From a virus (Duplodnaviria > Caudoviricetes): DNA of 64,000 bases. Below the pieces are notes generated by a model, which was not told the DNA's origin, searched no databases, and was given only the letters and a program-made list of their open reading frames with translations. A program made the translations under genes and the position numbers. This document shows positions 1-64,000 of this stretch, one piece after another (positions within the stretch are counted from its first letter, which is position 1; the number at the start of each line of letters is the position of its first letter). Location of the stretch: the IMG/VR virus record IMGVR_UViG_3300010362_000016, positions 1 through 64,000 of that record; one strand, 5' to 3'.

Positions 1-144
1 CGCCCGGCCTTCGGTCCTGGCCAGCGCTTCCTTCAACCGCTCCTCCAGGCCCGCCAGGGGCATGATCGAAACCGGTTCCATCCTTGGACCTCCTCCGGAG
101 CCCGAAGGGCTCCGTCTCTTCGTCATCGTCAACAATGTCGTCAT
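1..144 (-). CDS. Hypothetical protein (runs off window start)
   Basis: ATG at 144, 10 nt downstream of promoter copy 1; frame open to position 1. Confidence 0.4.
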   Translation of the reverse strand, partial: MTTLLTMTKRRSPSGSGGGPRMEPVSIMPLAGLEERLKEALARTEGRA

Positions 145-154
145 CTATAAATCT

Positions 155-184
155 ATTGTAGCACGTACGTAAGTACGTTGTCAA
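155..184 (-). promoter_or_regulatory. Repeat promoter/operator copy 1
   Basis: + strand attgta gc acgtacgt aagtacgt tgtcaa = TTGACA-18-TACAAT on minus. Confidence 0.85.
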
Positions 185-194
185 CCTGACGCCC

Positions 195-818
195 CTACCG
201 GGGCGCCAGGGGTTCCTCCTTCCATTCCGCCAGCCGCTTCCGCTGCCACGCGATATATTTCCGGATCTCTTCAACCTCGGCCCTCACGGCGTCGGCTCTC
301 TTCCCATTCGCCGCCGCGACGTAATCCAGAATCGTCGCCGTCTCCCGGATCGTCCAGTCCACCGTGATCGCATGGCTGTAGCAGTCCAGCAACTCACCGG
401 CCTTGTGAGGGTTGGCGTAGTGGGCCCGGGGCTTCGTGTCGTATTTGCCCTGGTGCATCGTGAACTCAACCTCGTGCCAGTACGATCCGCTCCGCTCGTA
501 GCGGTTGCGGGCCGTCCGGTAAACCTTCACCCAACCTCGTGCCTCGGTTGGCTTCTGGAGAAGCTTCGTGATGAATTCTTCCTTCTCCTCCACCAGCGCC
601 TCGGCCCTGGCAATGAATCCCTCGATCAGGTCCGTGTGGGTCTCAAACGGCTTCCAGCCGGAACCCTGACAAACCCCCGAGAAGAATCCCCACTCGACGG
701 TGTAGCCGTGCTTGGCCAGCACTCCATTCGGCAACATCTGAACCGATCCGCAGCCCTGGCAGGAGCCCTTGTGGGTCGCCCTGCCCTTCCGTCCTTTCGC
801 TTCAACCATCGCTTCCAT
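195..818 (-). CDS. Hypothetical protein with Cys/His motifs (CQGC...HGY...C)
   Basis: ORF 195..824; ATG 818 lies 7 nt from the -10 of promoter copy 2. Confidence 0.8.
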   Translation of the reverse strand: MEAMVEAKGRKGRATHKGSCQGCGSVQMLPNGVLAKHGYTVEWGFFSGVCQGSGWKPFETHTDLIEGFIARAEALVEEKEEFITKLLQKPTEARGWVKVYRTARNRYERSGSYWHEVEFTMHQGKYDTKPRAHYANPHKAGELLDCYSHAITVDWTIRETATILDYVAAANGKRADAVRAEVEEIRKYIAWQRKRLAEWKEEPLAPR

Positions 819-825
819 ACTCAAT

Positions 826-855
826 ACTATAGCACGTACGTCAGTAAGTTGTCAA
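826..855 (-). promoter_or_regulatory. Repeat promoter/operator copy 2
   Basis: actata gc acgtacgt cagtaagt tgtcaa. Confidence 0.9.
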
Positions 856-862
856 GCCCTGG

Positions 863-1198
863 TTAATAACCACGCTGCTCCAGCCTCTCCGAGATCATGT
901 CTGCCCGTGCAGTCACCGAGCCGTCCAGGTTCGTCGTATAGTCGGCGACGACGTACCAGGGTTCGTTGCCATAAATAAACCGCACCCATCCTTTGCCGCC
1001 GTCACGGCTGAGGATCAGGTAATCCTCCCCGGTCGTAAACATGGCCCCCAGGATCACGCTCAGGTCGCTCGACGCCTTCACCGTCGTCACCGCGCCGTCA
1101 TACACATCCACCGTGTAACCCGCTTTAATCGCGTCCTGGATAACCGCACGCGCTATCTGCCGTTCGATCTGCTCCCGCCGTTCAATCGTCATCTCCAT
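863..1198 (-). CDS. Hypothetical protein
   Basis: 111 aa ORF; ATG 6 nt from the -10 of copy 3. Confidence 0.8.
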   Translation of the reverse strand: MEMTIERREQIERQIARAVIQDAIKAGYTVDVYDGAVTTVKASSDLSVILGAMFTTGEDYLILSRDGGKGWVRFIYGNEPWYVVADYTTNLDGSVTARADMISERLEQRGY

Positions 1199-1204
1199 AA
1201 CCTA

Positions 1205-1234
1205 ACTATAGCACGTACGTGATGACGTTGTCAA
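1205..1234 (-). promoter_or_regulatory. Repeat promoter/operator copy 3
   Basis: actata gc acgtacgt gatgacgt tgtcaa. Confidence 0.9.
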
Positions 1235-1550
1235 GCTCCCTTGGCCATCTTCCTGAATTCCCGTCCGTCCGCCAGCCTCTCCAAATCTCGTTGGCCGTCA
1301 GCCACTCATAAGCCTCGTCCAGGCCCGCTTCCAGAGCCCTACCCTGGCTCTCATACGGCCCGTCATCCGTGGTCATATCCCCGCAGTAAGCCCCACCAGC
1401 CGTGTCCACAACCGTGCTCACGTACCAGCCGCCCCGGCCCTTCAGCCCCTCGAACTTCGCCGCGTCGAAGTAAACTCCGTCATTCCCCGTCCCCAGGTAA
1501 TACGCGCTGTCCATGTCCACTTCAGCAATCTGCTTCGTCTTCTTAGCCAT
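1206..1550 (-). CDS. Hypothetical protein
   Basis: Likely start MAKKTKQ at 1550; frame reads through promoter copy 3 and stops at the TAG inside its -10. Confidence 0.7.
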   Translation of the reverse strand: MAKKTKQIAEVDMDSAYYLGTGNDGVYFDAAKFEGLKGRGGWYVSTVVDTAGGAYCGDMTTDDGPYESQGRALEAGLDEAYEWLTANEIWRGWRTDGNSGRWPRELDNVITYVL

Positions 1551-1593
1551 CTCTATTCCATCCTTCCCTATGTTTAACATATGTGCGGGGGTT

Positions 1594-1617
1594 CCCTGGC
1601 GGCTTATGCCGCCAGGG
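1594..1617. other. 10-bp GC-rich hairpin between genes
   Basis: ccctggcggc-ttat-gccgccaggg; no U-tract. Confidence 0.5.
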
Positions 1618-2398
1618 TCACCAGCGACTCCAGCGGCACGAAGCTCCCGGCTCCCGAGCCGTGAACCACGATCACGATATTTTTCCGGGCGTCTCCCGGC
1701 CCCTTCGAACCGTCGCAAAGCTTGCACTTCGCGCAACTCGTCCGGTGGCCCATCTCATCCGAAGCCGGACAAGAAATTTCACCCTTCAACACCGGCTGAT
1801 GTTTCCCGCGAACCCGGAACGTTCTCCAGCCCATCGCCACGGCCTGGATGTGATCCGCTTCCGAGTCGCAGGACGCCATCACAAACTCCCGATACGCCTG
1901 GAACTCGGCCTTCCGCCACTGATGCGTGTAGCCCGTCCGCCCGGTCGAAACCACCCGGATCGCTTCCATGATCCCCACCGGGATCAGAACCGGCTCCCCG
2001 TAAGCCCCGAAACGAATCGCCCGTCCGCCAAACACCTCGGCATAACGCCCGGGCTCCAGGAACTCGTACCCGCCCTGCTCGAACTTCTTCCAGATCCGCT
2101 GGGGGCCCTGGCCCACATTTACGTAGCACGTCCGCTTCTTGAAGCCCTTCCCGAGCTTCGAACGGTGCGGGCAGTCAAAGCAGATCGTCACGTCCGATCC
2201 GTCCTTCACTGCCTCAACCGGCGACTTCCACCGGTTCAGAATCCAGATCTGGACCATGTTCCCGGTCTTTCGATTTTTCGTTCGCAGGGTCGCCACCACC
2301 ACGATCTCAGCATTCAGGTAAATCACATACCCAGTAACGTTGGTCTTCCGCTGGCGGTGATGAACACGAGTTTTGCGTACAATTTTAAGAGGTCTCAA
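1604..2398 (-). CDS. Conserved Cys-rich phage protein (possible metal/Fe-S enzyme)
   Basis: Motifs CFDCPHR..CYV, FGAYGEP, GYTHQW, CPA..C..C.LC; GGAG before the TTG start. Confidence 0.7.
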   Translation of the reverse strand: MRPLKIVRKTRVHHRQRKTNVTGYVIYLNAEIVVVATLRTKNRKTGNMVQIWILNRWKSPVEAVKDGSDVTICFDCPHRSKLGKGFKKRTCYVNVGQGPQRIWKKFEQGGYEFLEPGRYAEVFGGRAIRFGAYGEPVLIPVGIMEAIRVVSTGRTGYTHQWRKAEFQAYREFVMASCDSEADHIQAVAMGWRTFRVRGKHQPVLKGEISCPASDEMGHRTSCAKCKLCDGSKGPGDARKNIVIVVHGSGAGSFVPLESLVTLAA

Positions 2399-2427
2399 AT
2401 CTGCTTCTCCAGTTTTGGGATTTAGGG

Positions 2428-2455
2428 GCTTGAGGTTGCGTCAACAACCTCAAGC
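2428..2455 (-). other. 11-bp hairpin in the 5' leader of the copy 4 transcript
   Basis: gcttgaggttg-cgtcaa-caacctcaagc. Confidence 0.55.
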
Positions 2456-2472
2456 GCCGTTCAACAATCACT

Positions 2473-2502
2473 ACTATAGCACGTACGTCAGTAAGTTGTC
2501 AA
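2473..2502 (-). promoter_or_regulatory. Repeat promoter/operator copy 4
   Basis: actata gc acgtacgt cagtaagt tgtcaa (identical to copy 2). Confidence 0.9.
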
Positions 2503-3293
2503 GCCCGGCTTAACCGTCCGAAGTACGCCCGCTCCGTCGCCTCGCAGAAGGCGCAAATTTCAACTCCGCCCTCCTTGCTTCCGAGGGGCCGATAGCACCC
2601 GCAGTAGCAGCAATTCACGTACGTGTCTTCGTTCGTCGCTTGGGATGCCTCGCACGAGCCCCAGGAGGGCTTCTGACGGCGGTTGCGCCGCGTCCGGGGC
2701 CCACGGTTCCTCGCGCCTTTGCGCGAGGCCTTAGGAGCCTCCCAGGCCCAAACCCAGGGGTCCTCCAGGCTATACGTGTTCGAAACCCAGATCCCGCCGA
2801 TCCACTTCCCGGCCATCTCATTCACGATCACGTACCGGCCATCGCTCATCAGGAAGGTGAACTTGTTCCCCTGGCCGATGGATTCCTCCATCGCCTCCAG
2901 GAACTTCGGGTTCATCAGCGCCTCAGGATATTCGTCCAGGATCGGCTTCAGCAGTTGGACGTAGTGCCACGTGTCCGACATTTCGAGGTTGGTCCGCTCG
3001 ACCGGCAGGACGCCATTGTGAGCGAACGCCACTCCCTCAGAAAGCTGGAACGGGTGGGCGTTCTCCTGGTCGATCTTTCCCGAGGTCGCATACCGGAAGT
3101 GCAGCATGTGCGGCAGTCCAGCAACCTTGCGGTAGGCCTCGATCAGAGTGTCATACCCGAATCCTTTCACGATCCGGAGCTTTCCTCCATCGGCCCAGGC
3201 CAGTCCCCAGGAATCCTGGTTGGTCAGATAAGCATTCAGAATCTTGTCGTCGTTTAGTTGATCTCCTTTGGGAGAGAGAATGATTAAGCACAT
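2499..3293 (-). CDS. Class II glutamine amidotransferase (Ntn hydrolase)
   Basis: N-terminal Met-Cys, HFRYATSG, NAHPF, HNG, SDT motifs; stop is the TGA of the next TTGACA. Confidence 0.88.
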   Translation of the reverse strand: MCLIILSPKGDQLNDDKILNAYLTNQDSWGLAWADGGKLRIVKGFGYDTLIEAYRKVAGLPHMLHFRYATSGKIDQENAHPFQLSEGVAFAHNGVLPVERTNLEMSDTWHYVQLLKPILDEYPEALMNPKFLEAMEESIGQGNKFTFLMSDGRYVIVNEMAGKWIGGIWVSNTYSLEDPWVWAWEAPKASRKGARNRGPRTRRNRRQKPSWGSCEASQATNEDTYVNCCYCGCYRPLGSKEGGVEICAFCEATERAYFGRLSRA

Positions 3294-3302
3294 TACTTAA
3301 TT

Positions 3303-3332
3303 ATAATAGCACGTATGTGGGTATGTTGTCAA
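3303..3332 (-). promoter_or_regulatory. Repeat promoter/operator copy 5
   Basis: ataata gc acgtatgt gggtatgt tgtcaa. Confidence 0.85.
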
Positions 3333-3340
3333 GTCCTCTG

Positions 3341-3380
3341 AAAACGAAAAGAGCGGCCAGGGCTCTCGCCCCCGCCGCTC
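3341..3380 (-). terminator. Intrinsic terminator
   Basis: gagcggc/gccgctc stem with inner gggc-tctc-gccc, followed on minus by TTTTCGTTTT. Confidence 0.65.
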
Positions 3381-3403
3381 TCTCGCTTCCTCCTGACCCG
3401 GAT

Positions 3404-3760
3404 TTACTTTTTCTTCTTCATGAAGCCGGGCAACTCACCCCGGTCCTTCCTGGCCTGGGCCGTGGCCTTCCCGACCTTCGACCGGACCTTCCCCGTCAAC
3501 GCATCCCGCTGACGGGCAATCGCCTCGCTCACCTGCGGCGGAATCGCAATCCGAATCGACCCGTCCTTGCTCACACACTCCAGGAAAATCGTGTCTCCCT
3601 TCTCCCTCTGCCGATAGGTCTGGACGATAAACATCTGGCTCGTCCCCAGCAGCGGCGTCACTGTCCGCAGCGTACTCGGCTTCGTCGAAGTCACGTCCGG
3701 CAACCCGTGCAAACTCCCCAACAGCCGGTCAAACGCATCAGGCATCGCACTCTCACTCAT
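3404..3760 (-). CDS. Hypothetical protein
   Basis: 118 aa ORF with basic C-terminus, coupled to the upstream ORF. Confidence 0.75.
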   Translation of the reverse strand: MSESAMPDAFDRLLGSLHGLPDVTSTKPSTLRTVTPLLGTSQMFIVQTYRQREKGDTIFLECVSKDGSIRIAIPPQVSEAIARQRDALTGKVRSKVGKATAQARKDRGELPGFMKKKK

Positions 3761-3984
3761 CAGTCAGTCCTTTCCCTTTCCCCAATCATCAAAACTGAAG
3801 TGTCATCCAGCCCGTGGGTGTGCCCCTGGTCGTGGAGCATCCGGTGCCGGGCCGGGCAGCAGTCCTTCGCCTTGTCCAACCTCCCAGACGTAACCGTGGC
3901 GCAATCGGGCTGATGCAGCCGCCCACGGCATGCCGTGCAGATCCCCCACGGGTTCCCACACTTGTGTTTCCTCACTCCCCTCAT
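3760..3984 (-). CDS. Small Cys/His-rich hypothetical protein
   Basis: ATG 3984 overlaps the stop of the upstream gene (ATGA). Confidence 0.55.
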   Translation of the reverse strand: MRGVRKHKCGNPWGICTACRGRLHQPDCATVTSGRLDKAKDCCPARHRMLHDQGHTHGLDDTSVLMIGERERTD

Positions 3985-4355
3985 ACCGGCTTCACCGGCT
4001 TCACCCGAAACACCACCTCGTCGCCCGAGCAACCATCACACAGATATCCCCGGAAGATCACATTCCGCTGGCGACCCTCGCTCCATCGAACTCCCTGGTA
4101 CATCCGAACCGGGACGAACAACCCGCAGCCCTTGCAGTCATGCCGGTAGAACCCGCAGTCATGCGGATCTTCCGGGAGCGACCGTCCGCCAAACTCCTCG
4201 GCCCACTCGAACCCTTCCTCCGCGCTGGGAGCCGAATCCCAAAGCAGCCGGAAACCTTTATCCTCCAGCCGAAAAATATCGTCGAACGACAGGTTGCACT
4301 TGGCCAGGGCTTGACGCGTTTCGACGTTCCCGAATATCCAGTAGGGTTTCCTCAC
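3981..4355 (-). CDS. Hypothetical Zn-binding protein
   Basis: CKGC...CDGC pairs; ATGA-coupled. Confidence 0.7.
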   Translation of the reverse strand: MRKPYWIFGNVETRQALAKCNLSFDDIFRLEDKGFRLLWDSAPSAEEGFEWAEEFGGRSLPEDPHDCGFYRHDCKGCGLFVPVRMYQGVRWSEGRQRNVIFRGYLCDGCSGDEVVFRVKPVKPV

Positions 4356-4522
4356 TTCGATCTCCGGGACAACTCCAGCGCTTTACGTTCCGCAGCCACC
4401 CGCGCCACCCGCTCCGCTTCCTTCTCACCGAGTCCCTCGGCTACCGCCGCGTAGAACATCCGGTCGCTATAAGCCACGACCTGGAATCTCTGCTCGACGC
4501 TCAGCTTTCTCATATCCTTCAT
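4352..4522 (-). CDS. Small hypothetical protein (56 aa; not in ORF track)
   Basis: MKDMRKLSVEQRF...RRSK; ATG 7 nt from the -10 of copy 6. Confidence 0.7.
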   Translation of the reverse strand: MKDMRKLSVEQRFQVVAYSDRMFYAAVAEGLGEKEAERVARVAAERKALELSRRSK

Positions 4523-4529
4523 ACTTCAA

Positions 4530-4559
4530 AGTATACCACGTACGTTGGTACGTTGTCAA
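4530..4559 (-). promoter_or_regulatory. Repeat promoter/operator copy 6
   Basis: agtata cc acgtacgt tggtacgt tgtcaa. Confidence 0.9.
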
Positions 4560-4723
4560 GCCCCCAATTTGAAACGCCAGCAACCCCGCCAGGAGTAATG
4601 TGCGGTCCCGGTGCGGCCACAACGAACACAAATGGACCGAAAGTTCTCACCCTGAACGCCACGAATCAGCCACCACAAATCGTGATACCAACGATGCGCC
4701 GAGACCTTATGTGGTTCGCTCAC
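4556..4723 (-). CDS. Small hypothetical protein (CxxC)
   Basis: GTG 4723 overlaps the upstream stop; its own stop is the TGA in TTGACA of copy 6. Confidence 0.55.
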   Translation of the reverse strand: MSEPHKVSAHRWYHDLWWLIRGVQGENFRSICVRCGRTGTAHYSWRGCWRFKLGA

Positions 4724-4980
4724 CGCCCCTCCACGTAGACGTTGTAGCCGAGATCCTGAAGGATCTCGCAAGCCGCCTCACAACCCGAATAAACCTCGTC
4801 ACAGGTCTCGCAGTACAACTCATCCTCGTTGCCGTTCGAGATCACGTCCTCGCCGTGGCCCTCCGGGCACCGGCTCCCCACGGCGATCTGCCCGGCCTTC
4901 AGCAGCCCGTCCAGCAGATCCTGCCGGTCGTCCAACAAAGCCTCCACGGTCTTCCCGTGAATGTAATCCATCAATTCCAT
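4720..4980 (-). CDS. Acidic Cys-containing hypothetical protein
   Basis: 86 aa ORF with GGAGGA RBS. Confidence 0.7.
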   Translation of the reverse strand: MELMDYIHGKTVEALLDDRQDLLDGLLKAGQIAVGSRCPEGHGEDVISNGNEDELYCETCDEVYSGCEAACEILQDLGYNVYVEGR

Positions 4981-4995
4981 TTCGTCCTCCTCCTC

Positions 4996-5280
4996 CTAGA
5001 ACCAGCTATCCACGATGATTCCCGCATGGGCGTCGAACACGCACGGGGCCTTCACGGCCTGGATGGCGTCCGCCCAGTCCGGCCTCGAATTCCTCAGCAG
5101 CTTCGCCACGCTCTGCGCCTCGCGCAGACTGCTAGCCATGTGCAGGTTCGCCACGTTGAAGTACGAGCCCTTCTCGTCGCCGATCTCCAACCGGCGGGTC
5201 GCCCTCACGAAAAACACGCCCTCCGTCTGCGGGTCCCATTCCTTCTTTTTGCCTTCCCAGTTCGTATAAGCAATCTTCAT
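4996..5280 (-). CDS. Hypothetical protein
   Basis: ATG 7 nt from the -10 of copy 7. Confidence 0.8.
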   Translation of the reverse strand: MKIAYTNWEGKKKEWDPQTEGVFFVRATRRLEIGDEKGSYFNVANLHMASSLREAQSVAKLLRNSRPDWADAIQAVKAPCVFDAHAGIIVDSWF

Positions 5281-5287
5281 ACTCAGA

Positions 5288-5317
5288 AGTATAGCACGTA
5301 CGTTGGTAGGTTGTCAA
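5288..5317 (-). promoter_or_regulatory. Repeat promoter/operator copy 7
   Basis: agtata gc acgtacgt tggtaggt tgtcaa. Confidence 0.9.
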
Positions 5318-5353
5318 GCGGAATCTGAAAAGGATGTGGTGGGAGGGACCGGA

Positions 5354-5545
5354 TCAGTTTTCGGGGTAGCCCGGCCCTCCCTTCCCCGTTGCGACGCGGG
5401 ATGGCCAGCATGTTATCACCTGCCGGGCCTCCGGCCCAGGGGTCCATCCAGTCGCCTCCACAGCCCGGCATTCCAGGCTCACCCGCTCCTCGTACGTCAC
5501 CTCGATCTCCAGAAGAATCCTCATCCTCTCCACTCCTCTTCCCAT
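5354..5545 (-). CDS. Small hypothetical protein
   Basis: 63 aa ORF in operon orientation. Confidence 0.45.
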   Translation of the reverse strand: MGRGVERMRILLEIEVTYEERVSLECRAVEATGWTPGPEARQVITCWPSRVATGKGGPGYPEN

Positions 5546-5579
5546 TGCTCAATCGTCCAGTCCAACGGCTGGAGCACCT

Positions 5580-5780
5580 TCACGTCCTGCCGGGTGGGAT
5601 ACCACCAGCGGGATTCCCGCTCCATCTTTCCCACGCACCGGGGCTGATGACGGAGTTGATTTGGGATTTTTCAAGCCACTCCTTCCATTGCCGCGCCGTG
5701 AAGCTCCACCAGCCGCCAAACTGGGCGACGTAGACGAGCTTCACGTTCCTGTCCTGGGCTACGTAGATCCGCGTCATCAT
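5580..5780 (-). CDS. Small Trp-rich hypothetical protein
   Basis: ATGA-coupled to the upstream gene. Confidence 0.55.
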   Translation of the reverse strand: MMTRIYVAQDRNVKLVYVAQFGGWWSFTARQWKEWLEKSQINSVISPGAWERWSGNPAGGIPPGRT

Positions 5781-6154
5781 CGGTCCTCGCTCATCGTCAC
5801 GCGCACCCGGGCCTCACTGAAATCGTCGCCCTTGACCGGCCCGACCGTACACACAAAATTGTTCCGCAGCATTGCTCCGAAGCTGTTTTGCGCATCGACA
5901 TAGTGGGCATAGATGTACTTGTCGCCAACGTGAGTAAGGTTGCGGCTGTAACCCCACGGAAAGCTCGCCGTCGAAGGAGCTTTCAACCGCTGTTTGATGT
6001 GCTGCTGGCAGAGGGTCACCGCCATTGCATCGGCGTCGTCCTGACGGCGCTTCGCCGGATCGGAAGGAAAAATTAGTGCAAGCAAAAATGCCAGGGCGAT
6101 TAGCCCGATACAACCAATGCAACCCTTGTTTATTTGATTAGGATCTTCATTCAT
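5777..6154 (-). CDS. Membrane-anchored hypothetical protein
   Basis: N-terminal hydrophobic helix; C..IK..LKAPSTA.F and VDAQNSFGA motifs of a widespread exported family. Confidence 0.75.
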   Translation of the reverse strand: MNEDPNQINKGCIGCIGLIALAFLLALIFPSDPAKRRQDDADAMAVTLCQQHIKQRLKAPSTASFPWGYSRNLTHVGDKYIYAHYVDAQNSFGAMLRNNFVCTVGPVKGDDFSEARVRVTMSEDR

Positions 6155-6196
6155 TTCATCCTCATTTCATCTACCTTCGTTTCTTAACTCCCTGGC

Positions 6197-6646
6197 CTAT
6201 GCGGCCATTTTGTTTGCGCACTCCGGCCCGATCCCGGCCTCAACCGAGGAGGGCACCGTAAGCTCCCGCCCGCAGCGTCCGCAGTGGTTCAGGTGATAAA
6301 CCTTCACCTTCCCTTCAACCGATTCGCCAGCAGCCAGCTTCGCCAGCGTCCAGGCGAAGGCCTTCACGGGTCCGCTCTCCGGGCCCATCTTCGACGCCTT
6401 CGTCAGGGAGAACTTCTCCCGCTGAACCTTGCCAATGTACGTGTAGTCCGAGGTGTTGTCCGGCCCCGTCAGCACGCTCACGAAGTACATCGGCTCCGTC
6501 CCTGGATAATCCGGGTTGGGCTTCGCAGCCTTCACCTTGTACGTATACCGGACGCCCGTCGAAACGCTCTCCAGGGTGAAAGTGGCGTTGCCCGCCGTCA
6601 TGAAGGTCTTCGCCGCTCCCGCCGTCATCTCATGTTCGATCATCAT
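6197..6646 (-). CDS. DUF6011-like protein
   Basis: C-terminal CGRCGRELTVPSSVEAGIGPEC motif; ATG 6646 is 7 nt from the -10 of copy 8. Confidence 0.75.
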   Translation of the reverse strand: MMIEHEMTAGAAKTFMTAGNATFTLESVSTGVRYTYKVKAAKPNPDYPGTEPMYFVSVLTGPDNTSDYTYIGKVQREKFSLTKASKMGPESGPVKAFAWTLAKLAAGESVEGKVKVYHLNHCGRCGRELTVPSSVEAGIGPECANKMAA

Positions 6647-6653
6647 GAACATA

Positions 6654-6683
6654 AGTATAGCACGTACGTTGGTAAGTTGTCAA
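6654..6683 (-). promoter_or_regulatory. Repeat promoter/operator copy 8
   Basis: agtata gc acgtacgt tggtaagt tgtcaa. Confidence 0.9.
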
Positions 6684-6703
6684 GCGCCAAGCAAAAAAAA
6701 TAT

Positions 6704-6979
6704 TCAACCTTCCCGTCCGGGAGCCATCAGCCTGGAGCCATTCCTGACAATCCGTCCCTCGGCCACCGCCACCTCGATTTGCTTCTCCACGAACCCCGGG
6801 TCCGTGGCCCCAAACCACGCCACCACCCTCCGCCGGGCCACGCTGCCCTCCCTGGGCCTCCCTGGAGCCCCGCAAATGTAAACCACCAGGGCCTCCTGCA
6901 ACGCCTTCGCCCCGTCGATCCTCAGCCCCTCCGCGTGATACTGAAACGCCCTCCCAAAAGCTCTCCGTGAGCAGTTCAT
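6704..6979 (-). CDS. Hypothetical protein
   Basis: 91 aa ORF with GGAGG upstream. Confidence 0.55.
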   Translation of the reverse strand: MNCSRRAFGRAFQYHAEGLRIDGAKALQEALVVYICGAPGRPREGSVARRRVVAWFGATDPGFVEKQIEVAVAEGRIVRNGSRLMAPGREG

Positions 6980-7003
6980 AAATCCTCAACCTCCTCCAGA
7001 AAC

Positions 7004-7032
7004 AAAAAAGCCCCGCGCCTCGGCGCAGGGCT
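7004..7032 (-). terminator. Intrinsic terminator
   Basis: Minus strand agccctgcgcc-ga-ggcgcggggct followed by TTTTT. Confidence 0.7.
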
Positions 7033-7062
7033 CCCCCCCCCAAACATCGCCGTCATATCGAC

Positions 7063-7248
7063 CTAATATTCATCCTCCTCGATTGGCTCATCGTGAGCGT
7101 AGTTGGAGTCCGCGAAGATCTCCGGCCTATATTTGGCTTTGACCTTCTTCACACAATCAGCGCAAACCCGCGATACGTATATTCCACGGGCGTCACTCAG
7201 AACCCAGCTATTCTTGCCAGATCCGCAGATGCATTCCCTTGTCTTCAT
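7063..7248 (-). CDS. Small Zn-binding hypothetical protein
   Basis: CxC...CxxC; ATG 7 nt from the -10 of copy 9. Confidence 0.75.
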   Translation of the reverse strand: MKTRECICGSGKNSWVLSDARGIYVSRVCADCVKKVKAKYRPEIFADSNYAHDEPIEEDEY

Positions 7249-7255
7249 GTAATAC

Positions 7256-7285
7256 AGTTTAGCACGTACGTGCTTAAGTTGTCAA
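7256..7285 (-). promoter_or_regulatory. Repeat promoter/operator copy 9
   Basis: agttta gc acgtacgt gcttaagt tgtcaa. Confidence 0.85.
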
Positions 7286-8025
7286 GCCCGTACTCCATAA
7301 CGCGACCACGCAGCCCCCACCGCTTCGCTTGAGCCCTGCCAAGTCGGAACGCCATCGTCATACGATGCGTCAATGGGGTACAGCCCCAGTTCCGTTAGCT
7401 GCTCATCCGTAGCCGAAACCGGATCATGTTCGCCCCCTTGCTCTTCGGTGCAAAGTCTGTGCGTGATCGGCTTCTCCGAAGTTTTTGTTTCCAGGTCCCC
7501 GGCCACCCGGTCCACCTGCCCCAGCACATCCGCTATCAACCCCCGGAACTCCTCCACCTCCTCCCGGGACGACATCGCATTGGCGCATATCGCCAGGGGA
7601 GCCAGGAACCGCTGCACGGTCCTCAGCGCCTTCGCCCGAGCGTCCGGAGCCAGCCCCCGGAACATCTCCTCAGGGTTCCCCTGGGCCTTCGCCTCCCGGG
7701 CCATCCGCTTGAATATCGCCTTATAATCCGGCGTCAGATCAACCGTCCCCACCGTCATCTCGTTCGTCTCCTTCTCTTCCATCTCGCTCCCCTTCCCTAA
7801 CAATCCACACTCCCGACTTTGTTTGCAGTGAGGGCAGTCGGCGTGCGGCTGGTTGGCGTGGTGGCCGTCGAAGTGCTCGTTCTCCAGGCTAGCGGCCTCG
7901 AAGCAATCGCGGCAGAGGTCCAGGCCGCAGTAGCCGTTGGCTTCGCTCCAGGTGGTGTTCTTGCCGCACATCCGGCAGGCGACCGGCTGGTTGAATCTTC
8001 CGAAGTTCTGTCGTTTCGTCTTCAT
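7282..8025 (-). CDS. Hypothetical protein (Zn-finger N-terminus; possibly two in-frame genes)
   Basis: ATG 8025 is 6 nt from the -10 of copy 10; internal RBS+ATG near 7783; stop lies in TTGACA of copy 9. Confidence 0.7.
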   Translation of the reverse strand: MKTKRQNFGRFNQPVACRMCGKNTTWSEANGYCGLDLCRDCFEAASLENEHFDGHHANQPHADCPHCKQSRECGLLGKGSEMEEKETNEMTVGTVDLTPDYKAIFKRMAREAKAQGNPEEMFRGLAPDARAKALRTVQRFLAPLAICANAMSSREEVEEFRGLIADVLGQVDRVAGDLETKTSEKPITHRLCTEEQGGEHDPVSATDEQLTELGLYPIDASYDDGVPTWQGSSEAVGAAWSRYGVRA

Positions 8026-8031
8026 ATTTAA

Positions 8032-8061
8032 ACTATACCACGTACGTAAGTAAGTTGTCAA
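8032..8061 (-). promoter_or_regulatory. Repeat promoter/operator copy 10
   Basis: actata cc acgtacgt aagtaagt tgtcaa. Confidence 0.9.
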
Positions 8062-8300
8062 GCCTCCCTGACGAAGATATCGGAGGCCGTCAGTCCGGAC
8101 GTAGAGCCATACTCGCGTCGAAGTGAAGCCAAAAACTCAGCGCGTGGGTCTTGATCGGCCTCAAACAAGGCCGTCAGCCAGACACGCGCCGTACCACGGC
8201 TGGAAACAAGGAAACCAGCCTTCGCGAAACGTTGCGCCATAGGCTCCACAAGCGTGGGACCAACGTATACTCCCATCAAATACCGTCTTAAATTAAGCAT
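8058..8300 (-). CDS. Hypothetical protein
   Basis: Single-gene cassette: ATG 6 nt from copy 11, stop in TTGACA of copy 10. Confidence 0.7.
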   Translation of the reverse strand: MLNLRRYLMGVYVGPTLVEPMAQRFAKAGFLVSSRGTARVWLTALFEADQDPRAEFLASLRREYGSTSGLTASDIFVREA

Positions 8301-8306
8301 GACCTC

Positions 8307-8336
8307 ACTATATCACATACGTTTGTATGTTGTCAA
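8307..8336 (-). promoter_or_regulatory. Repeat promoter/operator copy 11
   Basis: actata tc acatacgt ttgtatgt tgtcaa. Confidence 0.88.
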
Positions 8337-8340
8337 GCCC

Positions 8341-8580
8341 CTAGCCGAGATCCTTCCACTCCCATTCCCAGGGGCCCTTCCGGGCCCCCAGGTCCGCCAG
8401 GGTCGCTCCCTCCAGTTCAAACGTGCAGTAGTCGTTGTGCCACGAAGCCTCCCCGTCGATGTAATCAGGGCCTTCCCAACGCTCCCTAACATACGTTTGG
8501 ACGTCCTTCAGGCTCGTGAACATCCGCTGCATTTCCTTCAGCCTCAGGCCTTCCTCAGCCACCCGGATTACGTAAGTCAT
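8341..8580 (-). CDS. Hypothetical protein
   Basis: MTYVIRV start, ATGA-coupled; stop 4 nt from the -35 of copy 11. Confidence 0.7.
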   Translation of the reverse strand: MTYVIRVAEEGLRLKEMQRMFTSLKDVQTYVRERWEGPDYIDGEASWHNDYCTFELEGATLADLGARKGPWEWEWKDLG

Positions 8581-8921
8581 CCTTTCCGCTCCTCGCTCCA
8601 GGCCTCCAGCGCTAACTGCGCCTCGACCACCCTCCGGTACTCCGCCGTAGCCCCACAGATCCCCCACAGAGACGCCCGGACCTTTCCCTGCCCGTCCCGC
8701 AGGATGCACCCCTCCGCCTCGTGCGGCCCATCCTGGCACTCGCACGGGCAGTCATCCGCCACCCACTCACACGTCCAGCCCTGCCCATCCGCGAACATCT
8801 CCGCCCGGGCCAGCTTCGCGGCGCAACGGGCCTTACCCGTCCGCCGGGATTCCTTTCGCGGGTCGTACCCAAACCCCGCATTCCGATAAAAGAATCCCTT
8901 CGCCTTCATGTACGCCGTCAT
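8577..8921 (-). CDS. Hypothetical protein
   Basis: 114 aa ORF; FFYRNAGFGYDP..E motif and Cys cluster. Confidence 0.75.
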   Translation of the reverse strand: MTAYMKAKGFFYRNAGFGYDPRKESRRTGKARCAAKLARAEMFADGQGWTCEWVADDCPCECQDGPHEAEGCILRDGQGKVRASLWGICGATAEYRRVVEAQLALEAWSEERKG

Positions 8922-8923
8922 CT

Positions 8924-9259
8924 TCAGTACTCCTCCGCCAGCATGATCGTCAGCACCCTCACGGTCTTCCCAGGATCTTCCGGGTGATCGCTCCCAAACT
9001 CCAAATTCGAATCGTAGTAGTCGATCTTCCAGAAGATCCTCTGTCCTTCATAGTCGAACGCCCCGAAGTCCCGCTCCCCATATGGGTCGTTGCGCCATGT
9101 GAAATCATCGAACGTCTCCACCTTCTCCCGAATCCTCGATTGGTCAGCCGGATCAAGCCCGCTGATCCCTTCGGTCTGGATCAACCGGCCCCCCACGCCC
9201 ATGGCCGTCCGGGCCAGATCATTCAACTTCGCAATCCTCTCCTGAGTAGTCATCGTCAT
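8924..9259 (-). CDS. DUF3768-family protein
   Basis: RIAKLNDLAR, NDPYGERDFG, FWKIDYYD, RVLTIMLAEEY are characteristic of DUF3768. Confidence 0.85.
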   Translation of the reverse strand: MTMTTQERIAKLNDLARTAMGVGGRLIQTEGISGLDPADQSRIREKVETFDDFTWRNDPYGERDFGAFDYEGQRIFWKIDYYDSNLEFGSDHPEDPGKTVRVLTIMLAEEY

Positions 9260-9399
9260 CCCTCGTCCCCCTCGTCCCCCTCGTCCCCTTCGTCCTCCAA
9301 GCCCTCGTCCCAGTCAATCCAGTCGATGACCTGAAGGATCTCGCTTCGCTCGATCCCTTCGATCACTTTGTTTTCCTCCCCTGGTGACATTCCTGGCAT
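9256..9399 (-). CDS. Small acidic protein (DEG repeats)
   Basis: MPGMSPGEENK...EDEGDEGDEGDEG; coupled to neighbours. Confidence 0.5.
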   Translation of the reverse strand: MPGMSPGEENKVIEGIERSEILQVIDWIDWDEGLEDEGDEGDEGDEG

Positions 9400-9554
9400 G
9401 GCATTCTCTTTCCGATCATGAGTTGTTCTTTTTGGACCCGGTCCCAGGTGGCCCTGGTCTGGTGGCCGCAGGTCAGGGTGACGGTCCAGGTCGAACCGAA
9501 TTTCCTCATGGACTCGATCCTGGGCGGGGCTGGAGCCCCGCCCCCGTCCGTCAT
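9363..9554 (-). CDS. Small Zn-binding hypothetical protein
   Basis: LTCGH...CQECH; ATGA-coupled. Confidence 0.6.
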   Translation of the reverse strand: MTDGGGAPAPPRIESMRKFGSTWTVTLTCGHQTRATWDRVQKEQLMIGKRMPCQECHQGRKTK

Positions 9555-9805
9555 CGGACCTCCTTCGCCAGATCGCCCACGCACGCCACGAAGCGAATCC
9601 CATGGACCGGCGTCATCCGGTTCAGCCGGGCGGCGCAGTTCCGAGCCCCCTCCAGGCTGTAGCCCAGGAAGGCCTCCTTCGGATTCGTCGAAACGAACCC
9701 TTCCCCGGCCCGTCCGGTGTACCAGAGGGTTCCGCCCTCGGCGGTACGCCCTACGATGGGAACCATCTCGTTCCCGCTCTCTGCAACAACCACTGGGGTT
9801 TTCAT
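9551..9805 (-). CDS. Hypothetical protein
   Basis: ATG 9805 is 7 nt from the -10 of copy 12. Confidence 0.75.
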   Translation of the reverse strand: MKTPVVVAESGNEMVPIVGRTAEGGTLWYTGRAGEGFVSTNPKEAFLGYSLEGARNCAARLNRMTPVHGIRFVACVGDLAKEVR

Positions 9806-9812
9806 ACTTCCT

Positions 9813-9841
9813 AATATAGCACGTACGTGCGTACGTGTCAA
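9813..9841 (-). promoter_or_regulatory. Repeat promoter/operator copy 12 (17-bp spacer)
   Basis: aatata gcacgtacgtgcgtacg tgtcaa. Confidence 0.88.
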
Positions 9842-9846
9842 GCCCT

Positions 9847-10062
9847 TCACAACGATTTCTTTTTGACCTCCGAGCCAAAGACCAGCCGCCAACGCCTCAG
9901 TCCTTTCTTCGAATGCTTATCGAAGTACTCCTCCGCCAGCTTCTCGTCCGGCGACCGGAACACTGTAGACCACCTGCCCCAGCTTCCCGTCCGCCCATAG
10001 CCCCATCCCCGGTTCACCACCCCCAAAAAGTCCGCCGACTGCACCCGATATTGCTTATTCAT
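9847..10062 (-). CDS. Hypothetical protein
   Basis: MNKQYRV start; stop 5 nt from the -35 of copy 12. Confidence 0.6.
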   Translation of the reverse strand: MNKQYRVQSADFLGVVNRGWGYGRTGSWGRWSTVFRSPDEKLAEEYFDKHSKKGLRRWRLVFGSEVKKKSL

Positions 10063-10369
10063 AATGCGGTCGCTTCTCCGGGAACTCGCCCGGCGCGTTG
10101 TCCTCATGCACATGGGCCTCGTAGAACCCGTCGCTGAGCACTGAGGATTTGTCGCGCCTCCCCTGATTCGGGCCCCAGGCCCTGGAACGCAACCTACGGT
10201 TCAACCTCCACGCGTAGTGGTAAGCCCGATCCGACGACCGGAACATCCGGCAGGTCCTCACCAACGAGCCCGCGTCGTACCACCAGCCGCCCTCCTCCGG
10301 CCCGCCATACATCCGGGCCACGTCATAAACCGACACGAAATAATTGTGCCGTTCGCTTCGCTCACTCAT
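10055..10369 (-). CDS. Hypothetical protein
   Basis: YGGPEEGGWWYDAG motif typical of small phage proteins. Confidence 0.75.
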   Translation of the reverse strand: MSERSERHNYFVSVYDVARMYGGPEEGGWWYDAGSLVRTCRMFRSSDRAYHYAWRLNRRLRSRAWGPNQGRRDKSSVLSDGFYEAHVHEDNAPGEFPEKRPHYE

Positions 10370-10655
10370 TTCCACCACCCTTGGGCGCGTGCTTGGCGCA
10401 AGCCCAGCCCCACCCCAGAATCAATTTCCCCTTATTCCTACAACCCCGGTTCCGCTTGTCGTCCAGGAACGCCTCGCACCGGCCCTGACGGGCCGGGGCT
10501 CCTACCTCCGTGACCACCTTCAACGTCTCCGGCCTGAAGACGTCCCAGTAATGCCCCAGGCTCACGCTCACCAGCCCGTCCTGGGCGTAGCCCAGGACGG
10601 TTCCAATCCGCCCCTGGGAGGTCTCGACCTGGGTTCCTTTTTTGAACTCGCTCAT
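10362..10655 (-). CDS. Hypothetical protein (SH3-like N-terminus, Cys-rich C-terminus)
   Basis: ATG 10655 is 7 nt from the -10 of copy 13. Confidence 0.7.
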   Translation of the reverse strand: MSEFKKGTQVETSQGRIGTVLGYAQDGLVSVSLGHYWDVFRPETLKVVTEVGAPARQGRCEAFLDDKRNRGCRNKGKLILGWGWACAKHAPKGGGNE

Positions 10656-10662
10656 GTCAACC

Positions 10663-10692
10663 ACTATATCACATACGTGCTGACGTTGTCAA
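10663..10692 (-). promoter_or_regulatory. Repeat promoter/operator copy 13
   Basis: actata tc acatacgt gctgacgt tgtcaa. Confidence 0.88.
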
Positions 10693-10967
10693 GCCCCCCG
10701 GTTCACAATCACCTTCATAGTCCGTTCGCTGACGTCACAGATGCGAATCAATCCAAGCTCCGAATCCGGAAGGCTCAACAACTTCTCGATCCCGCCGCGC
10801 CGCCGGACCACGCATTGGGGATGAGCGTACCTCTGGAACGCTCCGTGCTGCGGCTCCTTCGGCAGCGCAACTACCAGGGAACCCGCCGGACAATCGCCCA
10901 CCTTGTAAAAGCCGATTCCTCCGCAAGCGATGCAATGTTCCATGCTTCTAACAGAATGGCTATTCAT
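10689..10967 (-). CDS. Small Cys-containing hypothetical protein
   Basis: Stop is the TGA within TTGACA of copy 13. Confidence 0.65.
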   Translation of the reverse strand: MNSHSVRSMEHCIACGGIGFYKVGDCPAGSLVVALPKEPQHGAFQRYAHPQCVVRRRGGIEKLLSLPDSELGLIRICDVSERTMKVIVNRGA

Positions 10968-10970
10968 GCG

Positions 10971-11198
10971 TCATTTTCCCCAGACGTCCGGCAGCATCAC
11001 CCGGCAAATCGCCTCAAACAATCCATCAATCGCCTTCAGCGGCACGTCCCCAAAATCCGAAACCCCCCGCAGAACAACCATAACCTCCCTGGCGATCATC
11101 GCCTCCTTCAACCCGTCCCCAAGCTCCCGGTACACCGGATCATTAGCCAATTTTTTCGTAATGATCTTGACTTGCGCTTTCTCCCAGTTCTTCGTCAT
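10971..11198 (-). CDS. Hypothetical protein
   Basis: MTKNWEK start, ATGA-coupled. Confidence 0.6.
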   Translation of the reverse strand: MTKNWEKAQVKIITKKLANDPVYRELGDGLKEAMIAREVMVVLRGVSDFGDVPLKAIDGLFEAICRVMLPDVWGK

Positions 11199-11635
11199 CC
11201 CCGCTCCACCACCTTCTCCTCCCGCCCCGGCGTCGCCTCCGACTCGATCTCCTCCCGCCATCTCTCCACGTCCTTCAGGTCGTTCGACCAGTCCTTCTCC
11301 ACGGTCCTCACTTCGCCGCTCAACCGGCTAAGGAACGTCACCACCCTCACATACTTCGCCGTCGCCCGGAACTCCTCCAGCTTCACCCGGTCCACGCAGG
11401 AAACATTCCACCACGCCCCCCTGAATTTAACGATCTTGTCCCCCGTCAGGAACCCGCAAGGGGTATCCTTCACGAACGAGCCCCAGCCCTCTCCAGCCGA
11501 GTGGATCTTCCCGCAGCCGCACTTGCCCTTGTGCCGCGCCGCGAACGGGACCATCCCGTACGCCTTCACCTGCGCGTCCTTCAGCCTCGCGGCCTGAAGT
11601 TCCCGGTAAGCCATCCTTTGTTTCAGCGTGCTCAT
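11195..11635 (-). CDS. Hypothetical protein
   Basis: ATG 11635 is 7 nt from the -10 of copy 14. Confidence 0.75.
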   Translation of the reverse strand: MSTLKQRMAYRELQAARLKDAQVKAYGMVPFAARHKGKCGCGKIHSAGEGWGSFVKDTPCGFLTGDKIVKFRGAWWNVSCVDRVKLEEFRATAKYVRVVTFLSRLSGEVRTVEKDWSNDLKDVERWREEIESEATPGREEKVVERG

Positions 11636-11642
11636 ATCAACC

Positions 11643-11672
11643 ACTATACCACGTACGTCACTACGTTGTCAA
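11643..11672 (-). promoter_or_regulatory. Repeat promoter/operator copy 14
   Basis: actata cc acgtacgt cactacgt tgtcaa. Confidence 0.9.
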
Positions 11673-11674
11673 GC

Positions 11675-11950
11675 TCATCCAAAAAAGCGCTCCAGGGCCT
11701 GCATGATCATCTGCTTCGGAGTCCCTGACAATTCCAGTTCCTCCAGGTCCACGTCGTCCACCGAGTAGGTAGGATAGGCCGGGTAGATTTCCCCGGCCTC
11801 CTCTCTCTTTTTAGCTTCCGCGACGTCCTCGGCGTAGCCGCGCTTCAGGCTGGCCAGCCCGGCGGCTCGTTTCTTCTGGGACCAGAAGAACCACCGCACG
11901 AAACCATCAGGAGCAGCCTCGTCCCGGTAGGTGAGAAAATAAAGCGTCAT
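11675..11950 (-). CDS. Hypothetical protein
   Basis: 91 aa; stop 2 nt from the -35 of copy 14. Confidence 0.7.
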   Translation of the reverse strand: MTLYFLTYRDEAAPDGFVRWFFWSQKKRAAGLASLKRGYAEDVAEAKKREEAGEIYPAYPTYSVDDVDLEELELSGTPKQMIMQALERFFG

Positions 11951-11957
11951 CTCCTTC

Positions 11958-12206
11958 TCAAAGGACTTCCCACCAGCGGCAACTCAACGCCAGCCGTGGA
12001 TCATCGGTAGGCTGACCGTTCGCGTCCAGCGCGTCGGAGATCATCTTCTTATCCCCAAAAGCCGTCAGCTTCACCTCGCCCATCGGCCCGTCGAACATGA
12101 CCGTGATTTTCCTCGCGTCCGGGCTGGTTTCCGTAATCGTCCCGTCCCACTTCACCGGGCTACCCTCAACCTTCATCCGGATGCGTTGTTCCTTCTTCGT
12201 CGCCAT
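11958..12206 (-). CDS. Hypothetical protein
   Basis: 82 aa ORF in a tightly packed operon. Confidence 0.65.
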   Translation of the reverse strand: MATKKEQRIRMKVEGSPVKWDGTITETSPDARKITVMFDGPMGEVKLTAFGDKKMISDALDANGQPTDDPRLALSCRWWEVL

Positions 12207-12452
12207 TTAAACGGCCCCCCACGGTTTGATTCCAGTCAATCCCTTACGGCTGATCAGCTTCGGTTCGCATCCCTTATTCCAGGTCAATGCGCCATCGAAC
12301 TCGCTAACCGTGGTGTCCGGATGGCAGAGGTACGCCACATAGCGCCTGGGGCGTGATGCGTTCTTTACCGCTTCCTCCAACAGAGGCGCACGTCCCCAGC
12401 AGTGGTTGTCTCCAACCACGATCACATCCCAGTCTTTAATGTTTATTTCCAT
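12207..12452 (-). CDS. Hypothetical protein
   Basis: 81 aa ORF; AAGGA RBS. Confidence 0.7.
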   Translation of the reverse strand: MEINIKDWDVIVVGDNHCWGRAPLLEEAVKNASRPRRYVAYLCHPDTTVSEFDGALTWNKGCEPKLISRKGLTGIKPWGAV

Positions 12453-12465
12453 GTCGTCCTTTTCC

Positions 12466-12753
12466 TTATTCCCACAGAACCCTGTGGATCAAAATTGCGT
12501 TGCCCACGATCTCGGTGTTGGCCAGCGTGGAGGCGTTCGAGTTGAACGGTAGGCCCAGGCGTCTGCCGTCCTCGTTCACGATCATGTCCAGGGCAGGCTT
12601 CAACGGAACGTGCTCGATGTAGCCGCCCACCAGGGCCTGGAGTTCCGCCAGGGTGAATTTATCGCCCTTGGGGCTGATATCCGCCATGGAGCCATCCGGG
12701 CGGATTAACCGGGCCGTCCTGGGCGTCTTAGCCGTCTTCTCTGTTTTCTTCAT
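12466..12753 (-). CDS. DUF3846-family protein
   Basis: LAELQALVGGYIE, MIVNEDG, N..AS, IVGNAIL motifs; ATG 7 nt from copy 15. Confidence 0.82.
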   Translation of the reverse strand: MKKTEKTAKTPRTARLIRPDGSMADISPKGDKFTLAELQALVGGYIEHVPLKPALDMIVNEDGRRLGLPFNSNASTLANTEIVGNAILIHRVLWE

Positions 12754-12760
12754 CTCTTCA

Positions 12761-12790
12761 ACTATACCACGTATGTCACTACGTTGTCAA
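12761..12790 (-). promoter_or_regulatory. Repeat promoter/operator copy 15
   Basis: actata cc acgtatgt cactacgt tgtcaa. Confidence 0.9.
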
Positions 12791-13048
12791 GTCCTCGTCT
12801 TCCACATATTCCGGCTCCGGCCACTCCTCAACCGGCGGCGCGGGCCGCTGCTTCTCCAGGTCCCCACACACGATACAACCGTGCTTCGGGCACACCGGCC
12901 CATGAAACGGATCAACCCCGCAGTCAGGACCGTCCAGTTCCACCCCGTCATGACAAACCGGGCAATCCAGCGGACCTTCGGAACCGAAGGCTTCATCAAT
13001 ATGCCGCTGGGTGCATCCAGGCGGCAGGCTCCATCCAAATTTGCTCAT
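12779..13048 (-). CDS. Small Cys-rich hypothetical protein
   Basis: FGWSLPPGC motif; ATG 6 nt from copy 16; reads through the -35 of copy 15. Confidence 0.72.
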   Translation of the reverse strand: MSKFGWSLPPGCTQRHIDEAFGSEGPLDCPVCHDGVELDGPDCGVDPFHGPVCPKHGCIVCGDLEKQRPAPPVEEWPEPEYVEDEDLTT

Positions 13049-13054
13049 ATTCAT

Positions 13055-13084
13055 ACAATATCACGTACGTCGCGACGTTGTCAA
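13055..13084 (-). promoter_or_regulatory. Repeat promoter/operator copy 16
   Basis: acaata tc acgtacgt cgcgacgt tgtcaa. Confidence 0.88.
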
Positions 13085-13086
13085 GG

Positions 13087-13109
13087 CCCGGGGGGCTGGG
13101 CCCCCCGGG
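13087..13109. terminator. GC-rich hairpin between a stop codon and promoter copy 16
   Basis: cccggggggc-tgg-gccccccggg; no clear U-tract. Confidence 0.45.
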
Positions 13110-13112
13110 GTT

Positions 13113-13934
13113 TCACCCCTTGTTCTCCAGGACCTTCGGGCGGGAGATCTTCGTTTGCTTCTCCTCTTTGTATTCACTGTGCTCCGCCACGGTCGCCTTC
13201 ACCTTCACCGTCTCGCCCTTGCCCGCGAAATTCCCGCTGCCCTTGTAAACGATCCGGTTCCCTGCCGCGTCGCGGCACAGGTAAATCGAGGAAGGCGCGA
13301 AGCCGTAAGCCAGGGCCGGGAGGTGAATCACATGATCCACGGTCACCTCGAACTCCATCCGCTTCCCAACCTCACCGACATACTGCGAAGCCATCCGGGC
13401 CTCAGCCTTGGCCTTCAGCCGGTCCAGGCTCCGCTTCGCAGCGTCCACCTGCGGCCCGGTCAGCGAACCCCAGGTCTTCAGCTTCGCCACGAGGTCCGCC
13501 AGGAACATGTCCCCCGGCAGAGCTTCCATTGCTTCCACCAGCCCAGGGTTCTCCGCCTCGAACGCCTCCAGCTTCTTCGCCAGTTCAACTTCCTTCTCGA
13601 TCCTCGCCGCTTCGGCCTTCTCAGCCTTTTTCGCGTCACGCTTCGCCTGAGCCACGTTCAATTTCTCCAGTCTGTCCGCCTTATACAACCGCTCCGTCCT
13701 CACCGGCCCGATTCCAGTCCCCTGGCACTCGTAGCAGGTCCATCCGGTGAATCTCCATGCCATCGATCCGCCCGCGCCGCCGCAGCGTCCGCAGCGATCC
13801 TGATACGAATACTTCGCCGTCCCCTTCGCCTCATCCACGGAATGAACCCGGCCCTGGTACGTCGTCCCTTCCCTGGTCAGCCAGGAAGCCACCGGCTCCG
13901 TCGCCGTCGTCATCGTCTCTACTGTCGTCGTCAT
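13113..13934 (-). CDS. Zn-finger (CxxCxGxG x2) plus OB-fold-like nucleic-acid-binding protein
   Basis: CGRCGGAG...CYECQGTG; C-terminal beta-rich domain; ATG 7 nt from copy 17. Confidence 0.75.
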   Translation of the reverse strand: MTTTVETMTTATEPVASWLTREGTTYQGRVHSVDEAKGTAKYSYQDRCGRCGGAGGSMAWRFTGWTCYECQGTGIGPVRTERLYKADRLEKLNVAQAKRDAKKAEKAEAARIEKEVELAKKLEAFEAENPGLVEAMEALPGDMFLADLVAKLKTWGSLTGPQVDAAKRSLDRLKAKAEARMASQYVGEVGKRMEFEVTVDHVIHLPALAYGFAPSSIYLCRDAAGNRIVYKGSGNFAGKGETVKVKATVAEHSEYKEEKQTKISRPKVLENKG

Positions 13935-13941
13935 ATTTAAT

Positions 13942-13970
13942 ATACTAGCAGACGTACGTGTGTATGTCAA
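13942..13970 (-). promoter_or_regulatory. Repeat promoter/operator copy 17 (17-bp spacer)
   Basis: atacta gcagacgtacgtgtgta tgtcaa. Confidence 0.82.
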
Positions 13971-13998
13971 GCCCCCGGCTAATTATTTTCCCCGAGCC

Positions 13999-14847
13999 TC
14001 ACGCGCACTGCGGCCACATCTCCGCCGCGACGGCCTTCGGCACGTATCCATCCTTCAGCTTGTCCTGGATCTGGACCAGCGACAGCTTCGCCTTGAACGT
14101 GTGATTCATCCGCTTCTCGGCTCCGACATATTCGTCCAGTAGTTCCGGGTTGTGATACCCGGCCAGCAGCAACGCCTCCGGCGGCGCAAAAATACAAAAC
14201 ACGCAACTCAACCTGGGCATCCCCAGGTCATAAGCGAAGTGATACTTCAATCCCTTCTCGCGAATGTAAGCCCACACCTCAACCTCGCTCCAGGCCTGGA
14301 TCGGCAACCAGTTCTCCACAGTCCTACGCCCGTTGCTTACCCTGGTATTAACCTCCAGCACCGGCTTCTCGGCCCGCTTCGGGCTCTCCTCGGCCCGCAA
14401 TCCCATACAATTCAGAATCCTCACCGGGCGTCCCTTATACCGCGAATTGATATTCCCGGGCTTATTCAACCCCGCGCTAAGGTTCTCCATGATGAACTCA
14501 TTGGTCAAGGCCGTGATCAGAACTTCAACCTGACCTCGCTTCTGGTCCGAGGTACACCAGCGGTTCCCGGAGTCCGGCCACTTCCCTCTCTCAAACTCGG
14601 CTTGGTGGAGCAAGTCGCCCTGGGGGCGGCTTACGACATACATAGGCACCCCGTACTTATCGCACTGCTCCTGAGCCAGGGCCTTCGTCCCCTTCCATTC
14701 CACCCTTCCCAGGTCACAGTGAACCGCTTCCACCCTCTCAGCTACTCCTTGATCAACAGCCATCCCGTAAACGTAATCGAGCATCGCGAGGGAGTCCTTC
14801 CCGGCGGAGGTGTTGATCAGGATCACGTCGTATTGCGTCAGGTCCAT
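13999..14847 (-). CDS. Phosphoadenosine phosphosulfate reductase-family (PP-loop) protein
   Basis: SAGKDS PP-loop, WCTSDQKR, GLRAEESPKR, PRLSCVFC; ATG 7 nt from copy 18. Confidence 0.87.
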   Translation of the reverse strand: MDLTQYDVILINTSAGKDSLAMLDYVYGMAVDQGVAERVEAVHCDLGRVEWKGTKALAQEQCDKYGVPMYVVSRPQGDLLHQAEFERGKWPDSGNRWCTSDQKRGQVEVLITALTNEFIMENLSAGLNKPGNINSRYKGRPVRILNCMGLRAEESPKRAEKPVLEVNTRVSNGRRTVENWLPIQAWSEVEVWAYIREKGLKYHFAYDLGMPRLSCVFCIFAPPEALLLAGYHNPELLDEYVGAEKRMNHTFKAKLSLVQIQDKLKDGYVPKAVAAEMWPQCA

Positions 14848-14854
14848 GTAAGAC

Positions 14855-14883
14855 ACTATAGCACATACGTGAGTAAGTGTCAA
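14855..14883 (-). promoter_or_regulatory. Repeat promoter/operator copy 18 (17-bp spacer)
   Basis: actata gcacatacgtgagtaag tgtcaa. Confidence 0.88.
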
Positions 14884-14947
14884 GCACTTCCGCAAAGAAA
14901 CCGTCGAATTTTCGTCCGGCCCGAGGTATCATGGAATTTCATCCTCT

Positions 14948-14977
14948 ATCCTAGCACATACGTGCGTACGTTGTCCA
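14948..14977 (-). promoter_or_regulatory. Repeat promoter/operator copy 19 (degenerate hexamers)
   Basis: atccta gc acatacgt gcgtacgt tgtcca = TGGACA-18-TAGGAT; boxes intact. Confidence 0.7.
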
Positions 14978-15096
14978 GTTACTCGGAACTTGTAACGGTT
15001 CCGTTCAACGTTCGTAACGAAGTCGTAACGTCGTCGGCGTTACTTGCGCGGATGACCCCTCTCGACCGTTTTTTACGCCTGGATGCTCCATCGGAC

Positions 15097-15128
15097 CCGG
15101 CCTGAAAATTTACAAATTTTCAGACCGG
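15097..15128. repeat. 32-bp near-perfect palindrome at the transcription divergence point
   Basis: ccggcctgaaaattt-ac-aaattttcagaccgg; arms match at 14/15. Confidence 0.8.
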
Positions 15129-15263
15129 CTATTCCCAAAATCCCCTTACTTCAAAAAAGTCGTTTTGACTTTTCCCCTTTTTGAATAAGTCCCCAAAACG
15201 TACACCTGTCCGAATCCCGACACTCTTGCATGCAAAATCCTTCCATGCCAGAATGGGGAAAAT

Positions 15264-15641
15264 TTGGAGAAAAATCCTATCAAATCCAAATCTAAGTCTC
15301 CCCGACCTTCCCGAACATCCCCCAACGGAACTCCTCCGGGTTCGTCCAGGCAACCCAAAGGCAAACGTCTCCGGGCCGGTCGCCCGCCTTCAGGACTCTA
15401 TCCCCAGTTCTCCCGAACTGACCTTGCCAAGCAACTCAACACCACTGTCCGGACCATTTCCAGGGTCCTTCTTGGTGAGCGAAAATGCACCATGAGCCAG
15501 GGCCTTCGCCTCGCTCACATCTTCGGAGTCTCGGTCGAGCGTCTCGACCGGCAACTCCGCACCGCCCAGGATCGGTTTCTCCGCTCAGTCAAGAAACGCC
15601 GCCGGGACTCTCCTCAAGGATCTCCGAGAGGTCCAAGATGA
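15264..15641 (+). CDS. XRE-family helix-turn-helix regulator
   Basis: SRTDLAKQLNTTVRTISRVLLGERKCT...LAHIFGVSVE. Confidence 0.82.
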   Translation: MEKNPIKSKSKSPRPSRTSPNGTPPGSSRQPKGKRLRAGRPPSGLYPQFSRTDLAKQLNTTVRTISRVLLGERKCTMSQGLRLAHIFGVSVERLDRQLRTAQDRFLRSVKKRRRDSPQGSPRGPR

Positions 15642-16375
15642 CATCTACCCTCGAAAATGTTTGCCAGGAGTTTTCTCAGGTCGCCCGTCCGATCCTGCTC
15701 AAGCACTTCACGCCGAACTGCTGCATCGGCGCAAGCGCCGTAACGATCAAGGTCCTCCGCGCACTCGGCTTCCAGGCGACTCCGCTCCCAGTCAAAGTCC
15801 GAATCTACAACCCCGAATTCATCCGTCAGGCAGTCAGGATGGGAAAGCTTCCCTCACCCACGGAACTCCAAGGAAATTCCTGGGCTGTCGGGATCGGCTG
15901 GCCTGCTCCTCATCTCACGGATTTCATCGGCCACCTTGTCGTCATCGCTTCAGCGTCAGCAAACTCCTCGACAACAAATCCTGGTGGATGGTTTCTCATC
16001 GACGCAAGCATTCAACAAGCCAGCCGCCCTAATAAGGATCTTGTCTTACCTCCAGTCCTTATCAAAGAAGTCCCCCTGGACTTCCGCCTGGGACGATCTC
16101 CTCTCACCATCGACGAACCTTTCGGTCTCCTGATTTATCAACCCTTCAAAAACATGAGTTGGAGACGCGCCCCGGATTGGCTCGATTCGAAGCGCCACGC
16201 CCAACCGGTTCAGGAGATCCTCGACAAACTCTCAAACAAAGTGCTCAAGGTGCCCAACAACAACGATGAACAACAAACCAGACTCTCCAACAACGAATAC
16301 GACGACGCACTGGAGCCAGACTCCCGAAGGCAGACGCCGGATCTCGGCCATGCGCCGGAAAACAGTCCGGGATAA
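15638..16375 (+). CDS. Hypothetical protein, possible transglutaminase/papain-like fold
   Basis: ATGA-coupled start; spacing of NCC...GHLVV...LIDAS suggests a Cys-His-Asp triad. Confidence 0.65.
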   Translation: MTSTLENVCQEFSQVARPILLKHFTPNCCIGASAVTIKVLRALGFQATPLPVKVRIYNPEFIRQAVRMGKLPSPTELQGNSWAVGIGWPAPHLTDFIGHLVVIASASANSSTTNPGGWFLIDASIQQASRPNKDLVLPPVLIKEVPLDFRLGRSPLTIDEPFGLLIYQPFKNMSWRRAPDWLDSKRHAQPVQEILDKLSNKVLKVPNNNDEQQTRLSNNEYDDALEPDSRRQTPDLGHAPENSPG

Positions 16376-16856
16376 AGCTCGCGCCAAAGCCATGGCCTCT
16401 TCACAAGAGGATCAAGGACAAGACAAGCTTCACCTGCTTTACGCCCTTCCCGGCCTCGAACTCGGCGTCATGGAACTCGTCGCCAAAATAAACAAGATCC
16501 GTGCAATCCTCGGCCAAGGACCTTGGACTCTCCCGACGGCGTCTGCAATGCCGTCGTCTTCCATCGAAGAAGCAAACACGCCCAACGGCGCTTCGGGAGA
16601 AGCTCCTCGCCGAAAGATCAGCGTCGCGGGCCGCAAGAGGATCATCGCCGCAACCAAAAAGAGATGGGCGGCTCACAGGGCCGCTAAAGCTTTAGCTTCG
16701 ACGACCGAAGCTTCCCCTTCACCGACCCTGGAGCAACCCAAACGCAAATACAACGTCAGCCGGGCCGGACTGAAAGCCATGCGAACCAACGCCGCCAAGG
16801 CCCGCGCCGTCCGCGCCCGCAACGTTAAACTCAAACAACAAGGCAAAACTAGATAA
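16266..16856 (+). CDS. Basic putative nucleic-acid-binding protein with repeated Arg/Lys/Ala helices
   Basis: RRRISAMRRK, RRKISVAGRKRIIAATKKRWAAH, YNVSRAGLKAMR segments. Confidence 0.7.
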   Translation: MNNKPDSPTTNTTTHWSQTPEGRRRISAMRRKTVRDKARAKAMASSQEDQGQDKLHLLYALPGLELGVMELVAKINKIRAILGQGPWTLPTASAMPSSSIEEANTPNGASGEAPRRKISVAGRKRIIAATKKRWAAHRAAKALASTTEASPSPTLEQPKRKYNVSRAGLKAMRTNAAKARAVRARNVKLKQQGKTR

Positions 16857-17027
16857 CCTTTTGAACAATGATGACCTCCGTTGCTCTCAACGAACCAACC
16901 GGCTGCGGCAAAACCTACATCGTGATAGGCCTCGTCTGCGGCAAAACCTTCCCCTTAATCTGCATCGTCAACGAGCAACGGCAACCTTCAATCAACATCT
17001 CAGGAAAAAACAGGAACCAAACCAACC

Positions 17028-17360
17028 ATGACAGTGAAATTTTCAAATCTACAAATCAACGCACTCCGTCTCTTCATGGAGGGAGGCCACCAGGGTCTGA
17101 TGAACTTCGACGAGTTCACCCAGATCGACCAGCGAATCACCTCCGGTCTCGGTCGAAGGAAAATTCCCTTCCTCCGCAAGATCGGCTCCGATACTTTCGC
17201 CCTGACCAGGGAAGGAATGGACGCCTGGAAGCTCTTCGAATCGACAGACGTTTTCAGGAAGATCCAATCCACTTCCATCGCGAAGTGCTTCGCGACAACC
17301 AAAATGGGGATTGTCCGATCCCAGAGATCTCCTGGCAAAGCCAGATCAAGGGCCGCTTGA
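17028..17360 (+). CDS. Hypothetical protein (possible winged helix)
   Basis: 110 aa ORF ending FALTREGMDAW. Confidence 0.6.
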   Translation: MTVKFSNLQINALRLFMEGGHQGLMNFDEFTQIDQRITSGLGRRKIPFLRKIGSDTFALTREGMDAWKLFESTDVFRKIQSTSIAKCFATTKMGIVRSQRSPGKARSRAA

Positions 17361-17449
17361 TCAACCCGGGGATACCAGAGCTTCCATTGCCATTCCGGAC
17401 AATGGAGCAGACCTCCAGTCCGATAACTAGAGACTGGAAGGGAGGGAGA

Positions 17450-17977
17450 ATGTCCATACCGATCATGGAAGAAATTTGCAGAGCGTTAAAGGATGTGACG
17501 GAAGAAGATGTCAGGATGGCGGAGATGGATCTCTGCGAAGATCGTGTGTCGAATGGGGATAGGGTGATAGGGGTAGTTAATCAGGAAGCAAAGAGGATTT
17601 GGGCGCTGAGTTGGAAGTATCGAGGGTCCAGGTTGAAAGCGCAGTTGGAGGAGAAGTTTAACGCCCAGAGTCTGGAGGAGAGGAAGAGGTTTCATGTGGA
17701 TGGGCAGATGTGGGCGGGATATGAGGAGGTGGTGAGGGATTTGTTTTGGCTGGCGGTGAAGAAGCAGTTCAAGGAGGAGGTGTGTGAGGTAGAGGGGATT
17801 GGGTTGAGAGGAGGGTTTACGGTGGTGGTGTTGTCGGTGAAGAGCGGGCAGGAGGAGGAAATGGGGGCGATGAGGGAGTTGTTCAGGGGGTTGAGGGAGG
17901 TTCAGGAGGAGATGAATGGAGAGGCGGAGGCTGAAGAGGAGGAGAAGAAGAAGAGGAAGAGGAGAACGTTGAATTAA
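17450..17977 (+). CDS. Hypothetical protein
   Basis: GGAGGGAG RBS before ATG 17450; 3' part of track ORF 16868..17977. Confidence 0.7.
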   Translation: MSIPIMEEICRALKDVTEEDVRMAEMDLCEDRVSNGDRVIGVVNQEAKRIWALSWKYRGSRLKAQLEEKFNAQSLEERKRFHVDGQMWAGYEEVVRDLFWLAVKKQFKEEVCEVEGIGLRGGFTVVVLSVKSGQEEEMGAMRELFRGLREVQEEMNGEAEAEEEEKKKRKRRTLN

Positions 17978-18249
17978 GGCGGGGAGGAGTTAGTAAGTTG
18001 GGGGAGGGATTGGTTAGGTTGGGTAAGTCTGGGTAAGTTTGTGAGGGCATGAGGGAAGTTGTTTGGGTTGAGGGAGTTAGAAAATTTATGAATTTTCTGT
18101 TGCGAAGTTTTTGAACTCGGTGATAATCTGTGGTTCTCCCGAATTTCATAGGAGACGGTCTTGCGCTTTGCCCTCGTGCCTTCGACGCCTATGCCTTCGT
18201 GCCTTCGGAGCCCTCGTTTCAAAATTCTCCGAAAGGCAAGGCGCAGGTT

Positions 18250-19743
18250 ATGACGTCGTCATCCTCCTCCGAAACGCCCGGCCCGAAAGTAGTTCCGTTT
18301 CCCAGCCCCGCGCCTCCACCTCCCCCTTCAGCCATCCCTCCCCCCGTGCCGGTGTCTCTCCTGCCCTTCCCCTACACCGACACCGGCAACGCCGAGAGAC
18401 TTCTAGCAGCATTCCCCGCCAAATTCCTCTACTCCCCCGAAACCAACCGCTGGTTCACCTGGACCGGCAAGCTCTGGCGCAGGGACTCCCTCCAAACCAT
18501 CTACTCCTACGCCAACGCCACCATCCGGGAGTTCCTCCGCCAGACCAATCAAATCGCCGATCCCATCCCCCGCGAAATCGCCCGTAAATTCGCTATCCGT
18601 TCCGAGTCCGCCCAAAGCCAGGAAGCCATGATCCGCCAATTCCACCGGCTCCACGGAACCTCCATCCTCCAATCCCGCTTCGACCGTCATCCTTATTTAT
18701 TGAATCTCGACAACGGCATCCTCGACCTCCGCGCCGGTCAGCTTCTTCCTCACGCTCCTTCCCGTCTCCTGTCCAAAACCTCATCCATCAAATTCGACCC
18801 CTCAGCCACGTGTCCACTCTTTTTATCCTTCCTCGACCGGATCATGGCATCCAATGAGAATCTGATCTCCTACCTACAAACCATATTTGGATACTCGTTG
18901 ACAGGAGATGTTTCCGAACGGGCGGTGTTTTGTCTCTTTGGCAATGGTTCCAACGGCAAAACCACCCTTCTCCGAGTCATCCGGCATATTCTCGGGGATT
19001 ACGCCGCTTCGGTCATGATCAAATCGATCATGGACAACCGCGAATCGGATTCCCTCACCACAACCTCCGACATAGCGAATCTCCAAGGAGCCCGCTTCGC
19101 CACAACCTCCGAAGCCAAGCAACGCCAAAAGCTATCCGAGCACCTCATTAAATACCTCACCTCCACCGACAAACTCCGAGCTTGCCACAAATACCAAGAT
19201 CCCTTCGAATTCGAACCAACCCACAAGCTCTTCATCGACACAAACCATCGTCCCGAAGTCACCGGAACCGATCTCGGCATCTGGAGCAGACTTCATCTCA
19301 TCCCCTTCACCACTGAAGTCCCCAAAGCCAGTCAGGACCCGGAACTCTACTTCAAGCTAATCGAGGAGTCCCCCGGAATCCTCAACTGGATGCTCAACGG
19401 TTGCCTTCGCTGGTCAGTTTCAAGGTTGAATCCTCCCTCCGAGGTAACTTCCGCGACTTCCGCCTGGAAAGTCGAGGATGACCTATTCTCGGAGTTCTTC
19501 ACGGATTGCTGCGAGTTCACTCCGAAGTACTTCACGCCGACTTCTCAAATCAATGATGAGTTCAAAAAATGGTGCGAACAGGAACATATCAAGATGCCGA
19601 GTTATTTAGTGCTGAATGACCGGCTCCGGAAGATGGAGGCCGTCATGGATCGAGCTTATCTCCCTGAAGGTAATCGAGTTAGGGTATGGAAGAACGTCCG
19701 CCTGACGCAGTACGCAATTAACTATCCAAACCAGCCAACCTAA
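18250..19743 (+). CDS. P4/D5-family primase-associated SF3 helicase (no primase domain visible)
   Basis: TDTGNAERL D5_N-like start, GNGSNGKTT Walker A, FIDTNHRP..GIWSRL; ORF open from 18130. Confidence 0.9.
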   Translation: MTSSSSSETPGPKVVPFPSPAPPPPPSAIPPPVPVSLLPFPYTDTGNAERLLAAFPAKFLYSPETNRWFTWTGKLWRRDSLQTIYSYANATIREFLRQTNQIADPIPREIARKFAIRSESAQSQEAMIRQFHRLHGTSILQSRFDRHPYLLNLDNGILDLRAGQLLPHAPSRLLSKTSSIKFDPSATCPLFLSFLDRIMASNENLISYLQTIFGYSLTGDVSERAVFCLFGNGSNGKTTLLRVIRHILGDYAASVMIKSIMDNRESDSLTTTSDIANLQGARFATTSEAKQRQKLSEHLIKYLTSTDKLRACHKYQDPFEFEPTHKLFIDTNHRPEVTGTDLGIWSRLHLIPFTTEVPKASQDPELYFKLIEESPGILNWMLNGCLRWSVSRLNPPSEVTSATSAWKVEDDLFSEFFTDCCEFTPKYFTPTSQINDEFKKWCEQEHIKMPSYLVLNDRLRKMEAVMDRAYLPEGNRVRVWKNVRLTQYAINYPNQPT

Positions 19744-19748
19744 AAACA

Positions 19749-19999
19749 CTGTCCCACTGTCCCGGGTCTGTCCCAGGGTCTGTCCCAGACTAACTATCTA
19801 AGTTTTCTACGACATCGCATACGTGTGGGACAGTGGGACAGTGTTTGCCCCCTCCAAAACTTTCCTATAGAAATCTCTATACTAAACTTCTCTATATTCA
19901 CTGTCCCACTGTCCCACTGTCCCAAAAAAAGAATAAAAGAAGTAAATACAGTAAGATAGAAAAACGAATCAACGGGACAGTCATGGGACAGTGGGACAG
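19749..19999. repeat. Iteron-like CTGTCCC cluster, candidate replication origin
   Basis: 12 copies (7 ctgtccc, 5 gggacag) arranged 4F-2R-3F-3R around A/T-rich tracts, directly after the helicase. Confidence 0.8.
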
Positions 20000-20222
20000 T
20001 CCCTCGCCTTGCCAACGGCAAGGCGAGGAGTAAGTCAGTTCCCCAAGCCCCATAGCTCCGGAATTGCCCCGGATTAGCTGCACCAGACAGTCCAGGCCTT
20101 CCGCTGCGGCCCGGACCTCAGCAGAGGGCGGGAAATTTTCCCAGGCCCCCCAGCGGCCTCCCAAACGCTCAAAACACCCATTTCATCCAGGAAATCCAGG
20201 GATTCCCTCATTCAACCGGGGT

Positions 20223-20252
20223 TTGACAACCCTCCCCCGCCAGCGATAACAT
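20223..20252 (+). promoter_or_regulatory. Sigma70-like promoter without ACGT boxes
   Basis: TTGACA-18-TAACAT upstream of 20277. Confidence 0.55.
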
Positions 20253-20276
20253 CCCAACTTCCCCGGATACGTACCA

Positions 20277-20528
20277 ATGTCCAAATCAGACAACTTCGAC
20301 GTCCGAGCCCCGGAGATCGAGACCTTGCTCCAGGACTTGGGCCGCTCCCTCAAACGCCGCATGCCCCTAGGCTGGGGCTTCACCCTCTTCCTCTCGAACT
20401 ACGGCCCAGGCGGGGCCATGTTCTACATCTCCTCCGTCAACCGTGAGGACATGCTCAAAGCCCTGGTCGAATTCATCGAACGCCAAGTTCAAGAGCCGGA
20501 GACTCACGAGCCGGAGACCGGCTCGTGA
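20277..20528 (+). CDS. Hypothetical protein
   Basis: 83 aa; GWGFTLFL...MFYISS motif. Confidence 0.75.
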   Translation: MSKSDNFDVRAPEIETLLQDLGRSLKRRMPLGWGFTLFLSNYGPGGAMFYISSVNREDMLKALVEFIERQVQEPETHEPETGS

Positions 20529-21109
20529 ACCTTCCTCCCCTTCCTCGCCGGATGCAGTCCCTTCCCCGCGACCCGCGAGGATACCCGATCCCCTGGAACG
20601 TCCTGGTCTCGCCTGACGGCGAGCCTTTTTTCACCATCAACGACGACCGCCGTCACAACGAAGCCCTCAGATTGGGCTTATGTCCAATCTGCGGCCATCC
20701 CCTGGGTAAGTGGATGTGGTTTGTCGGCGGTCCCAAATCTGCATTCGATCCCCACGGCTGGTATCTCGATCTCCCCGGTCATCACGATTGCGAACAATTC
20801 GCCCTCCAAGTCTGTCCGTACTTAAGTGCTCCGAGATATATCCACGAGATCGGGTTAGCTGGCCGGAAGCCTCCAGCTACCTTACTCGTCGATGAGACAG
20901 TCCTCCCGGATCGTCCTGAGATCTTCGTCACGGTAGCCTCAAATAAAGTTGAGTTCCTGCGACGTGAAATCCTGGCTCCCTACGTTAGACCTGGGCGTCC
21001 ATTTCTGGGGTTTGAGATATGGCGACATGGTAAGCAGCTTCCCATGGAGGAGGGGATAATGGAGGTGAGAAGGGTACTCGGAGAAGAATGGAATCCTCCG
21101 GAGATTTGA
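20525..21109 (+). CDS. Hypothetical protein with Cys/His Zn motifs
   Basis: RDPRGYPIPW, CPICG, H..C..FALQVCPYL. Confidence 0.78.
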   Translation: MNLPPLPRRMQSLPRDPRGYPIPWNVLVSPDGEPFFTINDDRRHNEALRLGLCPICGHPLGKWMWFVGGPKSAFDPHGWYLDLPGHHDCEQFALQVCPYLSAPRYIHEIGLAGRKPPATLLVDETVLPDRPEIFVTVASNKVEFLRREILAPYVRPGRPFLGFEIWRHGKQLPMEEGIMEVRRVLGEEWNPPEI

Positions 21110-21130
21110 GAGTGAGGAGAGGTTAGGGAG

Positions 21131-22066
21131 ATGCCGAGGTTTTTGGATGATATTCGGGGTGGGAGTTTAGGGTGTCCGTGGTTTGTCGCGGAGTCGATGG
21201 AGGATCGTTGGGAGGAACATACAAGAAAAGTTAGTAAATTGCTGGAGGAAGATATTCCTGTGTTGAGTATTCCGAATGTAGCGGAGTATATATTTACTGG
21301 GACGGATCAGGAGTATTGGGATTTGAAGAGGGATTTTCCGAATCTTGCGCCGCCGTATGGGAGGTTTTGGGCGGAGCATCATATTCCGACGAAGTTGAGG
21401 AGTAAGGAAAAAGGGGATTCGGATATGTCGGATATGGTCAGCAAGGGGAGGATTGGGGTGTTGGTGACGGCGTTGGATGCACAGGAAGCGAATGTTCCGG
21501 TGGGGGTGGATGGGATTCCGAAGGAGGCGAAGTGGGTGTTGTGGTGTGAGTTGTTTGTGGATTATGGGGCAAAGGTGGGGAAGAAGTGTACGGCTGAGGG
21601 AAGTCATGGGCCGGTGTTTGTGTTGGTGGATGCGGAGGGAAGGAGTTTGGTGAGGCCCTGGTTGCAGAGTTTTTCAGGGGGGAAGTTTGAAGATGTGTTG
21701 CCGAGTTTGATTAGTTGGATACATCCGACTTTTTTGGCGATGAGCTTCCTGCATTGTAAAAATGTCAGGGTGGTCGATAACAAGGTGGATGTGAAGTTGG
21801 CGAAGAGATATCGGGAGAGGCATGGGAGATCCCCGGTGGAGTATAAGACGTTGGTGATTGAACCGTTGAAGGAGATTTTGAGGAAGGAAGGAAGGGTAAG
21901 CGAAGTCGGGTTGGCCCGGGCGCTGCATATTTGCAGGGGGCATTTCAGGGATTATCGCGAGGGGAGGGGGTTGTTTGGGAAGTACAAGCAGTTGGTCTGG
22001 ACCCCGATGACGGTGAGGGGGACGAAGGGGAAGGTTCAACCACCAACGGTGGAGGTGAAGATTTGA
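21131..22066 (+). CDS. Conserved phage hypothetical protein (paralog of 26061..26987)
   Basis: NLAPPY..FW.E, FLHCKNV, LHICRGHF..Y....LFGK motifs. Confidence 0.82.
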   Translation: MPRFLDDIRGGSLGCPWFVAESMEDRWEEHTRKVSKLLEEDIPVLSIPNVAEYIFTGTDQEYWDLKRDFPNLAPPYGRFWAEHHIPTKLRSKEKGDSDMSDMVSKGRIGVLVTALDAQEANVPVGVDGIPKEAKWVLWCELFVDYGAKVGKKCTAEGSHGPVFVLVDAEGRSLVRPWLQSFSGGKFEDVLPSLISWIHPTFLAMSFLHCKNVRVVDNKVDVKLAKRYRERHGRSPVEYKTLVIEPLKEILRKEGRVSEVGLARALHICRGHFRDYREGRGLFGKYKQLVWTPMTVRGTKGKVQPPTVEVKI

Positions 22067-22350
22067 GCGATGAAATAGTGTTGGTTTGCGCCAGGGCGAC
22101 GAAGGAGGTCACGATCTCCGGGTCGTCCTTCAATCGGACGTGCGGGGTCTGTGGAGAGAGGGTGATGATTGCGCCGTCCGGGCAGAGGTTGTTGAGGGAC
22201 CGGCCAGGGACGCCGGTTGTTTGTGAGGATTGCGTGAGGGCGGCTGGCGGATTGAAGCCGGAGGATGAGGTTGTGTTGCCGGATGAACGTCATGTGATCC
22301 GGCGGGAGTTGGATCAGATCGAAATCAACAACTGGAGCAAGAGGAATTGA
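22063..22350 (+). CDS. Small Zn-finger protein
   Basis: CGVC...CEDC; TTG overlaps the upstream stop. Confidence 0.65.
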   Translation: MSDEIVLVCARATKEVTISGSSFNRTCGVCGERVMIAPSGQRLLRDRPGTPVVCEDCVRAAGGLKPEDEVVLPDERHVIRRELDQIEINNWSKRN

Positions 22351-22355
22351 GCGGG

Positions 22356-22385
22356 TGGAAATCTACTTGACATACGTGATATAGT
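22356..22385 (+). promoter_or_regulatory. Plus-strand copy of the repeat promoter/operator
   Basis: TGGAAA tctacttg acatacgt ga TATAGT; ATG 6 nt later. Confidence 0.7.
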
Positions 22386-22391
22386 GGAGCA

Positions 22392-22562
22392 ATGGACTGG
22401 AAAACATTGGTAGACATGGCGCAGGTGGACATCAACGCGGCCCTGGTCAACAACTTCAACAACCAGGAAGCCCTCGATCATCTCCGGGATGCAGCCCGGA
22501 ACCTCGACCGGGCGGTCGAAGCCCTGGAAGAAACCCTGGAGCCCCCGGATGACGCCGCTTAA
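22392..22562 (+). CDS. Small helical protein (56 aa; not in ORF track)
   Basis: MDWKTLVDMAQVDINAALVNN...; leaderless position. Confidence 0.65.
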   Translation: MDWKTLVDMAQVDINAALVNNFNNQEALDHLRDAARNLDRAVEALEETLEPPDDAA

Positions 22563-22800
22563 CTGCACATGGTGCGACGAGCCGGTCCTCTCCACTGAGC
22601 AGCATCCCGATTTCGACGAGCCCTTCCATTTCGAATGCGCCTTCCGCTCCGTCGCAGGCTCCCTCGCCCACCTCGCACGGCGATGTTCCTGCTTCGTCCC
22701 AGGCTCAGACGAAAACGATCCCCCCGGCTTCTCTAAACGAGAAGCCGCTAAACAAGTCCTGGAGGCCTACCGGAACCTCGAAACCTGGAAACTCCAATGA
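22549..22800 (+). CDS. Small Zn-binding protein
   Basis: CTWC...H.EC...SVAG. Confidence 0.7.
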   Translation: MTPLNCTWCDEPVLSTEQHPDFDEPFHFECAFRSVAGSLAHLARRCSCFVPGSDENDPPGFSKREAAKQVLEAYRNLETWKLQ

Positions 22801-23420
22801 ACCTGACCGACAAGCAACTTCAGGCCATGGCCCTTCAATGTCTGAACATGGCCAAGCGCGACATCGAATACAAGCGCTGGCGTGGAATCGTCCTTGCCGT
22901 CTACCACGAAGGGGATCAGCCTTCCCCTCTCCACAGAATGAGGGCCGTCGAACGCCAGATCCCCCAGCTAATCGGCGACGAATGGCTTAACGACTCCGCC
23001 GCCAAAAAAGCCACCTTCGATGTGATCCGGGCTGTAGTCCTTCATCTCAACCCCGAAGCCACGGTCTTCTGCACCCTCTCCAATTCATTCAAGCCCACTT
23101 CCAAACTCCTCGCCCAGGGCCACGACGAAGTCATGAAGGTCGTCTCCGCCGGTCACGACCGTCATCACCTCGCCGTAGCCGAGGGTCTCATGACAGTCGA
23201 AGACGCGCTCGCTTCGCTCGCCCAATCCCCTCAACGGTTCTGTCAGGTCCTCCAGCCCATTCGCGGAAAGCTCCTCATCGGCCCTCCCCAAATCCACTGC
23301 TTCGACCAGCAGGATTTCTCCGGCCTCCTCAAAATGTACGGCGTTCCCGGGGCCAAAACCCTCGATCAGCTTCTCAGCGAGGCCGAATGCCAGGACATCC
23401 TCCAGGAGATCATCCAATGA
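22797..23420 (+). CDS. Hypothetical protein
   Basis: 207 aa, ATGA-coupled. Confidence 0.78.
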   Translation: MNLTDKQLQAMALQCLNMAKRDIEYKRWRGIVLAVYHEGDQPSPLHRMRAVERQIPQLIGDEWLNDSAAKKATFDVIRAVVLHLNPEATVFCTLSNSFKPTSKLLAQGHDEVMKVVSAGHDRHHLAVAEGLMTVEDALASLAQSPQRFCQVLQPIRGKLLIGPPQIHCFDQQDFSGLLKMYGVPGAKTLDQLLSEAECQDILQEIIQ

Positions 23421-23782
23421 AACCTCCCCCTCCCGAAAAAGTCCGGATCGTCCAGTGCCTCTGCGGCCCGGCCCGCCACTGCATCATCGCCGTGCCCTAC
23501 GTGCCCGGGGTCAGCGCCGCTCAAAAGGACTTCGGCTCCCCCGATGACATTACACTAACCCGCGAGAACGCCGCCTCCTACACCGAACACCTCGTTGACG
23601 GGATGATCTCCCGAAAACTAATCAACCCCTGGTGCAGTCTCTGCAACCGCCCCCGCTCCCGCTGGATCTTCGAAGACGCCCAAACGAAATTCAACTCCTT
23701 CGACGAAGCCCGTGAGTTAATGAACGAACTCGAACGGGAGCAATCCGTCGCCCGGATCGTCCTCGGCCCAACGAAAAACTGA
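23417..23782 (+). CDS. Hypothetical protein (Cys motifs)
   Basis: QCLCGPARHC...PWCSLC; ATGA-coupled. Confidence 0.75.
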   Translation: MKPPPPEKVRIVQCLCGPARHCIIAVPYVPGVSAAQKDFGSPDDITLTRENAASYTEHLVDGMISRKLINPWCSLCNRPRSRWIFEDAQTKFNSFDEARELMNELEREQSVARIVLGPTKN

Positions 23783-23783
23783 A

Positions 23784-23987
23784 ATGCCTCTCCTCGACTC
23801 CCACGAAGTCGTCAACCTCCGCAAGGAGCAGGCCCGCGACGCCCGGCAACGCCGTTACTGTCCACGCTGCACGGCCCACGTCTGGAAAAACTACTGCCGC
23901 TCCTGCGACGAATTTTTCACCGACGGCCACTACGAAACCTGCTCCGAACTAACCAAGCACCAAAAGGAAAATCACCGGACCTACTAA
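23784..23987 (+). CDS. Small Zn-finger protein
   Basis: CPRC...CRSC...H...C. Confidence 0.7.
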   Translation: MPLLDSHEVVNLRKEQARDARQRRYCPRCTAHVWKNYCRSCDEFFTDGHYETCSELTKHQKENHRTY

Positions 23988-23988
23988 A

Positions 23989-24279
23989 ATGCCGAAACTG
24001 TCCAAACTGTCCAAGACGCCCCCGCAAATCGAGACCATGGAACTTTGGGCCTGGGTCGGCGAAGACGATCACCCCGACCGCGATCAGCGGTCGGGCGAGT
24101 GGGGCATCAAACAAGGCGTCTGCCCGGCGGGCTACATCCCCATCGTGGCCGTCCGCCGCGACAAGGTCGAACACTTCTCCGAAGCTTTCGAGAAACAAGC
24201 CCGGGCCATGGGTAAGAAGATCCGTTTGGTCAAGTTCGTCTTCGCCGAAGTGATCCGCGAAACGACCGCAGGTAACTAA
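23989..24279 (+). CDS. Hypothetical protein
   Basis: 96 aa ORF in a packed operon. Confidence 0.72.
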   Translation: MPKLSKLSKTPPQIETMELWAWVGEDDHPDRDQRSGEWGIKQGVCPAGYIPIVAVRRDKVEHFSEAFEKQARAMGKKIRLVKFVFAEVIRETTAGN

Positions 24280-24322
24280 ACCATGAAGCCCTGCCCTAAA
24301 CCATGAAGCCCTGGATTCAACC

Positions 24323-24667
24323 ATGAAACCCCGCCTCGGCAATTACATCCTCGCCGCCGACGGACGCACGCCCGTTCTCGAACCCGACACGCTCAAATGG
24401 GCCATCTGGTTCGAATCCTCGGATAGGACCGTGCGCCAGGACCAAGTCGGCAACTACTCGATCTCGACGATCTTCCTCTCGGTCGATCACAACTGGCATG
24501 ACGAAGGAGATCCGATTCTCTGGGAGACGATGACTTTTTTCGGCGGCTCCAGAATCACCCTCGCCAGCGAGGCCATCCAACAGCGGCGTTATTCAACCTA
24601 CGAAGCCGCCCTGGCCGGTCATGAGAAAATTCTGGAGCACGTCAAGCTAGCAGTGAACTCATGCTGA
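24323..24667 (+). CDS. Hypothetical phage protein
   Basis: STIFLSVDH...PILWETM.F...RYST...A..GH family-like motifs. Confidence 0.78.
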   Translation: MKPRLGNYILAADGRTPVLEPDTLKWAIWFESSDRTVRQDQVGNYSISTIFLSVDHNWHDEGDPILWETMTFFGGSRITLASEAIQQRRYSTYEAALAGHEKILEHVKLAVNSC

Positions 24668-24939
24668 AAGCCCAAGACAAAGTTCGTGTATATCCCCACG
24701 GCTCCCCGGATCAAGCCGCCCTAGCAACCATCCTGATTGTCTCCGACAATCAGCGTTCCATCGCAGTCGAGTTCTCCGACCGGCCTCCCTTCGCCGTTGA
24801 TAAGTCCGGCGGGATGATGCTCCACAGGGAACATGGAACCATCGTCATGATGGCCACACGAGGAGAACTCAACGGCAGGGCCTGGGGCCCCTGGATCGAG
24901 ATGAGGGGCGGCGGTCATTACGAGATCGAACTTTCATGA
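24661..24939 (+). CDS. Hypothetical protein
   Basis: 92 aa ORF overlapping its neighbours. Confidence 0.7.
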   Translation: MLKAQDKVRVYPHGSPDQAALATILIVSDNQRSIAVEFSDRPPFAVDKSGGMMLHREHGTIVMMATRGELNGRAWGPWIEMRGGGHYEIELS

Positions 24940-25439
24940 TCGATCAACTCCGAACTTATCTAGAACAATTCGTCGCCCTCCACCACTCCATCGAACCGGA
25001 TCGGAAAATGCGCTTCGCCTGCATCGAGGATTTAATCCTCCAACACGGCTCAGAATACATCCTCAGCCACGTGAAGCATCCCGCCCAGCCCAGCGGTTGT
25101 TTCGCCCGGGCTTACCGGCTCGCCACGCGATATCCCCACCGCTGGATCTACGTCGAGGGCTACGCCCTCGCGCCGGGCGTCCCGATCCCGCTCCAGCACG
25201 CCTGGGTCAGCCCGGTCGATTCTCCCGGAACCGCCGTCGAACTCGCCTGGGGCAAACCCAACCAAGCCCCGGCTTATCTAGGCGTCCCCTTCAAACCGTC
25301 CTACATCAAAAGCGTCTTCATCGCCTCCAAACGCCAATGGCTCTCGGCCCTTGATACATTCTGGCTCAGATACCCGTTGATCACCGGCAAAGTCCGCATC
25401 GAAGACGTCATCTACAAAGGAGATCAACCCCATGGGTAA
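24936..25439 (+). CDS. Hypothetical protein, possible papain/transglutaminase-like fold
   Basis: GCF..A...YVEGYA...HAW...ELAW. Confidence 0.72.
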   Translation: MIDQLRTYLEQFVALHHSIEPDRKMRFACIEDLILQHGSEYILSHVKHPAQPSGCFARAYRLATRYPHRWIYVEGYALAPGVPIPLQHAWVSPVDSPGTAVELAWGKPNQAPAYLGVPFKPSYIKSVFIASKRQWLSALDTFWLRYPLITGKVRIEDVIYKGDQPHG

Positions 25440-25779
25440 CTTCGGCCAGGACATCAACGGAGCCTTCCGACGTTTAGAAGACGGTCGGGTCCTCCGGATC
25501 AACAAGCGGATGTTCAACACCCTCTTGAGCCTCTCCGCAAGCGTCGAGGCTCCCGTCTGGCTGGAGGGCTGGTGATACCTTCGCGAAGAAGACGCCGTGC
25601 GCGACTTCGTCACCTGGGAACCCGGCTCATCCGTCATCTGCATCCTCTGCGGTCGAACCAGATCAACCCACGAACCCCCCGGGAACTGGCAGCGCCACTA
25701 TCCATCCCAGCGTAGACGTCTTCCGCTCCTCGGCCCGGGCTCCTCCATCACTGGATATCTGGAATTTCATCATCCCTGA
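25432..25779 (+). CDS. 115-codon ORF with in-frame TGA at codon 48 (selenocysteine/readthrough candidate, or pseudogene)
   Basis: ATG 25432; ...LEGW*YLREE...; frame continues to TGA 25777-79, which lies in the -35 of the next promoter. Confidence 0.6.
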
Positions 25780-25805
25780 CGTTCAGCTAACGTACGTGGT
25801 ATAGT
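25776..25805 (+). promoter_or_regulatory. Plus-strand copy of the repeat promoter/operator in front of the RHH gene
   Basis: CTGACG ttcagcta acgtacgt gg TATAGT. Confidence 0.8.
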
Positions 25806-25807
25806 TG

Positions 25808-26047
25808 ATGACCATGAAACACCCAACGTCAGCGAAAAAGAAGAAGTCGAAGAAGTGGGTGACGCTCAGCGTTCCATTCGACCCGGAGTTCCTGAAAGAA
25901 TGCCGGTGGATCGTCCGCCGGGATGGAGGCACCTTAGCCGAGCTAGTCCAAACTAGTCTGTCCTGGTTCGTAAGGGAATGTTGTTATCCGGAGTTGACTA
26001 TCCCGCCTCCCAGGGATATTCCGCCCGTCAGCAGGACGATCCAGTAA
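25808..26047 (+). CDS. Ribbon-helix-helix (CopG/Arc/MetJ-like) DNA-binding protein
   Basis: Alternating beta-strand VTLSVPF, helix DPEFLKECRWIVRRDG, turn, helix TLAELVQTSL. Confidence 0.7.
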   Translation: MTMKHPTSAKKKKSKKWVTLSVPFDPEFLKECRWIVRRDGGTLAELVQTSLSWFVRECCYPELTIPPPRDIPPVSRTIQ

Positions 26048-26060
26048 CCAGGAATAGACG

Positions 26061-26987
26061 ATGAGTCTGCTGGCTGAAATGTTGAGCAACCCCAAGACGT
26101 GCATACGCTGCATGCCAGAAAGCGCCGCCGCAGACCTGCGGGCCGACTTACGCCGGGTTCCGATTATCCAGTGCAGCAACGTAGCGCACTATTTGTTCGA
26201 GCATACTAACCTGAACGACTGGTATAAGGAGGGCTTCGAGAATCTGGCTCCGCCGTTTGAGCGGTTCTGGATGGAATTCAAGGTCCCCAAGGCCGTGATC
26301 CTGTCGCAGGAGCGCGTGGAGTGGAAGTTGTCCGGAGATTATCTCGGCGCTTTGATCGAGGGGTCCAAGCGTCCCCCTTGGACGCTGGATCTGAGCACCT
26401 TCGTCGATATCGATTCTCGACCCTTCGACTGCTCGTACATGTTCACGTTCCACGTCGAGTTAGACGACGATGCACATACCATCCTGCTGCCGGGCTCGAC
26501 GAGACCTGAAATGTTCATCCCCCATGGCACTTCACTGAGGCATATGATCGATGGCTTTCGGTATACGCCGGAGGAGACTGAGAAGCTAAAGGTCGCCGCT
26601 ATGATCCATTGGGCGGCGCTGTTCCCCATGTTTCTGGCCATCTCCTTCATGCACTGCAAAAACGTAACGCTGAAGCAGCAGGCGTCCGACGCGGCCCTGG
26701 CCAAGCGCAATCTGCAACGCGGCAAGCCGTCCCTGAAGTATCATGTGATCGAAATCGAGCCGCTGAAACAGATCCTGCGCACCGAGGGCCGGATCGAAAC
26801 CGAGGGCCTTCCGAAGGCCCTGCACATCTGCCGGGGCCACTTCGCGAAGTACGCCGAGGATGGACCCGGTCTCTTCGGCAAAGGCATCCACGGTCGGTTC
26901 TGGATTCCACAACATGTGCGCGGCAGCGAAAAAAGGGGCGTGGTCGTCAGCGATTACAACGTCAAAGCGCCCAAGGAAAGAGCGTAA
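26061..26987 (+). CDS. Conserved phage hypothetical protein (paralog of 21131..22066)
   Basis: NLAPPF..FW.E, FMHCKNV, LHICRGHF..Y....LFGK. Confidence 0.82.
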   Translation: MSLLAEMLSNPKTCIRCMPESAAADLRADLRRVPIIQCSNVAHYLFEHTNLNDWYKEGFENLAPPFERFWMEFKVPKAVILSQERVEWKLSGDYLGALIEGSKRPPWTLDLSTFVDIDSRPFDCSYMFTFHVELDDDAHTILLPGSTRPEMFIPHGTSLRHMIDGFRYTPEETEKLKVAAMIHWAALFPMFLAISFMHCKNVTLKQQASDAALAKRNLQRGKPSLKYHVIEIEPLKQILRTEGRIETEGLPKALHICRGHFAKYAEDGPGLFGKGIHGRFWIPQHVRGSEKRGVVVSDYNVKAPKERA

Positions 26988-27021
26988 CTCCCGAGGCTGA
27001 GCCGAATGAGCAAAGGATAAG

Positions 27022-27231
27022 ATGATGACCCTTCAAACCAGGATCGAGAAATTCGTGCGGGAATATTCCCCAAGAGATTATCCGGCCAGGAAGCTCTTCA
27101 TCGACCAGCTACGGGATCTCCTCAACGAATACGCCGACGCGGCCCTGATCCATGAAGCTCGCCCCGAGATCGGGATCGACCACGGTCACGGCCCCGGACC
27201 ATCCCACAAGCCAACTAACTCCCGAAGATAA
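27022..27231 (+). CDS. Hypothetical protein
   Basis: 69 aa; AAGGA RBS. Confidence 0.65.
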   Translation: MMTLQTRIEKFVREYSPRDYPARKLFIDQLRDLLNEYADAALIHEARPEIGIDHGHGPGPSHKPTNSRR

Positions 27232-27267
27232 GTTAACTCAACTTAGTTTAAGTAAAAAAGAGCCGGT

Positions 27268-27300
27268 AGCCGTGCCGTCCTCCCGGACGGCATGGGCTTT
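27268..27300 (+). terminator. Intrinsic terminator-like hairpin
   Basis: agccgtgccgtcc-tccc-ggacggcatgggct then TT; A-tract upstream (possibly bidirectional). Confidence 0.6.
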
Positions 27301-27576
27301 CAGGGATGGACCGGCTCTTCCAAGAGCCAACCAAGTTGCAAGCCAGACGTCCCAAGGTTACGTCATCCATCCCGGAACTGGTTATCCATCCCGGAACTGA
27401 ACGTCATCTTCCGCACAATCCCAACGTTCGAGGATGATCCTCCAGGATTAGCCAGCAGTAAACTGAACCCAGCCCAGCACCGGGGCACGGACTGGGTCGT
27501 CGTCCCTCACTGCAAAGTGGGGCTGGGAGGCCCGGACATCCCAATTTGCCGGGCCTTCCATCGCCTTTTTCCCCCA

Positions 27577-28197
27577 TTACTCAGGGTTTACCCTTAGCAC
27601 TTTCCTGATCAGACTTGCCACATAAACTCTCCTAGGCCTCAGCTTCACCAATCCCTCCTGCTCAAGCTTCTTCAGGAGTTGATTCACCTTTTGTCTAGCC
27701 ACCCCGATAGCATCCGCAAGCTCCTGTTGGGTCATCTTGACCACATAACCCCCTTCCTCCAGTCCTTGCGTCACAAGGAACTTGACCAACCGGTCCTTCG
27801 GTGGCAGAAGGTAGTGGTCCTTGTAGCTCTCCAACCTCAACAGTTCCTGCTCCAAGCTCCACTCAAAAATCCCAGGCCACTCCCTCTCCGCCTGGATCAT
27901 CTCCCTCGCCTTCTCCCTCCCAAATCGCTTTACCGTACACTTATCGAACGCAACCGCCGACGTCCGCCTATTATGTACTCCCTCCAATAGACCTTCAATC
28001 CCGAACAGTCCCCCCGCCCGGATGATCTCCACTATCCGCTCCCGCCCATCTTCTGCCTCAAACAAGGTCTTCACTCTACCAGCGTCCAGAATGAACACAT
28101 CATCTGCCTCATCGCCACAGTGGTATATACACTTGCCCCTGGAATAATTCTCCAGCTTTCCCCCATCGCCAAACACCTTGCCCGGAATGAACTTCAT
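27577..28197 (-). CDS. Crp/Fnr-family transcriptional regulator
   Basis: cNMP-like barrel (IYHCGDEADDVFILDAGRVK...GGLFG...R..SAVA) and HTH MTQQELADAIGVARQKVNQLLKKL; AAGGAGG RBS. Confidence 0.9.
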   Translation of the reverse strand: MKFIPGKVFGDGGKLENYSRGKCIYHCGDEADDVFILDAGRVKTLFEAEDGRERIVEIIRAGGLFGIEGLLEGVHNRRTSAVAFDKCTVKRFGREKAREMIQAEREWPGIFEWSLEQELLRLESYKDHYLLPPKDRLVKFLVTQGLEEGGYVVKMTQQELADAIGVARQKVNQLLKKLEQEGLVKLRPRRVYVASLIRKVLRVNPE

Positions 28198-28678
28198 GTG
28201 AACCGTTTCCTCCTTATTCCAAGATCGAACATGGATCGACAAAGCACCAGCCCCTCACAATTCCAACCATGTGAACCATTAAAACGGAGCCACAGACCCG
28301 TTTGAACGCCACACTACTACCAGATCTCGTAATACGCAAGCCGTTTTGCGACTTAAATGTAAACTTCCTGTCCATTTCAGACACCAAACCGACTATCTAT
28401 CGTCCACTAAGCAACCATCAGCCGCCACGAGCCGACCATCCGCAGACCGTCAGCCCACCACGAGCCACCACCAATTACCCAGTCCCAGAACATCTACTTT
28501 CCATCACCTCCACATTAAACCCACATATATCCACTTTTCTCTCCATTATTTCGCACATCTTCCGCCAGTAATTTCCACACGCCTTCCACAGCCAACCACT
28601 AACCACACCAGCCACACCCAAACTCCAGATCTGGAGTGCATCCGATCAGATAACCCCAACCTTCCCAACCCTTCTAAA

Positions 28679-28864
28679 CTACAACCTAACTCCACGAACT
28701 ACCCTGAGCCACCCACCAAACCTCCTAACTCCAACATCGTTTGCCATCGTTGCCACCATAGCTACCATTGCCAAGAATGCCACGATAATCAAACTTATCC
28801 ACAACACCTTCAATAACCCTTTCCAAACCCTTCTCCTACCCGGAAGTTGACTTATACGTGACAC
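28679..28864 (-). CDS. Small membrane protein (uncertain)
   Basis: One hydrophobic helix, in low-complexity G/T-rich sequence. Confidence 0.3.
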   Translation of the reverse strand: MSRISQLPGRRRVWKGLLKVLWISLIIVAFLAMVAMVATMANDVGVRRFGGWLRVVRGVRL

Positions 28865-29008
28865 TTACCCAAAAGAGCGTCTCCGCTAAAAAAATATTTC
28901 GATTTTGTCCTAAAAGGGACTTTTCTTTTGAATTTCGAGGGCGTAACCTAATCTCCATCGAGATAGAGCGGGTTCGCTACCTGCTGCACGGCAACCCTTC
29001 GGGACCAG

Positions 29009-29114
29009 GGGCCGGGAGTCCAGACACCAAGTCTCTTCTCCCGCCGTAGCTGGACCCGGCCCTCTCGCAGGCGTGAGGGGAGAAGAGCAGACCCTGGCTT
29101 CGCCAGGGCGTTTT
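29009..29114 (+). ncRNA. Putative pseudoknotted non-coding/leader RNA with a 3' terminator hairpin
   Basis: 13-bp stem 29009-23/29050-62; loop 29033-42 pairs with 29078-87; hairpin 29092-29108 then GTTTT. Confidence 0.45.
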
Positions 29115-29181
29115 ATAACTTACGTTTGCGATTCCAGTACTTACTGGACCTCGCCAGACGTGTGTCCATCGGGGAGAAGAA

Positions 29182-29400
29182 GTGGTAAGGGACAGCGGCG
29201 GAAATTATCGTAAGCCAAAAGTCAGGCTTATGCTCCAGGACTATGTCGTTCTCAAGAACCTCCTGGAAGACATGGACGACCTGAGCGACCGGGAACAGAT
29301 CCTCCTCAGCAAAATCAACTACATCATCGACGCCATTGAAAAACACGATGTCAGGCCCCAGACACGGCCTTCCTCCAAGGAAACGGAGCCTTCTTCATGA
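29182..29400 (+). CDS. Hypothetical protein
   Basis: 72 aa, ATGA-coupled to the nuclease. Confidence 0.65.
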   Translation: MVRDSGGNYRKPKVRLMLQDYVVLKNLLEDMDDLSDREQILLSKINYIIDAIEKHDVRPQTRPSSKETEPSS

Positions 29401-30827
29401 CTTACTTCAATACTTCTAGATCGAGGACCTTAGATCACCTCCGATGTCCCCGGGCAAGGTATATCCTCCACGAAAGGGAGGGGACCGGCGTCGAACTCGT
29501 CCGGCAGGCTGTCCCCCTCGTGACAGGAGTCTCCGTCCACAAAGGTATGGCTACCGGTCTCGCGACCGGCAACGAAGAATCCGCCGTTCACGCCGCCCTC
29601 CAAGATTACGAAAACGTAACCCGGGGCCGTGGCCTGGACATCTCCGACCTCGAAAGTCAATCCTTCGTCTACAGCGAACAGCGGGCCCTGGCCGAGGCCC
29701 TCACCCGGTTGGGATTCCGCAGGATGATTCCCCGGGTCCATGCCACCTACGACGTCATCGAGATCGAAACCTTCGACAAGAGACTCATGGTCGAGAACGA
29801 CAAGGTTCAGGTGTTCTGGAGGTCGATTCCAGATGCTCTCCTCCGCAAGAAGGATGACGGGGAGCTTTATCTAATGAGTTGGAAGACTGCTTCCGAGTTG
29901 CCGACGGATAGTGACGCCAGAGTAGATATGCAGGGTGTTTCCGAAGCCTGGGCGTTACAGGCGAGGTTGGATGAAGTGTGGAACAAGGTGAGAAGTGGAG
30001 AGCAGTTGAATGGAGGAGTGAGTGAGAGGTTGGTTGAGGTGTTGAGGGGATTGGAGGTGAGGCCGAGGATTCGGGGGATTCAGATGGGGTTTCTGGTGAA
30101 GGGGATGAGGAGGGTGGCTTCCAAGGAGATGACGGCGAGGTATCTCACTGCGGAGCAGATAGCGGCGGGGTGGAAGTTGTATCGGACTGAGAATCCGTTG
30201 ATTTATGGGTATGTTGATTCGTCAAGTTTGTCCAGTTTGGGGTCGGTGAGTTGGACGAGAGATTACAAGTGTGTAGGTCCGCATCCTATGAGGAAGTCGA
30301 AGTGGTATCCGACTGGGATGTGTGAGACGCCTGGGAAGTCACATAAGAGGGGAGATGAGTGGACTAGCTTTGCGGTGTGGGAGACGCCGGAGGGGGTCAA
30401 AGGATGGATGGATGGGTTGCCGGAGTTGGATAAGGTTGCTGGTGATCCCATGGAGATGATGTGGACGTTGCCTGTGCCGAACTTCAGGACGATTGAGCAG
30501 GTAAGGGATTGGTATGAGCAGACCAGGACGAGGGAGGAGAAGATCGCCATGGATCTCCTCCGGGTCAGGGAGGTGGAGAAGAAGATCCAGGAAGATCCTA
30601 GCGATGAGGTGACTGAGGAGTTGAGAGTGGTTCTTAATGAGACTTTTCCTCAGACGACTGACCAGTGCAATCACTGGTTCGGGAGGAATTGTCCAGCGTG
30701 TGGAATTTGCTGGGGGCCGGATCATATTAAGGATGATCCTGTGGGCAGCGGGTTATATCAGTGGAAGGTTCAGTTGGATGAGAGGGAGGTTGGGGTTGGA
30801 ATAGAGATGGAAGGAGGTGAGGAGTGA
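29397..30827 (+). CDS. PD-(D/E)XK Cas4/AddB-like exonuclease with Fe-S cysteines
   Basis: CPRARY N-terminal Cys, PDALL...SWKT, Q-x-Y-like region, C-terminal C..W....C..C..C. Confidence 0.75.
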   Translation: MTYFNTSRSRTLDHLRCPRARYILHEREGTGVELVRQAVPLVTGVSVHKGMATGLATGNEESAVHAALQDYENVTRGRGLDISDLESQSFVYSEQRALAEALTRLGFRRMIPRVHATYDVIEIETFDKRLMVENDKVQVFWRSIPDALLRKKDDGELYLMSWKTASELPTDSDARVDMQGVSEAWALQARLDEVWNKVRSGEQLNGGVSERLVEVLRGLEVRPRIRGIQMGFLVKGMRRVASKEMTARYLTAEQIAAGWKLYRTENPLIYGYVDSSSLSSLGSVSWTRDYKCVGPHPMRKSKWYPTGMCETPGKSHKRGDEWTSFAVWETPEGVKGWMDGLPELDKVAGDPMEMMWTLPVPNFRTIEQVRDWYEQTRTREEKIAMDLLRVREVEKKIQEDPSDEVTEELRVVLNETFPQTTDQCNHWFGRNCPACGICWGPDHIKDDPVGSGLYQWKVQLDEREVGVGIEMEGGEE

Positions 30828-31405
30828 GTAGGTGTGAGACTGTGAGTCCGAGTGGATTGGTTTGGTGTTCCTTGGAAGAGGGACATGATGGAGAACACGT
30901 GGCGTATGCGAGGCATATGGTGGGTGGAATGGTGATGGAGAAGTGGGAGGGAAGGATGAAAGAAGGGGAATATCTGGTAAGGGTTCTTAGATTGGTTGAA
31001 TATTGTGGGCCGAGATCAGCCGTTGAGAATACCGTGGCGAGGAGTGTTCAGGGAACGAAGGTGATTGGGACAGGGTTGAGTATCACGGCGGTTACTTTGG
31101 GGATCTGGCCGGATGTGGTGAAGGATGCCAGGGAGCAGGCCGATCCGAAGCAGTTGGGGGAGTTGATTGATCTGGTGGGGAAGTTGACGAATGACTTGGG
31201 GAAGTTGAGGACGGAGGCGAAGGAGAGGGTGCAGGTTCTGAGGGATCTGGAGAAGGAGAACGGTGAGCTAAGGGATTGGGTGTCGAGTCTGGAGGGGGAG
31301 TTGGGGAGCGCTCATTCAAAGATCGACGCGGCCAGGGTGGAGTTGGAGGAGTTGATCGGGTCAACGGATGACGGCGGGGACGCTGATGGCGTCCGAGAGG
31401 GTTGA
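30824..31405 (+). CDS. Hypothetical coiled-coil protein
   Basis: C..C.L..GH.G.H N-terminus; heptad-rich C-terminus. Confidence 0.7.
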   Translation: MSRCETVSPSGLVWCSLEEGHDGEHVAYARHMVGGMVMEKWEGRMKEGEYLVRVLRLVEYCGPRSAVENTVARSVQGTKVIGTGLSITAVTLGIWPDVVKDAREQADPKQLGELIDLVGKLTNDLGKLRTEAKERVQVLRDLEKENGELRDWVSSLEGELGSAHSKIDAARVELEELIGSTDDGGDADGVREG

Positions 31406-31408
31406 GGA

Positions 31409-32467
31409 ATGGCCAGGGCTCAGACATTTTTGCTTTACGCAGCGAGTGACTCGGGGAAGACCAGTCAGCTTGGAGAGACTGCTCAGTGGGAGTTCAGGAA
31501 GACCGGCAGTATATCCCGGCTGATCAGTGCGGATTCTTCCTGGGCTCCCCTGGAGGAGATGATTGCTACTCCTGAACGTAAGTTGGGCACTGAGTATACC
31601 GACATCGACGGGAAGAAGAGAGTTGTTTGCATCGAGGCATGGAATGTTCAGGGTCTGCAAGATCCCTGGGCTCCTTTGGTGGAGTTGAGCGAGGGCGCGT
31701 GGCCCCAAGTAGTCGAGTCCGAAGCCGGGAGGTTGAAGCTGAAAATGGTCCAGCCGGTCTGGAAGGACGGATGGATTATATCCCAGGGATTTCGGGTAGG
31801 GCAGGTCTTCAACGAGGGGTTATCGACATTTGCTTCGTTGGGGCTCCAGGATCATCAGCGGACGGCCAGGAAGCTTTCCCAGGATGTGGTAGGGACGTTC
31901 AACTCCACAGTCGTCGAGATTTCCGAGACGGCCAAGGAGGAATCCAAGACCATGAGCTTCAGCGCGGCCAGCCCCTCGCATTATGGGCAGATCCAGAGGT
32001 TCATCCTCGATGATTTAGTCCCTCGATTTGGCCGGTTGAAAGTCTCCCGGGTCATCTGGACGGCCCACGAAGCCAAAGGCCGGGATGCGATAACCGGCAT
32101 CGATAAGTCCGCCCTGGGCGTGGACGCCGGAGGTCCGGCGGTCGTCGATAAAACCGTCCAGAAATTCGCACACTCCTTCCACCTCACGGTCGCGACTAAT
32201 CTAGTTGCTGACCGTGTGGCGGGTCAGATCATCCAGCGGGAGTTCCGGGCGTGGTTCGTCCAGCACCCCGATGATACCTTGACGAAACTCACTTGGCCAG
32301 CCAAGGTCAGTCTGTCGATTCCCAAAGCCAAGCAGTTACTGAAAAAGTATCCCCAAGGATATATCTCCCTGACTAACGGCTCACTCTGTGATTATTTAGA
32401 ATTCCTGGAAGTTCCCTCACCATCCGAAAAGATCGAGAAGGTGGAGAAGATCGAGAAGGTTAAGTAA
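31409..32467 (+). CDS. AAA_24/Sak4-like P-loop ATPase (recombination)
   Basis: LLYAASDSGKT Walker A, FNEGLST Walker B-like, VIWTAHE; located between nuclease and SSB. Confidence 0.75.
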   Translation: MARAQTFLLYAASDSGKTSQLGETAQWEFRKTGSISRLISADSSWAPLEEMIATPERKLGTEYTDIDGKKRVVCIEAWNVQGLQDPWAPLVELSEGAWPQVVESEAGRLKLKMVQPVWKDGWIISQGFRVGQVFNEGLSTFASLGLQDHQRTARKLSQDVVGTFNSTVVEISETAKEESKTMSFSAASPSHYGQIQRFILDDLVPRFGRLKVSRVIWTAHEAKGRDAITGIDKSALGVDAGGPAVVDKTVQKFAHSFHLTVATNLVADRVAGQIIQREFRAWFVQHPDDTLTKLTWPAKVSLSIPKAKQLLKKYPQGYISLTNGSLCDYLEFLEVPSPSEKIEKVEKIEKVK

Positions 32468-32491
32468 CTCAAAAGATAGAAAGGAAGAAAC

Positions 32492-33106
32492 ATGGCAGCA
32501 GTTGATATTAACGATACGGATTTGTTGCGGCAGGAGGTGGAGACCGACGCGGGCGCGGACCCGAAGAGGTTTTTTTCACCGCCGATGCTGGATGACGGGG
32601 AGTATGACGCCATCCTGGAGCTTGGCGACCGGGGGATTACGGTCACCCAGCAGAAAGATAAAACCTCCGGGGAGAAGACCGGCCCGGCGTTTTTGACGGT
32701 TCATCTCCATGCGATTACGGTGGACGCGGGAGGTAATCAGGGCCTGGGAGTGTTCGATAATCCCACGTCGATTGTCATGCAGAGCCAGGGGATGAGCAAG
32801 CTGGTGGCGATATTGACCCTGGCCGGTGCCGATGTCCCGGGGAAGTGTACGTTGGCGGATTTAAAATCCCTCACCGAGACGACCCTCGCCCAGACGCCTC
32901 GGGTGAAGATCACTACCCGCTGGGAAGCCCAGGTGAAGCTCACGGATGGAACTTACCAGACCATCCGGACGGGCCAGAAGAACTTCCCGCCGGAATTCAA
33001 CCCGGATGGGTCGCCCAACGGAAGATATAACTCCGAGGTGACCGATCCCAAGTCAGGGCTTGCGGCTACGGCCCAGGTCCGGATCACGAAATATGGGAAG
33101 GCCTAA
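32492..33106 (+). CDS. Putative single-stranded DNA-binding protein (DUF669-like)
   Basis: LDDGEYDAIL start, OB-like strands, position in the recombination module. Confidence 0.6.
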   Translation: MAAVDINDTDLLRQEVETDAGADPKRFFSPPMLDDGEYDAILELGDRGITVTQQKDKTSGEKTGPAFLTVHLHAITVDAGGNQGLGVFDNPTSIVMQSQGMSKLVAILTLAGADVPGKCTLADLKSLTETTLAQTPRVKITTRWEAQVKLTDGTYQTIRTGQKNFPPEFNPDGSPNGRYNSEVTDPKSGLAATAQVRITKYGKA

Positions 33107-33605
33107 ACCATCCCGGAAAGGAAAGCGCTCAGTCATGGGGACGTCATCATCGTCATCATCAAGCAAAGGTAAATCAACCTCCCCGAGCCCTCCGGCGGTC
33201 AGTCCGGTGGCCAAGCGGGGAGGAAAAATTCCTGCAAATTCCCAGGGCGAAACCGTGGATCTCGGACTCCTGGGTCTCACGGAAAAATTCATCGGCGGCA
33301 GGAGATCTCAATACGACGCCGAACTGGATAAGCTGATCGCCGACACGGCTAAATCAGAAAATCCCTCCCATGTCGGCAGGAAATTCACCGACATCCGGGC
33401 GGCGAACTCTCTCAAGAAGCGAGCGGATATCAGGGGGGTGAAGCTGGAGTTCCTCACGTTGCCGAACAACCAGGGGTTTGTCGTCAGGATTGATCCCAAT
33501 CCGCAGTCACGGAAGGTCAAATCCCCTTCCCCGACGTCCCCGGGCCTCCAGACGGGTGGAACCGTTCCCAACCCCGACGGCCAGGAAATCACCGTCACTT
33601 CCTAG
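33093..33605 (+). CDS. Hypothetical protein
   Basis: Ser/Pro-rich ends around a globular core. Confidence 0.6.
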   Translation: MGRPKPSRKGKRSVMGTSSSSSSSKGKSTSPSPPAVSPVAKRGGKIPANSQGETVDLGLLGLTEKFIGGRRSQYDAELDKLIADTAKSENPSHVGRKFTDIRAANSLKKRADIRGVKLEFLTLPNNQGFVVRIDPNPQSRKVKSPSPTSPGLQTGGTVPNPDGQEITVTS

Positions 33606-33613
33606 GAGAACCA

Positions 33614-33850
33614 ATGCCGTTTCCGCAATGGGAACTCAACCGGCTCGTGGGCGGGAAGTGGTCCGTCCGGCTTCGCGGGGAGGAGCAGTGGATCTTAAAC
33701 CTGCCTCCCCAGCCCAGGGAAGCCGCCGAGGAAATCGAGTGGATGCTCAACGCCCTGGAACTGGACCTCCCAACCCGCCGGGAAGTCCAGCCGGACCCGG
33801 CGAACCCGGCGGCTCAGCCGCCGGGGCCGGGCCCGGGTCTGGAGGATTAA
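33614..33850 (+). CDS. Hypothetical protein
   Basis: AGGAG RBS; 78 aa. Confidence 0.7.
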   Translation: MPFPQWELNRLVGGKWSVRLRGEEQWILNLPPQPREAAEEIEWMLNALELDLPTRREVQPDPANPAAQPPGPGPGLED

Positions 33851-34159
33851 ATGGCCGTCCTGACCTTCGGCAAATACAACGGCATGCCCATCGAGTCCGT
33901 CCCGGCAGACTATCTCGAATGGCTCATCGAGACCCGCAAAAAGGACATCAGACTCTACCAGGACGAACTCGACCGCCGGGCTGCTGCTGAGTTATCCAGC
34001 CTGACCATGGTCGAGCGGATCATCCAGGCCGGGTATAAATCCCTGGCCAAATCCTTCCACCCCGACGTGGGAGGAGACGCTAACCAATTCCGCGAGTTGC
34101 AAGGGAGCTACGAGCAACTCAAAGGAATCCTGAGCGAGGTTAAATCAACCAGCAAGTAG
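33851..34159 (+). CDS. DUF3820-like domain fused to a J-domain
   Basis: LTFGKYNG.PI..VP.DYL.W then YKSLAKSFHPDVGGD..QF..LQ..YE.L. Confidence 0.82.
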   Translation: MAVLTFGKYNGMPIESVPADYLEWLIETRKKDIRLYQDELDRRAAAELSSLTMVERIIQAGYKSLAKSFHPDVGGDANQFRELQGSYEQLKGILSEVKSTSK

Positions 34160-34180
34160 ACGAATCGGGGGAGTTTCAGT

Positions 34181-34507
34181 ATGAAGACCGTGTCGCTTCA
34201 ACTTAAACAGTCGCCGCCCACGATCAAGATCGAATCTCGAATTCCAGTTGGAGTGCTGATGGTGGTTATCCAGGATCTGAACGATGAACTAATGATCATC
34301 CTAAATGCTGTGGAGAAGCTCATGGAAGCTAAGGTAGTTTTGCAGGATCGCAGTTTCATGAGGGCGCTTCTGGATATCAAAATCGCCGCCCGGAAGCTTA
34401 GTGAGAAACACAGGATGTTAACGGAGTTTGTGAAGGTTCGCGGCGGGAAAGCCCTGGCTGTAACTGTCGAGGAGATTGTAAGGAGGAGTTATGAAGAAAG
34501 GGAGTGA
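34181..34507 (+). CDS. Hypothetical protein
   Basis: 108 aa helical ORF. Confidence 0.65.
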   Translation: MKTVSLQLKQSPPTIKIESRIPVGVLMVVIQDLNDELMIILNAVEKLMEAKVVLQDRSFMRALLDIKIAARKLSEKHRMLTEFVKVRGGKALAVTVEEIVRRSYEERE

Positions 34508-35108
34508 GGTCGCTAAAACGGAGCAGGAGATCCAGAGGGATGAGTTGCGGAGGAGGATGGTCGAGAAGTTAAAGCAACCAGGATTAACTCGGGAGTCGGG
34601 GAAGCCTGGGAAGTTTCCCAGCACGTCTTGTTTGCTCCTCGACAGGTCCGGAAGCATGGCGATGAGGGTTGGGGATAAGTCGATGAGATCCAGCCGGATT
34701 CAGGAGTTAAGGAAGCTGGCGGAGATGTTTCCGGGAGTGAGGAAGTTTCAGTATGACCATGAGGTCTCGGAGCTTTGGGAAGGGGAGATGATTGCGGACG
34801 CGAGAGGGGATAATGACGAGCCGCTGGCGTTTGAGTATGTGAAGAAGCACGGGATCAGGCATGTGGTGTTGTTGAGTGATGGGGGAGCGGATAATCCCAG
34901 GAAGGCGCTGGAGGCTGCGAAGGGGCTCAAAGTAGACGTGTGTTATATCGGCCCGGAACCTATGCCGCAGTTTCTGGTGGATCTGGCGAACCAATCCGGC
35001 GGAACGGCTCAGAAGGGGAATTTGACGATGTTGAAGGAGCTTGAGTCGAAGGTCCGGGAGAGGTTGTTGATCGAGGCTCCGCCGTGGGAGGAGTCGATTA
35101 AGTTATGA
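34491..35108 (+). CDS. von Willebrand factor A domain protein
   Basis: LLLDRSGSM MIDAS motif, VVLLSDG, VDVCYIG. Confidence 0.85.
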   Translation: MKKGSEVAKTEQEIQRDELRRRMVEKLKQPGLTRESGKPGKFPSTSCLLLDRSGSMAMRVGDKSMRSSRIQELRKLAEMFPGVRKFQYDHEVSELWEGEMIADARGDNDEPLAFEYVKKHGIRHVVLLSDGGADNPRKALEAAKGLKVDVCYIGPEPMPQFLVDLANQSGGTAQKGNLTMLKELESKVRERLLIEAPPWEESIKL

Positions 35109-36490
35109 AGGAACTCGACCAGGAAATCGTCACGGGGGCCGGGACCGGAGAGGTCGAGTGTGAGTTCCTCACCGGGATCGCCGGGAGCGGGAAGACGTTC
35201 GAGTGCCGGAGGAGGATCAGGGAAGACCCGGATTATGGGGTCTTGTGCGCGACCACCGGGATTGCGGCGGTTAACTTGGGCGAAGGCGTCACGACGTTGA
35301 ATTCGCTGTTGAGATATTACAACACGGATTCGTTGGAGATGGCTCACCAGACCGGAAGGCTGGCTAGAAGGCTGTCGGATCTCGCTCTCGGGGAAGGGGT
35401 CAGGAACATCGTGATCGATGAGGTGTCGATGATGGACGCCGAGCAGTTGGATCTGATCTATGAGGGGATAGAGAAGTTTAATTATTCGGACCCGGCGAAT
35501 CTTCTGGGATGGGAGTCGCCGAAGCTGGGGTTGGTTCTGACGGGGGATTTTTGTCAGTTGCCCCCGGTGAAGGGGAAGTTTGCGTTCGAGGCGGAGTGCT
35601 GGGAGAAGTTCGAGGCCAGGACCACGGTGTTGACTAAGTGCTGGAGGCATGCCGGGGATTCGAGGTTTTTGGAGGGGTTGAATTGTTTCAGGGCTGGGCT
35701 TGGGAGGAAGGGCGCGGGGATCTTGGCCGATTGCGGGGTGGGATTCCATTCCAGCCTGGATGAGGATTTCGAGGGAAGCACGATCATCGCCAGGAATGAG
35801 AATGTGGATAACTACAACGACGTCCGGTTGGCTAAGTTAACTACGGAGCCGTTTACTTTGCGGACTATCCGGTGGCATTCCCCTGACCGGGCTGATGTTA
35901 ACAACCAATGGAAGTCCATCAAAATCGAATCGACCTACAAGCCCGGGGCGCTGGTTATGTTACTTGATAATGACTCGGATGGGCAGTTCGTTAATGGGGA
36001 TTTGGGAAGGGTGGTTGAGTTTAACCGCTCAGATAAAGTAATCATCGTCCGGCTTCTCCGGACAGGGGAGGATGTTTACGTTTCCCCGATCTGGCGCAGG
36101 CATCTCGAAAGGAAAGTTCCTCCTCAGTTCCAGAAGGTGGGCAGTGAGGATTGGCCTCGGAGCAGGCAGGATTCCCATGCGAGGAGCCCGGAGGACTTGA
36201 CTTATTTCGATTCGAAGGAGAAGCGCTGGGTTTTGGGGGAGTGTCTGTTTTATCCGCTCCGGCTGGCTTGGGCGACCACGGTTCACAAGTCACAAGGTCT
36301 TACCTTAGACAAAGTCCAAATTGATCTGAGTCATAACTTTTTCGGCTCGCCGGGGATGGCGTATGTGGCGCTCTCGCGGTCCAGGACGCCGGAAGGGCTC
36401 CGGCTGGTTGGAACCAGGGATCTCCTGGCCTCCCGGGCCCGCCTCGACCGGAGATGCGCTCCCTGGGTTTCGTCAACCTCGAAAGGCTGA
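35105..36490 (+). CDS. PIF1/RecD-like SF1B helicase
   Basis: TGIAGSGKT, IDEVSM, GDFCQLPPV, PLRLAWATTVHKSQGLTLD, YVALSR. Confidence 0.93.
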   Translation: MKELDQEIVTGAGTGEVECEFLTGIAGSGKTFECRRRIREDPDYGVLCATTGIAAVNLGEGVTTLNSLLRYYNTDSLEMAHQTGRLARRLSDLALGEGVRNIVIDEVSMMDAEQLDLIYEGIEKFNYSDPANLLGWESPKLGLVLTGDFCQLPPVKGKFAFEAECWEKFEARTTVLTKCWRHAGDSRFLEGLNCFRAGLGRKGAGILADCGVGFHSSLDEDFEGSTIIARNENVDNYNDVRLAKLTTEPFTLRTIRWHSPDRADVNNQWKSIKIESTYKPGALVMLLDNDSDGQFVNGDLGRVVEFNRSDKVIIVRLLRTGEDVYVSPIWRRHLERKVPPQFQKVGSEDWPRSRQDSHARSPEDLTYFDSKEKRWVLGECLFYPLRLAWATTVHKSQGLTLDKVQIDLSHNFFGSPGMAYVALSRSRTPEGLRLVGTRDLLASRARLDRRCAPWVSSTSKG

Positions 36491-36491
36491 A

Positions 36492-36734
36492 ATGTTCCAC
36501 CTTCCACGCTGCGGGGATTGTTTGTTCTACGCCGAGAGTTCCCGGCTCCTCGAACTGGAGAAGCTGGGCCCCGGCACGGTCGCCACGGGGCACTGTCATA
36601 GATATCCGCCGCAGGTCCTCCTCGACAGGCCGGATTGTTTCCCCGAGGTCAGGGTGGAGGATTACTGCGGGGAGTTCGTCTACAGCCCGCCAGACAACGA
36701 AGGAAAGGATGAAGGGAAGCACCATGGAGTTTAG
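36492..36734 (+). CDS. Small Cys-rich phage protein
   Basis: CGDC...CHRYPP...P.V...DYCGEF. Confidence 0.75.
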   Translation: MFHLPRCGDCLFYAESSRLLELEKLGPGTVATGHCHRYPPQVLLDRPDCFPEVRVEDYCGEFVYSPPDNEGKDEGKHHGV

Positions 36735-36915
36735 AGCGGCTTCCAACCGGACTATCGAAGGCCACGGAACAAACTTCTTCAGCCGCGACCGGCTGCGGGC
36801 CGAGGCCTGGGCCCAACGCGAAGCCAAGGACGGCTTCGAAGTGGTCGTATTCGAAGTCCGCGAGGTCGAAGTTTCCAGATTTAGCCCTGACCAGAAGAAG
36901 GAGGATTCCAAATGA
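36724..36915 (+). CDS. Hypothetical protein
   Basis: 63 aa ORF. Confidence 0.55.
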   Translation: MEFRAASNRTIEGHGTNFFSRDRLRAEAWAQREAKDGFEVVVFEVREVEVSRFSPDQKKEDSK

Positions 36916-36943
36916 TCATCCCGTTTGCCGGGAGAGAAAGAAG

Positions 36944-37468
36944 ATGACCGAACAGCGAAACAAAAAGCGCATGGCGCACGCGAAGCGGTTGTGGGATGGT
37001 CTTATGAGTCTGGCTGATCAGGAACAACCGGTAAGCCTGCGTGACGCTGCCAGAGCGTTCGGGCTGAGCGCATCTACAAGCCGCACCAGAGACATTCTGC
37101 AATTCTTCAATGTCATCCCTGGCATTCAGATTGAGAGCGTGGCGAACCCCATGGGCGTTAAGGGACCGGGCTATAGAACGCTTTACAGGATAACGACAGA
37201 GCCAGTGGTGCGGTTGCTTTGGGACAGGTGCTTGGCTGCGTCTCCAACGGCTGAATCCAGTCGTGACTTTTACGCTAGGCTTCGCCGGGAGATCGCCATT
37301 CGCAGGAAAGAGGCATATGACAAACGGTTCGGCAAGTGGACGCCGGATAATACCGCCAAGGTGGATTTGCATGACATCCTCAATTACATCGAGGAAGAAC
37401 TAGACAAGTTCAATTCGGGCCTATCCGTCAAAGGACGAGAGAACGCCGGTACAACGATGGCTTCTTAG
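36944..37468 (+). CDS. Hypothetical DNA-binding protein (HTH-like N-terminus)
   Basis: VSLRDAARAFGLSASTSRT. Confidence 0.65.
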   Translation: MTEQRNKKRMAHAKRLWDGLMSLADQEQPVSLRDAARAFGLSASTSRTRDILQFFNVIPGIQIESVANPMGVKGPGYRTLYRITTEPVVRLLWDRCLAASPTAESSRDFYARLRREIAIRRKEAYDKRFGKWTPDNTAKVDLHDILNYIEEELDKFNSGLSVKGRENAGTTMAS

Positions 37469-37479
37469 CCAGGAAGGAC

Positions 37480-38376
37480 ATGTCACACATGATAGATAAA
37501 ATCAAAGGGGAACTAATCCCACTTACAAGGGAACTGGCGATCCGGTTCTCGCAAATGAAACCAATGCCGGGAGAACGTGCTAAACGCGGATCTCGGCTGA
37601 AATACTTCAACCACAAGTTACGCGCCGGGGATTTCTTATCTCCAACATGGGCCGTCGCAATAGTAAATGGCGAAGAATATAGAGCGGACGGGCAGCATAC
37701 ATCAACGGCCTTGGCGACGTGCTCAGAGGAACTATTCCCTGACAACATAGGGGTTACGATCAACACTTACCGGCTGGATTCAATGGCTGACGCTCCCACA
37801 CTTTTCGAGACCTTCGACAATCCCATCTCCGCCAGAAGTAATACGGACAAACTCGGTGTCTACGTGGCACATCACCAAGAGTTCCTGGAGGTAGATAGAA
37901 CTTATCTCAGTAGAGTGAGTCGCGGCATCGATTATTATTACCGGGATTTAGCCAAGGAAGCAGACTCACAACGTCAGCTTACACTTTGGTCCGCCCGCGA
38001 CCATGGTCTTTACTTTGAACAAGGGCCGCATCGGCAGTTCGCCATTTGGCTCCACTCCTGGCGGCAATCGCACCACGTCTGGATGATCGGTAAGCCAGGA
38101 ATCGTCGCGGAAATTTTCGCTGATTGGTTGAGTTATCCCATCATGGCCGAGCGTTTCTGGGGTGAGGTGTTTACCGAGAGCAACCCCGACTCCGAGGACG
38201 ACACACGAGAACTCTCGCGGGTCCTAAAGGAATGGTCAAAACGCCCGACGCGCATGAAGCAGGACAAGTATCGCGCCAAGGCTCACAAGATTTGGGATCG
38301 ATATAAGCGGTTATTCAATACTACTCCCAAGCCGGGTGATGCACCAGCGCCGCCGACGGAAGAGCAAGCCGCCTGA
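37480..38376 (+). CDS. ParB/Srx-like DGQHR-type protein
   Basis: YRADGQHTSTAL; F.TFD....R.N.D. Confidence 0.65.
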   Translation: MSHMIDKIKGELIPLTRELAIRFSQMKPMPGERAKRGSRLKYFNHKLRAGDFLSPTWAVAIVNGEEYRADGQHTSTALATCSEELFPDNIGVTINTYRLDSMADAPTLFETFDNPISARSNTDKLGVYVAHHQEFLEVDRTYLSRVSRGIDYYYRDLAKEADSQRQLTLWSARDHGLYFEQGPHRQFAIWLHSWRQSHHVWMIGKPGIVAEIFADWLSYPIMAERFWGEVFTESNPDSEDDTRELSRVLKEWSKRPTRMKQDKYRAKAHKIWDRYKRLFNTTPKPGDAPAPPTEEQAA

Positions 38377-38385
38377 TAATCCACC

Positions 38386-38787
38386 ATGGTTACCGAACTC
38401 CCTGACGGCGGGTTGAAATGCTCCTGCGGGGCCACGGCCAAGCCCAAGGACCGGGGCAGGTTCAAAAAACGCCACCCCTCGGCCTGCTCTGCGGCAGCGA
38501 AAGAACGGAAAATCCGCGAGGAGTTCAGCGTCGCCCTCGCCCAGGACGTCCGCTCCGTCGTCAACTCCGTCACCGAAGTCCCTGACCTGCTCGACCAGAT
38601 CGACGCAGCGGGCTCCTGCCTCACCAAATGGGAAAAGGAATTCATCGAATCCGTCCAGGATCAATACGACCGGCGCGGTGACCTAAGCGAACGCCAAATC
38701 CAGGTGCTAAGAAACATCTCCAAAAAGCTCCCAACCAAACACCAACTTGACGCATTAATCAACCCCGCCAGGAAGCCATCGTCATGA
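38386..38787 (+). CDS. Hypothetical protein
   Basis: CSCG...H...C; WEKEFIESV...LSERQ...L. Confidence 0.72.
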   Translation: MVTELPDGGLKCSCGATAKPKDRGRFKKRHPSACSAAAKERKIREEFSVALAQDVRSVVNSVTEVPDLLDQIDAAGSCLTKWEKEFIESVQDQYDRRGDLSERQIQVLRNISKKLPTKHQLDALINPARKPSS

Positions 38788-39716
38788 AAGTCATCTTCGT
38801 AAAGGACCTGACCAAAGAATCCGGGATCGTCTCCGAAATGTTCCAGGTCTCCCAAGTCGAAACCAGAATCCTCAGCAACCAGGAAGACAAACGTTATCTC
38901 AAGCTGAAGCTCCGCGACCGAACCGGCGAGATCGAAGCCCGGCTTTGGGACATCCCAGTTGGCCTTCTCGTTAACAAAGGCGACGTCATCCGGGTCAGAT
39001 CCGAGGTCGTCCTCTACCACGACGAACTCCAGTTGAAACTCCTGGAAGTGAAGTTCCCCGCGCCGCCGGAGATCCGGATCGAGGATTACATCCCTTCGTC
39101 CTCCCGGGATCGGCAGCAAATGCTGGATGAGTTGGATCGCAGAATCGATGGAATCCTCAACGTCGCCCTCCGGGAAGCAGTGAAGCAACTAGTCCAGTGG
39201 AAGCGGGAAAAGCTGAGGGACGCCCCGGCGGCGAAGGGAAATCATCAAGCCTACCTGGGAGGCCTCCTTGAACATATCCTCCGGCTTTGCCGGTTGGTTG
39301 ACGTGGTCTGTTGCATTTACCGAGATCTGGATCGCGACATTCTGCTCACCGGAGCAATCGTGCATGACATCGGCAAAGTTGAAGAACTCCAGTGGTCCGT
39401 CGCCCTTGGCTACAGTAAAAAAGGCGCATTAGTCGGTCACATCGTCCAGGGTTCTGCGATGTGGGAGAACGTAAGCTCCTACGTTGACGAAAACGTCCGG
39501 ATTCACGTCGAACATATCATCGCCAGTCACCACGGCCAGCTAGATTGGGGCGCGGCGGTCCTCCCCATGACCAGGGAAGCCATGGTGTTTCACCTCCTCG
39601 ACATGATCGATTCCAAATACGAGATGTACACCAACGCCGTTTCAGCAGGAGTGGATGAGGATGGATTTACTCCATGGAATTCGAAGTTGGAAACGAGAGT
39701 CTGGAACGGCCTTTAG
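38784..39716 (+). CDS. YhaM-like OB-fold + HD-domain 3'-5' exonuclease
   Basis: LKLRDRTGEIEARLW OB fold; HQAYLGGLLEH, HDIGK, GHI, HIIASHHG, LDMIDSK. Confidence 0.9.
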   Translation: MKVIFVKDLTKESGIVSEMFQVSQVETRILSNQEDKRYLKLKLRDRTGEIEARLWDIPVGLLVNKGDVIRVRSEVVLYHDELQLKLLEVKFPAPPEIRIEDYIPSSSRDRQQMLDELDRRIDGILNVALREAVKQLVQWKREKLRDAPAAKGNHQAYLGGLLEHILRLCRLVDVVCCIYRDLDRDILLTGAIVHDIGKVEELQWSVALGYSKKGALVGHIVQGSAMWENVSSYVDENVRIHVEHIIASHHGQLDWGAAVLPMTREAMVFHLLDMIDSKYEMYTNAVSAGVDEDGFTPWNSKLETRVWNGL

Positions 39717-39733
39717 AAAAGGAGAAAGGAGAA

Positions 39734-39883
39734 ATGAAAATGGTTACGGTCAGAATGATTTTGTTGATCATTGCGGTGTTGTTGTTGTTGCTGGATGGGT
39801 TGGGAGTGAAGGCTCCCAGGGTCAACCTTCAGTCGCTGGGGTTGATGTGTGCGGTCCTGGCGATGACGCTCGTGGGAGTGTGA
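39734..39883 (+). CDS. Small two-helix membrane protein
   Basis: AAGGAG RBS; two hydrophobic segments. Confidence 0.65.
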   Translation: MKMVTVRMILLIIAVLLLLLDGLGVKAPRVNLQSLGLMCAVLAMTLVGV

Positions 39884-39894
39884 CGACGACGAAG

Positions 39895-40308
39895 ATGGCG
39901 AAGATTCTGAAGATGAGGCAGACGGAGTATCCCCCTGGGGATGCGATTCATGTGGTCGCCAGGGGGACTCTCACGCTGGGGCAGATCAGCAAGTCGAAAG
40001 GAATCTACTCGACACAGAAGACTTCGATTTACAAGGATCAGGTGAGCTTCATTGGAAAGGAGTGGGATTTGGTTTGGAAATTAGCTGAGCAGTTCAAGGT
40101 GAAGTTGAGGATGATCGATGTCGCGTATTTGGATGGGAGATATAAGATCACGGTGGAGAGAGCGAAGAAGGTGATGGTTAGCAGGCAGGAGTATAACGCT
40201 GGGTTTGTGGAAGGAGGGGTGTTTATTCCGTTGGGGAGTTTTACGAAGACGGGGAAGATGGAGGACGGGAAGGAGATTATTTTGGCGTTGGATGATGAGG
40301 TGGGTTAA
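39895..40308 (+). CDS. Hypothetical protein
   Basis: ORF coupled to thyX. Confidence 0.7.
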   Translation: MAKILKMRQTEYPPGDAIHVVARGTLTLGQISKSKGIYSTQKTSIYKDQVSFIGKEWDLVWKLAEQFKVKLRMIDVAYLDGRYKITVERAKKVMVSRQEYNAGFVEGGVFIPLGSFTKTGKMEDGKEIILALDDEVG

Positions 40309-41129
40309 TGAACGTCGAGATACAGATATTTAATATTGGACGGACGATGGTGGATCGGGAGCAGGTGAGGCTTTGGTTGAATTGGTTGAATGTCAACCAG
40401 TATGAGATTCCTGGGGAGGATGTGGTGAGTGATCCGGCGTTGCTGGTGGCCCTGGCAGCGAAGCGGTGTTATATGTCGTTCGAGCCGGGGTTAAATCCGA
40501 ATGTCACGAAGATCAGATCGAGCATGGTTGATTATCTGGATAATATCCTGGCTTCGGGACATGGGTCAGTGCTGGAGCATGCGGTTTATAGCTTTGCGAT
40601 TGAGGGGGTTTCGAGGGTGTTTACGGGGGAGATGAATAGACATCGGGCTGGGTGGGCGATCTCGGAAGGGTCGATGAGGTTCATCCGGTTTGACAGGGAT
40701 ATTCCTTGGTGGATGCCGATGTCGCTCCGAGGGGAAAAAGAAGATGACATCGATTTGAGCTTGAGGAAGTCGGTGAGTCAGGAGATTTTTAAGAAGGCCT
40801 TCAATCAGATGAAGGAGAACTATTCGGAGTTGCTGAAGGTCTGGGATATGGAGGAGGGTCATCATAACTTCCGGTATAAGAAGAGGGTTACTTCGTGTTT
40901 GAGGAGGATTATTGGGATGGGGGTGGCGACCGGGGGTGTGTGGACCGGGAATATTCGGGCGTTGAGACATGTGATTGCTCTCAGAGGCGACGAAGCTAGT
41001 GCGGAGGAGGAGATTTTTCATGTGTTTTCCAGGGTGGGGAAGATCATGTTCGAGAAGGAAGGGATGATGTTCAGGGATTTTAAGCAGGATGAGAGAGGTT
41101 CGTGGGTTCCGGGGTATAGGAAGGTTTAA
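40308..41129 (+). CDS. thyX: FAD-dependent thymidylate synthase
   Basis: HGSVLEH.VYSF.IEGVSR....EMNRHR...SEGSMRF. Confidence 0.93.
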   Translation: MNVEIQIFNIGRTMVDREQVRLWLNWLNVNQYEIPGEDVVSDPALLVALAAKRCYMSFEPGLNPNVTKIRSSMVDYLDNILASGHGSVLEHAVYSFAIEGVSRVFTGEMNRHRAGWAISEGSMRFIRFDRDIPWWMPMSLRGEKEDDIDLSLRKSVSQEIFKKAFNQMKENYSELLKVWDMEEGHHNFRYKKRVTSCLRRIIGMGVATGGVWTGNIRALRHVIALRGDEASAEEEIFHVFSRVGKIMFEKEGMMFRDFKQDERGSWVPGYRKV

Positions 41130-41147
41130 GCCATCAGGGAATAGTCG

Positions 41148-44100
41148 ATGATCACGGATGATGGGTTGAATTTTGTTGGGCCTCCCGGGTACAGGGCCGG
41201 GGAGTTGGTGGCCAAGATGGCTCCCGAGGGGAGTGGAATCAGTAAGGTGTTGGTGATGGCCGAGGCCCTGGGGGAGCACGAGGCGTTGGATAGGTTGCCG
41301 CTCAGGCCGTATGCTGAAGCCGGGAGTGTGTTTCAGAATGTGCTGCGGCACGCCAGGGTTGAGAGAGGGACGCTGGCGATCAGTAACTTGTGTTGGTATC
41401 GGCCCCCGAGGAATTGGCTGGAGGGTTCGCCCTGGCAATCGGATGCGATTCAGCTTTGTCGTCCGCTGAACGATGAGTTAATCGAGAAGGTCAGGCCGAA
41501 GGCCATCCTGGCCTTGGGCGGCATGGCTTTTCGGGAGTTGACCGGCCTTGGAGGAGAGAAGCAAGGGATTGAGATGTGCCGGGGGTTCATCGTCCCTTCG
41601 ATCAAGGAGAGGGTGACGTGGACCCGGGACGAGGGCGGGGCCCTGCGGCCTGTCATGGGGTTGGTCCCATGGGATTCGGTGCCGGTCGTGGGGACTTACC
41701 ATCCGAGCTTCCTCCGCCGTGGGGCCAAGGAACGCGAGAAGGGCGGTGGCGAGGCCGCTCAGGGCCGCACCGTGGCGGCTGGGGGCGGCACCCAGGGCAT
41801 GAACCTCCTCGGGGTCCTCATCCGCGATCTAAAGCTCTGCTTCGAAATCGTCCGCAGCGGCGTTCCCAAATTCGAATACTCGGATTACAAGCTGGAAGCT
41901 ACATTAGCCGACTGGAAGCAGGCCCTCGAATATCTCCGGGCCCACCCCAGGCTACCCATCAGCTACGACTTCGAAACTCTCGACTCCCTTGTCAGGGAAT
42001 CCGAAGAAGACGCCGAACATATCAAGCGCGACGTAACCCAGGTTCAAATTTCCTGGATGATCGGTCAGGCCCTCGTCAGCACGTGGTTCTCCGATTTACT
42101 TCCTGTGCTGCGGGAAATCCTCCAGCTACCCAACCCGAAGGTCGATTGGAACGGCAGAAAGTTCGACCGGCCCATTTGCCGGGAGATGGCCATCCGCTGC
42201 GACATCGGGGAGTGGATCGACCTCATGGATCTGTGGCACCACGCCCAGCCGGATTTACCCAGGGGACTGCAATTCGCGACCAGCTTCGTCTGCCCTGAAG
42301 TTGGTCCGTGGAAGCACTTCGCCATCAGCGATGCTCTCCGGTATGGAGCATATGACGTCGATATGCCCCAGAGGATTCTGGCCGGGCTCCAGCGGTCGCT
42401 CAGCCTCATCCGTGACTCCAATTCAGGAATGTCCCTTTGGGGCGACGGTCGCTACGCCGGGTTCACCGGGCAGGTCCTCCGGCTGTCTCCCGTCCTCGAT
42501 GGAATGACCGCCCGAGGCATCCCGGTCGATGAGGATCGCAGATCCAAACTCGACGAGGAATTTTCCCGCACCTTAGGTCGAGTCCACTACGCCGATTATC
42601 TCCGGGACCACAACCTCCCCGAACTAACCAACGAGGAACTCAACAAAATCGAAGGCATCTCGGATCGGTTGCAGGGCCTCATCCCCGATGAGGTGAAGAG
42701 CGTCGATCCCCCCAAGGGATATAAAAATCGACCGAAGGAACTCAGCCGGGAGTGTTCAACCTGCGCAGGGAAAAAACTCGTCACCAACCCCGAGTGGAAG
42801 CCCCGGCGGATCAAGGGCAAGCGAAAGCTCAAGGAAGTCGTCTCGGAGAAATTCGAGTTCCCTTCTTCCGTAGACGAGTTCGTCGAATTGATCGTCGAGA
42901 GCGTCGATTTGAGCTTGATCCCAGCGATGGCCGAGACGACCGAGGAGAAGATCCCGAAAAGGATTCGCTGCGGGAGTTGTGAAGGTGAAGGAAGGATCAA
43001 CCTGAGGGAAGCGGAGCTTCCCGAAGGCTGGGTCCGGCGAAACTTCGACGACGAGGAGAAGTGCGAGTGCGTGAAGGCCGCGAATCAAGCCATCGCCCGG
43101 GCGAAGAGGGAATCCAAAAAAGCCCTCAAGGTCCTCGTGAAAGCAGCAGCCGTGATCGGCCCGGGCGACGGGCCGAAGCCCGTCGCTGATTCTGATTTTG
43201 CCCGTCCGCCCAAAGCCGATTGGACCGGGCTTCTCCACTGTCCAAAATGCGGCGGCACCGGCAAGGTCAAAATCACCGAGCAACGCTGGTCCAGGCTCGC
43301 TCCGTTTTTGCCCAACGGCTCCGCCCAGGTTCTCCGGTATATCCGGTTCAAATTCGCCGAGGAGAGCCAGCAGCTAAATCAAAAATTCCTGGAGAACCCC
43401 CCGGCCAAGACGACCATGGAGGAGTTCGTCGAGCGCCGCCGGAAGTGGATCGTCCCCACGGATTATAAGACCGGAGCCGAAACCAGCGGCGAAGCTGAAC
43501 TTCGAAGGTTAGCTAGTCGAACGGCTGATCCGGTCCTGCCGATGATCCTCGAATTCCGCGAGGTCGCCAAGCTTCGCGGCACTTACGTCAAGGGCTGGAC
43601 TCCTTCCAATGTTCAACAATTCCTCGATCCCGAAACCAACCTCATCCGCAGAATCGGACGGGTTCATCCCACATTCGGGTTTCGTCCGGCCACCGGACAG
43701 CTAAGTAGCGAGAACCCCAACGCGCAGAATTTCCCTTCGCACTCTGAACTTTCCCACGCCATGTTGAAGATGATTTCCTCGCGGCCCAGGTTCAGGATGG
43801 TGAAGTTCGATTACAAAAGCTTCCACGCGATCACGGCGGGGTTCGAGGCGAAGGATGTGGATTGGATCAGGATTGCCCGAGTCGATATTCATTCGTTCTT
43901 GACGCTGGTGGGGTTGGTTAAAGCAGAGAAGCCCGAGGTGGCGTTCGGGTGGGATCAACCGGAATTAAAAGATCGGTTGAAGTGGTGGCGAAAGCAGGAC
44001 CGGCTTTATTCGGCGTATGCGAGGCAGAAACATCCGGCAGGGATGACGTTCGGGGAGATTCGGGATGAGATCGCTAAGCGGGTGGTTTATGGATGGGAGT

Positions 44101-44702
44101 TCGGGCAGGGAGATCGTTCGCTTTATATGTTGAATCCCGAGTCGTTCACTTCCGTGGCGGAGGCGGGGAAATTCCAGGGTGAACTGGTGAGGTTGTTTTC
44201 AAAGATTGAGCGATGGCAGGGGGACGTCAGGTTGGAGGCGGACAGGAATCATTGTTTGACGTCGAGGTATGGGTATATCCGGAGATTCTGGGAGGTTTTT
44301 TCTCATCGGAGGGTGAAGGAGAATTACGAACCCAGGCGAGGTGAGGCGCTTTATTTGGATGGGAGAGGGGATCGGTGGGTGAGGAAGCCTGGAGCGGATC
44401 ACGAGGCCGTGGTGGCGTTCCGACCGGCGAATGATGCTTTTGGAATGAAGCGGGCGGCTCAGGTCAAAATCGCGGAGCAAGGTCTCGACGAGAAGTACGG
44501 TTTGATCTGCGACGTGCATGACGATATCCGGTTCGAGTGTCCTTCGGAGTTCCTGGATGAGATGTTGCCGGTGGTAAAGGGGATCATGGAGGAGAAGTCG
44601 CCTTACCTAGTGGATGCGGTGGTTGCTCCGGAGGGATTGTGGTGCGGAGTTGAGGGAGCCGTGGGGGCGGATTGGGATTGCTTGGAGAAAATTGAGATAT
44701 AA
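41148..44702 (+). CDS. polA: Family A DNA polymerase with N-terminal uracil-DNA-glycosylase-like domain, 3'-5' exonuclease and Zn-finger thumb insertion
   Basis: UDG-like AEALG...TYHPSF; exo YDFET, WNGRKFD, YGAYD; pol ATGQLSSENPNAQN, FDYKSFH, AKRVVYG, VHDD. Confidence 0.93.
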   Translation: MITDDGLNFVGPPGYRAGELVAKMAPEGSGISKVLVMAEALGEHEALDRLPLRPYAEAGSVFQNVLRHARVERGTLAISNLCWYRPPRNWLEGSPWQSDAIQLCRPLNDELIEKVRPKAILALGGMAFRELTGLGGEKQGIEMCRGFIVPSIKERVTWTRDEGGALRPVMGLVPWDSVPVVGTYHPSFLRRGAKEREKGGGEAAQGRTVAAGGGTQGMNLLGVLIRDLKLCFEIVRSGVPKFEYSDYKLEATLADWKQALEYLRAHPRLPISYDFETLDSLVRESEEDAEHIKRDVTQVQISWMIGQALVSTWFSDLLPVLREILQLPNPKVDWNGRKFDRPICREMAIRCDIGEWIDLMDLWHHAQPDLPRGLQFATSFVCPEVGPWKHFAISDALRYGAYDVDMPQRILAGLQRSLSLIRDSNSGMSLWGDGRYAGFTGQVLRLSPVLDGMTARGIPVDEDRRSKLDEEFSRTLGRVHYADYLRDHNLPELTNEELNKIEGISDRLQGLIPDEVKSVDPPKGYKNRPKELSRECSTCAGKKLVTNPEWKPRRIKGKRKLKEVVSEKFEFPSSVDEFVELIVESVDLSLIPAMAETTEEKIPKRIRCGSCEGEGRINLREAELPEGWVRRNFDDEEKCECVKAANQAIARAKRESKKALKVLVKAAAVIGPGDGPKPVADSDFARPPKADWTGLLHCPKCGGTGKVKITEQRWSRLAPFLPNGSAQVLRYIRFKFAEESQQLNQKFLENPPAKTTMEEFVERRRKWIVPTDYKTGAETSGEAELRRLASRTADPVLPMILEFREVAKLRGTYVKGWTPSNVQQFLDPETNLIRRIGRVHPTFGFRPATGQLSSENPNAQNFPSHSELSHAMLKMISSRPRFRMVKFDYKSFHAITAGFEAKDVDWIRIARVDIHSFLTLVGLVKAEKPEVAFGWDQPELKDRLKWWRKQDRLYSAYARQKHPAGMTFGEIRDEIAKRVVYGWEFGQGDRSLYMLNPESFTSVAEAGKFQGELVRLFSKIERWQGDVRLEADRNHCLTSRYGYIRRFWEVFSHRRVKENYEPRRGEALYLDGRGDRWVRKPGADHEAVVAFRPANDAFGMKRAAQVKIAEQGLDEKYGLICDVHDDIRFECPSEFLDEMLPVVKGIMEEKSPYLVDAVVAPEGLWCGVEGAVGADWDCLEKIEI

Positions 44703-44714
44703 GGAGGTGGATGT

Positions 44715-44942
44715 ATGGGGCGAAAAGCGTTGACCGAGGGATTGCCGGAGAAGCACTGGAGGATTGGAGAGATCGCCGAGAGGCTGGGGATCAGCTACCA
44801 GACCGCCATGAAGATGTTCGAGGACCTGGAGGGGGTCAAGATCTATGGAGAGAGGACCGGGACCAAGACCAGGAGGAAATACAGGATGGTGATGGTTCCC
44901 GATTCGGTATTGCAGGCGGAGTTGAGGAGACTGGAGAGGTGA
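44715..44942 (+). CDS. xis: Excisionase-like winged-helix protein
   Basis: WRIGEIAERLGISYQTAMKMF; convergent with the integrase. Confidence 0.75.
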   Translation: MGRKALTEGLPEKHWRIGEIAERLGISYQTAMKMFEDLEGVKIYGERTGTKTRRKYRMVMVPDSVLQAELRRLER

Positions 44943-44959
44943 TGAGATTGGGGGGGGGG

Positions 44960-44984
44960 CCTCAGGCCGGTTTGCGGCCTGAGG
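44960..44984. terminator. 10-bp hairpin at the xis/int convergence
   Basis: cctcaggccg-gtttg-cggcctgagg. Confidence 0.45.
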
Positions 44985-46239
44985 GGAAAGGGATGACTTC
45001 AGCGGGACGGGCGAACTCTCCGGTCGAGCGGGCGGCGAGGTAGTTGGCGCGGAGGTTCTCGTGCCGGGATTTGACCCAGGGATTGTAGTGCAGGATGGTA
45101 GTGCGAATGTTGCGGTGCCCGAGCAGAATGGAAACCTTGTCGATAGGCATGTTCTCGTTGAGGCGGTTGACGGCGAAGGAATCCCGGAAGCGATGCGGCC
45201 TGAGGCCTTCAACGCCGATGGTCCGGCCCAGGTTCCGCAGGGCTTTGTAAATGTGATTCGAGATGAACTGCCGCCAGGGAACGAGGCCGTCGTAGAAGGG
45301 ATAGCCTTTTGAGGAACGCGACAGAGCCCGCAGCCGCTGGGCCAGCGAGACCGGGAAGAAGACCGTGACGGGGTCGCCGGTCTTGATCTGAACGGTCGAA
45401 TAGCTCGCTACGCAGGAATCGATTACAATCCTCTCGGGGCGAAGATGCAGAGCGTCCGAGATCCGGAGCCCGGTTTCGTACATGAATTCGAGCAGCAGCC
45501 GGAAGCGCTCCGGATCGTCCATCAGCAGCGACGGGCTAGAGCGGACCAAGCGAGTATAACCCCGTCCCTTCTGGGCCAGTTCGCCTTTCATCCAGGGAAT
45601 CACCGAGTCCATGATCTTGCGGTAGTTCTGGTCGCCATCCTCATCGAGCGGCAGAGTGCGGGTTTCGCTCATGTCCTCCAGGTCGCTTTCTGGATTCCGC
45701 TTGCGGGCGCGGATTGCCTGGATCGGGACCGTCGGGTCTTTGTCTATTTTTCCCGTCCGCACGGCGAAGCGGAACATGGACCCGATCTGTCCCATGTAGA
45801 GATTGGCAGTCGAGGGCCTGAGCGGCTTCACGCTCCGGGTCATCCATCCCTGCCGCAGTTTGAGCAGGCTTGCGGTCGGGACATTGCGGGCGTCGGTGAC
45901 CCCTTCCTTCTGGAGAAAGGCCATGAGCATGTCGCCGATCATGCGATTGCGTTCCACGTAGACCGACCGGTTACCAATGGCCGTATGTTCTGCAAGGAAG
46001 GGCTCGACTATTTCGCTCAGCGGCACGGGGCGGATTTGGAGGGCGGCAAGGCTGGCGGGACTGCCCTGCTGGTTGAACTCCCTACGCTTGGCCTCGGCGG
46101 CGGCTTTGGAGTAGACCTTAAGAGCTTGCTGTTTGAGATGGACGCCATAGTCGTTGACGCCGGAAATCCACCAGCCGCACTTGCAGGAATCGCCCTTGAT
46201 GCAGGCTGGAGCGTGTTTACGTATGTAGATACGAAGCAT
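44962..46239 (-). CDS. int: Tyrosine integrase
   Basis: TGLRISD (R), K, PHRFRDSF (HxxR), LGH, HY (Y). Confidence 0.93.
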   Translation of the reverse strand: MLRIYIRKHAPACIKGDSCKCGWWISGVNDYGVHLKQQALKVYSKAAAEAKRREFNQQGSPASLAALQIRPVPLSEIVEPFLAEHTAIGNRSVYVERNRMIGDMLMAFLQKEGVTDARNVPTASLLKLRQGWMTRSVKPLRPSTANLYMGQIGSMFRFAVRTGKIDKDPTVPIQAIRARKRNPESDLEDMSETRTLPLDEDGDQNYRKIMDSVIPWMKGELAQKGRGYTRLVRSSPSLLMDDPERFRLLLEFMYETGLRISDALHLRPERIVIDSCVASYSTVQIKTGDPVTVFFPVSLAQRLRALSRSSKGYPFYDGLVPWRQFISNHIYKALRNLGRTIGVEGLRPHRFRDSFAVNRLNENMPIDKVSILLGHRNIRTTILHYNPWVKSRHENLRANYLAARSTGEFARPAEVIPFPSGRKPA

Positions 46240-46269
46240 ATCGGTAAGGCTCTAGTATACACTTTTTGC

Positions 46270-46461
46270 TTATGCAAAAGCTATGCAAATTTACAAAAAG
46301 TGTAAAAAATAAGGCTTTTTTGGAGGAAAAATGCTTGGATTGGAATCCCGGCGACCCGCTGAAACTAAAAAACTTAGCCGTAAGTTGTTGATTTTAAGAT
46401 ATCGCAAAAATCCAGCAGATCGCACAGGTCCGATTCGCTTATGCAAATCCTATGCAAATTT
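46270..46461. other. Candidate attP (arm-type repeats flanking a tRNA-3'-like core)
   Basis: TATGCAAA pairs at 46271/46282 and 46440/46451; core-like GAATCCCGGCGACCCGCT at 46343-60. Confidence 0.6.
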
Positions 46462-46480
46462 GGACCCCTGATACACGTAT

Positions 46481-46774
46481 TCACATCATCTTATTAGCGG
46501 TGATCTCGACTGCCGCCTGGAGGGCGGCGTCGTCGATGGCCGCGCCCGCGTTTTGGATGGCGGGGTCCATCACCACGGGCGGCTGGATTTGCTGAGCGAT
46601 GTTGTCGGGCGTCTGGAATGTCAGCGTCGCCCACCTCACCCTGGAGGTATGACCGGCCACCGATGCGGCCTCGTTCAAAATCGAATCGGCATACTTCAAC
46701 GCCGCGACCTTCACCCTTCCCCGGAACGTCATGTCCACCATCAACTGCGAAGATTCCTCGTATGTCATCGCCAT
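46481..46774 (-). CDS. Tail-fibre-associated small protein (paralog B)
   Basis: Aligns end to end with 46817..47110. Confidence 0.8.
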   Translation of the reverse strand: MAMTYEESSQLMVDMTFRGRVKVAALKYADSILNEAASVAGHTSRVRWATLTFQTPDNIAQQIQPPVVMDPAIQNAGAAIDDAALQAAVEITANKMM

Positions 46775-46816
46775 CTTCTCTCTCCTTCAAAATTTGAATC
46801 GCAGCAAGGCTGCGAT

Positions 46817-47110
46817 TCAGAGGATTGTGTTGACCGTCGATTCGACGGCCAGTTGTAAATCGGCGTCGGTAATCGCCGATCCCGAAGTCTGGACCTTCTC
46901 GTCCATGACCACGGGCGGTTGAATTCTCCCGGCCTCCTGGTCGGGCTGGGCGAAAACTCCCTGCGACCATTTCACGCGGGTGTTGTGCGCGGGCGTGGTC
47001 GCCGCCTCGCCCAGAATGTACGCCGCGTATTTCAAAATCGAGACCTTGATCCTTCCCCGGAAAGCTCCGTCCTGCATCAACGAAGCAGACTCGTCGTATG
47101 TCAACGCCAC
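46817..47110 (-). CDS. Tail-fibre-associated small protein (paralog A)
   Basis: MALTYDES.SLM....FRGR.KV..LKYA...QPPVVMD. Confidence 0.8.
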   Translation of the reverse strand: MALTYDESASLMQDGAFRGRIKVSILKYAAYILGEAATTPAHNTRVKWSQGVFAQPDQEAGRIQPPVVMDEKVQTSGSAITDADLQLAVESTVNTIL

Positions 47111-47150
47111 TCGGTCACCTCCTTCCCAGATCAGCGGCCATGCCGCTGAT

Positions 47151-50100
47151 CTAGGACCATTCGTTCCACGAATAAAACTGCATCTGGGATTGCGTGACCC
47201 GGTAGTTGTATCCGGGCATCACGATGAAGAACACGCTTTTGTAGTTCGTGCCGCTCTCCTGGAAGGAGCCGGTTTGCCAGATGGAAAGCACCGTCGTCGG
47301 GGTGCCGGTCGCATCGGCGTAAGCCACGACGGATTGCGTTCCCGCGCCCGCCGCTCCTTGCACGCACACCGCGACGAACAATGGCGTCGATCCGGAATTC
47401 GAATACGTCGTCCCGAAGACCCGTTGACTGGAGTTGTAGGCCGCAAACGTCGTCGGCCCTCCGCTCAGCGGGACGCCTCCAACCCGGAACTTTCCGCCGC
47501 CGATCACGTTGACGTCGCCGGAAACCTCCAGTTGATAAGCCGGATTCGTGACGTTGATCCCGACCTTGCCGTCCTGAGCCACTCTCATCCTCTCGGTCGA
47601 GTCGGTGATGCCGTTGCCGCAGGTGTAGATCGCCAGGAAGGCTCCGTGAGCGTTCGTAGCCCAGTTCTCCGTCGCGAATGCTTGAAGGCCCGTCAGGCCT
47701 GTCGTGACCCACGCTCCGTCATACCCTCCGAAGCTCAGCCTTCCGGTGTTGTCCCCAGAGAGAACCGCCGTGGGACTTCCTACGCTCCCGTTGGCTCTCC
47801 TGCACAGAAGGTGGGAAGCTCCCGCGACCCGGTCGAAGAACGCCGCCCCAGTGCTCAGGACTTGAATCGCAGCGCTGCCCACCATGTTCGCGGCGGTGAT
47901 CCCAACGCCCAGCGTCCCCACGGAATAAAGCTTGAATCCGGCGGCGTTAATATCGCTGGTCCATGGCGTCTGGGCTCCTCCAGACGAATTGACCGTCACG
48001 TTCACCGCTCCCGATCCGCTGGTCCCCGAAAGCGTCACGTTCGTTCCAGCAACGAGGTTGAGGATGGAAGCAATCCCGAAGCTCGTGGAGTTCACCCGAA
48101 CTTCCAGACCGCTCGTCGAGATCGCGACGCCGTTGATTTTGTAGCTGCCGGTGATGTTGCAGTCTCCCGTGATGGTGTGAGCGCCGCTGGATAAAGCGCC
48201 GGGGATTGTAACGGCCCCGGTCGAACGGGTGATGCTCAGCGCCGTGCTCAGAATTACCTGCGAGTCGCTGTACCGGTTGATGTTGAAATCCGACCCAACA
48301 TTGCTACCTGACTCGGCTCCGTTGTTTTTGCCCACTGCCCAACGTACGGCGCTCGCGCCCGTTCTGAGGTAAACATACGAACCTCCGCCCGCAGCGTCGA
48401 GGATGTTCACGTCGTTACCTGCGGTGACGTTGGAGGTCACGGCCAATGTCCCGCTAAAGGATGAGGAAGTCGAGGTGACCACGAAGGAAGGCAACGTCAC
48501 GGCGCTGGGACCGGAGATCGTCAGGGCCTGAGCCGCTGATCCGGCTCCATTGGCGCTCTGGATGTAGTTAATGGAGGCATTGGGGATAACCGCAAGCAAT
48601 CCATTCGAAGTGCTGGCTTGGATTGTTCCGCCCACCGTGAGGGAGCTATTTGCGCGATTGAGGAACAGCGCCGCCCCAAGGGACGCTCCCGCGTCGTTGT
48701 AGCGAAGCAACATTAAATTGCTTCCGGCGTTCGAGCCGGTTTCCGAGGTGGCGTCGGTTAGCCAGACCCACCGGTTCGATCCGCTGATCGAGAAAGCCAC
48801 CGAACCCCACGAGGCCGTGGACGGGGCGTCCGTCCGCAATCCTCCAGACGAGGAGGTGATCGCGCCCCCAGCCGATAAATTCCCGCTCATCGTCAGCGAC
48901 GAAACTCCGCTGAGCGCGAATCCGCCTCCGTCGATGTTCGACAGCCACGGGGTCTGATAGCTGGCCACGGCGGGGACCGTCGTCCATGTCGCGTCTTCCC
49001 GCAGGAATTTTGTCGTCCCTGACGTTGCGCCCGGGTCGGGAACCATCCCTGCCCTGTGAGAGCCTCCCGAGGCTCCCATGCCTACCGCTGTCAACGTGAC
49101 GTCGGCGCTCAGGGCTCCGCCACCCGTTAATCCGGTTCCGGCGATCACCTGCCTCGTCGGCGGAACAGTCGCCGGGGCCCCGGTGATCTTGGTCCAGGCC
49201 AAGCTCGTCAGCCACGTCGGGTCCGCGTACGTCGAGGCGCTCGATACAGCATTGGTCACCTGGGCTGCGTTGTAATCCCCCGTTTGTGCAACCACCGCTC
49301 CCGTCCTGGTAAAAACCGAGGTCACCGGAATCGCCGCCGCTGAGTAAGCCGTCGTCTGGGTCGTCCCGTCCGGGAAAACAAAACCTCCCGTCGCGGATCT
49401 CACCTTCCCGTTCACCTGAAGCAGGTTTGTTCCGTCGTCCGTCACGGTTCCGATCAGCACCCGCCCGCCCGTGACCATCCTCATCACCTCAGCCGAATTC
49501 GAGATGATCTTCAGGGGCTTGCTGGACTCGACGGCTCCCATCCCGGGATCGGTCGGATAGCCAGATCCATACGAACGGATCTGAATATAATCCGCGACGT
49601 TGTTCAACGCCGAAACTGTTCCACAGTCGGTTGAACTCGTGGAGACGACCCGGACGCCATCCTCCACCCCACCCGTCTGGACATAGACCCGGGCGGATGT
49701 TGATGTGGCGTGGTTGACTCCCACCGAGCCCACGTTGTTCAACTTGAACGTCGCGGCGTCGATGTCGCTTGCCCAGGGAGTTTGTGGAGACCCGCCGCCT
49801 CCGGCTGCGGCCCACTTTACTCCGAGAGGTTGAGTCGAATCCGCCGTCAGCACCTGCCCGTTGGTTCCCACGCCCAACCGCTGGACCACCGAAGCGCCCC
49901 TCACCATGAGGTCTCCCAGCGTCGTCGTCGGATCGACCATTCCTCCAGCGCCGCCCGTAGAAGAGACGGTGATGTTGATCCGGTTGTCCACTGAACTGTC
50001 CGAGATGCTCAGCGCCACATTGGCCCCCGAGATGAAGTTGAGAGCCTTCCGGGTTCCGATGGTGGTTCCGTTGTTTTGAACCTGAACTCGCTGGTTGATC

Positions 50101-51941
50101 GTGTCAGCAACGATGGAGAGGTTCCGGTCTGCTGCGAGGCTTCCTCCGCCGCTCAACCCGGTGACGTTGGGGTCTCCCGTGGAGATCATCCTGGTCGTCG
50201 AAACGGCTCCGGTCACCTGGGCTGCGGTGTAGTCTCCCGTGGCCGCGACCACCACCCCTGTCCTTCCGAAAACGGAGGAGACTCCCGCTGAAGGAGCGCC
50301 GGTAATTTTGCTCCAGGCCAATCCGGTCAGCCAGGGCGGGTCATTGTAAGTCGCCGAGGAATCTACAGCGTTGGTCACTTGTGCTGCGGTGTAATCTCCG
50401 CCCGCCGCGACTACGATTCCTTGCCTTCCGAAGACGCTCGCCACGCCAGCCGTCGGAGTCCCGTTAATTCGATAAATTCCGGTGCAGTTGATGTCGCCCT
50501 GGACGTCCATGGTGTAGGTAGCCGTCCGCCCCACCCCAACATTTCCTGAAGCATCAATCGTCAATCGTGTTTTCGTCGCGATGGTGTCGCGGATGAAGAA
50601 CATCCCGGCGGTTCCGAAGCCCACTCCGAAGTCCCATCGGTAAGCGCCGCCCAGGGTCATCTGGATCGAGGCGATGTCAGAGTTGGAAACGCTCTGCATC
50701 GCAATGGAGGGGTTGGCGGTCGATATCCGGAGTAGCTGGCCTCCCGCCGAGGCTCCTATCCCAATCCCGTTGACGTTGTTTAAATTGTGGGCGGCTGCGT
50801 CGATGTCGGTCGCCCAGGGAGTTTGCGACGCCGTCGAGACCGAAGCCCATCGGACTCCGGAACTTTGCGTCGAGTCCGCCATGAGATATAACCCATTGGC
50901 TCCCACGGTCAAGGACGTCGTCCCTGACGCCCCTCGAACGATCAGATCTCCCTTCGACGTGAGCGGATCGACCAGGAACACCGGAGCCCCGGTGATCTTC
51001 GTCCAGGCCAGGGTTGAAATCCACGTCGGATTAGAATAAGTCGCGCTCTGATCCACTGCGTTGAAGACCTGCGCGGCGGTGTAATCTCCCGAGACCGCAA
51101 CGACCGCTCCTGACCTTCCAAATACGCTGGCTACCGCTCCACCGCCTGCCGCAGCGGCCCATTTCACTCCGAGAGGCGAGGCGCTATCCACCGTCAGCAC
51201 AAATCCATTGGTCGCTCCAACAGCCAACCTTGAAGGAGCCACCGGCCCCCTCACAATCAAATCTCCCAGCGTCGTCGTCGGATCGACCATTCCCCCAGCC
51301 CCTCCAGTCGAGGAGATCGTGACGTCCAGTCGGTTCGAGGAGTTGTTATCCGTCACCTGCACGGTGACATTCGCGCCGTTGATGAAGTTGATCGCGTGGC
51401 GGGTTCCAACAACGGCGGAGCCGTTCGACATCAGTTGGATCTGCTGGTTGGTCTTATCCGCCACGACAGATAAGGTTCTATCAGCGCTGAGGTTCCCTCC
51501 GCCGGTCAGCGTCGCGTCCGTCAGGATGTTTCTCGAATTCAAAACTCCCGTGGCTGCGGTGATATCCGCCGGAGTCAACGTCACGAGCCCCGTCCGTCCG
51601 AAGACGCTCACCACCAGCGCATTCAAGGTGACGTCGAAGGTCAGCGGCCCCCCGCCGGACAGCCCAGACCCGGCGATTACCTGCCTCGCAGTTGGAACCG
51701 CTCCAACCTGAGCAGCGGTATAATCGCCGGGCTGAGCCACCACAACCCCGGTTCTCCCGAACACGCTGTTGACAGCCCCTCCGGTTGATGTGGCGATTCC
51801 CGTCAGGACGACATTCGAGAGAGTGTAGCCGCCGCCGTTGACATTCCCTCCCCAGGTCCGCTGGTCATTCGCTAAGTTATTCAAGTCATCTGCGTGGAGC
51901 TTATCACTGGGGGTAAAGTTATTCCGCGACAGCCAAGACAT
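47151..51941 (-). CDS. Long tail fibre (1596 aa) built of repeated modules
   Basis: SVFGRxGxVVAxxGDYTAAQV repeats, MVDPTTTLGDL x2, QTPW..DI x4, G/S/T-rich. Confidence 0.88.
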   Translation of the reverse strand: MSWLSRNNFTPSDKLHADDLNNLANDQRTWGGNVNGGGYTLSNVVLTGIATSTGGAVNSVFGRTGVVVAQPGDYTAAQVGAVPTARQVIAGSGLSGGGPLTFDVTLNALVVSVFGRTGLVTLTPADITAATGVLNSRNILTDATLTGGGNLSADRTLSVVADKTNQQIQLMSNGSAVVGTRHAINFINGANVTVQVTDNNSSNRLDVTISSTGGAGGMVDPTTTLGDLIVRGPVAPSRLAVGATNGFVLTVDSASPLGVKWAAAAGGGAVASVFGRSGAVVAVSGDYTAAQVFNAVDQSATYSNPTWISTLAWTKITGAPVFLVDPLTSKGDLIVRGASGTTSLTVGANGLYLMADSTQSSGVRWASVSTASQTPWATDIDAAAHNLNNVNGIGIGASAGGQLLRISTANPSIAMQSVSNSDIASIQMTLGGAYRWDFGVGFGTAGMFFIRDTIATKTRLTIDASGNVGVGRTATYTMDVQGDINCTGIYRINGTPTAGVASVFGRQGIVVAAGGDYTAAQVTNAVDSSATYNDPPWLTGLAWSKITGAPSAGVSSVFGRTGVVVAATGDYTAAQVTGAVSTTRMISTGDPNVTGLSGGGSLAADRNLSIVADTINQRVQVQNNGTTIGTRKALNFISGANVALSISDSSVDNRINITVSSTGGAGGMVDPTTTLGDLMVRGASVVQRLGVGTNGQVLTADSTQPLGVKWAAAGGGGSPQTPWASDIDAATFKLNNVGSVGVNHATSTSARVYVQTGGVEDGVRVVSTSSTDCGTVSALNNVADYIQIRSYGSGYPTDPGMGAVESSKPLKIISNSAEVMRMVTGGRVLIGTVTDDGTNLLQVNGKVRSATGGFVFPDGTTQTTAYSAAAIPVTSVFTRTGAVVAQTGDYNAAQVTNAVSSASTYADPTWLTSLAWTKITGAPATVPPTRQVIAGTGLTGGGALSADVTLTAVGMGASGGSHRAGMVPDPGATSGTTKFLREDATWTTVPAVASYQTPWLSNIDGGGFALSGVSSLTMSGNLSAGGAITSSSGGLRTDAPSTASWGSVAFSISGSNRWVWLTDATSETGSNAGSNLMLLRYNDAGASLGAALFLNRANSSLTVGGTIQASTSNGLLAVIPNASINYIQSANGAGSAAQALTISGPSAVTLPSFVVTSTSSSFSGTLAVTSNVTAGNDVNILDAAGGGSYVYLRTGASAVRWAVGKNNGAESGSNVGSDFNINRYSDSQVILSTALSITRSTGAVTIPGALSSGAHTITGDCNITGSYKINGVAISTSGLEVRVNSTSFGIASILNLVAGTNVTLSGTSGSGAVNVTVNSSGGAQTPWTSDINAAGFKLYSVGTLGVGITAANMVGSAAIQVLSTGAAFFDRVAGASHLLCRRANGSVGSPTAVLSGDNTGRLSFGGYDGAWVTTGLTGLQAFATENWATNAHGAFLAIYTCGNGITDSTERMRVAQDGKVGINVTNPAYQLEVSGDVNVIGGGKFRVGGVPLSGGPTTFAAYNSSQRVFGTTYSNSGSTPLFVAVCVQGAAGAGTQSVVAYADATGTPTTVLSIWQTGSFQESGTNYKSVFFIVMPGYNYRVTQSQMQFYSWNEWS

Positions 51942-51981
51942 GTCTTCCTCCTCTTCCTAAGTCTTCAGATCTGTAAGATCC

Positions 51982-52308
51982 TCAGGATCTTGCAGTGTCT
52001 GGAGATCCGTTGACGGTTTTGCTATCGACGATTCTCATGGGTTCCAGGGGAAGGTCAACCTGATCGGGCACGGAGACGATTAGGGTTCCGTTGGAGGCCC
52101 GGGCGTTTTCGTAGCGGTCCACTCCACGGTTGTTGAGGGCTTGGCGGATGAAGGCCCGTTGGCGTTCGGCGGTGGAGTCGAGGTTCTTTCGGGCTTGCTC
52201 CATGTCGAGTGAGAGAGCCCCGACTATTGCGAGGGCCTGGGTTCGTTCCTGGTCCATTTGACTCAGGAGGGTTGCTTCTTTTTGGTCTAGTTGAAATGTC
52301 TTTTCCAT
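51982..52308 (-). CDS. Hypothetical protein (possible fibre chaperone, coiled coil)
   Basis: Lies between two tail genes; helical. Confidence 0.72.
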   Translation of the reverse strand: MEKTFQLDQKEATLLSQMDQERTQALAIVGALSLDMEQARKNLDSTAERQRAFIRQALNNRGVDRYENARASNGTLIVSVPDQVDLPLEPMRIVDSKTVNGSPDTARS

Positions 52309-52326
52309 TTTGGTCTGTCTCCTTTT

Positions 52327-55300
52327 TTAAATTACGTTCACGATTAGTCCGCCGACTACGTAGATTGTTTTGGAACCGGCGACGAAGGTTCCGGTGATGT
52401 TGTTGCCATGGCTGTCCTGACCGGGCCAGCCCAGGGCATAGCCGTGAATTCCGAAGTGATGAGCGAGTACTTGGCCGTCGATTGTGACTGCCGGGCCGAT
52501 GTATCCGCTGGAGTCGATTTGGACGGTTCCGCCCACGCTCAGGCTGGCGCAGCCGATCTCCTGGGTTACACCCATGTGGATTCCGACAATCCATCCGTCT
52601 CCGATGAGTGATCCTGGGTTTACTGCTCCCCCGGCGATGACGTTGTTGGAGGCGTTCAGCAGGCCGCATGTGACCGAGCCAGCGGGTGAAGCTCCGTTGG
52701 TATTTACCGAGCCGCAAGTGACTCCGAAGCCGCCGATGTTCATGCCGGAACCGACAAACACTCCGTCGGAGTCGATGACGGTTTTGTTTCCCTTGGTGGT
52801 GCTTCCGCTCACCAGGATTGCGTTGGTTGACTGGAAGCTCGCCGCTCTCAAAGTTCCCACGCCCGTCAGGCTGAACCCGGCTCCGGCGATGTCGCTCGTC
52901 CAGGGAGTCTGGCCTCCCGAGATGGATTTCCCTTTCCAGGCCCCGGTCGAATCGATCACGGTTCCATAGCCCTTGATCTTCAGGGCGATGGCCTGGACCT
53001 CGGTAGCGCCGGGACCCTGGAGGCTCCCCGAGAGAGTGACGTTTCCGCTCTCGTCGGCCTGGAACAGGATCGTTGACGCCGGATAGGCGGAATCTCTTAA
53101 GGTGAGGGAAGGGTTGCCGCTCACGTTGCTTCCGGAGGTGATATGAACGGTTTGGGAACGCGAGCCCCCGGTGCCGGTGGGGCTGTACATCGCTAGCTCT
53201 CCCCAAAACGTCGAGGGTGAGTCGCTTCCTGTCGATTGACCGTTGAAGGTCACCAGCGAAACCAGCACAGGATAACCTTGGTTCTGGTGACCTCTCAGGA
53301 TCACTCCGCGACTGATATAAACCGCTCCGAACAAACTCTGGGAATTATCCACTTCGTAAACGGTGATGCCGGGAAATTGCCAGTTGGACATTCCCGCGCC
53401 GACCCACACGGAGTTGCCGAATTTCAGTTGATATTGGTTGTTCGCCGGGGTCCCGCTCTGGGCGGCGTAATCCACCTGGAATAAGTTCACGTTCCTGATC
53501 TGGAACTGGCTTCCTAGGGGATTAGTTGCATCAGGGGTTACCAGGACGTTCCAGTTGGATAAATTAGAGCCTCCGATGGCTAGCTGAGTGAACCATGCTC
53601 CGGAGGTAAGGCCACTCGGGGGAGTTGAACCTACACTGTCTCCTGGGGTTCCGCTGGAGACGTTGATCTTTGCGCCGATGCGGCCTTTTTCGATTCCATG
53701 GTCGTCGCGGATGGAAATATAAGGATAGGTTGAGTTGCCTGGAGGCGCGGCGGCGATCCCGCCGACCTGGATGATCCCGGAGCCGTCTACCCAGATCGGG
53801 GCGTCCAGGGGGCTCGTGCCGCCGATCCAGATCTGTCCGAACCACGCGCCCCAGAGGGGTTGGCTGCTGCCTTGACCGGGCTGCTGTTCGCCGATCCAGC
53901 CTCTCAGAACCCCGGAGGAATTTTTGACGGCGATTTGGCCGTTGTCACTGCCTCCGAAAGTATTGCCGGGGGCTCCTCCCACAACCAGGGTTTTGCCGAC
54001 CTGAACGATCTTCGCGGAGAAGGACTCAGCGGTGAACTTGTCCCCGACCCAGTCGAACTGGGTAGTGTCGAACCAGCCGTCCCGGGCCGGGATGACCTGC
54101 CCGCCGCTGGGGGTGTAGTTATAGGAGATGACCGGAGTGGTTCCTGGAACCAGGGAGTTCTTGTGGCCTTGAGGGTCGTCGCTCACCACGTAGAAATCCA
54201 CCGGCACGGTGGCTCCGATGTTCCCAAACGACGGCATCGTGGGAGTCTGAAACGACGTAGCGTTCAACGGAACCGACCAATACGTCGGCTTGGTGGGATC
54301 GTGGTTGACCACCATCGCGATCTGGGCCCCGCCGAATTTGTTGTCAGAAGGGTTGTGCCAAGTACCCACGTTGAAATTGACCATCCCCACGCCATCCGCA
54401 GAAACGGTTTCGTTGGCCGTCGCGTGGGCACCCGGGTCAATCGTCACCGAAGGTGCATACTCCAACCCGCCCCCCGCGCTTCCCGGCGTCGGAGGCCCCA
54501 CCGTCAACGTCACCGTGGGCGAATGAAACCCGGGTTGCCCATAATTTCCCGGAGTGTCCGCCAGCACTCCATTCACACTCACCGATATCGCCGCAATGGT
54601 CCACACCTCGGCAGTCCTGGGAATGTTCGATATTTCCAGGAAGAACCTATCCTCCTTGTTCGCCTGCTGCCCGCTCAACGTCTGTGGGAAAGGAGTCAGG
54701 GGAGCCGTTCCGGTGACCTTCACGAGATATAGATATACTCCGGCGTACCGGATCGAACCTTCATCAACCGTGGGTAAATCCCATGACAAGGTAGCTTCCT
54801 CGATGAAGGTTCCGTCGAGGAGCCAGACATATTTCTGGCCGGTGAGGGTGAATCCGGTGACATCAGGAGTTGAAGGGAGAGGCGGGACTACCGCGAGAGC
54901 ATAGGGAGTCACTCCTTCGACGAGGGAGTTGATGTGGGTTCCCAGGGGCTGGGAATCGTCCTCCGAGCAAAAATAACATCGGAACTGAGTTCCCAGCGGC
55001 CCTGGGGTATAAACCGGACTCTTATATCCGGAGGAGCTTTGAGCTACCGGAACATCCGTGCCGGTGTCGGTTCCCGGAAATATCGGATTCCCATCCGCGT
55101 CTTCGTTCACGAAGATGATCCGGCAACCGCCGAAGCGGTTCATTCCGGGAGGAACCGGAGTAGCCGGGTCGGGGGGATCGTAAAAGTATTGGAGATAGTA
55201 ATTCGGATCGGGCCGGTTGTAATCCGTGGTGACGGTGACGGAGACGTTGGTGACGAGGAAGGCGTATTCCTGGCCGCTCTCTCCCTGACCCCTTCCCAGG

Positions 55301-56277
55301 GGGATGTTGACTTTGATATTCGGGGTTGGGGCGGGGGTCGTGCTCGTGGCCCGGGTGAGGATAGGTTGGCTGAAGGGGCCGTAGGCCGCGAGATAGATCC
55401 GGACGTCGCGGGCTTTTTGGTAGGATTCGCCGTTGGACGAGCCCATGGTCGAATCGAGGAAAATTACCGCAGGTGATTTTACTGAGTCGTTGACGTAGAC
55501 CGGGGCCCACTCGCCGGAGACCTGGGAGGTTCCGTCGAGAGGCATGGAACCATCCATGGGCTCGTTGGCTCCGCTCGAAATATCCGGATCTTCCAAATAA
55601 ACTGCTACCCCGGCGAAGTTCTGCGGAGTCGCGGTGGAATCAGCAGTCCATTCAACGTCAACTTCGACTCTGTGGTCGCTTCTGAATATCACCTCGGCTG
55701 GGGGATTGATCACGACGGGAGGGGCTGGGACTCCTGCGACTCCGCCGCTTGCGGAAGTTCCTCCTCCCCCGCCGGTTGCCTGTATCCAAACATTGCTTCC
55801 CGCCGGAGCGTGGATGTGGAGGGTTCCGAGAGCGTCCGAGTTATCGAGGAGGATTCTGCTGGTCGAACCGTTCCTGAATGTATCGCCAAGGAAGCAGTTC
55901 ACCATCACATAGTTAGTGTCAGCGGTAGATTTGTAGATGTAGAAGTCCTGGTTGGGTACGGCGGAGATGGGGAGGAGGTTGAATGGAATATATCCTGGGA
56001 TGTTGACGACGGTGTCCTTGGCGTGGTTGACGGCGATGGTTGAGTCCCGCTCGACGGTGAGGGAGAGGGTTCCGCCGCCGGAGAGGACTTTCATCGGTTC
56101 GCCTTCGATGGAGATGACCTCGCCGTTCTGGATGCCTGCGTATCCGCCGGTTCCGTTCAAGTCAACGACGGTGTCGGAAGCTTGGAGGAGGGCGGAGAGG
56201 CTGTCCGTTGAAGGGGCGACGGTGGGATTTCCGGTGTCGATAGCGTAAGTACGGACGGACTTAAGCATTTGGGCCAT
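52327..56277 (-). CDS. Minor tail / receptor-binding protein (1316 aa)
   Basis: FN3/Ig-like beta-rich repeats; shares the QTPWTSDI module with the fibre. Confidence 0.8.
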   Translation of the reverse strand: MAQMLKSVRTYAIDTGNPTVAPSTDSLSALLQASDTVVDLNGTGGYAGIQNGEVISIEGEPMKVLSGGGTLSLTVERDSTIAVNHAKDTVVNIPGYIPFNLLPISAVPNQDFYIYKSTADTNYVMVNCFLGDTFRNGSTSRILLDNSDALGTLHIHAPAGSNVWIQATGGGGGTSASGGVAGVPAPPVVINPPAEVIFRSDHRVEVDVEWTADSTATPQNFAGVAVYLEDPDISSGANEPMDGSMPLDGTSQVSGEWAPVYVNDSVKSPAVIFLDSTMGSSNGESYQKARDVRIYLAAYGPFSQPILTRATSTTPAPTPNIKVNIPLGRGQGESGQEYAFLVTNVSVTVTTDYNRPDPNYYLQYFYDPPDPATPVPPGMNRFGGCRIIFVNEDADGNPIFPGTDTGTDVPVAQSSSGYKSPVYTPGPLGTQFRCYFCSEDDSQPLGTHINSLVEGVTPYALAVVPPLPSTPDVTGFTLTGQKYVWLLDGTFIEEATLSWDLPTVDEGSIRYAGVYLYLVKVTGTAPLTPFPQTLSGQQANKEDRFFLEISNIPRTAEVWTIAAISVSVNGVLADTPGNYGQPGFHSPTVTLTVGPPTPGSAGGGLEYAPSVTIDPGAHATANETVSADGVGMVNFNVGTWHNPSDNKFGGAQIAMVVNHDPTKPTYWSVPLNATSFQTPTMPSFGNIGATVPVDFYVVSDDPQGHKNSLVPGTTPVISYNYTPSGGQVIPARDGWFDTTQFDWVGDKFTAESFSAKIVQVGKTLVVGGAPGNTFGGSDNGQIAVKNSSGVLRGWIGEQQPGQGSSQPLWGAWFGQIWIGGTSPLDAPIWVDGSGIIQVGGIAAAPPGNSTYPYISIRDDHGIEKGRIGAKINVSSGTPGDSVGSTPPSGLTSGAWFTQLAIGGSNLSNWNVLVTPDATNPLGSQFQIRNVNLFQVDYAAQSGTPANNQYQLKFGNSVWVGAGMSNWQFPGITVYEVDNSQSLFGAVYISRGVILRGHQNQGYPVLVSLVTFNGQSTGSDSPSTFWGELAMYSPTGTGGSRSQTVHITSGSNVSGNPSLTLRDSAYPASTILFQADESGNVTLSGSLQGPGATEVQAIALKIKGYGTVIDSTGAWKGKSISGGQTPWTSDIAGAGFSLTGVGTLRAASFQSTNAILVSGSTTKGNKTVIDSDGVFVGSGMNIGGFGVTCGSVNTNGASPAGSVTCGLLNASNNVIAGGAVNPGSLIGDGWIVGIHMGVTQEIGCASLSVGGTVQIDSSGYIGPAVTIDGQVLAHHFGIHGYALGWPGQDSHGNNITGTFVAGSKTIYVVGGLIVNVI

Positions 56278-56312
56278 TGAATCAACCTCGGGTTATGTAT
56301 TAGTTGTTAGAG

Positions 56313-59300
56313 CTAAGTATTGATGTTGAGAGTTCCCCCCGCGCCCCAGATGTAGATTTCGCGGAAGGGGACCGATTCAATGGGGCCGATGACGGTTGAG
56401 GCTCCGTCGGGGGTGGTATAGCCTTCGACGTGGACGACCTGTTTGGAGTAGTTCTGGACGGGGATTTCGCCCAGGAATCGAACGGTTACATCGGCTGTGG
56501 AGTCGGGCGGCAGGACTACTCTAGGAGTCGCTTCGACCAGGATGATGACGCTCGTGGCGTCGGGGATCACTGTCCATGAAGGTGAGATGGTAACCTTCAC
56601 GTCGTCGTTATCAACCACCGTCACGGGCGGCTGGAAAGCTCCAGTGCCCCCGATCACCAGAGCTAAGTTGGATTGGTTTCCGTGTACCGTCAGTCCAGGA
56701 TTGTAAGCGCTGTTGAACGTCGGATCAGTATATGAGGTAAGGTCCGCCGTCATATCATAAGCCGTGGCGGATGATCTGGGATCTCTTCCGGTTCTAGCTG
56801 TAAATAGATCCCCGGCCTTCGGTGGATTTGGAACGGCGGAAGGGTCAGGCGTCACGGTGAAGTTCCCATCCACGTCGTTGGCGGTGCAGATGAAATCCTG
56901 AATTGGCACCGTCGTCCCGGTCGAGCCCTGAGGGTTGGCCAGCTTGGAGATGATTCTTCCGGCGAATTGATTAGCGGTGAGGGGGTTGGATGGAAGGACT
57001 CCGAAGGCCAGGGTGCCGTGACCGGCGGTTCCGAAGGTGGCGTCGGTGGTGGAGTCGATGGAGACCGGATCGATTGCGAGTTGCTGGGCCCAGGGGCCGG
57101 AGACTAGCTCCCAGCGGACTTTGAAGATGAGTGAGAGGCCTTCCGGCGGGAGTTGACCGTAGAGCCCGAGAACCGGCTGAAGGTCAGCGCCAGCGGAGCT
57201 TAGGTAATCCTGGAAGATCCCGAAGCCCTTCGCGGTGAACAAGGGATCTCCAGGCATGGGAGTTTCGTATTCGGGGGCCCAGATTTCGGGAGGGTTGATC
57301 ACCACCGGAGGAGCGGTTGCAGGAGAGCCCGTCATATTCGGCGGAACCCAATCGCTGGGAACTCCCCCAACATTGACGGATCTGATCCGGACATTGTAAC
57401 TCGAACCGACAGGTAAATTTTCGATGACGGCGGACGTCACGGTGGGGTCCATCTTAGCCAAGGAGAGCCACAGACCTTCAGGGCTTTGGACTTGCTGGTA
57501 TTCGATTTCGATGTGCCCGCCGTTCAGCACAAAAGCATCCTGGGGAGCATCCCAGGTCAGGTACATGTTCCCGTTCCGCGACGTCGCCACGAAGTTCGTT
57601 GGGGGAGCGGGCTTGTGCATGTCCGGCACGATGGCCTGCTGGTAACCCTGCGGGGATAGCTCCTCGCCGATGGACCACTGATAGTAGGAACTGTCCGCTT
57701 CCTGGATGTCGATCTCGCTCCACATCGCCGGGCCGGTTCCGGCTTGAGCCTCGATCCTCAACCGGGCCGCGAGCACTTCCAGGGTTTTTCCAGTCCAGCC
57801 GAACATCGGCAGGTCAACGGCTATGATATCCAGAGGCGCGAGCAAGTAACCCGAGAGATTCAACGCGAACGTTCCAGTCCCTTGACCCCTTCGTCTTTTC
57901 AACTCGATCTTGGCTAATCTCTGGGCTGTCGGACACGAAATCGTGAATGGAAATTGAACGTCGAGATATCTCCTGTCTCCCTGATCTTCGGTTAAGTTGG
58001 CGTCATAGAAATATTCCGGAGCGCCGTCGTTATAACCATGGAGTTCATCCTGGGCATAAGGCGGAAAGTCGGATGACTGCCAGTTGTTTACTTGGGCGAT
58101 GAAGGTTCCTTTGACGGCGTTGTATAGCTGATTGACGGGAACCTTGGGTCGCCATTGAATAGCCGAGACGGATCTGGAATAAATTTGGGTGCCAGTAATC
58201 GACGAGGAAATTCCAGCCCAGCCTGCCGGTTGGATGAAGTATTGTCCTCCGATGTAAGTCAACCTGCCCGCCATGGCGGTAAGGAGGTTCTGGAGGATCT
58301 CGGAGCGGTGGCTGGTGAGGAGGAAACCGCCGTTGCAGGTGTAGCGGGGTTCGGTTCCGCCCAGGGCTAGATTTACGGCCTCGTCGCATAGGTTGGCGGC
58401 GGTGATTAGTTCGGTGTTTGGGAGGTCGTTGCCGTAGTTGAGTTTGTAGCCGTAGACCTTGTCCGTCATGTAATCCGCGATGCAGAGGGCGGCATTGGTG
58501 GAGTAGCCGCTTGAGGCGGAGCGGGGATCATAAATATTGTTTTTGCCGGAGACGATGAAGGAGAACTGAGGGAGCCCCTGGGAGAAGATCTGGTCGTTGT
58601 AGTGGAGGCGGAGGTGGACCATGGTTTTGCCCGGAGCGGAACAGTTGAGGTTCCAGGGCTGGCCGGGGTTCTGGACAAGATCGGTGGGATTGGCGTCATA
58701 GGGCGTGCCGTTGATCATTCCGATGAAGGTCTCGCCCAGGTTTTGTTGTCCGTTGAGGATTTCGATGTAGATCTTGGATTTGTAGTCGGGGAAGCTGGTG
58801 CGGATGTTTCCGGAGTTATCGAGGGTAATTGAAGCAGGGATGGCCGGTCCGCCCGAGATGAAGGAGAGGATGAAGTTGGAGGAGGTGGTTTCGGTTGCGT
58901 AGATGGGCCAGCGGCCATTGACAAGGGCCGCGACGGGGTGGACTCCGGTGACGTCTACTTTATCCCCGACCTGGAGTTGGTAGAACTGCTGCGGCAACCC
59001 AAACCTGGGGAGGCTGATTTTCAGGATATTCTCCGTTCGTGTAATGTCGGAGGTGTGGGGGATGTCGAAGCCCGGATTGAAATCTCCGCCCAGGAGCATG
59101 GCGTCGGAGCCGAGAGTGGAAGTCCACCAGCCATGGGGAGTGTTGTGAACCGGACGGAGGAGCACACGGTCCTGGTTGAGCAACAGGGAATCGACGCTTT
59201 GGCAGGGATGACAGGCCAGGACGATGACTAGGTCGAGATATTTTTCGTTCTCGCCGAAGGTGTTGCAAAAGATCATCGTTCCGCCCACGCGGCCCTGGCC

Positions 59301-59513
59301 GTAGCGGACGTTCCACGGGGCGATGGGATTCCTGGAAGTAGTCTGGGTTCCGCTCAGGGGACCTTGAGCCAGGAGAGTCCCCACTCCGCTGAGCAGCAGG
59401 CCGCTCCCGGCGGAGATGAAGAACGCCCCGGCTGCGGGAGCCACCGGAAGCAGAACGACTCCGATAGCAACCGCAGCCACTCCGGTTACGGTTTGGATCA
59501 CGCCTCTAGACAT
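56313..59513 (-). CDS. Tail tip / host-specificity (J-like) protein
   Basis: YGQGRVGG, STNAALCIADY, A.NLCDE.V, RYTCNG, QRLAKI.L.R, FN3 domain. Confidence 0.88.
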   Translation of the reverse strand: MSRGVIQTVTGVAAVAIGVVLLPVAPAAGAFFISAGSGLLLSGVGTLLAQGPLSGTQTTSRNPIAPWNVRYGQGRVGGTMIFCNTFGENEKYLDLVIVLACHPCQSVDSLLLNQDRVLLRPVHNTPHGWWTSTLGSDAMLLGGDFNPGFDIPHTSDITRTENILKISLPRFGLPQQFYQLQVGDKVDVTGVHPVAALVNGRWPIYATETTSSNFILSFISGGPAIPASITLDNSGNIRTSFPDYKSKIYIEILNGQQNLGETFIGMINGTPYDANPTDLVQNPGQPWNLNCSAPGKTMVHLRLHYNDQIFSQGLPQFSFIVSGKNNIYDPRSASSGYSTNAALCIADYMTDKVYGYKLNYGNDLPNTELITAANLCDEAVNLALGGTEPRYTCNGGFLLTSHRSEILQNLLTAMAGRLTYIGGQYFIQPAGWAGISSSITGTQIYSRSVSAIQWRPKVPVNQLYNAVKGTFIAQVNNWQSSDFPPYAQDELHGYNDGAPEYFYDANLTEDQGDRRYLDVQFPFTISCPTAQRLAKIELKRRRGQGTGTFALNLSGYLLAPLDIIAVDLPMFGWTGKTLEVLAARLRIEAQAGTGPAMWSEIDIQEADSSYYQWSIGEELSPQGYQQAIVPDMHKPAPPTNFVATSRNGNMYLTWDAPQDAFVLNGGHIEIEYQQVQSPEGLWLSLAKMDPTVTSAVIENLPVGSSYNVRIRSVNVGGVPSDWVPPNMTGSPATAPPVVINPPEIWAPEYETPMPGDPLFTAKGFGIFQDYLSSAGADLQPVLGLYGQLPPEGLSLIFKVRWELVSGPWAQQLAIDPVSIDSTTDATFGTAGHGTLAFGVLPSNPLTANQFAGRIISKLANPQGSTGTTVPIQDFICTANDVDGNFTVTPDPSAVPNPPKAGDLFTARTGRDPRSSATAYDMTADLTSYTDPTFNSAYNPGLTVHGNQSNLALVIGGTGAFQPPVTVVDNDDVKVTISPSWTVIPDATSVIILVEATPRVVLPPDSTADVTVRFLGEIPVQNYSKQVVHVEGYTTPDGASTVIGPIESVPFREIYIWGAGGTLNINT

Positions 59514-59907
59514 GCCAGGACTTCAACACCCTCTCCCGGGGAACCCAGGTCAACCCTTCGTCGGTCGCCATGATAGCCCGACCGTCCAAGCCCAGGATTC
59601 CCAAACATGGATTCAGCGGAGGGTTACTCAGCAAAACCAAATCGCCCCGGTGAGCAAAGTTGGGTTCACACCCGAAGTCGGCTAACGCCGACTTCCCCAC
59701 GATCTCCTCGGGCGTCCCCAACGCCTTGGCTTCCTCCTCGGAGTGATAAGTCCCCCGATAAGTTTCGGCGAGATCCACGCCCGTCATGGCCTGAATGGCT
59801 CCCGCAGTAAATAATCCGCAGTCCCACGTCCCGAATTCGAAGGGACGCTTGAGGTTCTCCTGGAGGAAGGCGTCCAGGAGCCTATCCCAGTCAGCCAGAC
59901 GAGTCAT
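59506..59907 (-). CDS. NlpC/P60-like (DUF6950-type) tail assembly protein
   Basis: DWDRLL..F...PFEFGTWDCGLF...GD.VL. Confidence 0.82.
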   Translation of the reverse strand: MTRLADWDRLLDAFLQENLKRPFEFGTWDCGLFTAGAIQAMTGVDLAETYRGTYHSEEEAKALGTPEEIVGKSALADFGCEPNFAHRGDLVLLSNPPLNPCLGILGLDGRAIMATDEGLTWVPRERVLKSWHV

Positions 59908-59912
59908 TTTGA

Positions 59913-60494
59913 TCAGAGAGGAGGATTGGACGAGGGAACCTGCCCCCAGTAAATAGCCCGTTCCTGGATCGAGGTTACCCAATAAAAGGCTTGGTCGCCC
60001 GGGGCGACGAGTTGCGCGTCGTCCGTGGTGTACCGGCGGTCCACCAGGACGTTCATTTCGAGCAGCCGTGACTCACAATTCAACGTAATCGTCGCCGTGG
60101 CCCCGGAGACTTCAATGAGGGGTTGATCCGTTCGACCGGCCCACATCACGATGGGGTCGGGGATGAGAGTGGTTGTGTCATCAAAAAGGCCCAGGTAAAT
60201 AAACACAGGGAGTTCCTGAACCAGTTCCTGGAGCGCTCCCGCCAGGAGGTTAGAATCGATTCCGCTCAACGCCAAAGTAACGCCCCGGGCCTGGATGTCG
60301 GTCCCTTCCTCGACGGTCGAAACCGAGCCCAGGGAGCCCACTCCACGCCATGTTTGGCCGTTCCAGCTTAGATCCCCGAGCCCGCTCCACAGGTAGGATG
60401 GACCGTTAAGGAAATGTATTTCGACGAAGAGAGCCGGTCGGATAACCTGCGACTGGAAAGCCGCAGCCATGCCGGGGGTCATTTTACGGGGCAT
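59913..60494 (-). CDS. Minor tail (hub/GpL-like) protein
   Basis: RPALFVEI.F....YLWSG.GDL.W.G..W.G.G.LG motif of siphovirus/GTA tails. Confidence 0.8.
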   Translation of the reverse strand: MPRKMTPGMAAAFQSQVIRPALFVEIHFLNGPSYLWSGLGDLSWNGQTWRGVGSLGSVSTVEEGTDIQARGVTLALSGIDSNLLAGALQELVQELPVFIYLGLFDDTTTLIPDPIVMWAGRTDQPLIEVSGATATITLNCESRLLEMNVLVDRRYTTDDAQLVAPGDQAFYWVTSIQERAIYWGQVPSSNPPL

Positions 60495-60501
60495 TTTTAA
60501 A

Positions 60502-60906
60502 CTAGAGAACCTGCGCTACTTCAAACTGAAACCCAAAAAGCCGATGGTGAGTCAGCGACCATTTCCTCGCGGGGGTTTTCAACGCCCAATATAATCCACC
60601 CGAGATCGACGTCGGATTCAACATCCAGGGATAAGCCGCTACAAAGGCCGCTGAGAACTGAAAGCATCCCGTCTGGCCTTTCAGGTTCCGCAGGAAAGCC
60701 ACCCAGTTCTGGGCGTCCGCCGAAATCATGGGCGGCATCGTCACGCTGGCTTCCATCCACGTCGAATTCCAGTTCATTACTTGCTGCTGTCCAGTGAAAG
60801 GAGAGACAGTCATGGCGACCGGATCTACCTGGGTGAATTCGATGGACTCCGGGGCCGGAGGGTAAGCCGGAAGGATCACGATGGTTCTACCTAAGTAAGT
60901 CGCCAT
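60502..60906 (-). CDS. Distal tail protein-like
   Basis: SPFTGQQQV..W...W.A.VT.PP; position after the tape measure. Confidence 0.75.
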   Translation of the reverse strand: MATYLGRTIVILPAYPPAPESIEFTQVDPVAMTVSPFTGQQQVMNWNSTWMEASVTMPPMISADAQNWVAFLRNLKGQTGCFQFSAAFVAAYPWMLNPTSISGGLYWALKTPARKWSLTHHRLFGFQFEVAQVL

Positions 60907-61111
60907 GCCTGACTCCCCTTCGGGGAGTCAGGCCTTTGGAGCCCCACTCCTCGATGAACCATTGCCGCCCGAGATCTCTCAGTGTCCGATGACAAACCGG
61001 ACAGATTAACCTGGGAACGTCTGAACGGACGATCAGAACCGGCTGGCCGCAGCAGTAAGGGACGAGGTTCCTTACCTCGTCGAATTCGAGAACAGTTTCC
61101 TCAGTGGTCAT
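60887..61111 (-). CDS. Small Zn-binding protein
   Basis: YCCGQP...CPVC. Confidence 0.6.
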   Translation of the reverse strand: MTTEETVLEFDEVRNLVPYCCGQPVLIVRSDVPRLICPVCHRTLRDLGRQWFIEEWGSKGLTPRRGVRHGDLLR

Positions 61112-61416
61112 CTGGTCTTTCGTCTCTTGTCGATGTATCTGGGACTGTTTGGGTTAGTGGACGTCGGGCGTTTGGAGATGTGACATTCGCAGATACATCG
61201 GGTGGGGCAGTATCGACAGTAGTGGTCGCATTCTTTGTGTTTGTTGTGAATGCAGGCGCTGGACAGATAAATGTGTTCTTGTTGGAGGGCCTTGATTGTC
61301 GCGGGGCTGGGCTTTTTGGGTTGCTTGGGCATGGGAGTGGGTTTGGAGTGTTCGGTGAGGCTGATCTTGCCGGTCTTGCCTGGACCGGTTGGTACGCCAC
61401 GGCAATCCAGAATCAA
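61108..61416 (-). CDS. Small Cys/His-rich protein
   Basis: ACIHNKHKECDHYCRYCPTRCICECH. Confidence 0.62.
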   Translation of the reverse strand: MILDCRGVPTGPGKTGKISLTEHSKPTPMPKQPKKPSPATIKALQQEHIYLSSACIHNKHKECDHYCRYCPTRCICECHISKRPTSTNPNSPRYIDKRRKTR

Positions 61417-61419
61417 AGG

Positions 61420-64000
61420 TTATCTCCCTGGAGGGAAGCGGGCGCTGCGGAGGACAGTGGCCCGGACGGAGGTGCCTACGGCGTCGCGGTGGGCCTCGCC
61501 GATGGCTTTGTAAACCCGTTGTTCGGTCAGGACTGGATCGGTTCCACGGGCGTCGATGGACATGTAGTAAGTGTGGCCTAGCCCGCCGAGGCCTCGTTGG
61601 GTCATGGCGCTCGACAGGATGGTTCCCGAAACCTGAGGGATGAAGGCCTCCGGGCCTCTCTCGCCGACCAGATAGGCTCCTCCCGGGTAGACAGGTCCGC
61701 CCTCGGCCCTGGCTTTGGGACCTGCGCCCGCTCCCTGGGAAATAGCTCCCCCGATCACCACGGCAGCGGCGATTCCGGTGAGAAGCTGGCCGATGGCCGT
61801 TTGTGGGGTGTTGGGGCCCGACCCGGGCTGATCCCCACTGAGCATGCTGTTTTTCACGATCACCATGAAGGGGCTCTCCTCGGAACCGTTGGGATCTCCC
61901 GTCCGGATCGTCACCGTGAACGGATCGTCGCTCCTTCCCGTGGCGGGAGCCTTCCCGGCGGGAGTCCCGGGTGTGGTTCCGGAAGGACTTCCCGGAGTTC
62001 CCGTCCCCGTCCCCGTTCCCGTCTTGCCATGGGTTTTGTTGTAAATCTCCTCCAACTTTTTAATCAGCTTGTCCAACTCCTTCAACGCCAGGGCCCGGAC
62101 CAGCGACGCTCCCATCTCCTGGGCCATTTTCGCGAAGCTCACCTTCTGGCCAGTGATCAACTTCGCGAATTCATCCGCCACCCGACCGAGAGCGTCAGTC
62201 ATCGAGTCGTAAAGGATCTGCCCGAGTGACTTTTCCGTCGCACGGACCTCCAGAAAGAACGCCTCCAGTCCACTCCTCAGCGTCCCGACTTGCAGGGACA
62301 ACTGTTTTTGTTGCTCCAGCCGTTCCTTCTCTTTTTGTTGTAGAGCTACCTGGAGGTTGAGGTCGTCCTTGTGGAGTTGAAGCTGTTCCTTTAAATACTT
62401 AATCTCCTCATCAAGTCTCTCGATCCGGTCCCTGTGGGCGTTCCTGACGGCGATTGCGTCTGCTGCAACCTGCGCGGCATGCTCCGCTTCGTCTACCTCT
62501 TTTTGCTTATCGCCGCTGCCCTTCAGGTCCAAATTCATCTGCGCGTACTTGACCTCATTCCCGGCCTTCCGCATGGCCTCGGCTCCCTGAAGAGTCGCAG
62601 CGGTTACCGCCCGGATTACTTGCAGCCGGTCTTCTAACTTCTTATTTGATTCCGTGATTAACTTAGTTTCCTCCGCGCTGAATCGCATCCGCTCCAGCAT
62701 GATCAACAACATTGCTGCTTGCCAAGTGTTATGCAGCAGGATCTGCCGCTCCCGTTCCGCCTCCGCCGCCTTCCGTACCGCCGCCTCTCCCTCGCCAATC
62801 GCCGCCGTCAGAGCCTGCTCCATGGCGATCTGTTCCGCAAGCTTTTCAAGGCTCTGATCTATCTGCGATCTATATTCGGCTTCGAACGCCAGAGTGGCTG
62901 CATTTCTCACTCCCTGAATGTCAGCGGCATGCTTCGTCAGAAAGTCCGGGTCAGCGGCGTGGGATTTTATGAACTGAGCCACCTTACTTTCTACATTGAA
63001 TTCCTTCAGCGCTTCGTATCCCCTGCCAATCGAGGCCCCCAACCTATTAAATGAATCAACTTCCTGCTCCAACGCTTTCTTGGTTCTATCCGCCCCCTCC
63101 AGGAATGTCTTCTCTGTCTCCGCCTTGGTGATATCCACCAAAATCCCTTTTATTTCCTGCTCCTGCGACTCAGTCAACTTCTGTTTTGGCTTTAACCGCT
63201 TATTTAGCTCCTCAATCGCAATTGCGGCCAATCCCGCCGCCTTGGCCTGATCCATGAGCCCCTGATTTTTCCCAATCGCACTGATTTCCTGGTTCAGCAA
63301 CCCAAGCTGAGCCCTCAGGGCCGCAACCTTATCCGCGAATGGTTTTCCCAGGGCCCTGTTAGCCGCGTCTTCTTCTGCTTGCCGCTTCTTCGCGTCGTCC
63401 TCTTGAAGCCTTCCAGTCTCATACAACTCGTCCTTGAGGTCCTGGACTCTCTCCCGCGCCGCGTTCGCCAGAGCCAACCTCGCGGCTCTCTTCGCCGGAT
63501 CAATGTCCTGTGCAAATATCGTCCCCGCCCCAGCAGCCTTGGGCTTCTCGTTGATGATGTCCGTCAGGTCCTTTTCCTTTTGCTCAAGCAAGGCGTTCAT
63601 GTCCTGATTCGCCTTGTCATTAACCGTCTTGAGCATCGCAGCCGCAGCCGTCTGATCCGGCATCCGTAGAGCCTCTCGTTTGGCGGTCCTCTGCGTCTCC
63701 CTGATCTTGTCCATTGCCTGATTAAGAGCTTCCATGCCCTTGGTTATATCCTCAGTCCCGGCCACTCCCACAAAGTTCTGTTGCCACCAACCCGGCTGGT
63801 GCTCTTTCGCGAGCTTCGCCATCTCCGCAACTGACTTACTCAACGACTGCCACAATGTATCCGCGCTCTTAGCCGCCTCGTCGAGCGCCAGCTTCAAATT
63901 ATTAGTCCGCAGCCCCTGCAACTTCGCGACTTCGATTTCCGCTTTGTCTGCCGCGATCCTCAAGTCATCCGCAGCCACTGCTATTCCCAGGTTCCCTGGC
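61420..64000 (-). CDS. Tail tape measure protein (5' end outside window)
   Basis: Long helical A/E/K-rich ORF; RAEGGPV..G..YLVGERGPE C-terminal motif. Confidence 0.92.
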   Translation of the reverse strand, partial: PGNLGIAVAADDLRIAADKAEIEVAKLQGLRTNNLKLALDEAAKSADTLWQSLSKSVAEMAKLAKEHQPGWWQQNFVGVAGTEDITKGMEALNQAMDKIRETQRTAKREALRMPDQTAAAAMLKTVNDKANQDMNALLEQKEKDLTDIINEKPKAAGAGTIFAQDIDPAKRAARLALANAARERVQDLKDELYETGRLQEDDAKKRQAEEDAANRALGKPFADKVAALRAQLGLLNQEISAIGKNQGLMDQAKAAGLAAIAIEELNKRLKPKQKLTESQEQEIKGILVDITKAETEKTFLEGADRTKKALEQEVDSFNRLGASIGRGYEALKEFNVESKVAQFIKSHAADPDFLTKHAADIQGVRNAATLAFEAEYRSQIDQSLEKLAEQIAMEQALTAAIGEGEAAVRKAAEAERERQILLHNTWQAAMLLIMLERMRFSAEETKLITESNKKLEDRLQVIRAVTAATLQGAEAMRKAGNEVKYAQMNLDLKGSGDKQKEVDEAEHAAQVAADAIAVRNAHRDRIERLDEEIKYLKEQLQLHKDDLNLQVALQQKEKERLEQQKQLSLQVGTLRSGLEAFFLEVRATEKSLGQILYDSMTDALGRVADEFAKLITGQKVSFAKMAQEMGASLVRALALKELDKLIKKLEEIYNKTHGKTGTGTGTGTPGSPSGTTPGTPAGKAPATGRSDDPFTVTIRTGDPNGSEESPFMVIVKNSMLSGDQPGSGPNTPQTAIGQLLTGIAAAVVIGGAISQGAGAGPKARAEGGPVYPGGAYLVGERGPEAFIPQVSGTILSSAMTQRGLGGLGHTYYMSIDARGTDPVLTEQRVYKAIGEAHRDAVGTSVRATVLRSARFPPGR

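Follow-up and report, generated by a model that had tools for sequence, protein, structure and literature searches.

The left end of this phage genome raises the question of what is achieved by a short promoter-like element that recurs, in one orientation, ahead of one group of small genes after another. The window analyzed here is a stretch of 64,000 nucleotides beginning at base 1 of a 73,452-nt IMG/VR record. The initial annotation had listed 19 such elements over 15 kb and proposed that they delimit a co-regulated, shufflable library of early or host-takeover genes, the repeats serving at once as promoter, operator and recombination joint. A minus-strand copy is present at all 19 coordinates, and the predicted layout of TTGACA, a 17-18 nt spacer, TGn and TATAGT is borne out, TG preceding the -10 in every copy. 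The 15-kb array is there, but 19 copies is an undercount: a metagenome contig (L028) that overlaps positions 1-315 at 98.7% identity extends the array past window base 1 with two further copies, and two weaker, partial copies on the plus strand head genes at 22.4 and 25.8 kb. In all, about 20 kb of small accessory genes stand under at least 21 copies of one control element of about 30-31 bp. The cassette size of one to five small genes is roughly right, the true range being from one to about seven, except that copy 14948 heads a micro-ORF only. Almost all cassette proteins lack an assigned function, which leaves host takeover a conjecture. The region is best explained as the leftward early or accessory arm of an uncultured, temperate, integrase-bearing tailed phage, divergent from the replication genes.

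Fifteen copies combine an 18-nt spacer with a match to TTGACAACNTANNNACGTACGTGNTATANT at no more than two mismatches. With up to three mismatches allowed, 15 consensus matches were observed against 0.00 expected from 100 dinucleotide-preserving shuffles. A generic sigma-70 scan of bases 1-17000 returned 24 sites against 5.3 +/- 2.1 expected, and 20 of the 24 belong to the array family. The remaining 58 kb contain no copies, the two partial plus-strand ones excepted. Copy boundaries are sharp: the flanks of the window copies are unrelated beyond about 31 bp, and similarity runs on into the flank solely between copies 10663 and 11643, which share 19 of 25 downstream bases. The copies are given below, starting from the outermost one.

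14948..14977, minus strand: first copy, with weaker hexamers (TGGACA and TAGGAT) and a good dyad; the sole ORF after it is a micro-ORF of 20 codons whose stop lies within the -35 of the next copy
14855..14883, minus strand: 17-nt spacer; ATG 7 nt after the -10; heads a PAPS-reductase-like gene (13999-14847)
13942..13970, minus strand: shortened variant TTGACA-17-TAGTAT; ATG 7 nt after the -10; heads a 273-aa gene (13113-13934)
13055..13084, minus strand: ATG 6 nt after the -10; heads an 89-aa gene
12761..12790, minus strand: ATG 7 nt after the -10; 4-gene cassette with DUF3846 first; the stop of the upstream ORF falls inside the element
11643..11672, minus strand: ATG 7 nt after the -10; 3-gene cassette
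10663..10692, minus strand: ATG 7 nt after the -10
9813..9841, minus strand: 17-nt spacer; ATG 7 nt after the -10; cassette of about six genes including DUF3768
8307..8336, minus strand: ATG 6 nt after the -10; one 80-aa gene
8032..8061, minus strand: ATG 6 nt after the -10; one 247-aa gene
7256..7285, minus strand: -10 TAAACT; ATG 7 nt after it; two genes
6654..6683, minus strand: ATG 7 nt after the -10; 4-gene cassette with DUF6011 first
5288..5317, minus strand: ATG 7 nt after the -10; three genes
4530..4559, minus strand: perfect ACGTAC-N4-GTACGT dyad; ATG 7 nt after the -10; four genes
3303..3332, minus strand: ATG 9 nt after the -10; heads a GATase_4-like gene (2499-3293)
2473..2502, minus strand: exception with a 75-nt leader that holds a 10-bp hairpin (2429-2454) and a GGAG ribosome site; heads gene 1604-2398 (phrog_2554), which has a TTG start
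1205..1234, minus strand: ATG 6 nt after the -10; the upstream ORF 1206-1550 ends within the copy, which supplies its last 10 codons (ELDNVITYVL*)
826..855, minus strand: ATG 7 nt after the -10; heads a 207-aa gene (195-818)
155..184, minus strand: -10 TACAAT; ATG 10 nt after it; cassette passes the window start into L028
22355..22385, plus strand: partial copy TGGAAA-18-TGA-TATAGT with right-hand box ACATACGTG; ATG 6 nt after the -10; 56-aa gene (22392-22562)
25775..25805, plus strand: partial copy CTGACG-18-TGG-TATAGT with box ACGTACGTG; ATG 8 nt after the -10; gene 25814-26047

The promoter role is strongly supported by sequence, the -35 being perfect, the TG-extended -10 close to consensus and the register to the start codon fixed. 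The ATG opening the annotated ORF lies 6-7 nt past the -10 in 16 of the 21 copies and 9-10 nt past it in three more. The start codon at those positions is always ATG, and most of the same ATGs were chosen by independent public gene calls. No Shine-Dalgarno-like motif or ribosome site was found ahead of the promoter-headed genes placed 6-7 nt after the -10; most internal cassette genes carry a GGAGG, GAGG or GGAG ribosome site. The 16 copies display the pattern of a leaderless unit, i.e. TANNNT at a fixed short distance from an AUG that has no ribosome site. In Deinococcus-Thermus, TANNNT a few bp upstream of the ORF is an experimentally validated leaderless signature, a -35 at 17 +/- 1 bp boosts expression and GGAG-type sites coexist on other genes (PMC12340547); the signature has likewise been predicted at promoters of mycobacteriophages (PMC4351075). 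A leaderless cI mRNA is also made from lambda pRM (PMC10491246). The array resembles both in the TANNNT placed a few bp before the ATG, but they concern dispersed genes of the host or one gene of a phage and not a tandem array with a putative shared operator. Since the ATG stands exactly 6-7 nt past the -10, the mRNAs are expected to be leaderless, and the first gene of each unit should be translated from such an mRNA. Recognition by the host polymerase and the capacity of the host for leaderless translation are assumptions here.

Thirteen spacer positions are conserved (AC-TA---ACGTACGTG), and 17 copies show no variation at columns 7, 8, 10, 15, 16, 18, 19 and 21-23. The motif ACGTACGT occurs 15 times in the 73 kb, 14 times in the array and once in the 25.8-kb copy. 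Two readings of the spacer are possible: an 8-bp palindrome preceded by a weaker box, or an imperfect dyad, ACGTAC-N4-GTACGT, centered near -23, for which no more than 3 of the 17 copies reach 6/6 symmetry. The hairpins predicted for the copies are of low and uneven stability (mean MFE -4.3 kcal/mol, mean z -0.84); in 8 of the 21 copies they are weaker than -2.2 kcal/mol, with many near 0, and none of the predicted hairpins is followed by a U-tract. Together with a degenerate left arm and a fixed right box, this weakness points to selection on sequence and not on pairing, which argues for an operator rather than a stem-loop of the PeSL (promoter-early stem-loop) type. Conservation beyond the need of a promoter, restricted to promoters, is the pattern of a spacer-embedded operator. 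No close relative of the window phage was found; the family of the 273-aa gene served to locate relatives. In a sister lineage (L041 and L049) the order is again -35, spacer (17-18 nt), -10 and, after 6-8 nt, the ATG, and the spacer there holds a different 16-bp palindrome, AAACnnCATGnnGTTT. The proposed operator function draws support from both observations, the retention of 13 promoter-dispensable positions and that of the architecture around another palindrome, and the description of the units as co-regulated early cassettes is well supported.

The arm is probably built of at least 21 co-controlled units, each with a promoter of about 31 bp, a spacer operator and a leaderless ATG. The housekeeping RNA polymerase of the host would read TTGACA and the TG-extended TATAGT and start at the A of the ATG, while later genes of the unit would rely on their GGAG-type ribosome sites. 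Transcripts are likely to read through, because the array lacks terminators (16 terminator-like sites against 14.3 expected, without enrichment) and its stop-to-ATG gaps in the window are of 25-58 nt only. On read-through RNA, the first gene of the following unit would lack both a 5'-terminal AUG and a ribosome site, hence the need for a promoter of its own. A phage-specific DNA-binding oligomer on the conserved spacer positions (AC-TA---ACGTACGTG) would block all copies together, with shut-off either during lysogeny or when early expression gives way to middle expression. Candidate binders are XRE helix-turn-helix (HTH), CRP/FNR-like and RHH-like proteins, the third class being encoded in the continuation of the array. 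The features concerned in the window are:

14978..15263: divergent control region separating the HTH gene from the array head
15264..15641, plus strand: XRE-type HTH gene (P0001), divergent from the array head, candidate regulator
27577..28197, minus strand: gene of a CRP/FNR-family regulator (ribosome site AGGAGG), second candidate binder of the 16-bp dyad

The XRE HTH gene lies 287 bp from the first copy. Its product gives an HTH_3 match of 23.1 bits (cut-off 23) and has 67 relatives, and a homologue (55%) is found in L050 with conserved synteny; the public gene caller did not call this ORF. Within the control region lie GTAACG/CGTTAC repeats (14985-15045) and a non-coding block that is conserved (15050-15185), with the palindrome TTGCATGCAA following at 15226. 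This palindrome, just upstream of the HTH gene, is unlike the array box, which weakens the XRE protein as the binder.

The array is clearly a variant of repeated early-promoter cassettes known in other phages. PeSL cassettes were described in the T4-type phages RB49 and phi1 (Arbiol et al. 2010, PMC2839356; Comeau et al. 2014, PMC4122927). In both systems, many strong early promoters of sigma-70 consensus (19+2 copies here) precede small unknown genes in a hypervariable region, and the element directly adjoins the stop codon of the gene before it. Gene turnover at the elements may be a further likeness, seen on the present side only in L041/L049. The terminase and portal of these two are 76-83% identical, and the array between them is almost wholly replaced. 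One common block starts exactly at an ATG, a promoter-only homology island persists, and block boundaries fall at an ATG or stop codon beside a promoter copy (few junctions examined). In L041, terminator-promoter units stand between terminase and portal.

This replacement between conserved flanks, the ORFan-like genes behind the elements and the unrelated flanks of the window copies would all suit mobile cassettes of the PeSL type, in which a real promoter carries an attenuating stem-loop, no dedicated repressor exists and the repeats are kept mainly for recombinational shuffling. Such an account is nevertheless unlikely, for the palindrome of the array makes no stable stem-loop or terminator, as the weak MFE and z values, the missing U-tracts and the unenriched terminators indicate, and its spacer is conserved in sequence, operator-like, rather than in pairing. 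Moreover, the flank upstream of the -35 is G-rich (GGGC) and not AT-rich, no Shine-Dalgarno is present and the ATG stands at the predicted +1. L043 has no promoter repeats and its gene order is shuffled too. The window phage is also temperate and siphovirus-like, whereas PeSL hosts are lytic T4-type myoviruses.

The conserved spacer could alternatively be a positive element, needed for firing instead of shut-off, with the host polymerase, its sigma factor, or a phage-encoded activator or appropriator making contact there. Such a contact would account equally well for spacer conservation. In its favor, the right-hand box adjoins the extended -10 and overlaps its TG, a spacer of 18 nt exceeds the optimum by 1 nt, and the plus-strand copies keep box and -10 despite a poor -35, like activator-dependent promoters. 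However, a perfect -35, a TG and a near-consensus -10 should fire without activator, and in L041/L049 the same hexamers enclose an unrelated palindrome, which makes a general preference of the polymerase less likely, provided that the hosts do not differ. A positive role is thus quite improbable. That the repeats are a small selfish or mobile DNA element, promoter-like by chance and without regulatory role, is hardly credible despite their sharp boundaries and unrelated flanks, as the copies are strictly co-directional with genes at a fixed ATG distance (6-7 nt in 16 of 21), terminal inverted repeats and target duplications are absent, the other 58 kb are empty save two copies that both precede genes, and the sister lineage shows the same layout.

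Multi-copy operators are known from other temperate phages. In cluster A mycobacteriophages (L5, Bxb1), a monomer binds the stoperators, asymmetric sites of 13-14 bp that occur genome-wide, mostly outside promoters, and block elongation; tens of copies of this one repressor-binding site, co-oriented with transcription, allow global silencing in a temperate phage (PMC9283540), as the array copies would with their putative repressor. The array site does not fit this class, being partly palindromic, present in every promoter spacer and absent from the other 58 kb. In cluster O mycobacteriophages (Corndog and relatives), several SigA-like promoters are strongly predicted in a long leftward block of small genes, along with some leaderless mRNAs whose +1 is the first codon base and a repeated 17-bp palindrome (PMC4351075). 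All three traits recall the array, but cluster O has only 8-9 promoters, its palindromes (TGTTCGGNNNCCGAACA) lie apart from them and these phages are not obviously temperate. The early promoters of Streptomyces phage phiC31 are unusual and its conserved inverted repeat operators are separate from them, and the host-takeover module of the lytic Bacillus phage SPO1 is multi-promoter, with a ribosome site and a terminator per unit; both share with the array many near-identical early promoters or operator copies in intergenic gaps of the early region. Morons, which are promoter-gene-terminator inserts, do not match the window array, with its lack of terminators and its gaps of 25-58 nt. The copy number, initially thought unusual for such a phage, is high yet precedented by about 50 PeSLs per T4-type genome and by the numerous cluster A stoperators. 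Repeated early promoters, multi-copy operators and leaderless phage genes each being known already, the array is no new category. The points new here are the predicted leaderless design, the putative operator conserved in the spacer and the sister lineage with a different palindrome.

If the co-controlled leaderless units are real, a large accessory-gene library would be run very economically, one 31-bp element acting as promoter, switch and translation start and leaving no RNA untranslated. This reading makes sharp predictions, namely a transcript start at each ATG and one protein footprint on ACGTACGT, and would provide compact, repressible, leaderless expression parts. The element may also, more tentatively, mark the joints at which genes are exchanged, as no sequence is required between promoter and ATG in a leaderless unit. 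The shufflable library first proposed draws indirect support from L041/L049 and loses some from L043, and a role of the elements as recombination joint is plausible. A composite element working as a leaderless gene-capture platform, with recombination loading the genes and a lineage-specific operator as one private switch, is an unlikely extension that may be likened to integrons or PeSL mini-circles. Any ORF placed 6-7 nt past the element would then need no ribosome site for its expression, and recombination at the copies of about 31 bp, or at a junction motif such as TTTCACCCC (L041/L049), would load, unload and reorder genes. With the operator swapped in the sister lineage and the design kept, and with the same gene found either headed by a promoter and presumably leaderless or at an internal position with a ribosome site, these phages would offer a natural experiment on the recombination of regulatory modules and genes.

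The leftward minus-strand block of small genes in this temperate tailed phage is best read from its sequence as an array of co-regulated leaderless transcription units, in which each promoter would carry an embedded putative operator. The element that heads the cassettes is a 30-31-bp repeat (TTGACA, a spacer of 17-18 nt, TGn, TATAGT and, shortly after, ATG) with the consensus gCTTGACAACnTAnnnACGTACGTGnTATAgT. It was found at 19/19 of the minus-strand positions listed in the initial annotation. Matches to the consensus with at most 3 mismatches numbered 15, against 0.00 expected from 100 shuffles. A generic promoter scan returned 24 sites (5.3 +/- 2.1 expected); 20 of the 24 were family members, and all 20 have the TG before the -10. 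A position-weight-matrix scan gave no further full copies in the whole 73-kb record, and two partial plus-strand copies (22355-22385 and 25775-25805), both of which precede a gene. No other repeated control elements were found in the 15-47 kb part of the window. The array had been given a span of 155-14977 with 19 copies; the copies stand, the span does not. L028, a metagenome contig of 9,444 nt, overlaps window positions 1-315 with 98.7% identity and carries the gene string of the array about 5.6 kb further past window base 1, with two extra copies. This brings the array to about 20 kb and at least 21 copies.

The source of the window is a 73,452-nt linear IMG/VR virus record (CheckV completeness 63%), and a 110,206-nt ENA contig represents the same phage, which is present in the samples ENA ERZ27257142, SRA SRR5215473 and JGI Ga0126377. 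The array lies upstream of the replication genes and of all other mapped modules, in the direction opposite to the replication genes. The modules were assigned with Pfam and PHROGs as follows:
18130-19743, plus strand: D5-type primase
35105-36490, plus strand: PIF1-like helicase
41148-44702, plus strand: UDG-PolA fusion, one ORF of 1184 aa
44962-46239, minus strand: tyrosine integrase
56313-59513, minus strand: J-like central tail fibre
The ORF at 41148-44702 joins an N-terminal uracil-DNA-glycosylase-superfamily domain to a family A DNA polymerase. Straight after the D5-type primase gene, CACTGTCCC repeats at 19740-19923 may be origin iterons. Immediately upstream of the integrase gene (46265-46461), TATGCAAA occurs as direct repeats in two pairs, the members of each pair lying 11 bp apart; the pairs border about 150 bp and resemble the arm-type sites of an attP.

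Just beyond the far end of the array, about ten tandem or interspersed GGCGGACC(C) copies (L028:6370-6520) resemble iterons, as of an origin or of a site for packaging or partition; after them come a divergent region that has ACGTA-rich motifs and a 462-aa gene. A conserved non-coding block (GATGCTCC ... CAAAAAAGTCGTTTTGACTTTTCCC) stands at both array ends in the same orientation (window 15050-15185 and L028:6100-6215). It recurs upstream of an HTH homologue in the related contig L050 (positions 1-120), where a hairpin reading of the block is not conserved. Between this block and the first promoter copy, a GTAACG / CGTTAC cluster (14985-15045) that includes AACGG-TT-CCGTT and GTAACG-N7-CGTTAC may be a second operator set.

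The leaderless design is visible in the spacing of the start codons. At 16 of the 21 copies, an ATG that opens the downstream ORF follows the -10 hexamer by exactly 6 or 7 nt, and at 3 more by 9-10 nt; all 19 starts at 6-10 nt are ATG, and for the 110-kb contig most of the public gene calls chose the same codons. The Shine-Dalgarno motif is absent from the copy-headed genes, and most internal cassette genes carry a GGAGG, GAGG or GGAG site at normal spacing. Experiments in Deinococcus identified TANNNT a few bp before the ORF as the -10 box of leaderless genes (PMC12340547), and a leaderless design with an adjoining -10 was predicted for mycobacteriophage promoters (PMC4351075). Two copies depart from this design. 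At the outermost one (14948-14977) the hexamers are weaker, and the sole ORF under it has 20 codons and ends in the -35 of the following copy. Behind the copy at 2473-2502 comes a leader of 75 nt that contains a 10-bp hairpin (-26.7 kcal/mol, z -4.8); GGAG follows, and the gene starts with TTG.

Genes are tightly packed around the elements, with stop-to-ATG gaps of 25-58 nt across them, and ORF 1550-1206 terminates in ELDNVITYVL and its stop codon, residues encoded by the promoter at 1234-1205. Upstream ORFs stop within the element at 1205-1234 and at 12761-12790; two of the three frames meet a stop in the element, either the TGA of the -35 or the TAG of TATAGT. Terminator-like sites are not enriched (16 against 14.3 expected), so read-through transcription is to be expected. 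An RNA of that kind would offer the next first gene no 5'-terminal AUG and no ribosome site. First genes would then depend on their own promoter, and internal genes would be translatable from any transcript.

The spacer carries the case for an operator. Columns 7, 8, 10, 15, 16, 18, 19 and 21-23 are invariant among the 17 aligned copies with an 18-nt spacer, a conservation that a sigma-70 promoter does not require. The conserved part of the spacer allows two readings: a dyad of imperfect symmetry, ACGTAC-N4-GTACGT, with its centre near -23, or a fixed 8-bp palindrome, ACGTACGT(G), accompanied by a weaker box that is offset upstream by 8 bp. The 73 kb contain 15 occurrences of ACGTACGT, 14 in the array and one in the 25.8-kb copy. 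A stem-loop made by the palindrome was rejected on hairpin energy and missing covariation: the predicted RNA hairpins of the copies average -4.3 kcal/mol (mean z -0.84), those of 8 copies being weaker than -2.2 kcal/mol, and the left arm of the dyad is degenerate without compensating changes. The apparent selection is on the spacer sequence, not on pairing, and a putative operator, bound by a protein, would explain this better than an attenuator.

Close relatives of the phage were searched for among 50,697 phage records, with no megablast match and no match to the terminase-size protein. The exact element pattern is absent from IMG/VR, where a looser pattern gave one match, judged to be due to chance; in metagenomes the looser pattern gave 17 single matches, only one of them real: L028, the same phage. 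Relatives of the D5 primase are at most 42% identical, and comparable arrays are absent from them. The 273-aa cassette protein (13113-13934) belongs to a family of 174 proteins, and a homologue with 51% identity is encoded by L041, a 68-kb Logan contig. Between its terminase and portal, L041 carries six elements, composed of TTGAC(G/T), a 17-nt spacer with AAACCGCATGCGGTTT-like palindromes, TAnnnT, 6-8 nt and ATG, some of them preceded by true terminators. The IMG/VR contig L049, with terminase and portal 76-83% identical to those of L041, has four elements of the same type (consensus AAACnnCATGnnGTTT). The architecture is thus the same with a different palindrome, so that the design is conserved and the palindrome lineage-specific. 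An operator/regulator pair would show this very pattern, and the difference in palindrome argues against a general polymerase preference. In this sister lineage the cassettes lie inside the structural module, from terminase large subunit to portal (L041:4277-9677 and L049:2800-7570), and a conserved TTTCACCCC motif is found upstream of promoters and terminators alike.

Candidates for the regulator include two phage proteins:
15264-15641, strand opposite to the array: XRE-type HTH candidate P0001 (HTH_3, 23.1 bits against a threshold of 23)
27577-28197: full-length CRP/FNR-family candidate with a cNMP-binding domain and HTH_Crp_2
CRP/FNR-family dimers bind 16-bp palindromes of 5-N6-5 geometry, and both the palindrome of the window array and that of L041/L049 can be written in this form. 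The recognition helix reads ARQKVNQ in the phage protein against CSREMVGR in Vfr, and a word-index search with this protein returned itself only. The ORF of P0001, divergent from the array head, lies 287 bp from the first copy and is not among the public gene calls. A word-index search gave no match for it; an exhaustive search gave 67 relatives but no pointer to binding specificity, and the homologue in L050 is 55% identical with the same synteny. P0001 is weakened as a candidate because the palindrome directly upstream of its gene, TTGCATGCAA, differs from the array box. The ATGCAAA of the integrase-side repeats also makes up this palindrome, at 15226. RHH-like candidates are limited to two weak NikA-like matches in the L028 continuation (L028:1846-2169 and L028:2166-2411).

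The elements had also been proposed to serve as recombination joints. The genes common to the window, L041 and the relative L043 differ in order from genome to genome, and the 5-kb array is almost wholly different between L041 and L049 between conserved flanks. These two contigs have one two-gene block in common. Its start in L041 coincides exactly with the leaderless ATG that follows a promoter; in L049 this gene occupies an internal position, with AGGAG before it. The stop codon closes the block, and in L049 TTTCACCCC and then a promoter copy come after it. Another homology island between the two consists of the promoter only. In the window, each copy ends sharply, the likeness spanning about 31 bp between flanks that are unrelated; one pair is the exception, with 19/25 downstream bases alike. 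All these observations fit elements that act as joints, and fit just as well ordinary selection that favours breakpoints between genes. L043 shows that shuffling can occur in the absence of the repeats, as its gene order differs too; it shares the D5 primase, PAPS reductase, 273-aa gene and others with the window phage, has no repeated promoters, and carries its genes as a common polycistron in which ribosome sites are present. Paralogy of the cassettes, or their recent segmental duplication, was rejected, as all-against-all BLASTP gave no paralogues and flanks are random except in one pair.

The array would work like early modules of the SPO1 and phiC31 type and like the PeSL (promoter-early stem-loop) modules of T4-type phages. 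It lacks the features that define the latter, namely a stable stem-loop, an AT-rich upstream region and a Shine-Dalgarno site. From the stoperators of cluster A mycobacteriophages the element differs in placement and symmetry. The proposed role in host takeover is a guess from position and promoter type. Likenesses could be assigned to a few cassette proteins (PAPS-reductase-like, GATase_4-like, DUF3846, DUF3768 and DUF6011), nearly all others being without known function.

Clues to the host are few. Scans of genome contigs gave no match, the tail protein had none in 301 Planctomycetota genomes, and the phage has no tRNA genes. Among cultured phages, the nearest proteins belong to Proteobacteria phages, with identities of at most 29-36%. 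One member of the 273-aa family occurs in an Isosphaeraceae MAG, where the leaderless promoter pattern is enriched (13 against 1), which gives a weak clue to the host. In that MAG (contig L042, 8910-12442), the 273-aa homologue, a 76-aa gene and a HEPN_AbiU2 gene lie between two Fae gene fragments, and the trio looks like a small insertion splitting the Fae gene.

Follow-up and report, generated by a model that had tools for sequence, protein, structure and literature searches.

The window, the 64-kb stretch of DNA analysed here, is the start of a 73-kb IMG/VR viral contig from an uncultured soil phage, with completeness estimated at 63%. It encodes a replication module, consisting of a D5-like primase, a PIF1/RecD-like helicase, an HD-domain protein and a family A DNA polymerase-UDG fusion, and it carries long series of small genes, each series behind a repeated promoter-like motif. 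Within one of these series, behind the promoter-like motif, lies a small early gene whose reading frame runs through a UGA codon. All of its features are on the plus strand. A Shine-Dalgarno-like AAGGAG, read from the sequence at 25417..25422, stands 9 nt ahead of the start codon, ATG 25432-34, which overlaps the stop codon of the upstream 167-aa gene (ATGGGTAA). An N-terminal part of 47 codons (25432..25572) leads to the in-frame UGA at 25573..25575, in the context ..EGW*YLREE.., which on comparative grounds is the proposed selenocysteine codon for residue 48. A C-terminal part of 67 codons (25576..25776), with the motifs WEPG, CxxC, PPGxW and RRR, then runs to the true stop, TGA at 25777..25779. 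The frame from ATG 25432, its TGA at 25573-75 and its opening to a downstream stop had been described in an earlier sequence-only reading of this DNA, and the coordinates given there are all correct. The second stop is likewise TGA in all five relatives for which the gene end is recorded (L003 and L005-L007 among them), while the contig of L004 ends before the frame closes.

Just 3' of the UGA, at 25588..25608, lies a SECIS-like hairpin of 7 bp with one A.A mismatch. Its stem arms are GAAGACGC (25588-95) and GCGACTTC (25601-08), and they enclose a 5-nt apical loop, CGUGC (25596-600), at a UGA-to-loop distance of 20 nt. Stem, mismatch and loop lie exactly where the sequence-only reading had placed them. 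When the U of the UGA is numbered 1, the loop presents G25 and U26 at 25597-98. The GUG in the loop (25597..25599) is also the codon from which ORF finders start a separate 60-aa ORF, 25597-25779. A possible lower pairing joins GGTGAT at 25571-76 with GTCACC at 25609-14 and would pair the UGA itself.

The consensus for bacterial SECIS elements calls for an apical loop of 3-9 nt, an upper stem of 4-16 bp, G in the first two loop positions, usually with G or U next, a UGA-to-loop distance of 16-37 nt and an MFE of -7.5 kcal/mol or lower (PMC13188914). The element in the window has this geometry, with its 5-nt loop, G-U at loop positions 2-3, stem of 7 bp plus mismatch and 20-nt spacing, and at -8.7 kcal/mol in a 36-nt window it lies below the energy threshold. 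An Rfam search of 25400-25800 returned no SECIS family at E <= 10, a result that does not count against the element, since bacterial SECIS sequences are too diverse. Taken by itself, the hairpin of the window is no better than chance. Its 61-nt fold has an energy of -17.4 kcal/mol against -19.0 +/- 3.2 for shuffled sequences (z +0.51; z +1.0 in a second test), and a loose version of the bacterial SECIS rules is passed by 17 of the window's 136 TGA triplets flanked on each side by 40 or more open codons. It is comparison with relatives that lifts the TGA and its hairpin above chance.

Homologs were sought by a full scan of the read-through product against 1.8 billion representative proteins. 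The matches are of two kinds: full-length proteins that align across the stop, and pairs of pieces, namely 47-residue proteins that end in ..GW and proteins of 60-65 residues that start just after it. The 47-residue matches are 45-60% identical, and all end at exactly the same residue. A 47-aa product is annotated in the window phage and in at least four relatives (P0003, P0013, P0014, P0016, P0023), and in two more relatives (P0019, P0021) gene callers report longer products that end at the same residue. The six closest full-length homologs (P0004, P0006-P0010) match with phmmer E-values of 1e-10 to 1e-22; P0017, P0018 and P0020 are weaker matches. Two further candidates, P0011 and P0022, are long repeat proteins and were rejected as spurious. 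A word-index homolog search gave no match, single-sequence scans of loci found no relative, and a protein scan of genome contigs found no family member. At the loci compared through synteny of the neighboring genes (L001, L002), the slot is variable and the UGA gene is absent.

Retrieval of the relatives' DNA, together with scans of metagenome and viral contigs with the family alignment, extended the set of loci. The subfamily with the CxxC motif comprises 20 distinct loci including the window, from about 19 samples, at 46-60% identity to the window protein. These loci were picked by protein similarity alone. Every one has TGA at this codon, the 19 besides the window included, and none has TAA or TAG; the frame stays open for about 65 codons beyond it, and all 20 keep not only the TGA and the frame but also an 11-nt block matching C GCC GUG NGC G (25593..25603 in the window). 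A protein-based scan of IMG/VR yielded a sister subfamily that lacks the CxxC motif. Among its 27 distinct loci the codon is TGA in 23, Cys in three and Leu (TTA) in one. Across both subfamilies, therefore, all 43 loci of the stop type have TGA. In every locus the codon right after the UGA is one for Tyr or Phe, TAC and TAT standing 10:10, and this retention of the amino acid amid synonymous change argues that the stretch from the UGA to the loop is translated. In the C-terminal part, invariant residues occur with freely varying third positions, which indicates selection on the protein; by the same third-position analysis, selection acts at the protein level on either half of the gene.

These observations dispose of several ways in which the UGA could be trivial. 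From the one window alone, it could have been explained by a sequencing error, by a pseudogene or recent nonsense mutation, or by phage-wide reassignment of TGA; error and nonsense mutation had been named as alternatives in the sequence-only reading. The identical TGA recurs in independent assemblies from about 19 samples, which excludes both error and nonsense mutation, and selection at the protein level on both gene halves speaks against decay. Genome-wide reassignment (codes 4 and 25) was rejected as well: among ordinary stops TGA is the most frequent, with 23 of the 47 long ORFs ending in it, 78% of the window lies in long ORFs when read with the standard code (code 11), and the record contains neither a suppressor tRNA nor any other tRNA. 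With TGA in such ordinary use and no tRNA genes, the phage is not recoded. An artefact or decay of any of these kinds has next to no probability.

The family can be aligned over the whole domain, with motifs DGR..., GW[C/U]Y, A.., W.P, P.GW.R and RRR. Homologs carry C, T, S, R or L in the column of the UGA. Cys is the commonest sense residue, found in seven of the nine non-UGA loci for which DNA was read, and no homolog has Trp. Proteins and loci with Cys are CcrBL9 gp257c, Marchewka_02620, P0018, P0020, L018, L077, L078 and L086. The first two came from a tblastn search against cultured phages, which detects the family in jumbo phages of Caulobacter and Brevundimonas. There it is annotated as one hypothetical protein, and Cys occupies the column: gp257c of Caulobacter phage CcrBL9 (AXQ69281.1) reads DRWCY, and MARCHEWKA_02620 of Brevundimonas phage vB_BpoS-Marchewka (UTC28774.1) reads DRYCY. 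Both align over the whole domain and share with the window protein the elements ..[WY]-C-Y.., W.., EP.GW.[RK]H and RR; they differ from it in having TGC in place of TGA, no hairpin, and no CxxC insert of the kind found in the window's subfamily. Their identity to the sister-subfamily query P0024, the alignment reference, is about 33-36%. A phage-family motif, W-C-Y...W...EP.GW.RH...RRR, that the sequence-only reading had put forward as placing Cys at the UGA is thus real, and puts Cys in this column in these two proteins and in others.

The pairing of Cys with UGA holds only at some distance. Cys is confined to the more distant members, while the nearest uninterrupted relatives, which have the CxxC insert, carry Thr or Ser instead (P0004/L097, P0006-P0010/L098). 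Of the 58 family members placed in a tree, 20 UGA forms and one Thr form make up a well-supported clade, to which the window belongs. The root of the tree is arbitrary; as drawn, this UGA clade is nested among Thr and Ser forms with the Cys forms outside, and in the part of the tree that holds the sister subfamily, it is the Cys and Leu forms that lie within a group of UGA forms, again with respect to an arbitrary root.

Constraint on the RNA is visible in the codons that form the hairpin. Over the 20 loci of the CxxC subfamily, third-position entropy is 0 for codons +6 to +9 after the UGA and 0.29 for codon +10, while neighboring third positions mostly show 1.0-1.9 bits, Trp codons aside. The four positions of zero entropy fall inside the 11-nt block, and that of codon +10 comes directly after it. 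The amino acids nonetheless vary at +6 (A/D/I/L/V) and +9 (C/R/S). Fixed third positions under varying amino acids indicate a constraint on the nucleotides, not on the protein. In the folded form, the invariant block supplies three C-G/G-C pairs that close a loop CGUGN. Beyond these closing pairs the stem continues with a 1x1 mismatch, one G-C pair and another two or three pairs, the first outer pair covarying as A-U in ten loci, U-A in four, G-C in one and G-U in one. For the stem as a whole, 79.4% of alignment cells pair, a value reached by 1 of 500 shuffles. Covariation in the window's type of hairpin is modest. In the 36-nt window, 12 of the 20 loci have an MFE of -7.5 kcal/mol or lower, and the other eight lie at -5.6 to -7.4 kcal/mol. 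The lower stem is neither favored nor disfavored by the comparison. The sequence-only reading had noted that the UGA itself can pair, and the pairing is possible in the window; in the relatives 70.8% of cells pair there, with an invariant 5' side, against 67.5% when the arms are slid by -3. RNAalifold offers an alternative, long-range UGGUG-CGCCG pairing that rests on invariant columns only.

Most members of the sister subfamily have a different hairpin in exactly the same place. It is formed by GCN GCG GUC GCN GCN, with a stem of 5 to 8 bp and a loop GGUC. Pairing extends to 91.9% of its alignment cells. Its covariation score, 0.537, was reached by none of 500 shuffles, which gave 0.221 +/- 0.034. 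One pair occurs as six pair types, and compensatory change at synonymous sites is strong. In both hairpin types, G and U occupy positions 25-26 counted from the U of the UGA. Of the 43 UGA loci, 40 have a hairpin with G25-U26, as against none of the nine non-UGA loci (Fisher p = 6e-8, with loci counted without correction for phylogeny). The Leu form, L093, retains GGUC in a stem that is broken. Whether any relative keeps the UGA together with a hairpin had been named beforehand as a way to refute a selenoprotein here, and the relatives keep both: the UGA in 20 of 20 CxxC-subfamily loci and 23 of 27 sister-subfamily loci, the hairpin in all but three of these.

AlphaFold2 predicts the read-through protein to be one compact domain (pLDDT 89.3, pTM 0.80), with residue 48 inside beta-strand 45-49, just before the only long helix. 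Searches of Pfam and PHROGs with the whole protein, its halves and its homologs gave no match, nor did a sequence profile search of PDB. Fold searches with the confident model found no clear relative either, the best results being E 0.6 for Foldseek against PDB, E 0.05 against BFVD and Z 4.4 for VIA in its wide search. The protein belongs to a widespread, unnamed phage family that by these searches has no relative in Pfam, PHROGs or PDB. The interchange of Sec, Cys, Ser and Thr in one column suggests a nucleophilic side chain at this site in the strand, nucleophilic or redox-active as far as one may guess.

A single predicted domain with the UGA inside a strand counts against the view that the UGA is a real stop in a gene of two pieces. 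On that view, a 47-residue peptide would be followed by re-initiation at GUG 25597 to give the C-terminal 60 residues, and the conserved block would serve initiation or coupling. Gene callers do predict such pieces (P0003, P0013, P0014, P0016 and P0023 for the first, P0012 and P0015 for the second), the GUG is invariant in 20 of 20 CxxC-subfamily loci, and a Terracidiphilus MAG associated with a close relative showed no Sec machinery. The sister subfamily, however, retains the UGA with GUC, not a start codon, in place of the GUG, and no Shine-Dalgarno sequence is conserved ahead of the GUG. The seven codons from the UGA to the GUG never gain a stop or an indel, and the first of them keeps Tyr or Phe with synonymous variation, as it does in uninterrupted homologs. 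A plain stop would moreover be expected to drift among TAA, TAG and TGA, yet the count stands at 43 of 43 for TGA. We consider a two-piece gene very unlikely.

Evidence on hosts is of several kinds. No selB or tRNA-Sec was found in the 73-kb phage record, and selA and selD are likewise absent from it. Scanning 185,579 species genomes with a DNA pattern gave 25 matches, two of which belong to the family, both in Acidobacteriota MAGs. Four others represent one homologous gene of Verrucomicrobiales, and the remaining 19 look like chance. A profile scan of 401 Acidobacteriota genomes returned only the MAG already known and yielded no host assignment based on a prophage. In a Ca. Multivoradales MAG (Acidobacteriota), a relative's gene is on a separate 54-kb contig, and the same MAG carries selA, selB, tRNA-Sec and a Sec-containing selD. 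The Terracidiphilus MAG includes a 13-kb contig (L105) that has at least six genes in common with the window at 20.5-27 kb and comes from a close relative of the window phage; this contig is pure phage with no host flank, and its tie to the MAG is by binning only. No selA, selB or tRNA-Sec was found in this MAG, which is fragmented. In its taxonomic family, 112 of the 151 genomes sampled score above the curated cut-off for selA; leaving out G426 and G407, which are unpublished and both positive, makes this 110 of 149. As a control, genomes of Caulobacter vibrioides, the host species of a Cys-form phage, gave no selA match. The SECIS of selD in the associated MAGs differs in geometry from the phage hairpin, with no host-specific match. 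The Acidobacteriota connections are hints, consistent with use of Sec and not proof of it.

The likeliest of the alternatives is programmed read-through of the UGA without selenocysteine, in which a near-cognate tRNA (Trp, Cys or Arg), stimulated by the hairpin, would yield a short and a long product in fixed ratio. A conserved UGA, an open frame and downstream structure are typical of read-through signals too, and the column tolerates C, T, S, R and L in homologs. Against this, no homolog has Trp, the residue usually inserted when UGA is read through, while Cys is the most frequent of the sense residues. The hairpin also has the specific marks of a bacterial SECIS, a small loop and a G-U at fixed distance, and has them across two different stem sequences. 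Bacterial selenoproteins are, by standard practice, recognized from a UGA/Cys pair together with a bacterial SECIS (PMC1088965, PMC13188914). Read-through of this kind is unlikely, if somewhat less so than a gene in two pieces.

The reading that we prefer is that 25432-25779 is probably a single gene whose product, some 115 residues long, carries selenocysteine at residue 48, inserted by way of the host's SelB. Insertion of Sec with host Sel machinery had been the interpretation in the sequence-only reading, and the conserved UGA, the Cys in its column and the hairpin linked to the UGA all support it. In the proposed mechanism, when the ribosome reaches the UGA at 25573-75, the hairpin at 25588-25608 would present G25 and U26 of its apical loop to host SelB.GTP.Sec-tRNA(Sec), and Sec would be put in where translation otherwise terminates. 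Where Sec insertion failed, for want of selenium or of the host machinery, translation would yield no more than the N-terminal fragment of 47 residues. We infer dependence on SelB, incorporation of selenium and the nature of the host from sequence.

Known systems offer both likenesses and differences. The SECIS of E. coli fdhF has a loop containing GGUC, with G23 and U24. The GGUC loop of the sister subfamily matches this core, the phage spacing at G25-U26 being 2 nt longer, whereas the window's hairpin, a CGUGN loop above 3 bp of GC and then an internal mismatch, is unlike this prototype. Bacterial selenoprotein genes, for which fdhF is the prototype, share with the window gene an in-frame UGA, homologs with Cys and a hairpin within the ORF just 3' of the UGA, and bacterial SECIS elements share its small apical loop, its early G followed by U and its spacing, 20 nt in a range of 16-37 nt. 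The window gene is unlike them in being encoded by a phage, in belonging to a family without a fold match, and in that its dependence on SelB and its selenium content are putative. The selenoproteins described from viruses are the glutathione peroxidases of molluscum contagiosum virus and fowlpox virus (PMC8310308). Those, too, are virus genes in which UGA is redefined as Sec by host machinery, and the fowlpox SECIS also lies within the coding region; they differ in being captured cellular enzymes with a eukaryotic SECIS, while the window gene represents a phage-specific family with a SECIS of bacterial type. Phages that reassign stop codons, for example by reading TAG as Gln under code 15 (PMC9523058), likewise have ORFs that run through a standard stop. 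There, many genes and suppressor tRNAs are involved; in the window phage it is a single codon in a single gene, with no tRNAs.

We found no report of a phage-encoded selenoprotein in the literature searched. A review of recoding from 2021 mentions none and lists only the two poxvirus glutathione peroxidases (PMC8310308), and in a review of prokaryotic selenoproteomes from 2026 the words "phage" and "virus" appear nowhere in the text (PMC13188914). Use of selenocysteine has been documented for cells and for two poxviruses. As a broader and tentative proposal, phages of soil bacteria, probably of Acidobacteriota, might make selenoproteins of their own via host SelB. Sec, Cys, Ser or Thr could then be the nucleophile of a new small enzyme or binding fold, and the UGA could act as a switch under which the full-length early protein forms only in hosts that are both selenium-replete and Sec-competent, with the 47-residue fragment arising otherwise.

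If the selenoprotein is confirmed, bacterial viruses would be seen to use the 21st amino acid, and a new selenoprotein family would be added. Gene callers would be systematically splitting such genes, which databases now show, for the window gene, as "proteins" of 47 aa and 60 aa. The hairpins with CGUGN and GGUC loops and G25-U26 would offer, for study, compact SECIS variants from nature. Infection by the phage would be linked to the selenium status of the host and to its Sec machinery, a dependence that could aid host prediction and might limit host range.

Homologues of the two genes that flank the candidate selenoprotein gene, at positions 24936-25439 and 26061-26987 of the window, occur in a further pair of viral contigs, L001 and L002. 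The slot between these homologues is filled in both contigs by unrelated genes, such as a 273-residue ORF in L002, and the candidate gene therefore lies in a variable cassette region. Directly 3' of its stop is one copy of the motif ACGTACGTGGTATAGT, which occurs at 20 sites in the window when up to three mismatches are allowed, against 0.09 expected. Example sites are found at 25790-25805 on the plus strand and at 8032-8047 and 11643-11658 on the minus strand; the minus strand of the first 15 kb carries most copies. The motif combines a palindromic ACGTACGT box with a -10-like TATAGT and is a predicted, repeated phage promoter/operator. Elsewhere in the window, an ORF of 1184 residues (41148-44702, plus strand) encodes two joined domains: one of the uracil-DNA-glycosylase superfamily, at residues 32-194, and one of the family A DNA polymerases.

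Relatives of the candidate gene vary at both the UGA column and the hairpin. The IMG/VR relative L093 (1501-1647) has TTA (Leu), one base from TGA, and its hairpin retains a GGUC remnant with a broken stem; it looks like a lineage in which recoding has been lost. A second relative, L072 (174-419), keeps TGA and shows no recognizable hairpin at the usual place, while a third, L079, has the stem with loop AAUU. The closest homologue with Thr at this column is P0004, a 228-residue fusion protein encoded at L097:1501-2187, in which some 100 residues extend the C-terminus. At the hairpin position its locus still has a 7-bp stem, lacking G25-U26 (counted from the U of UGA), and its tree position is within or adjoining the UGA clade.

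In two cellular selD genes, one from the Ca. Multivoradales MAG (L100, genome G002) and one from a Verrucomicrobiales MAG (L099, genome G003), the conserved ..GG*A.K.G.. site contains an in-frame TGA. The hairpins 3' of these TGA codons differ in spacing: their loops lie at approximately +21 and +35.

An in-frame TGA also occurs, in the context ..ATFSMW*YD.G.AAVRG.., within a Verrucomicrobiales cellular gene for a signal-peptide protein (L029:6044-6682, plus strand), with further copies in MAG loci L039, L041 and L042. Both this gene and the phage gene have the CGCCGUGNGCG block after the TGA at identical spacing, a likeness that was selected for and is no independent finding, since all four MAGs were retrieved by the DNA pattern itself. 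Pfam provided no family for the signal-peptide protein. Its conservation extends across the TGA in the four MAGs, and selA and tRNA-Sec were present in all three of the Verrucomicrobiales MAGs searched, with selB in two. The protein is a candidate bacterial selenoprotein.
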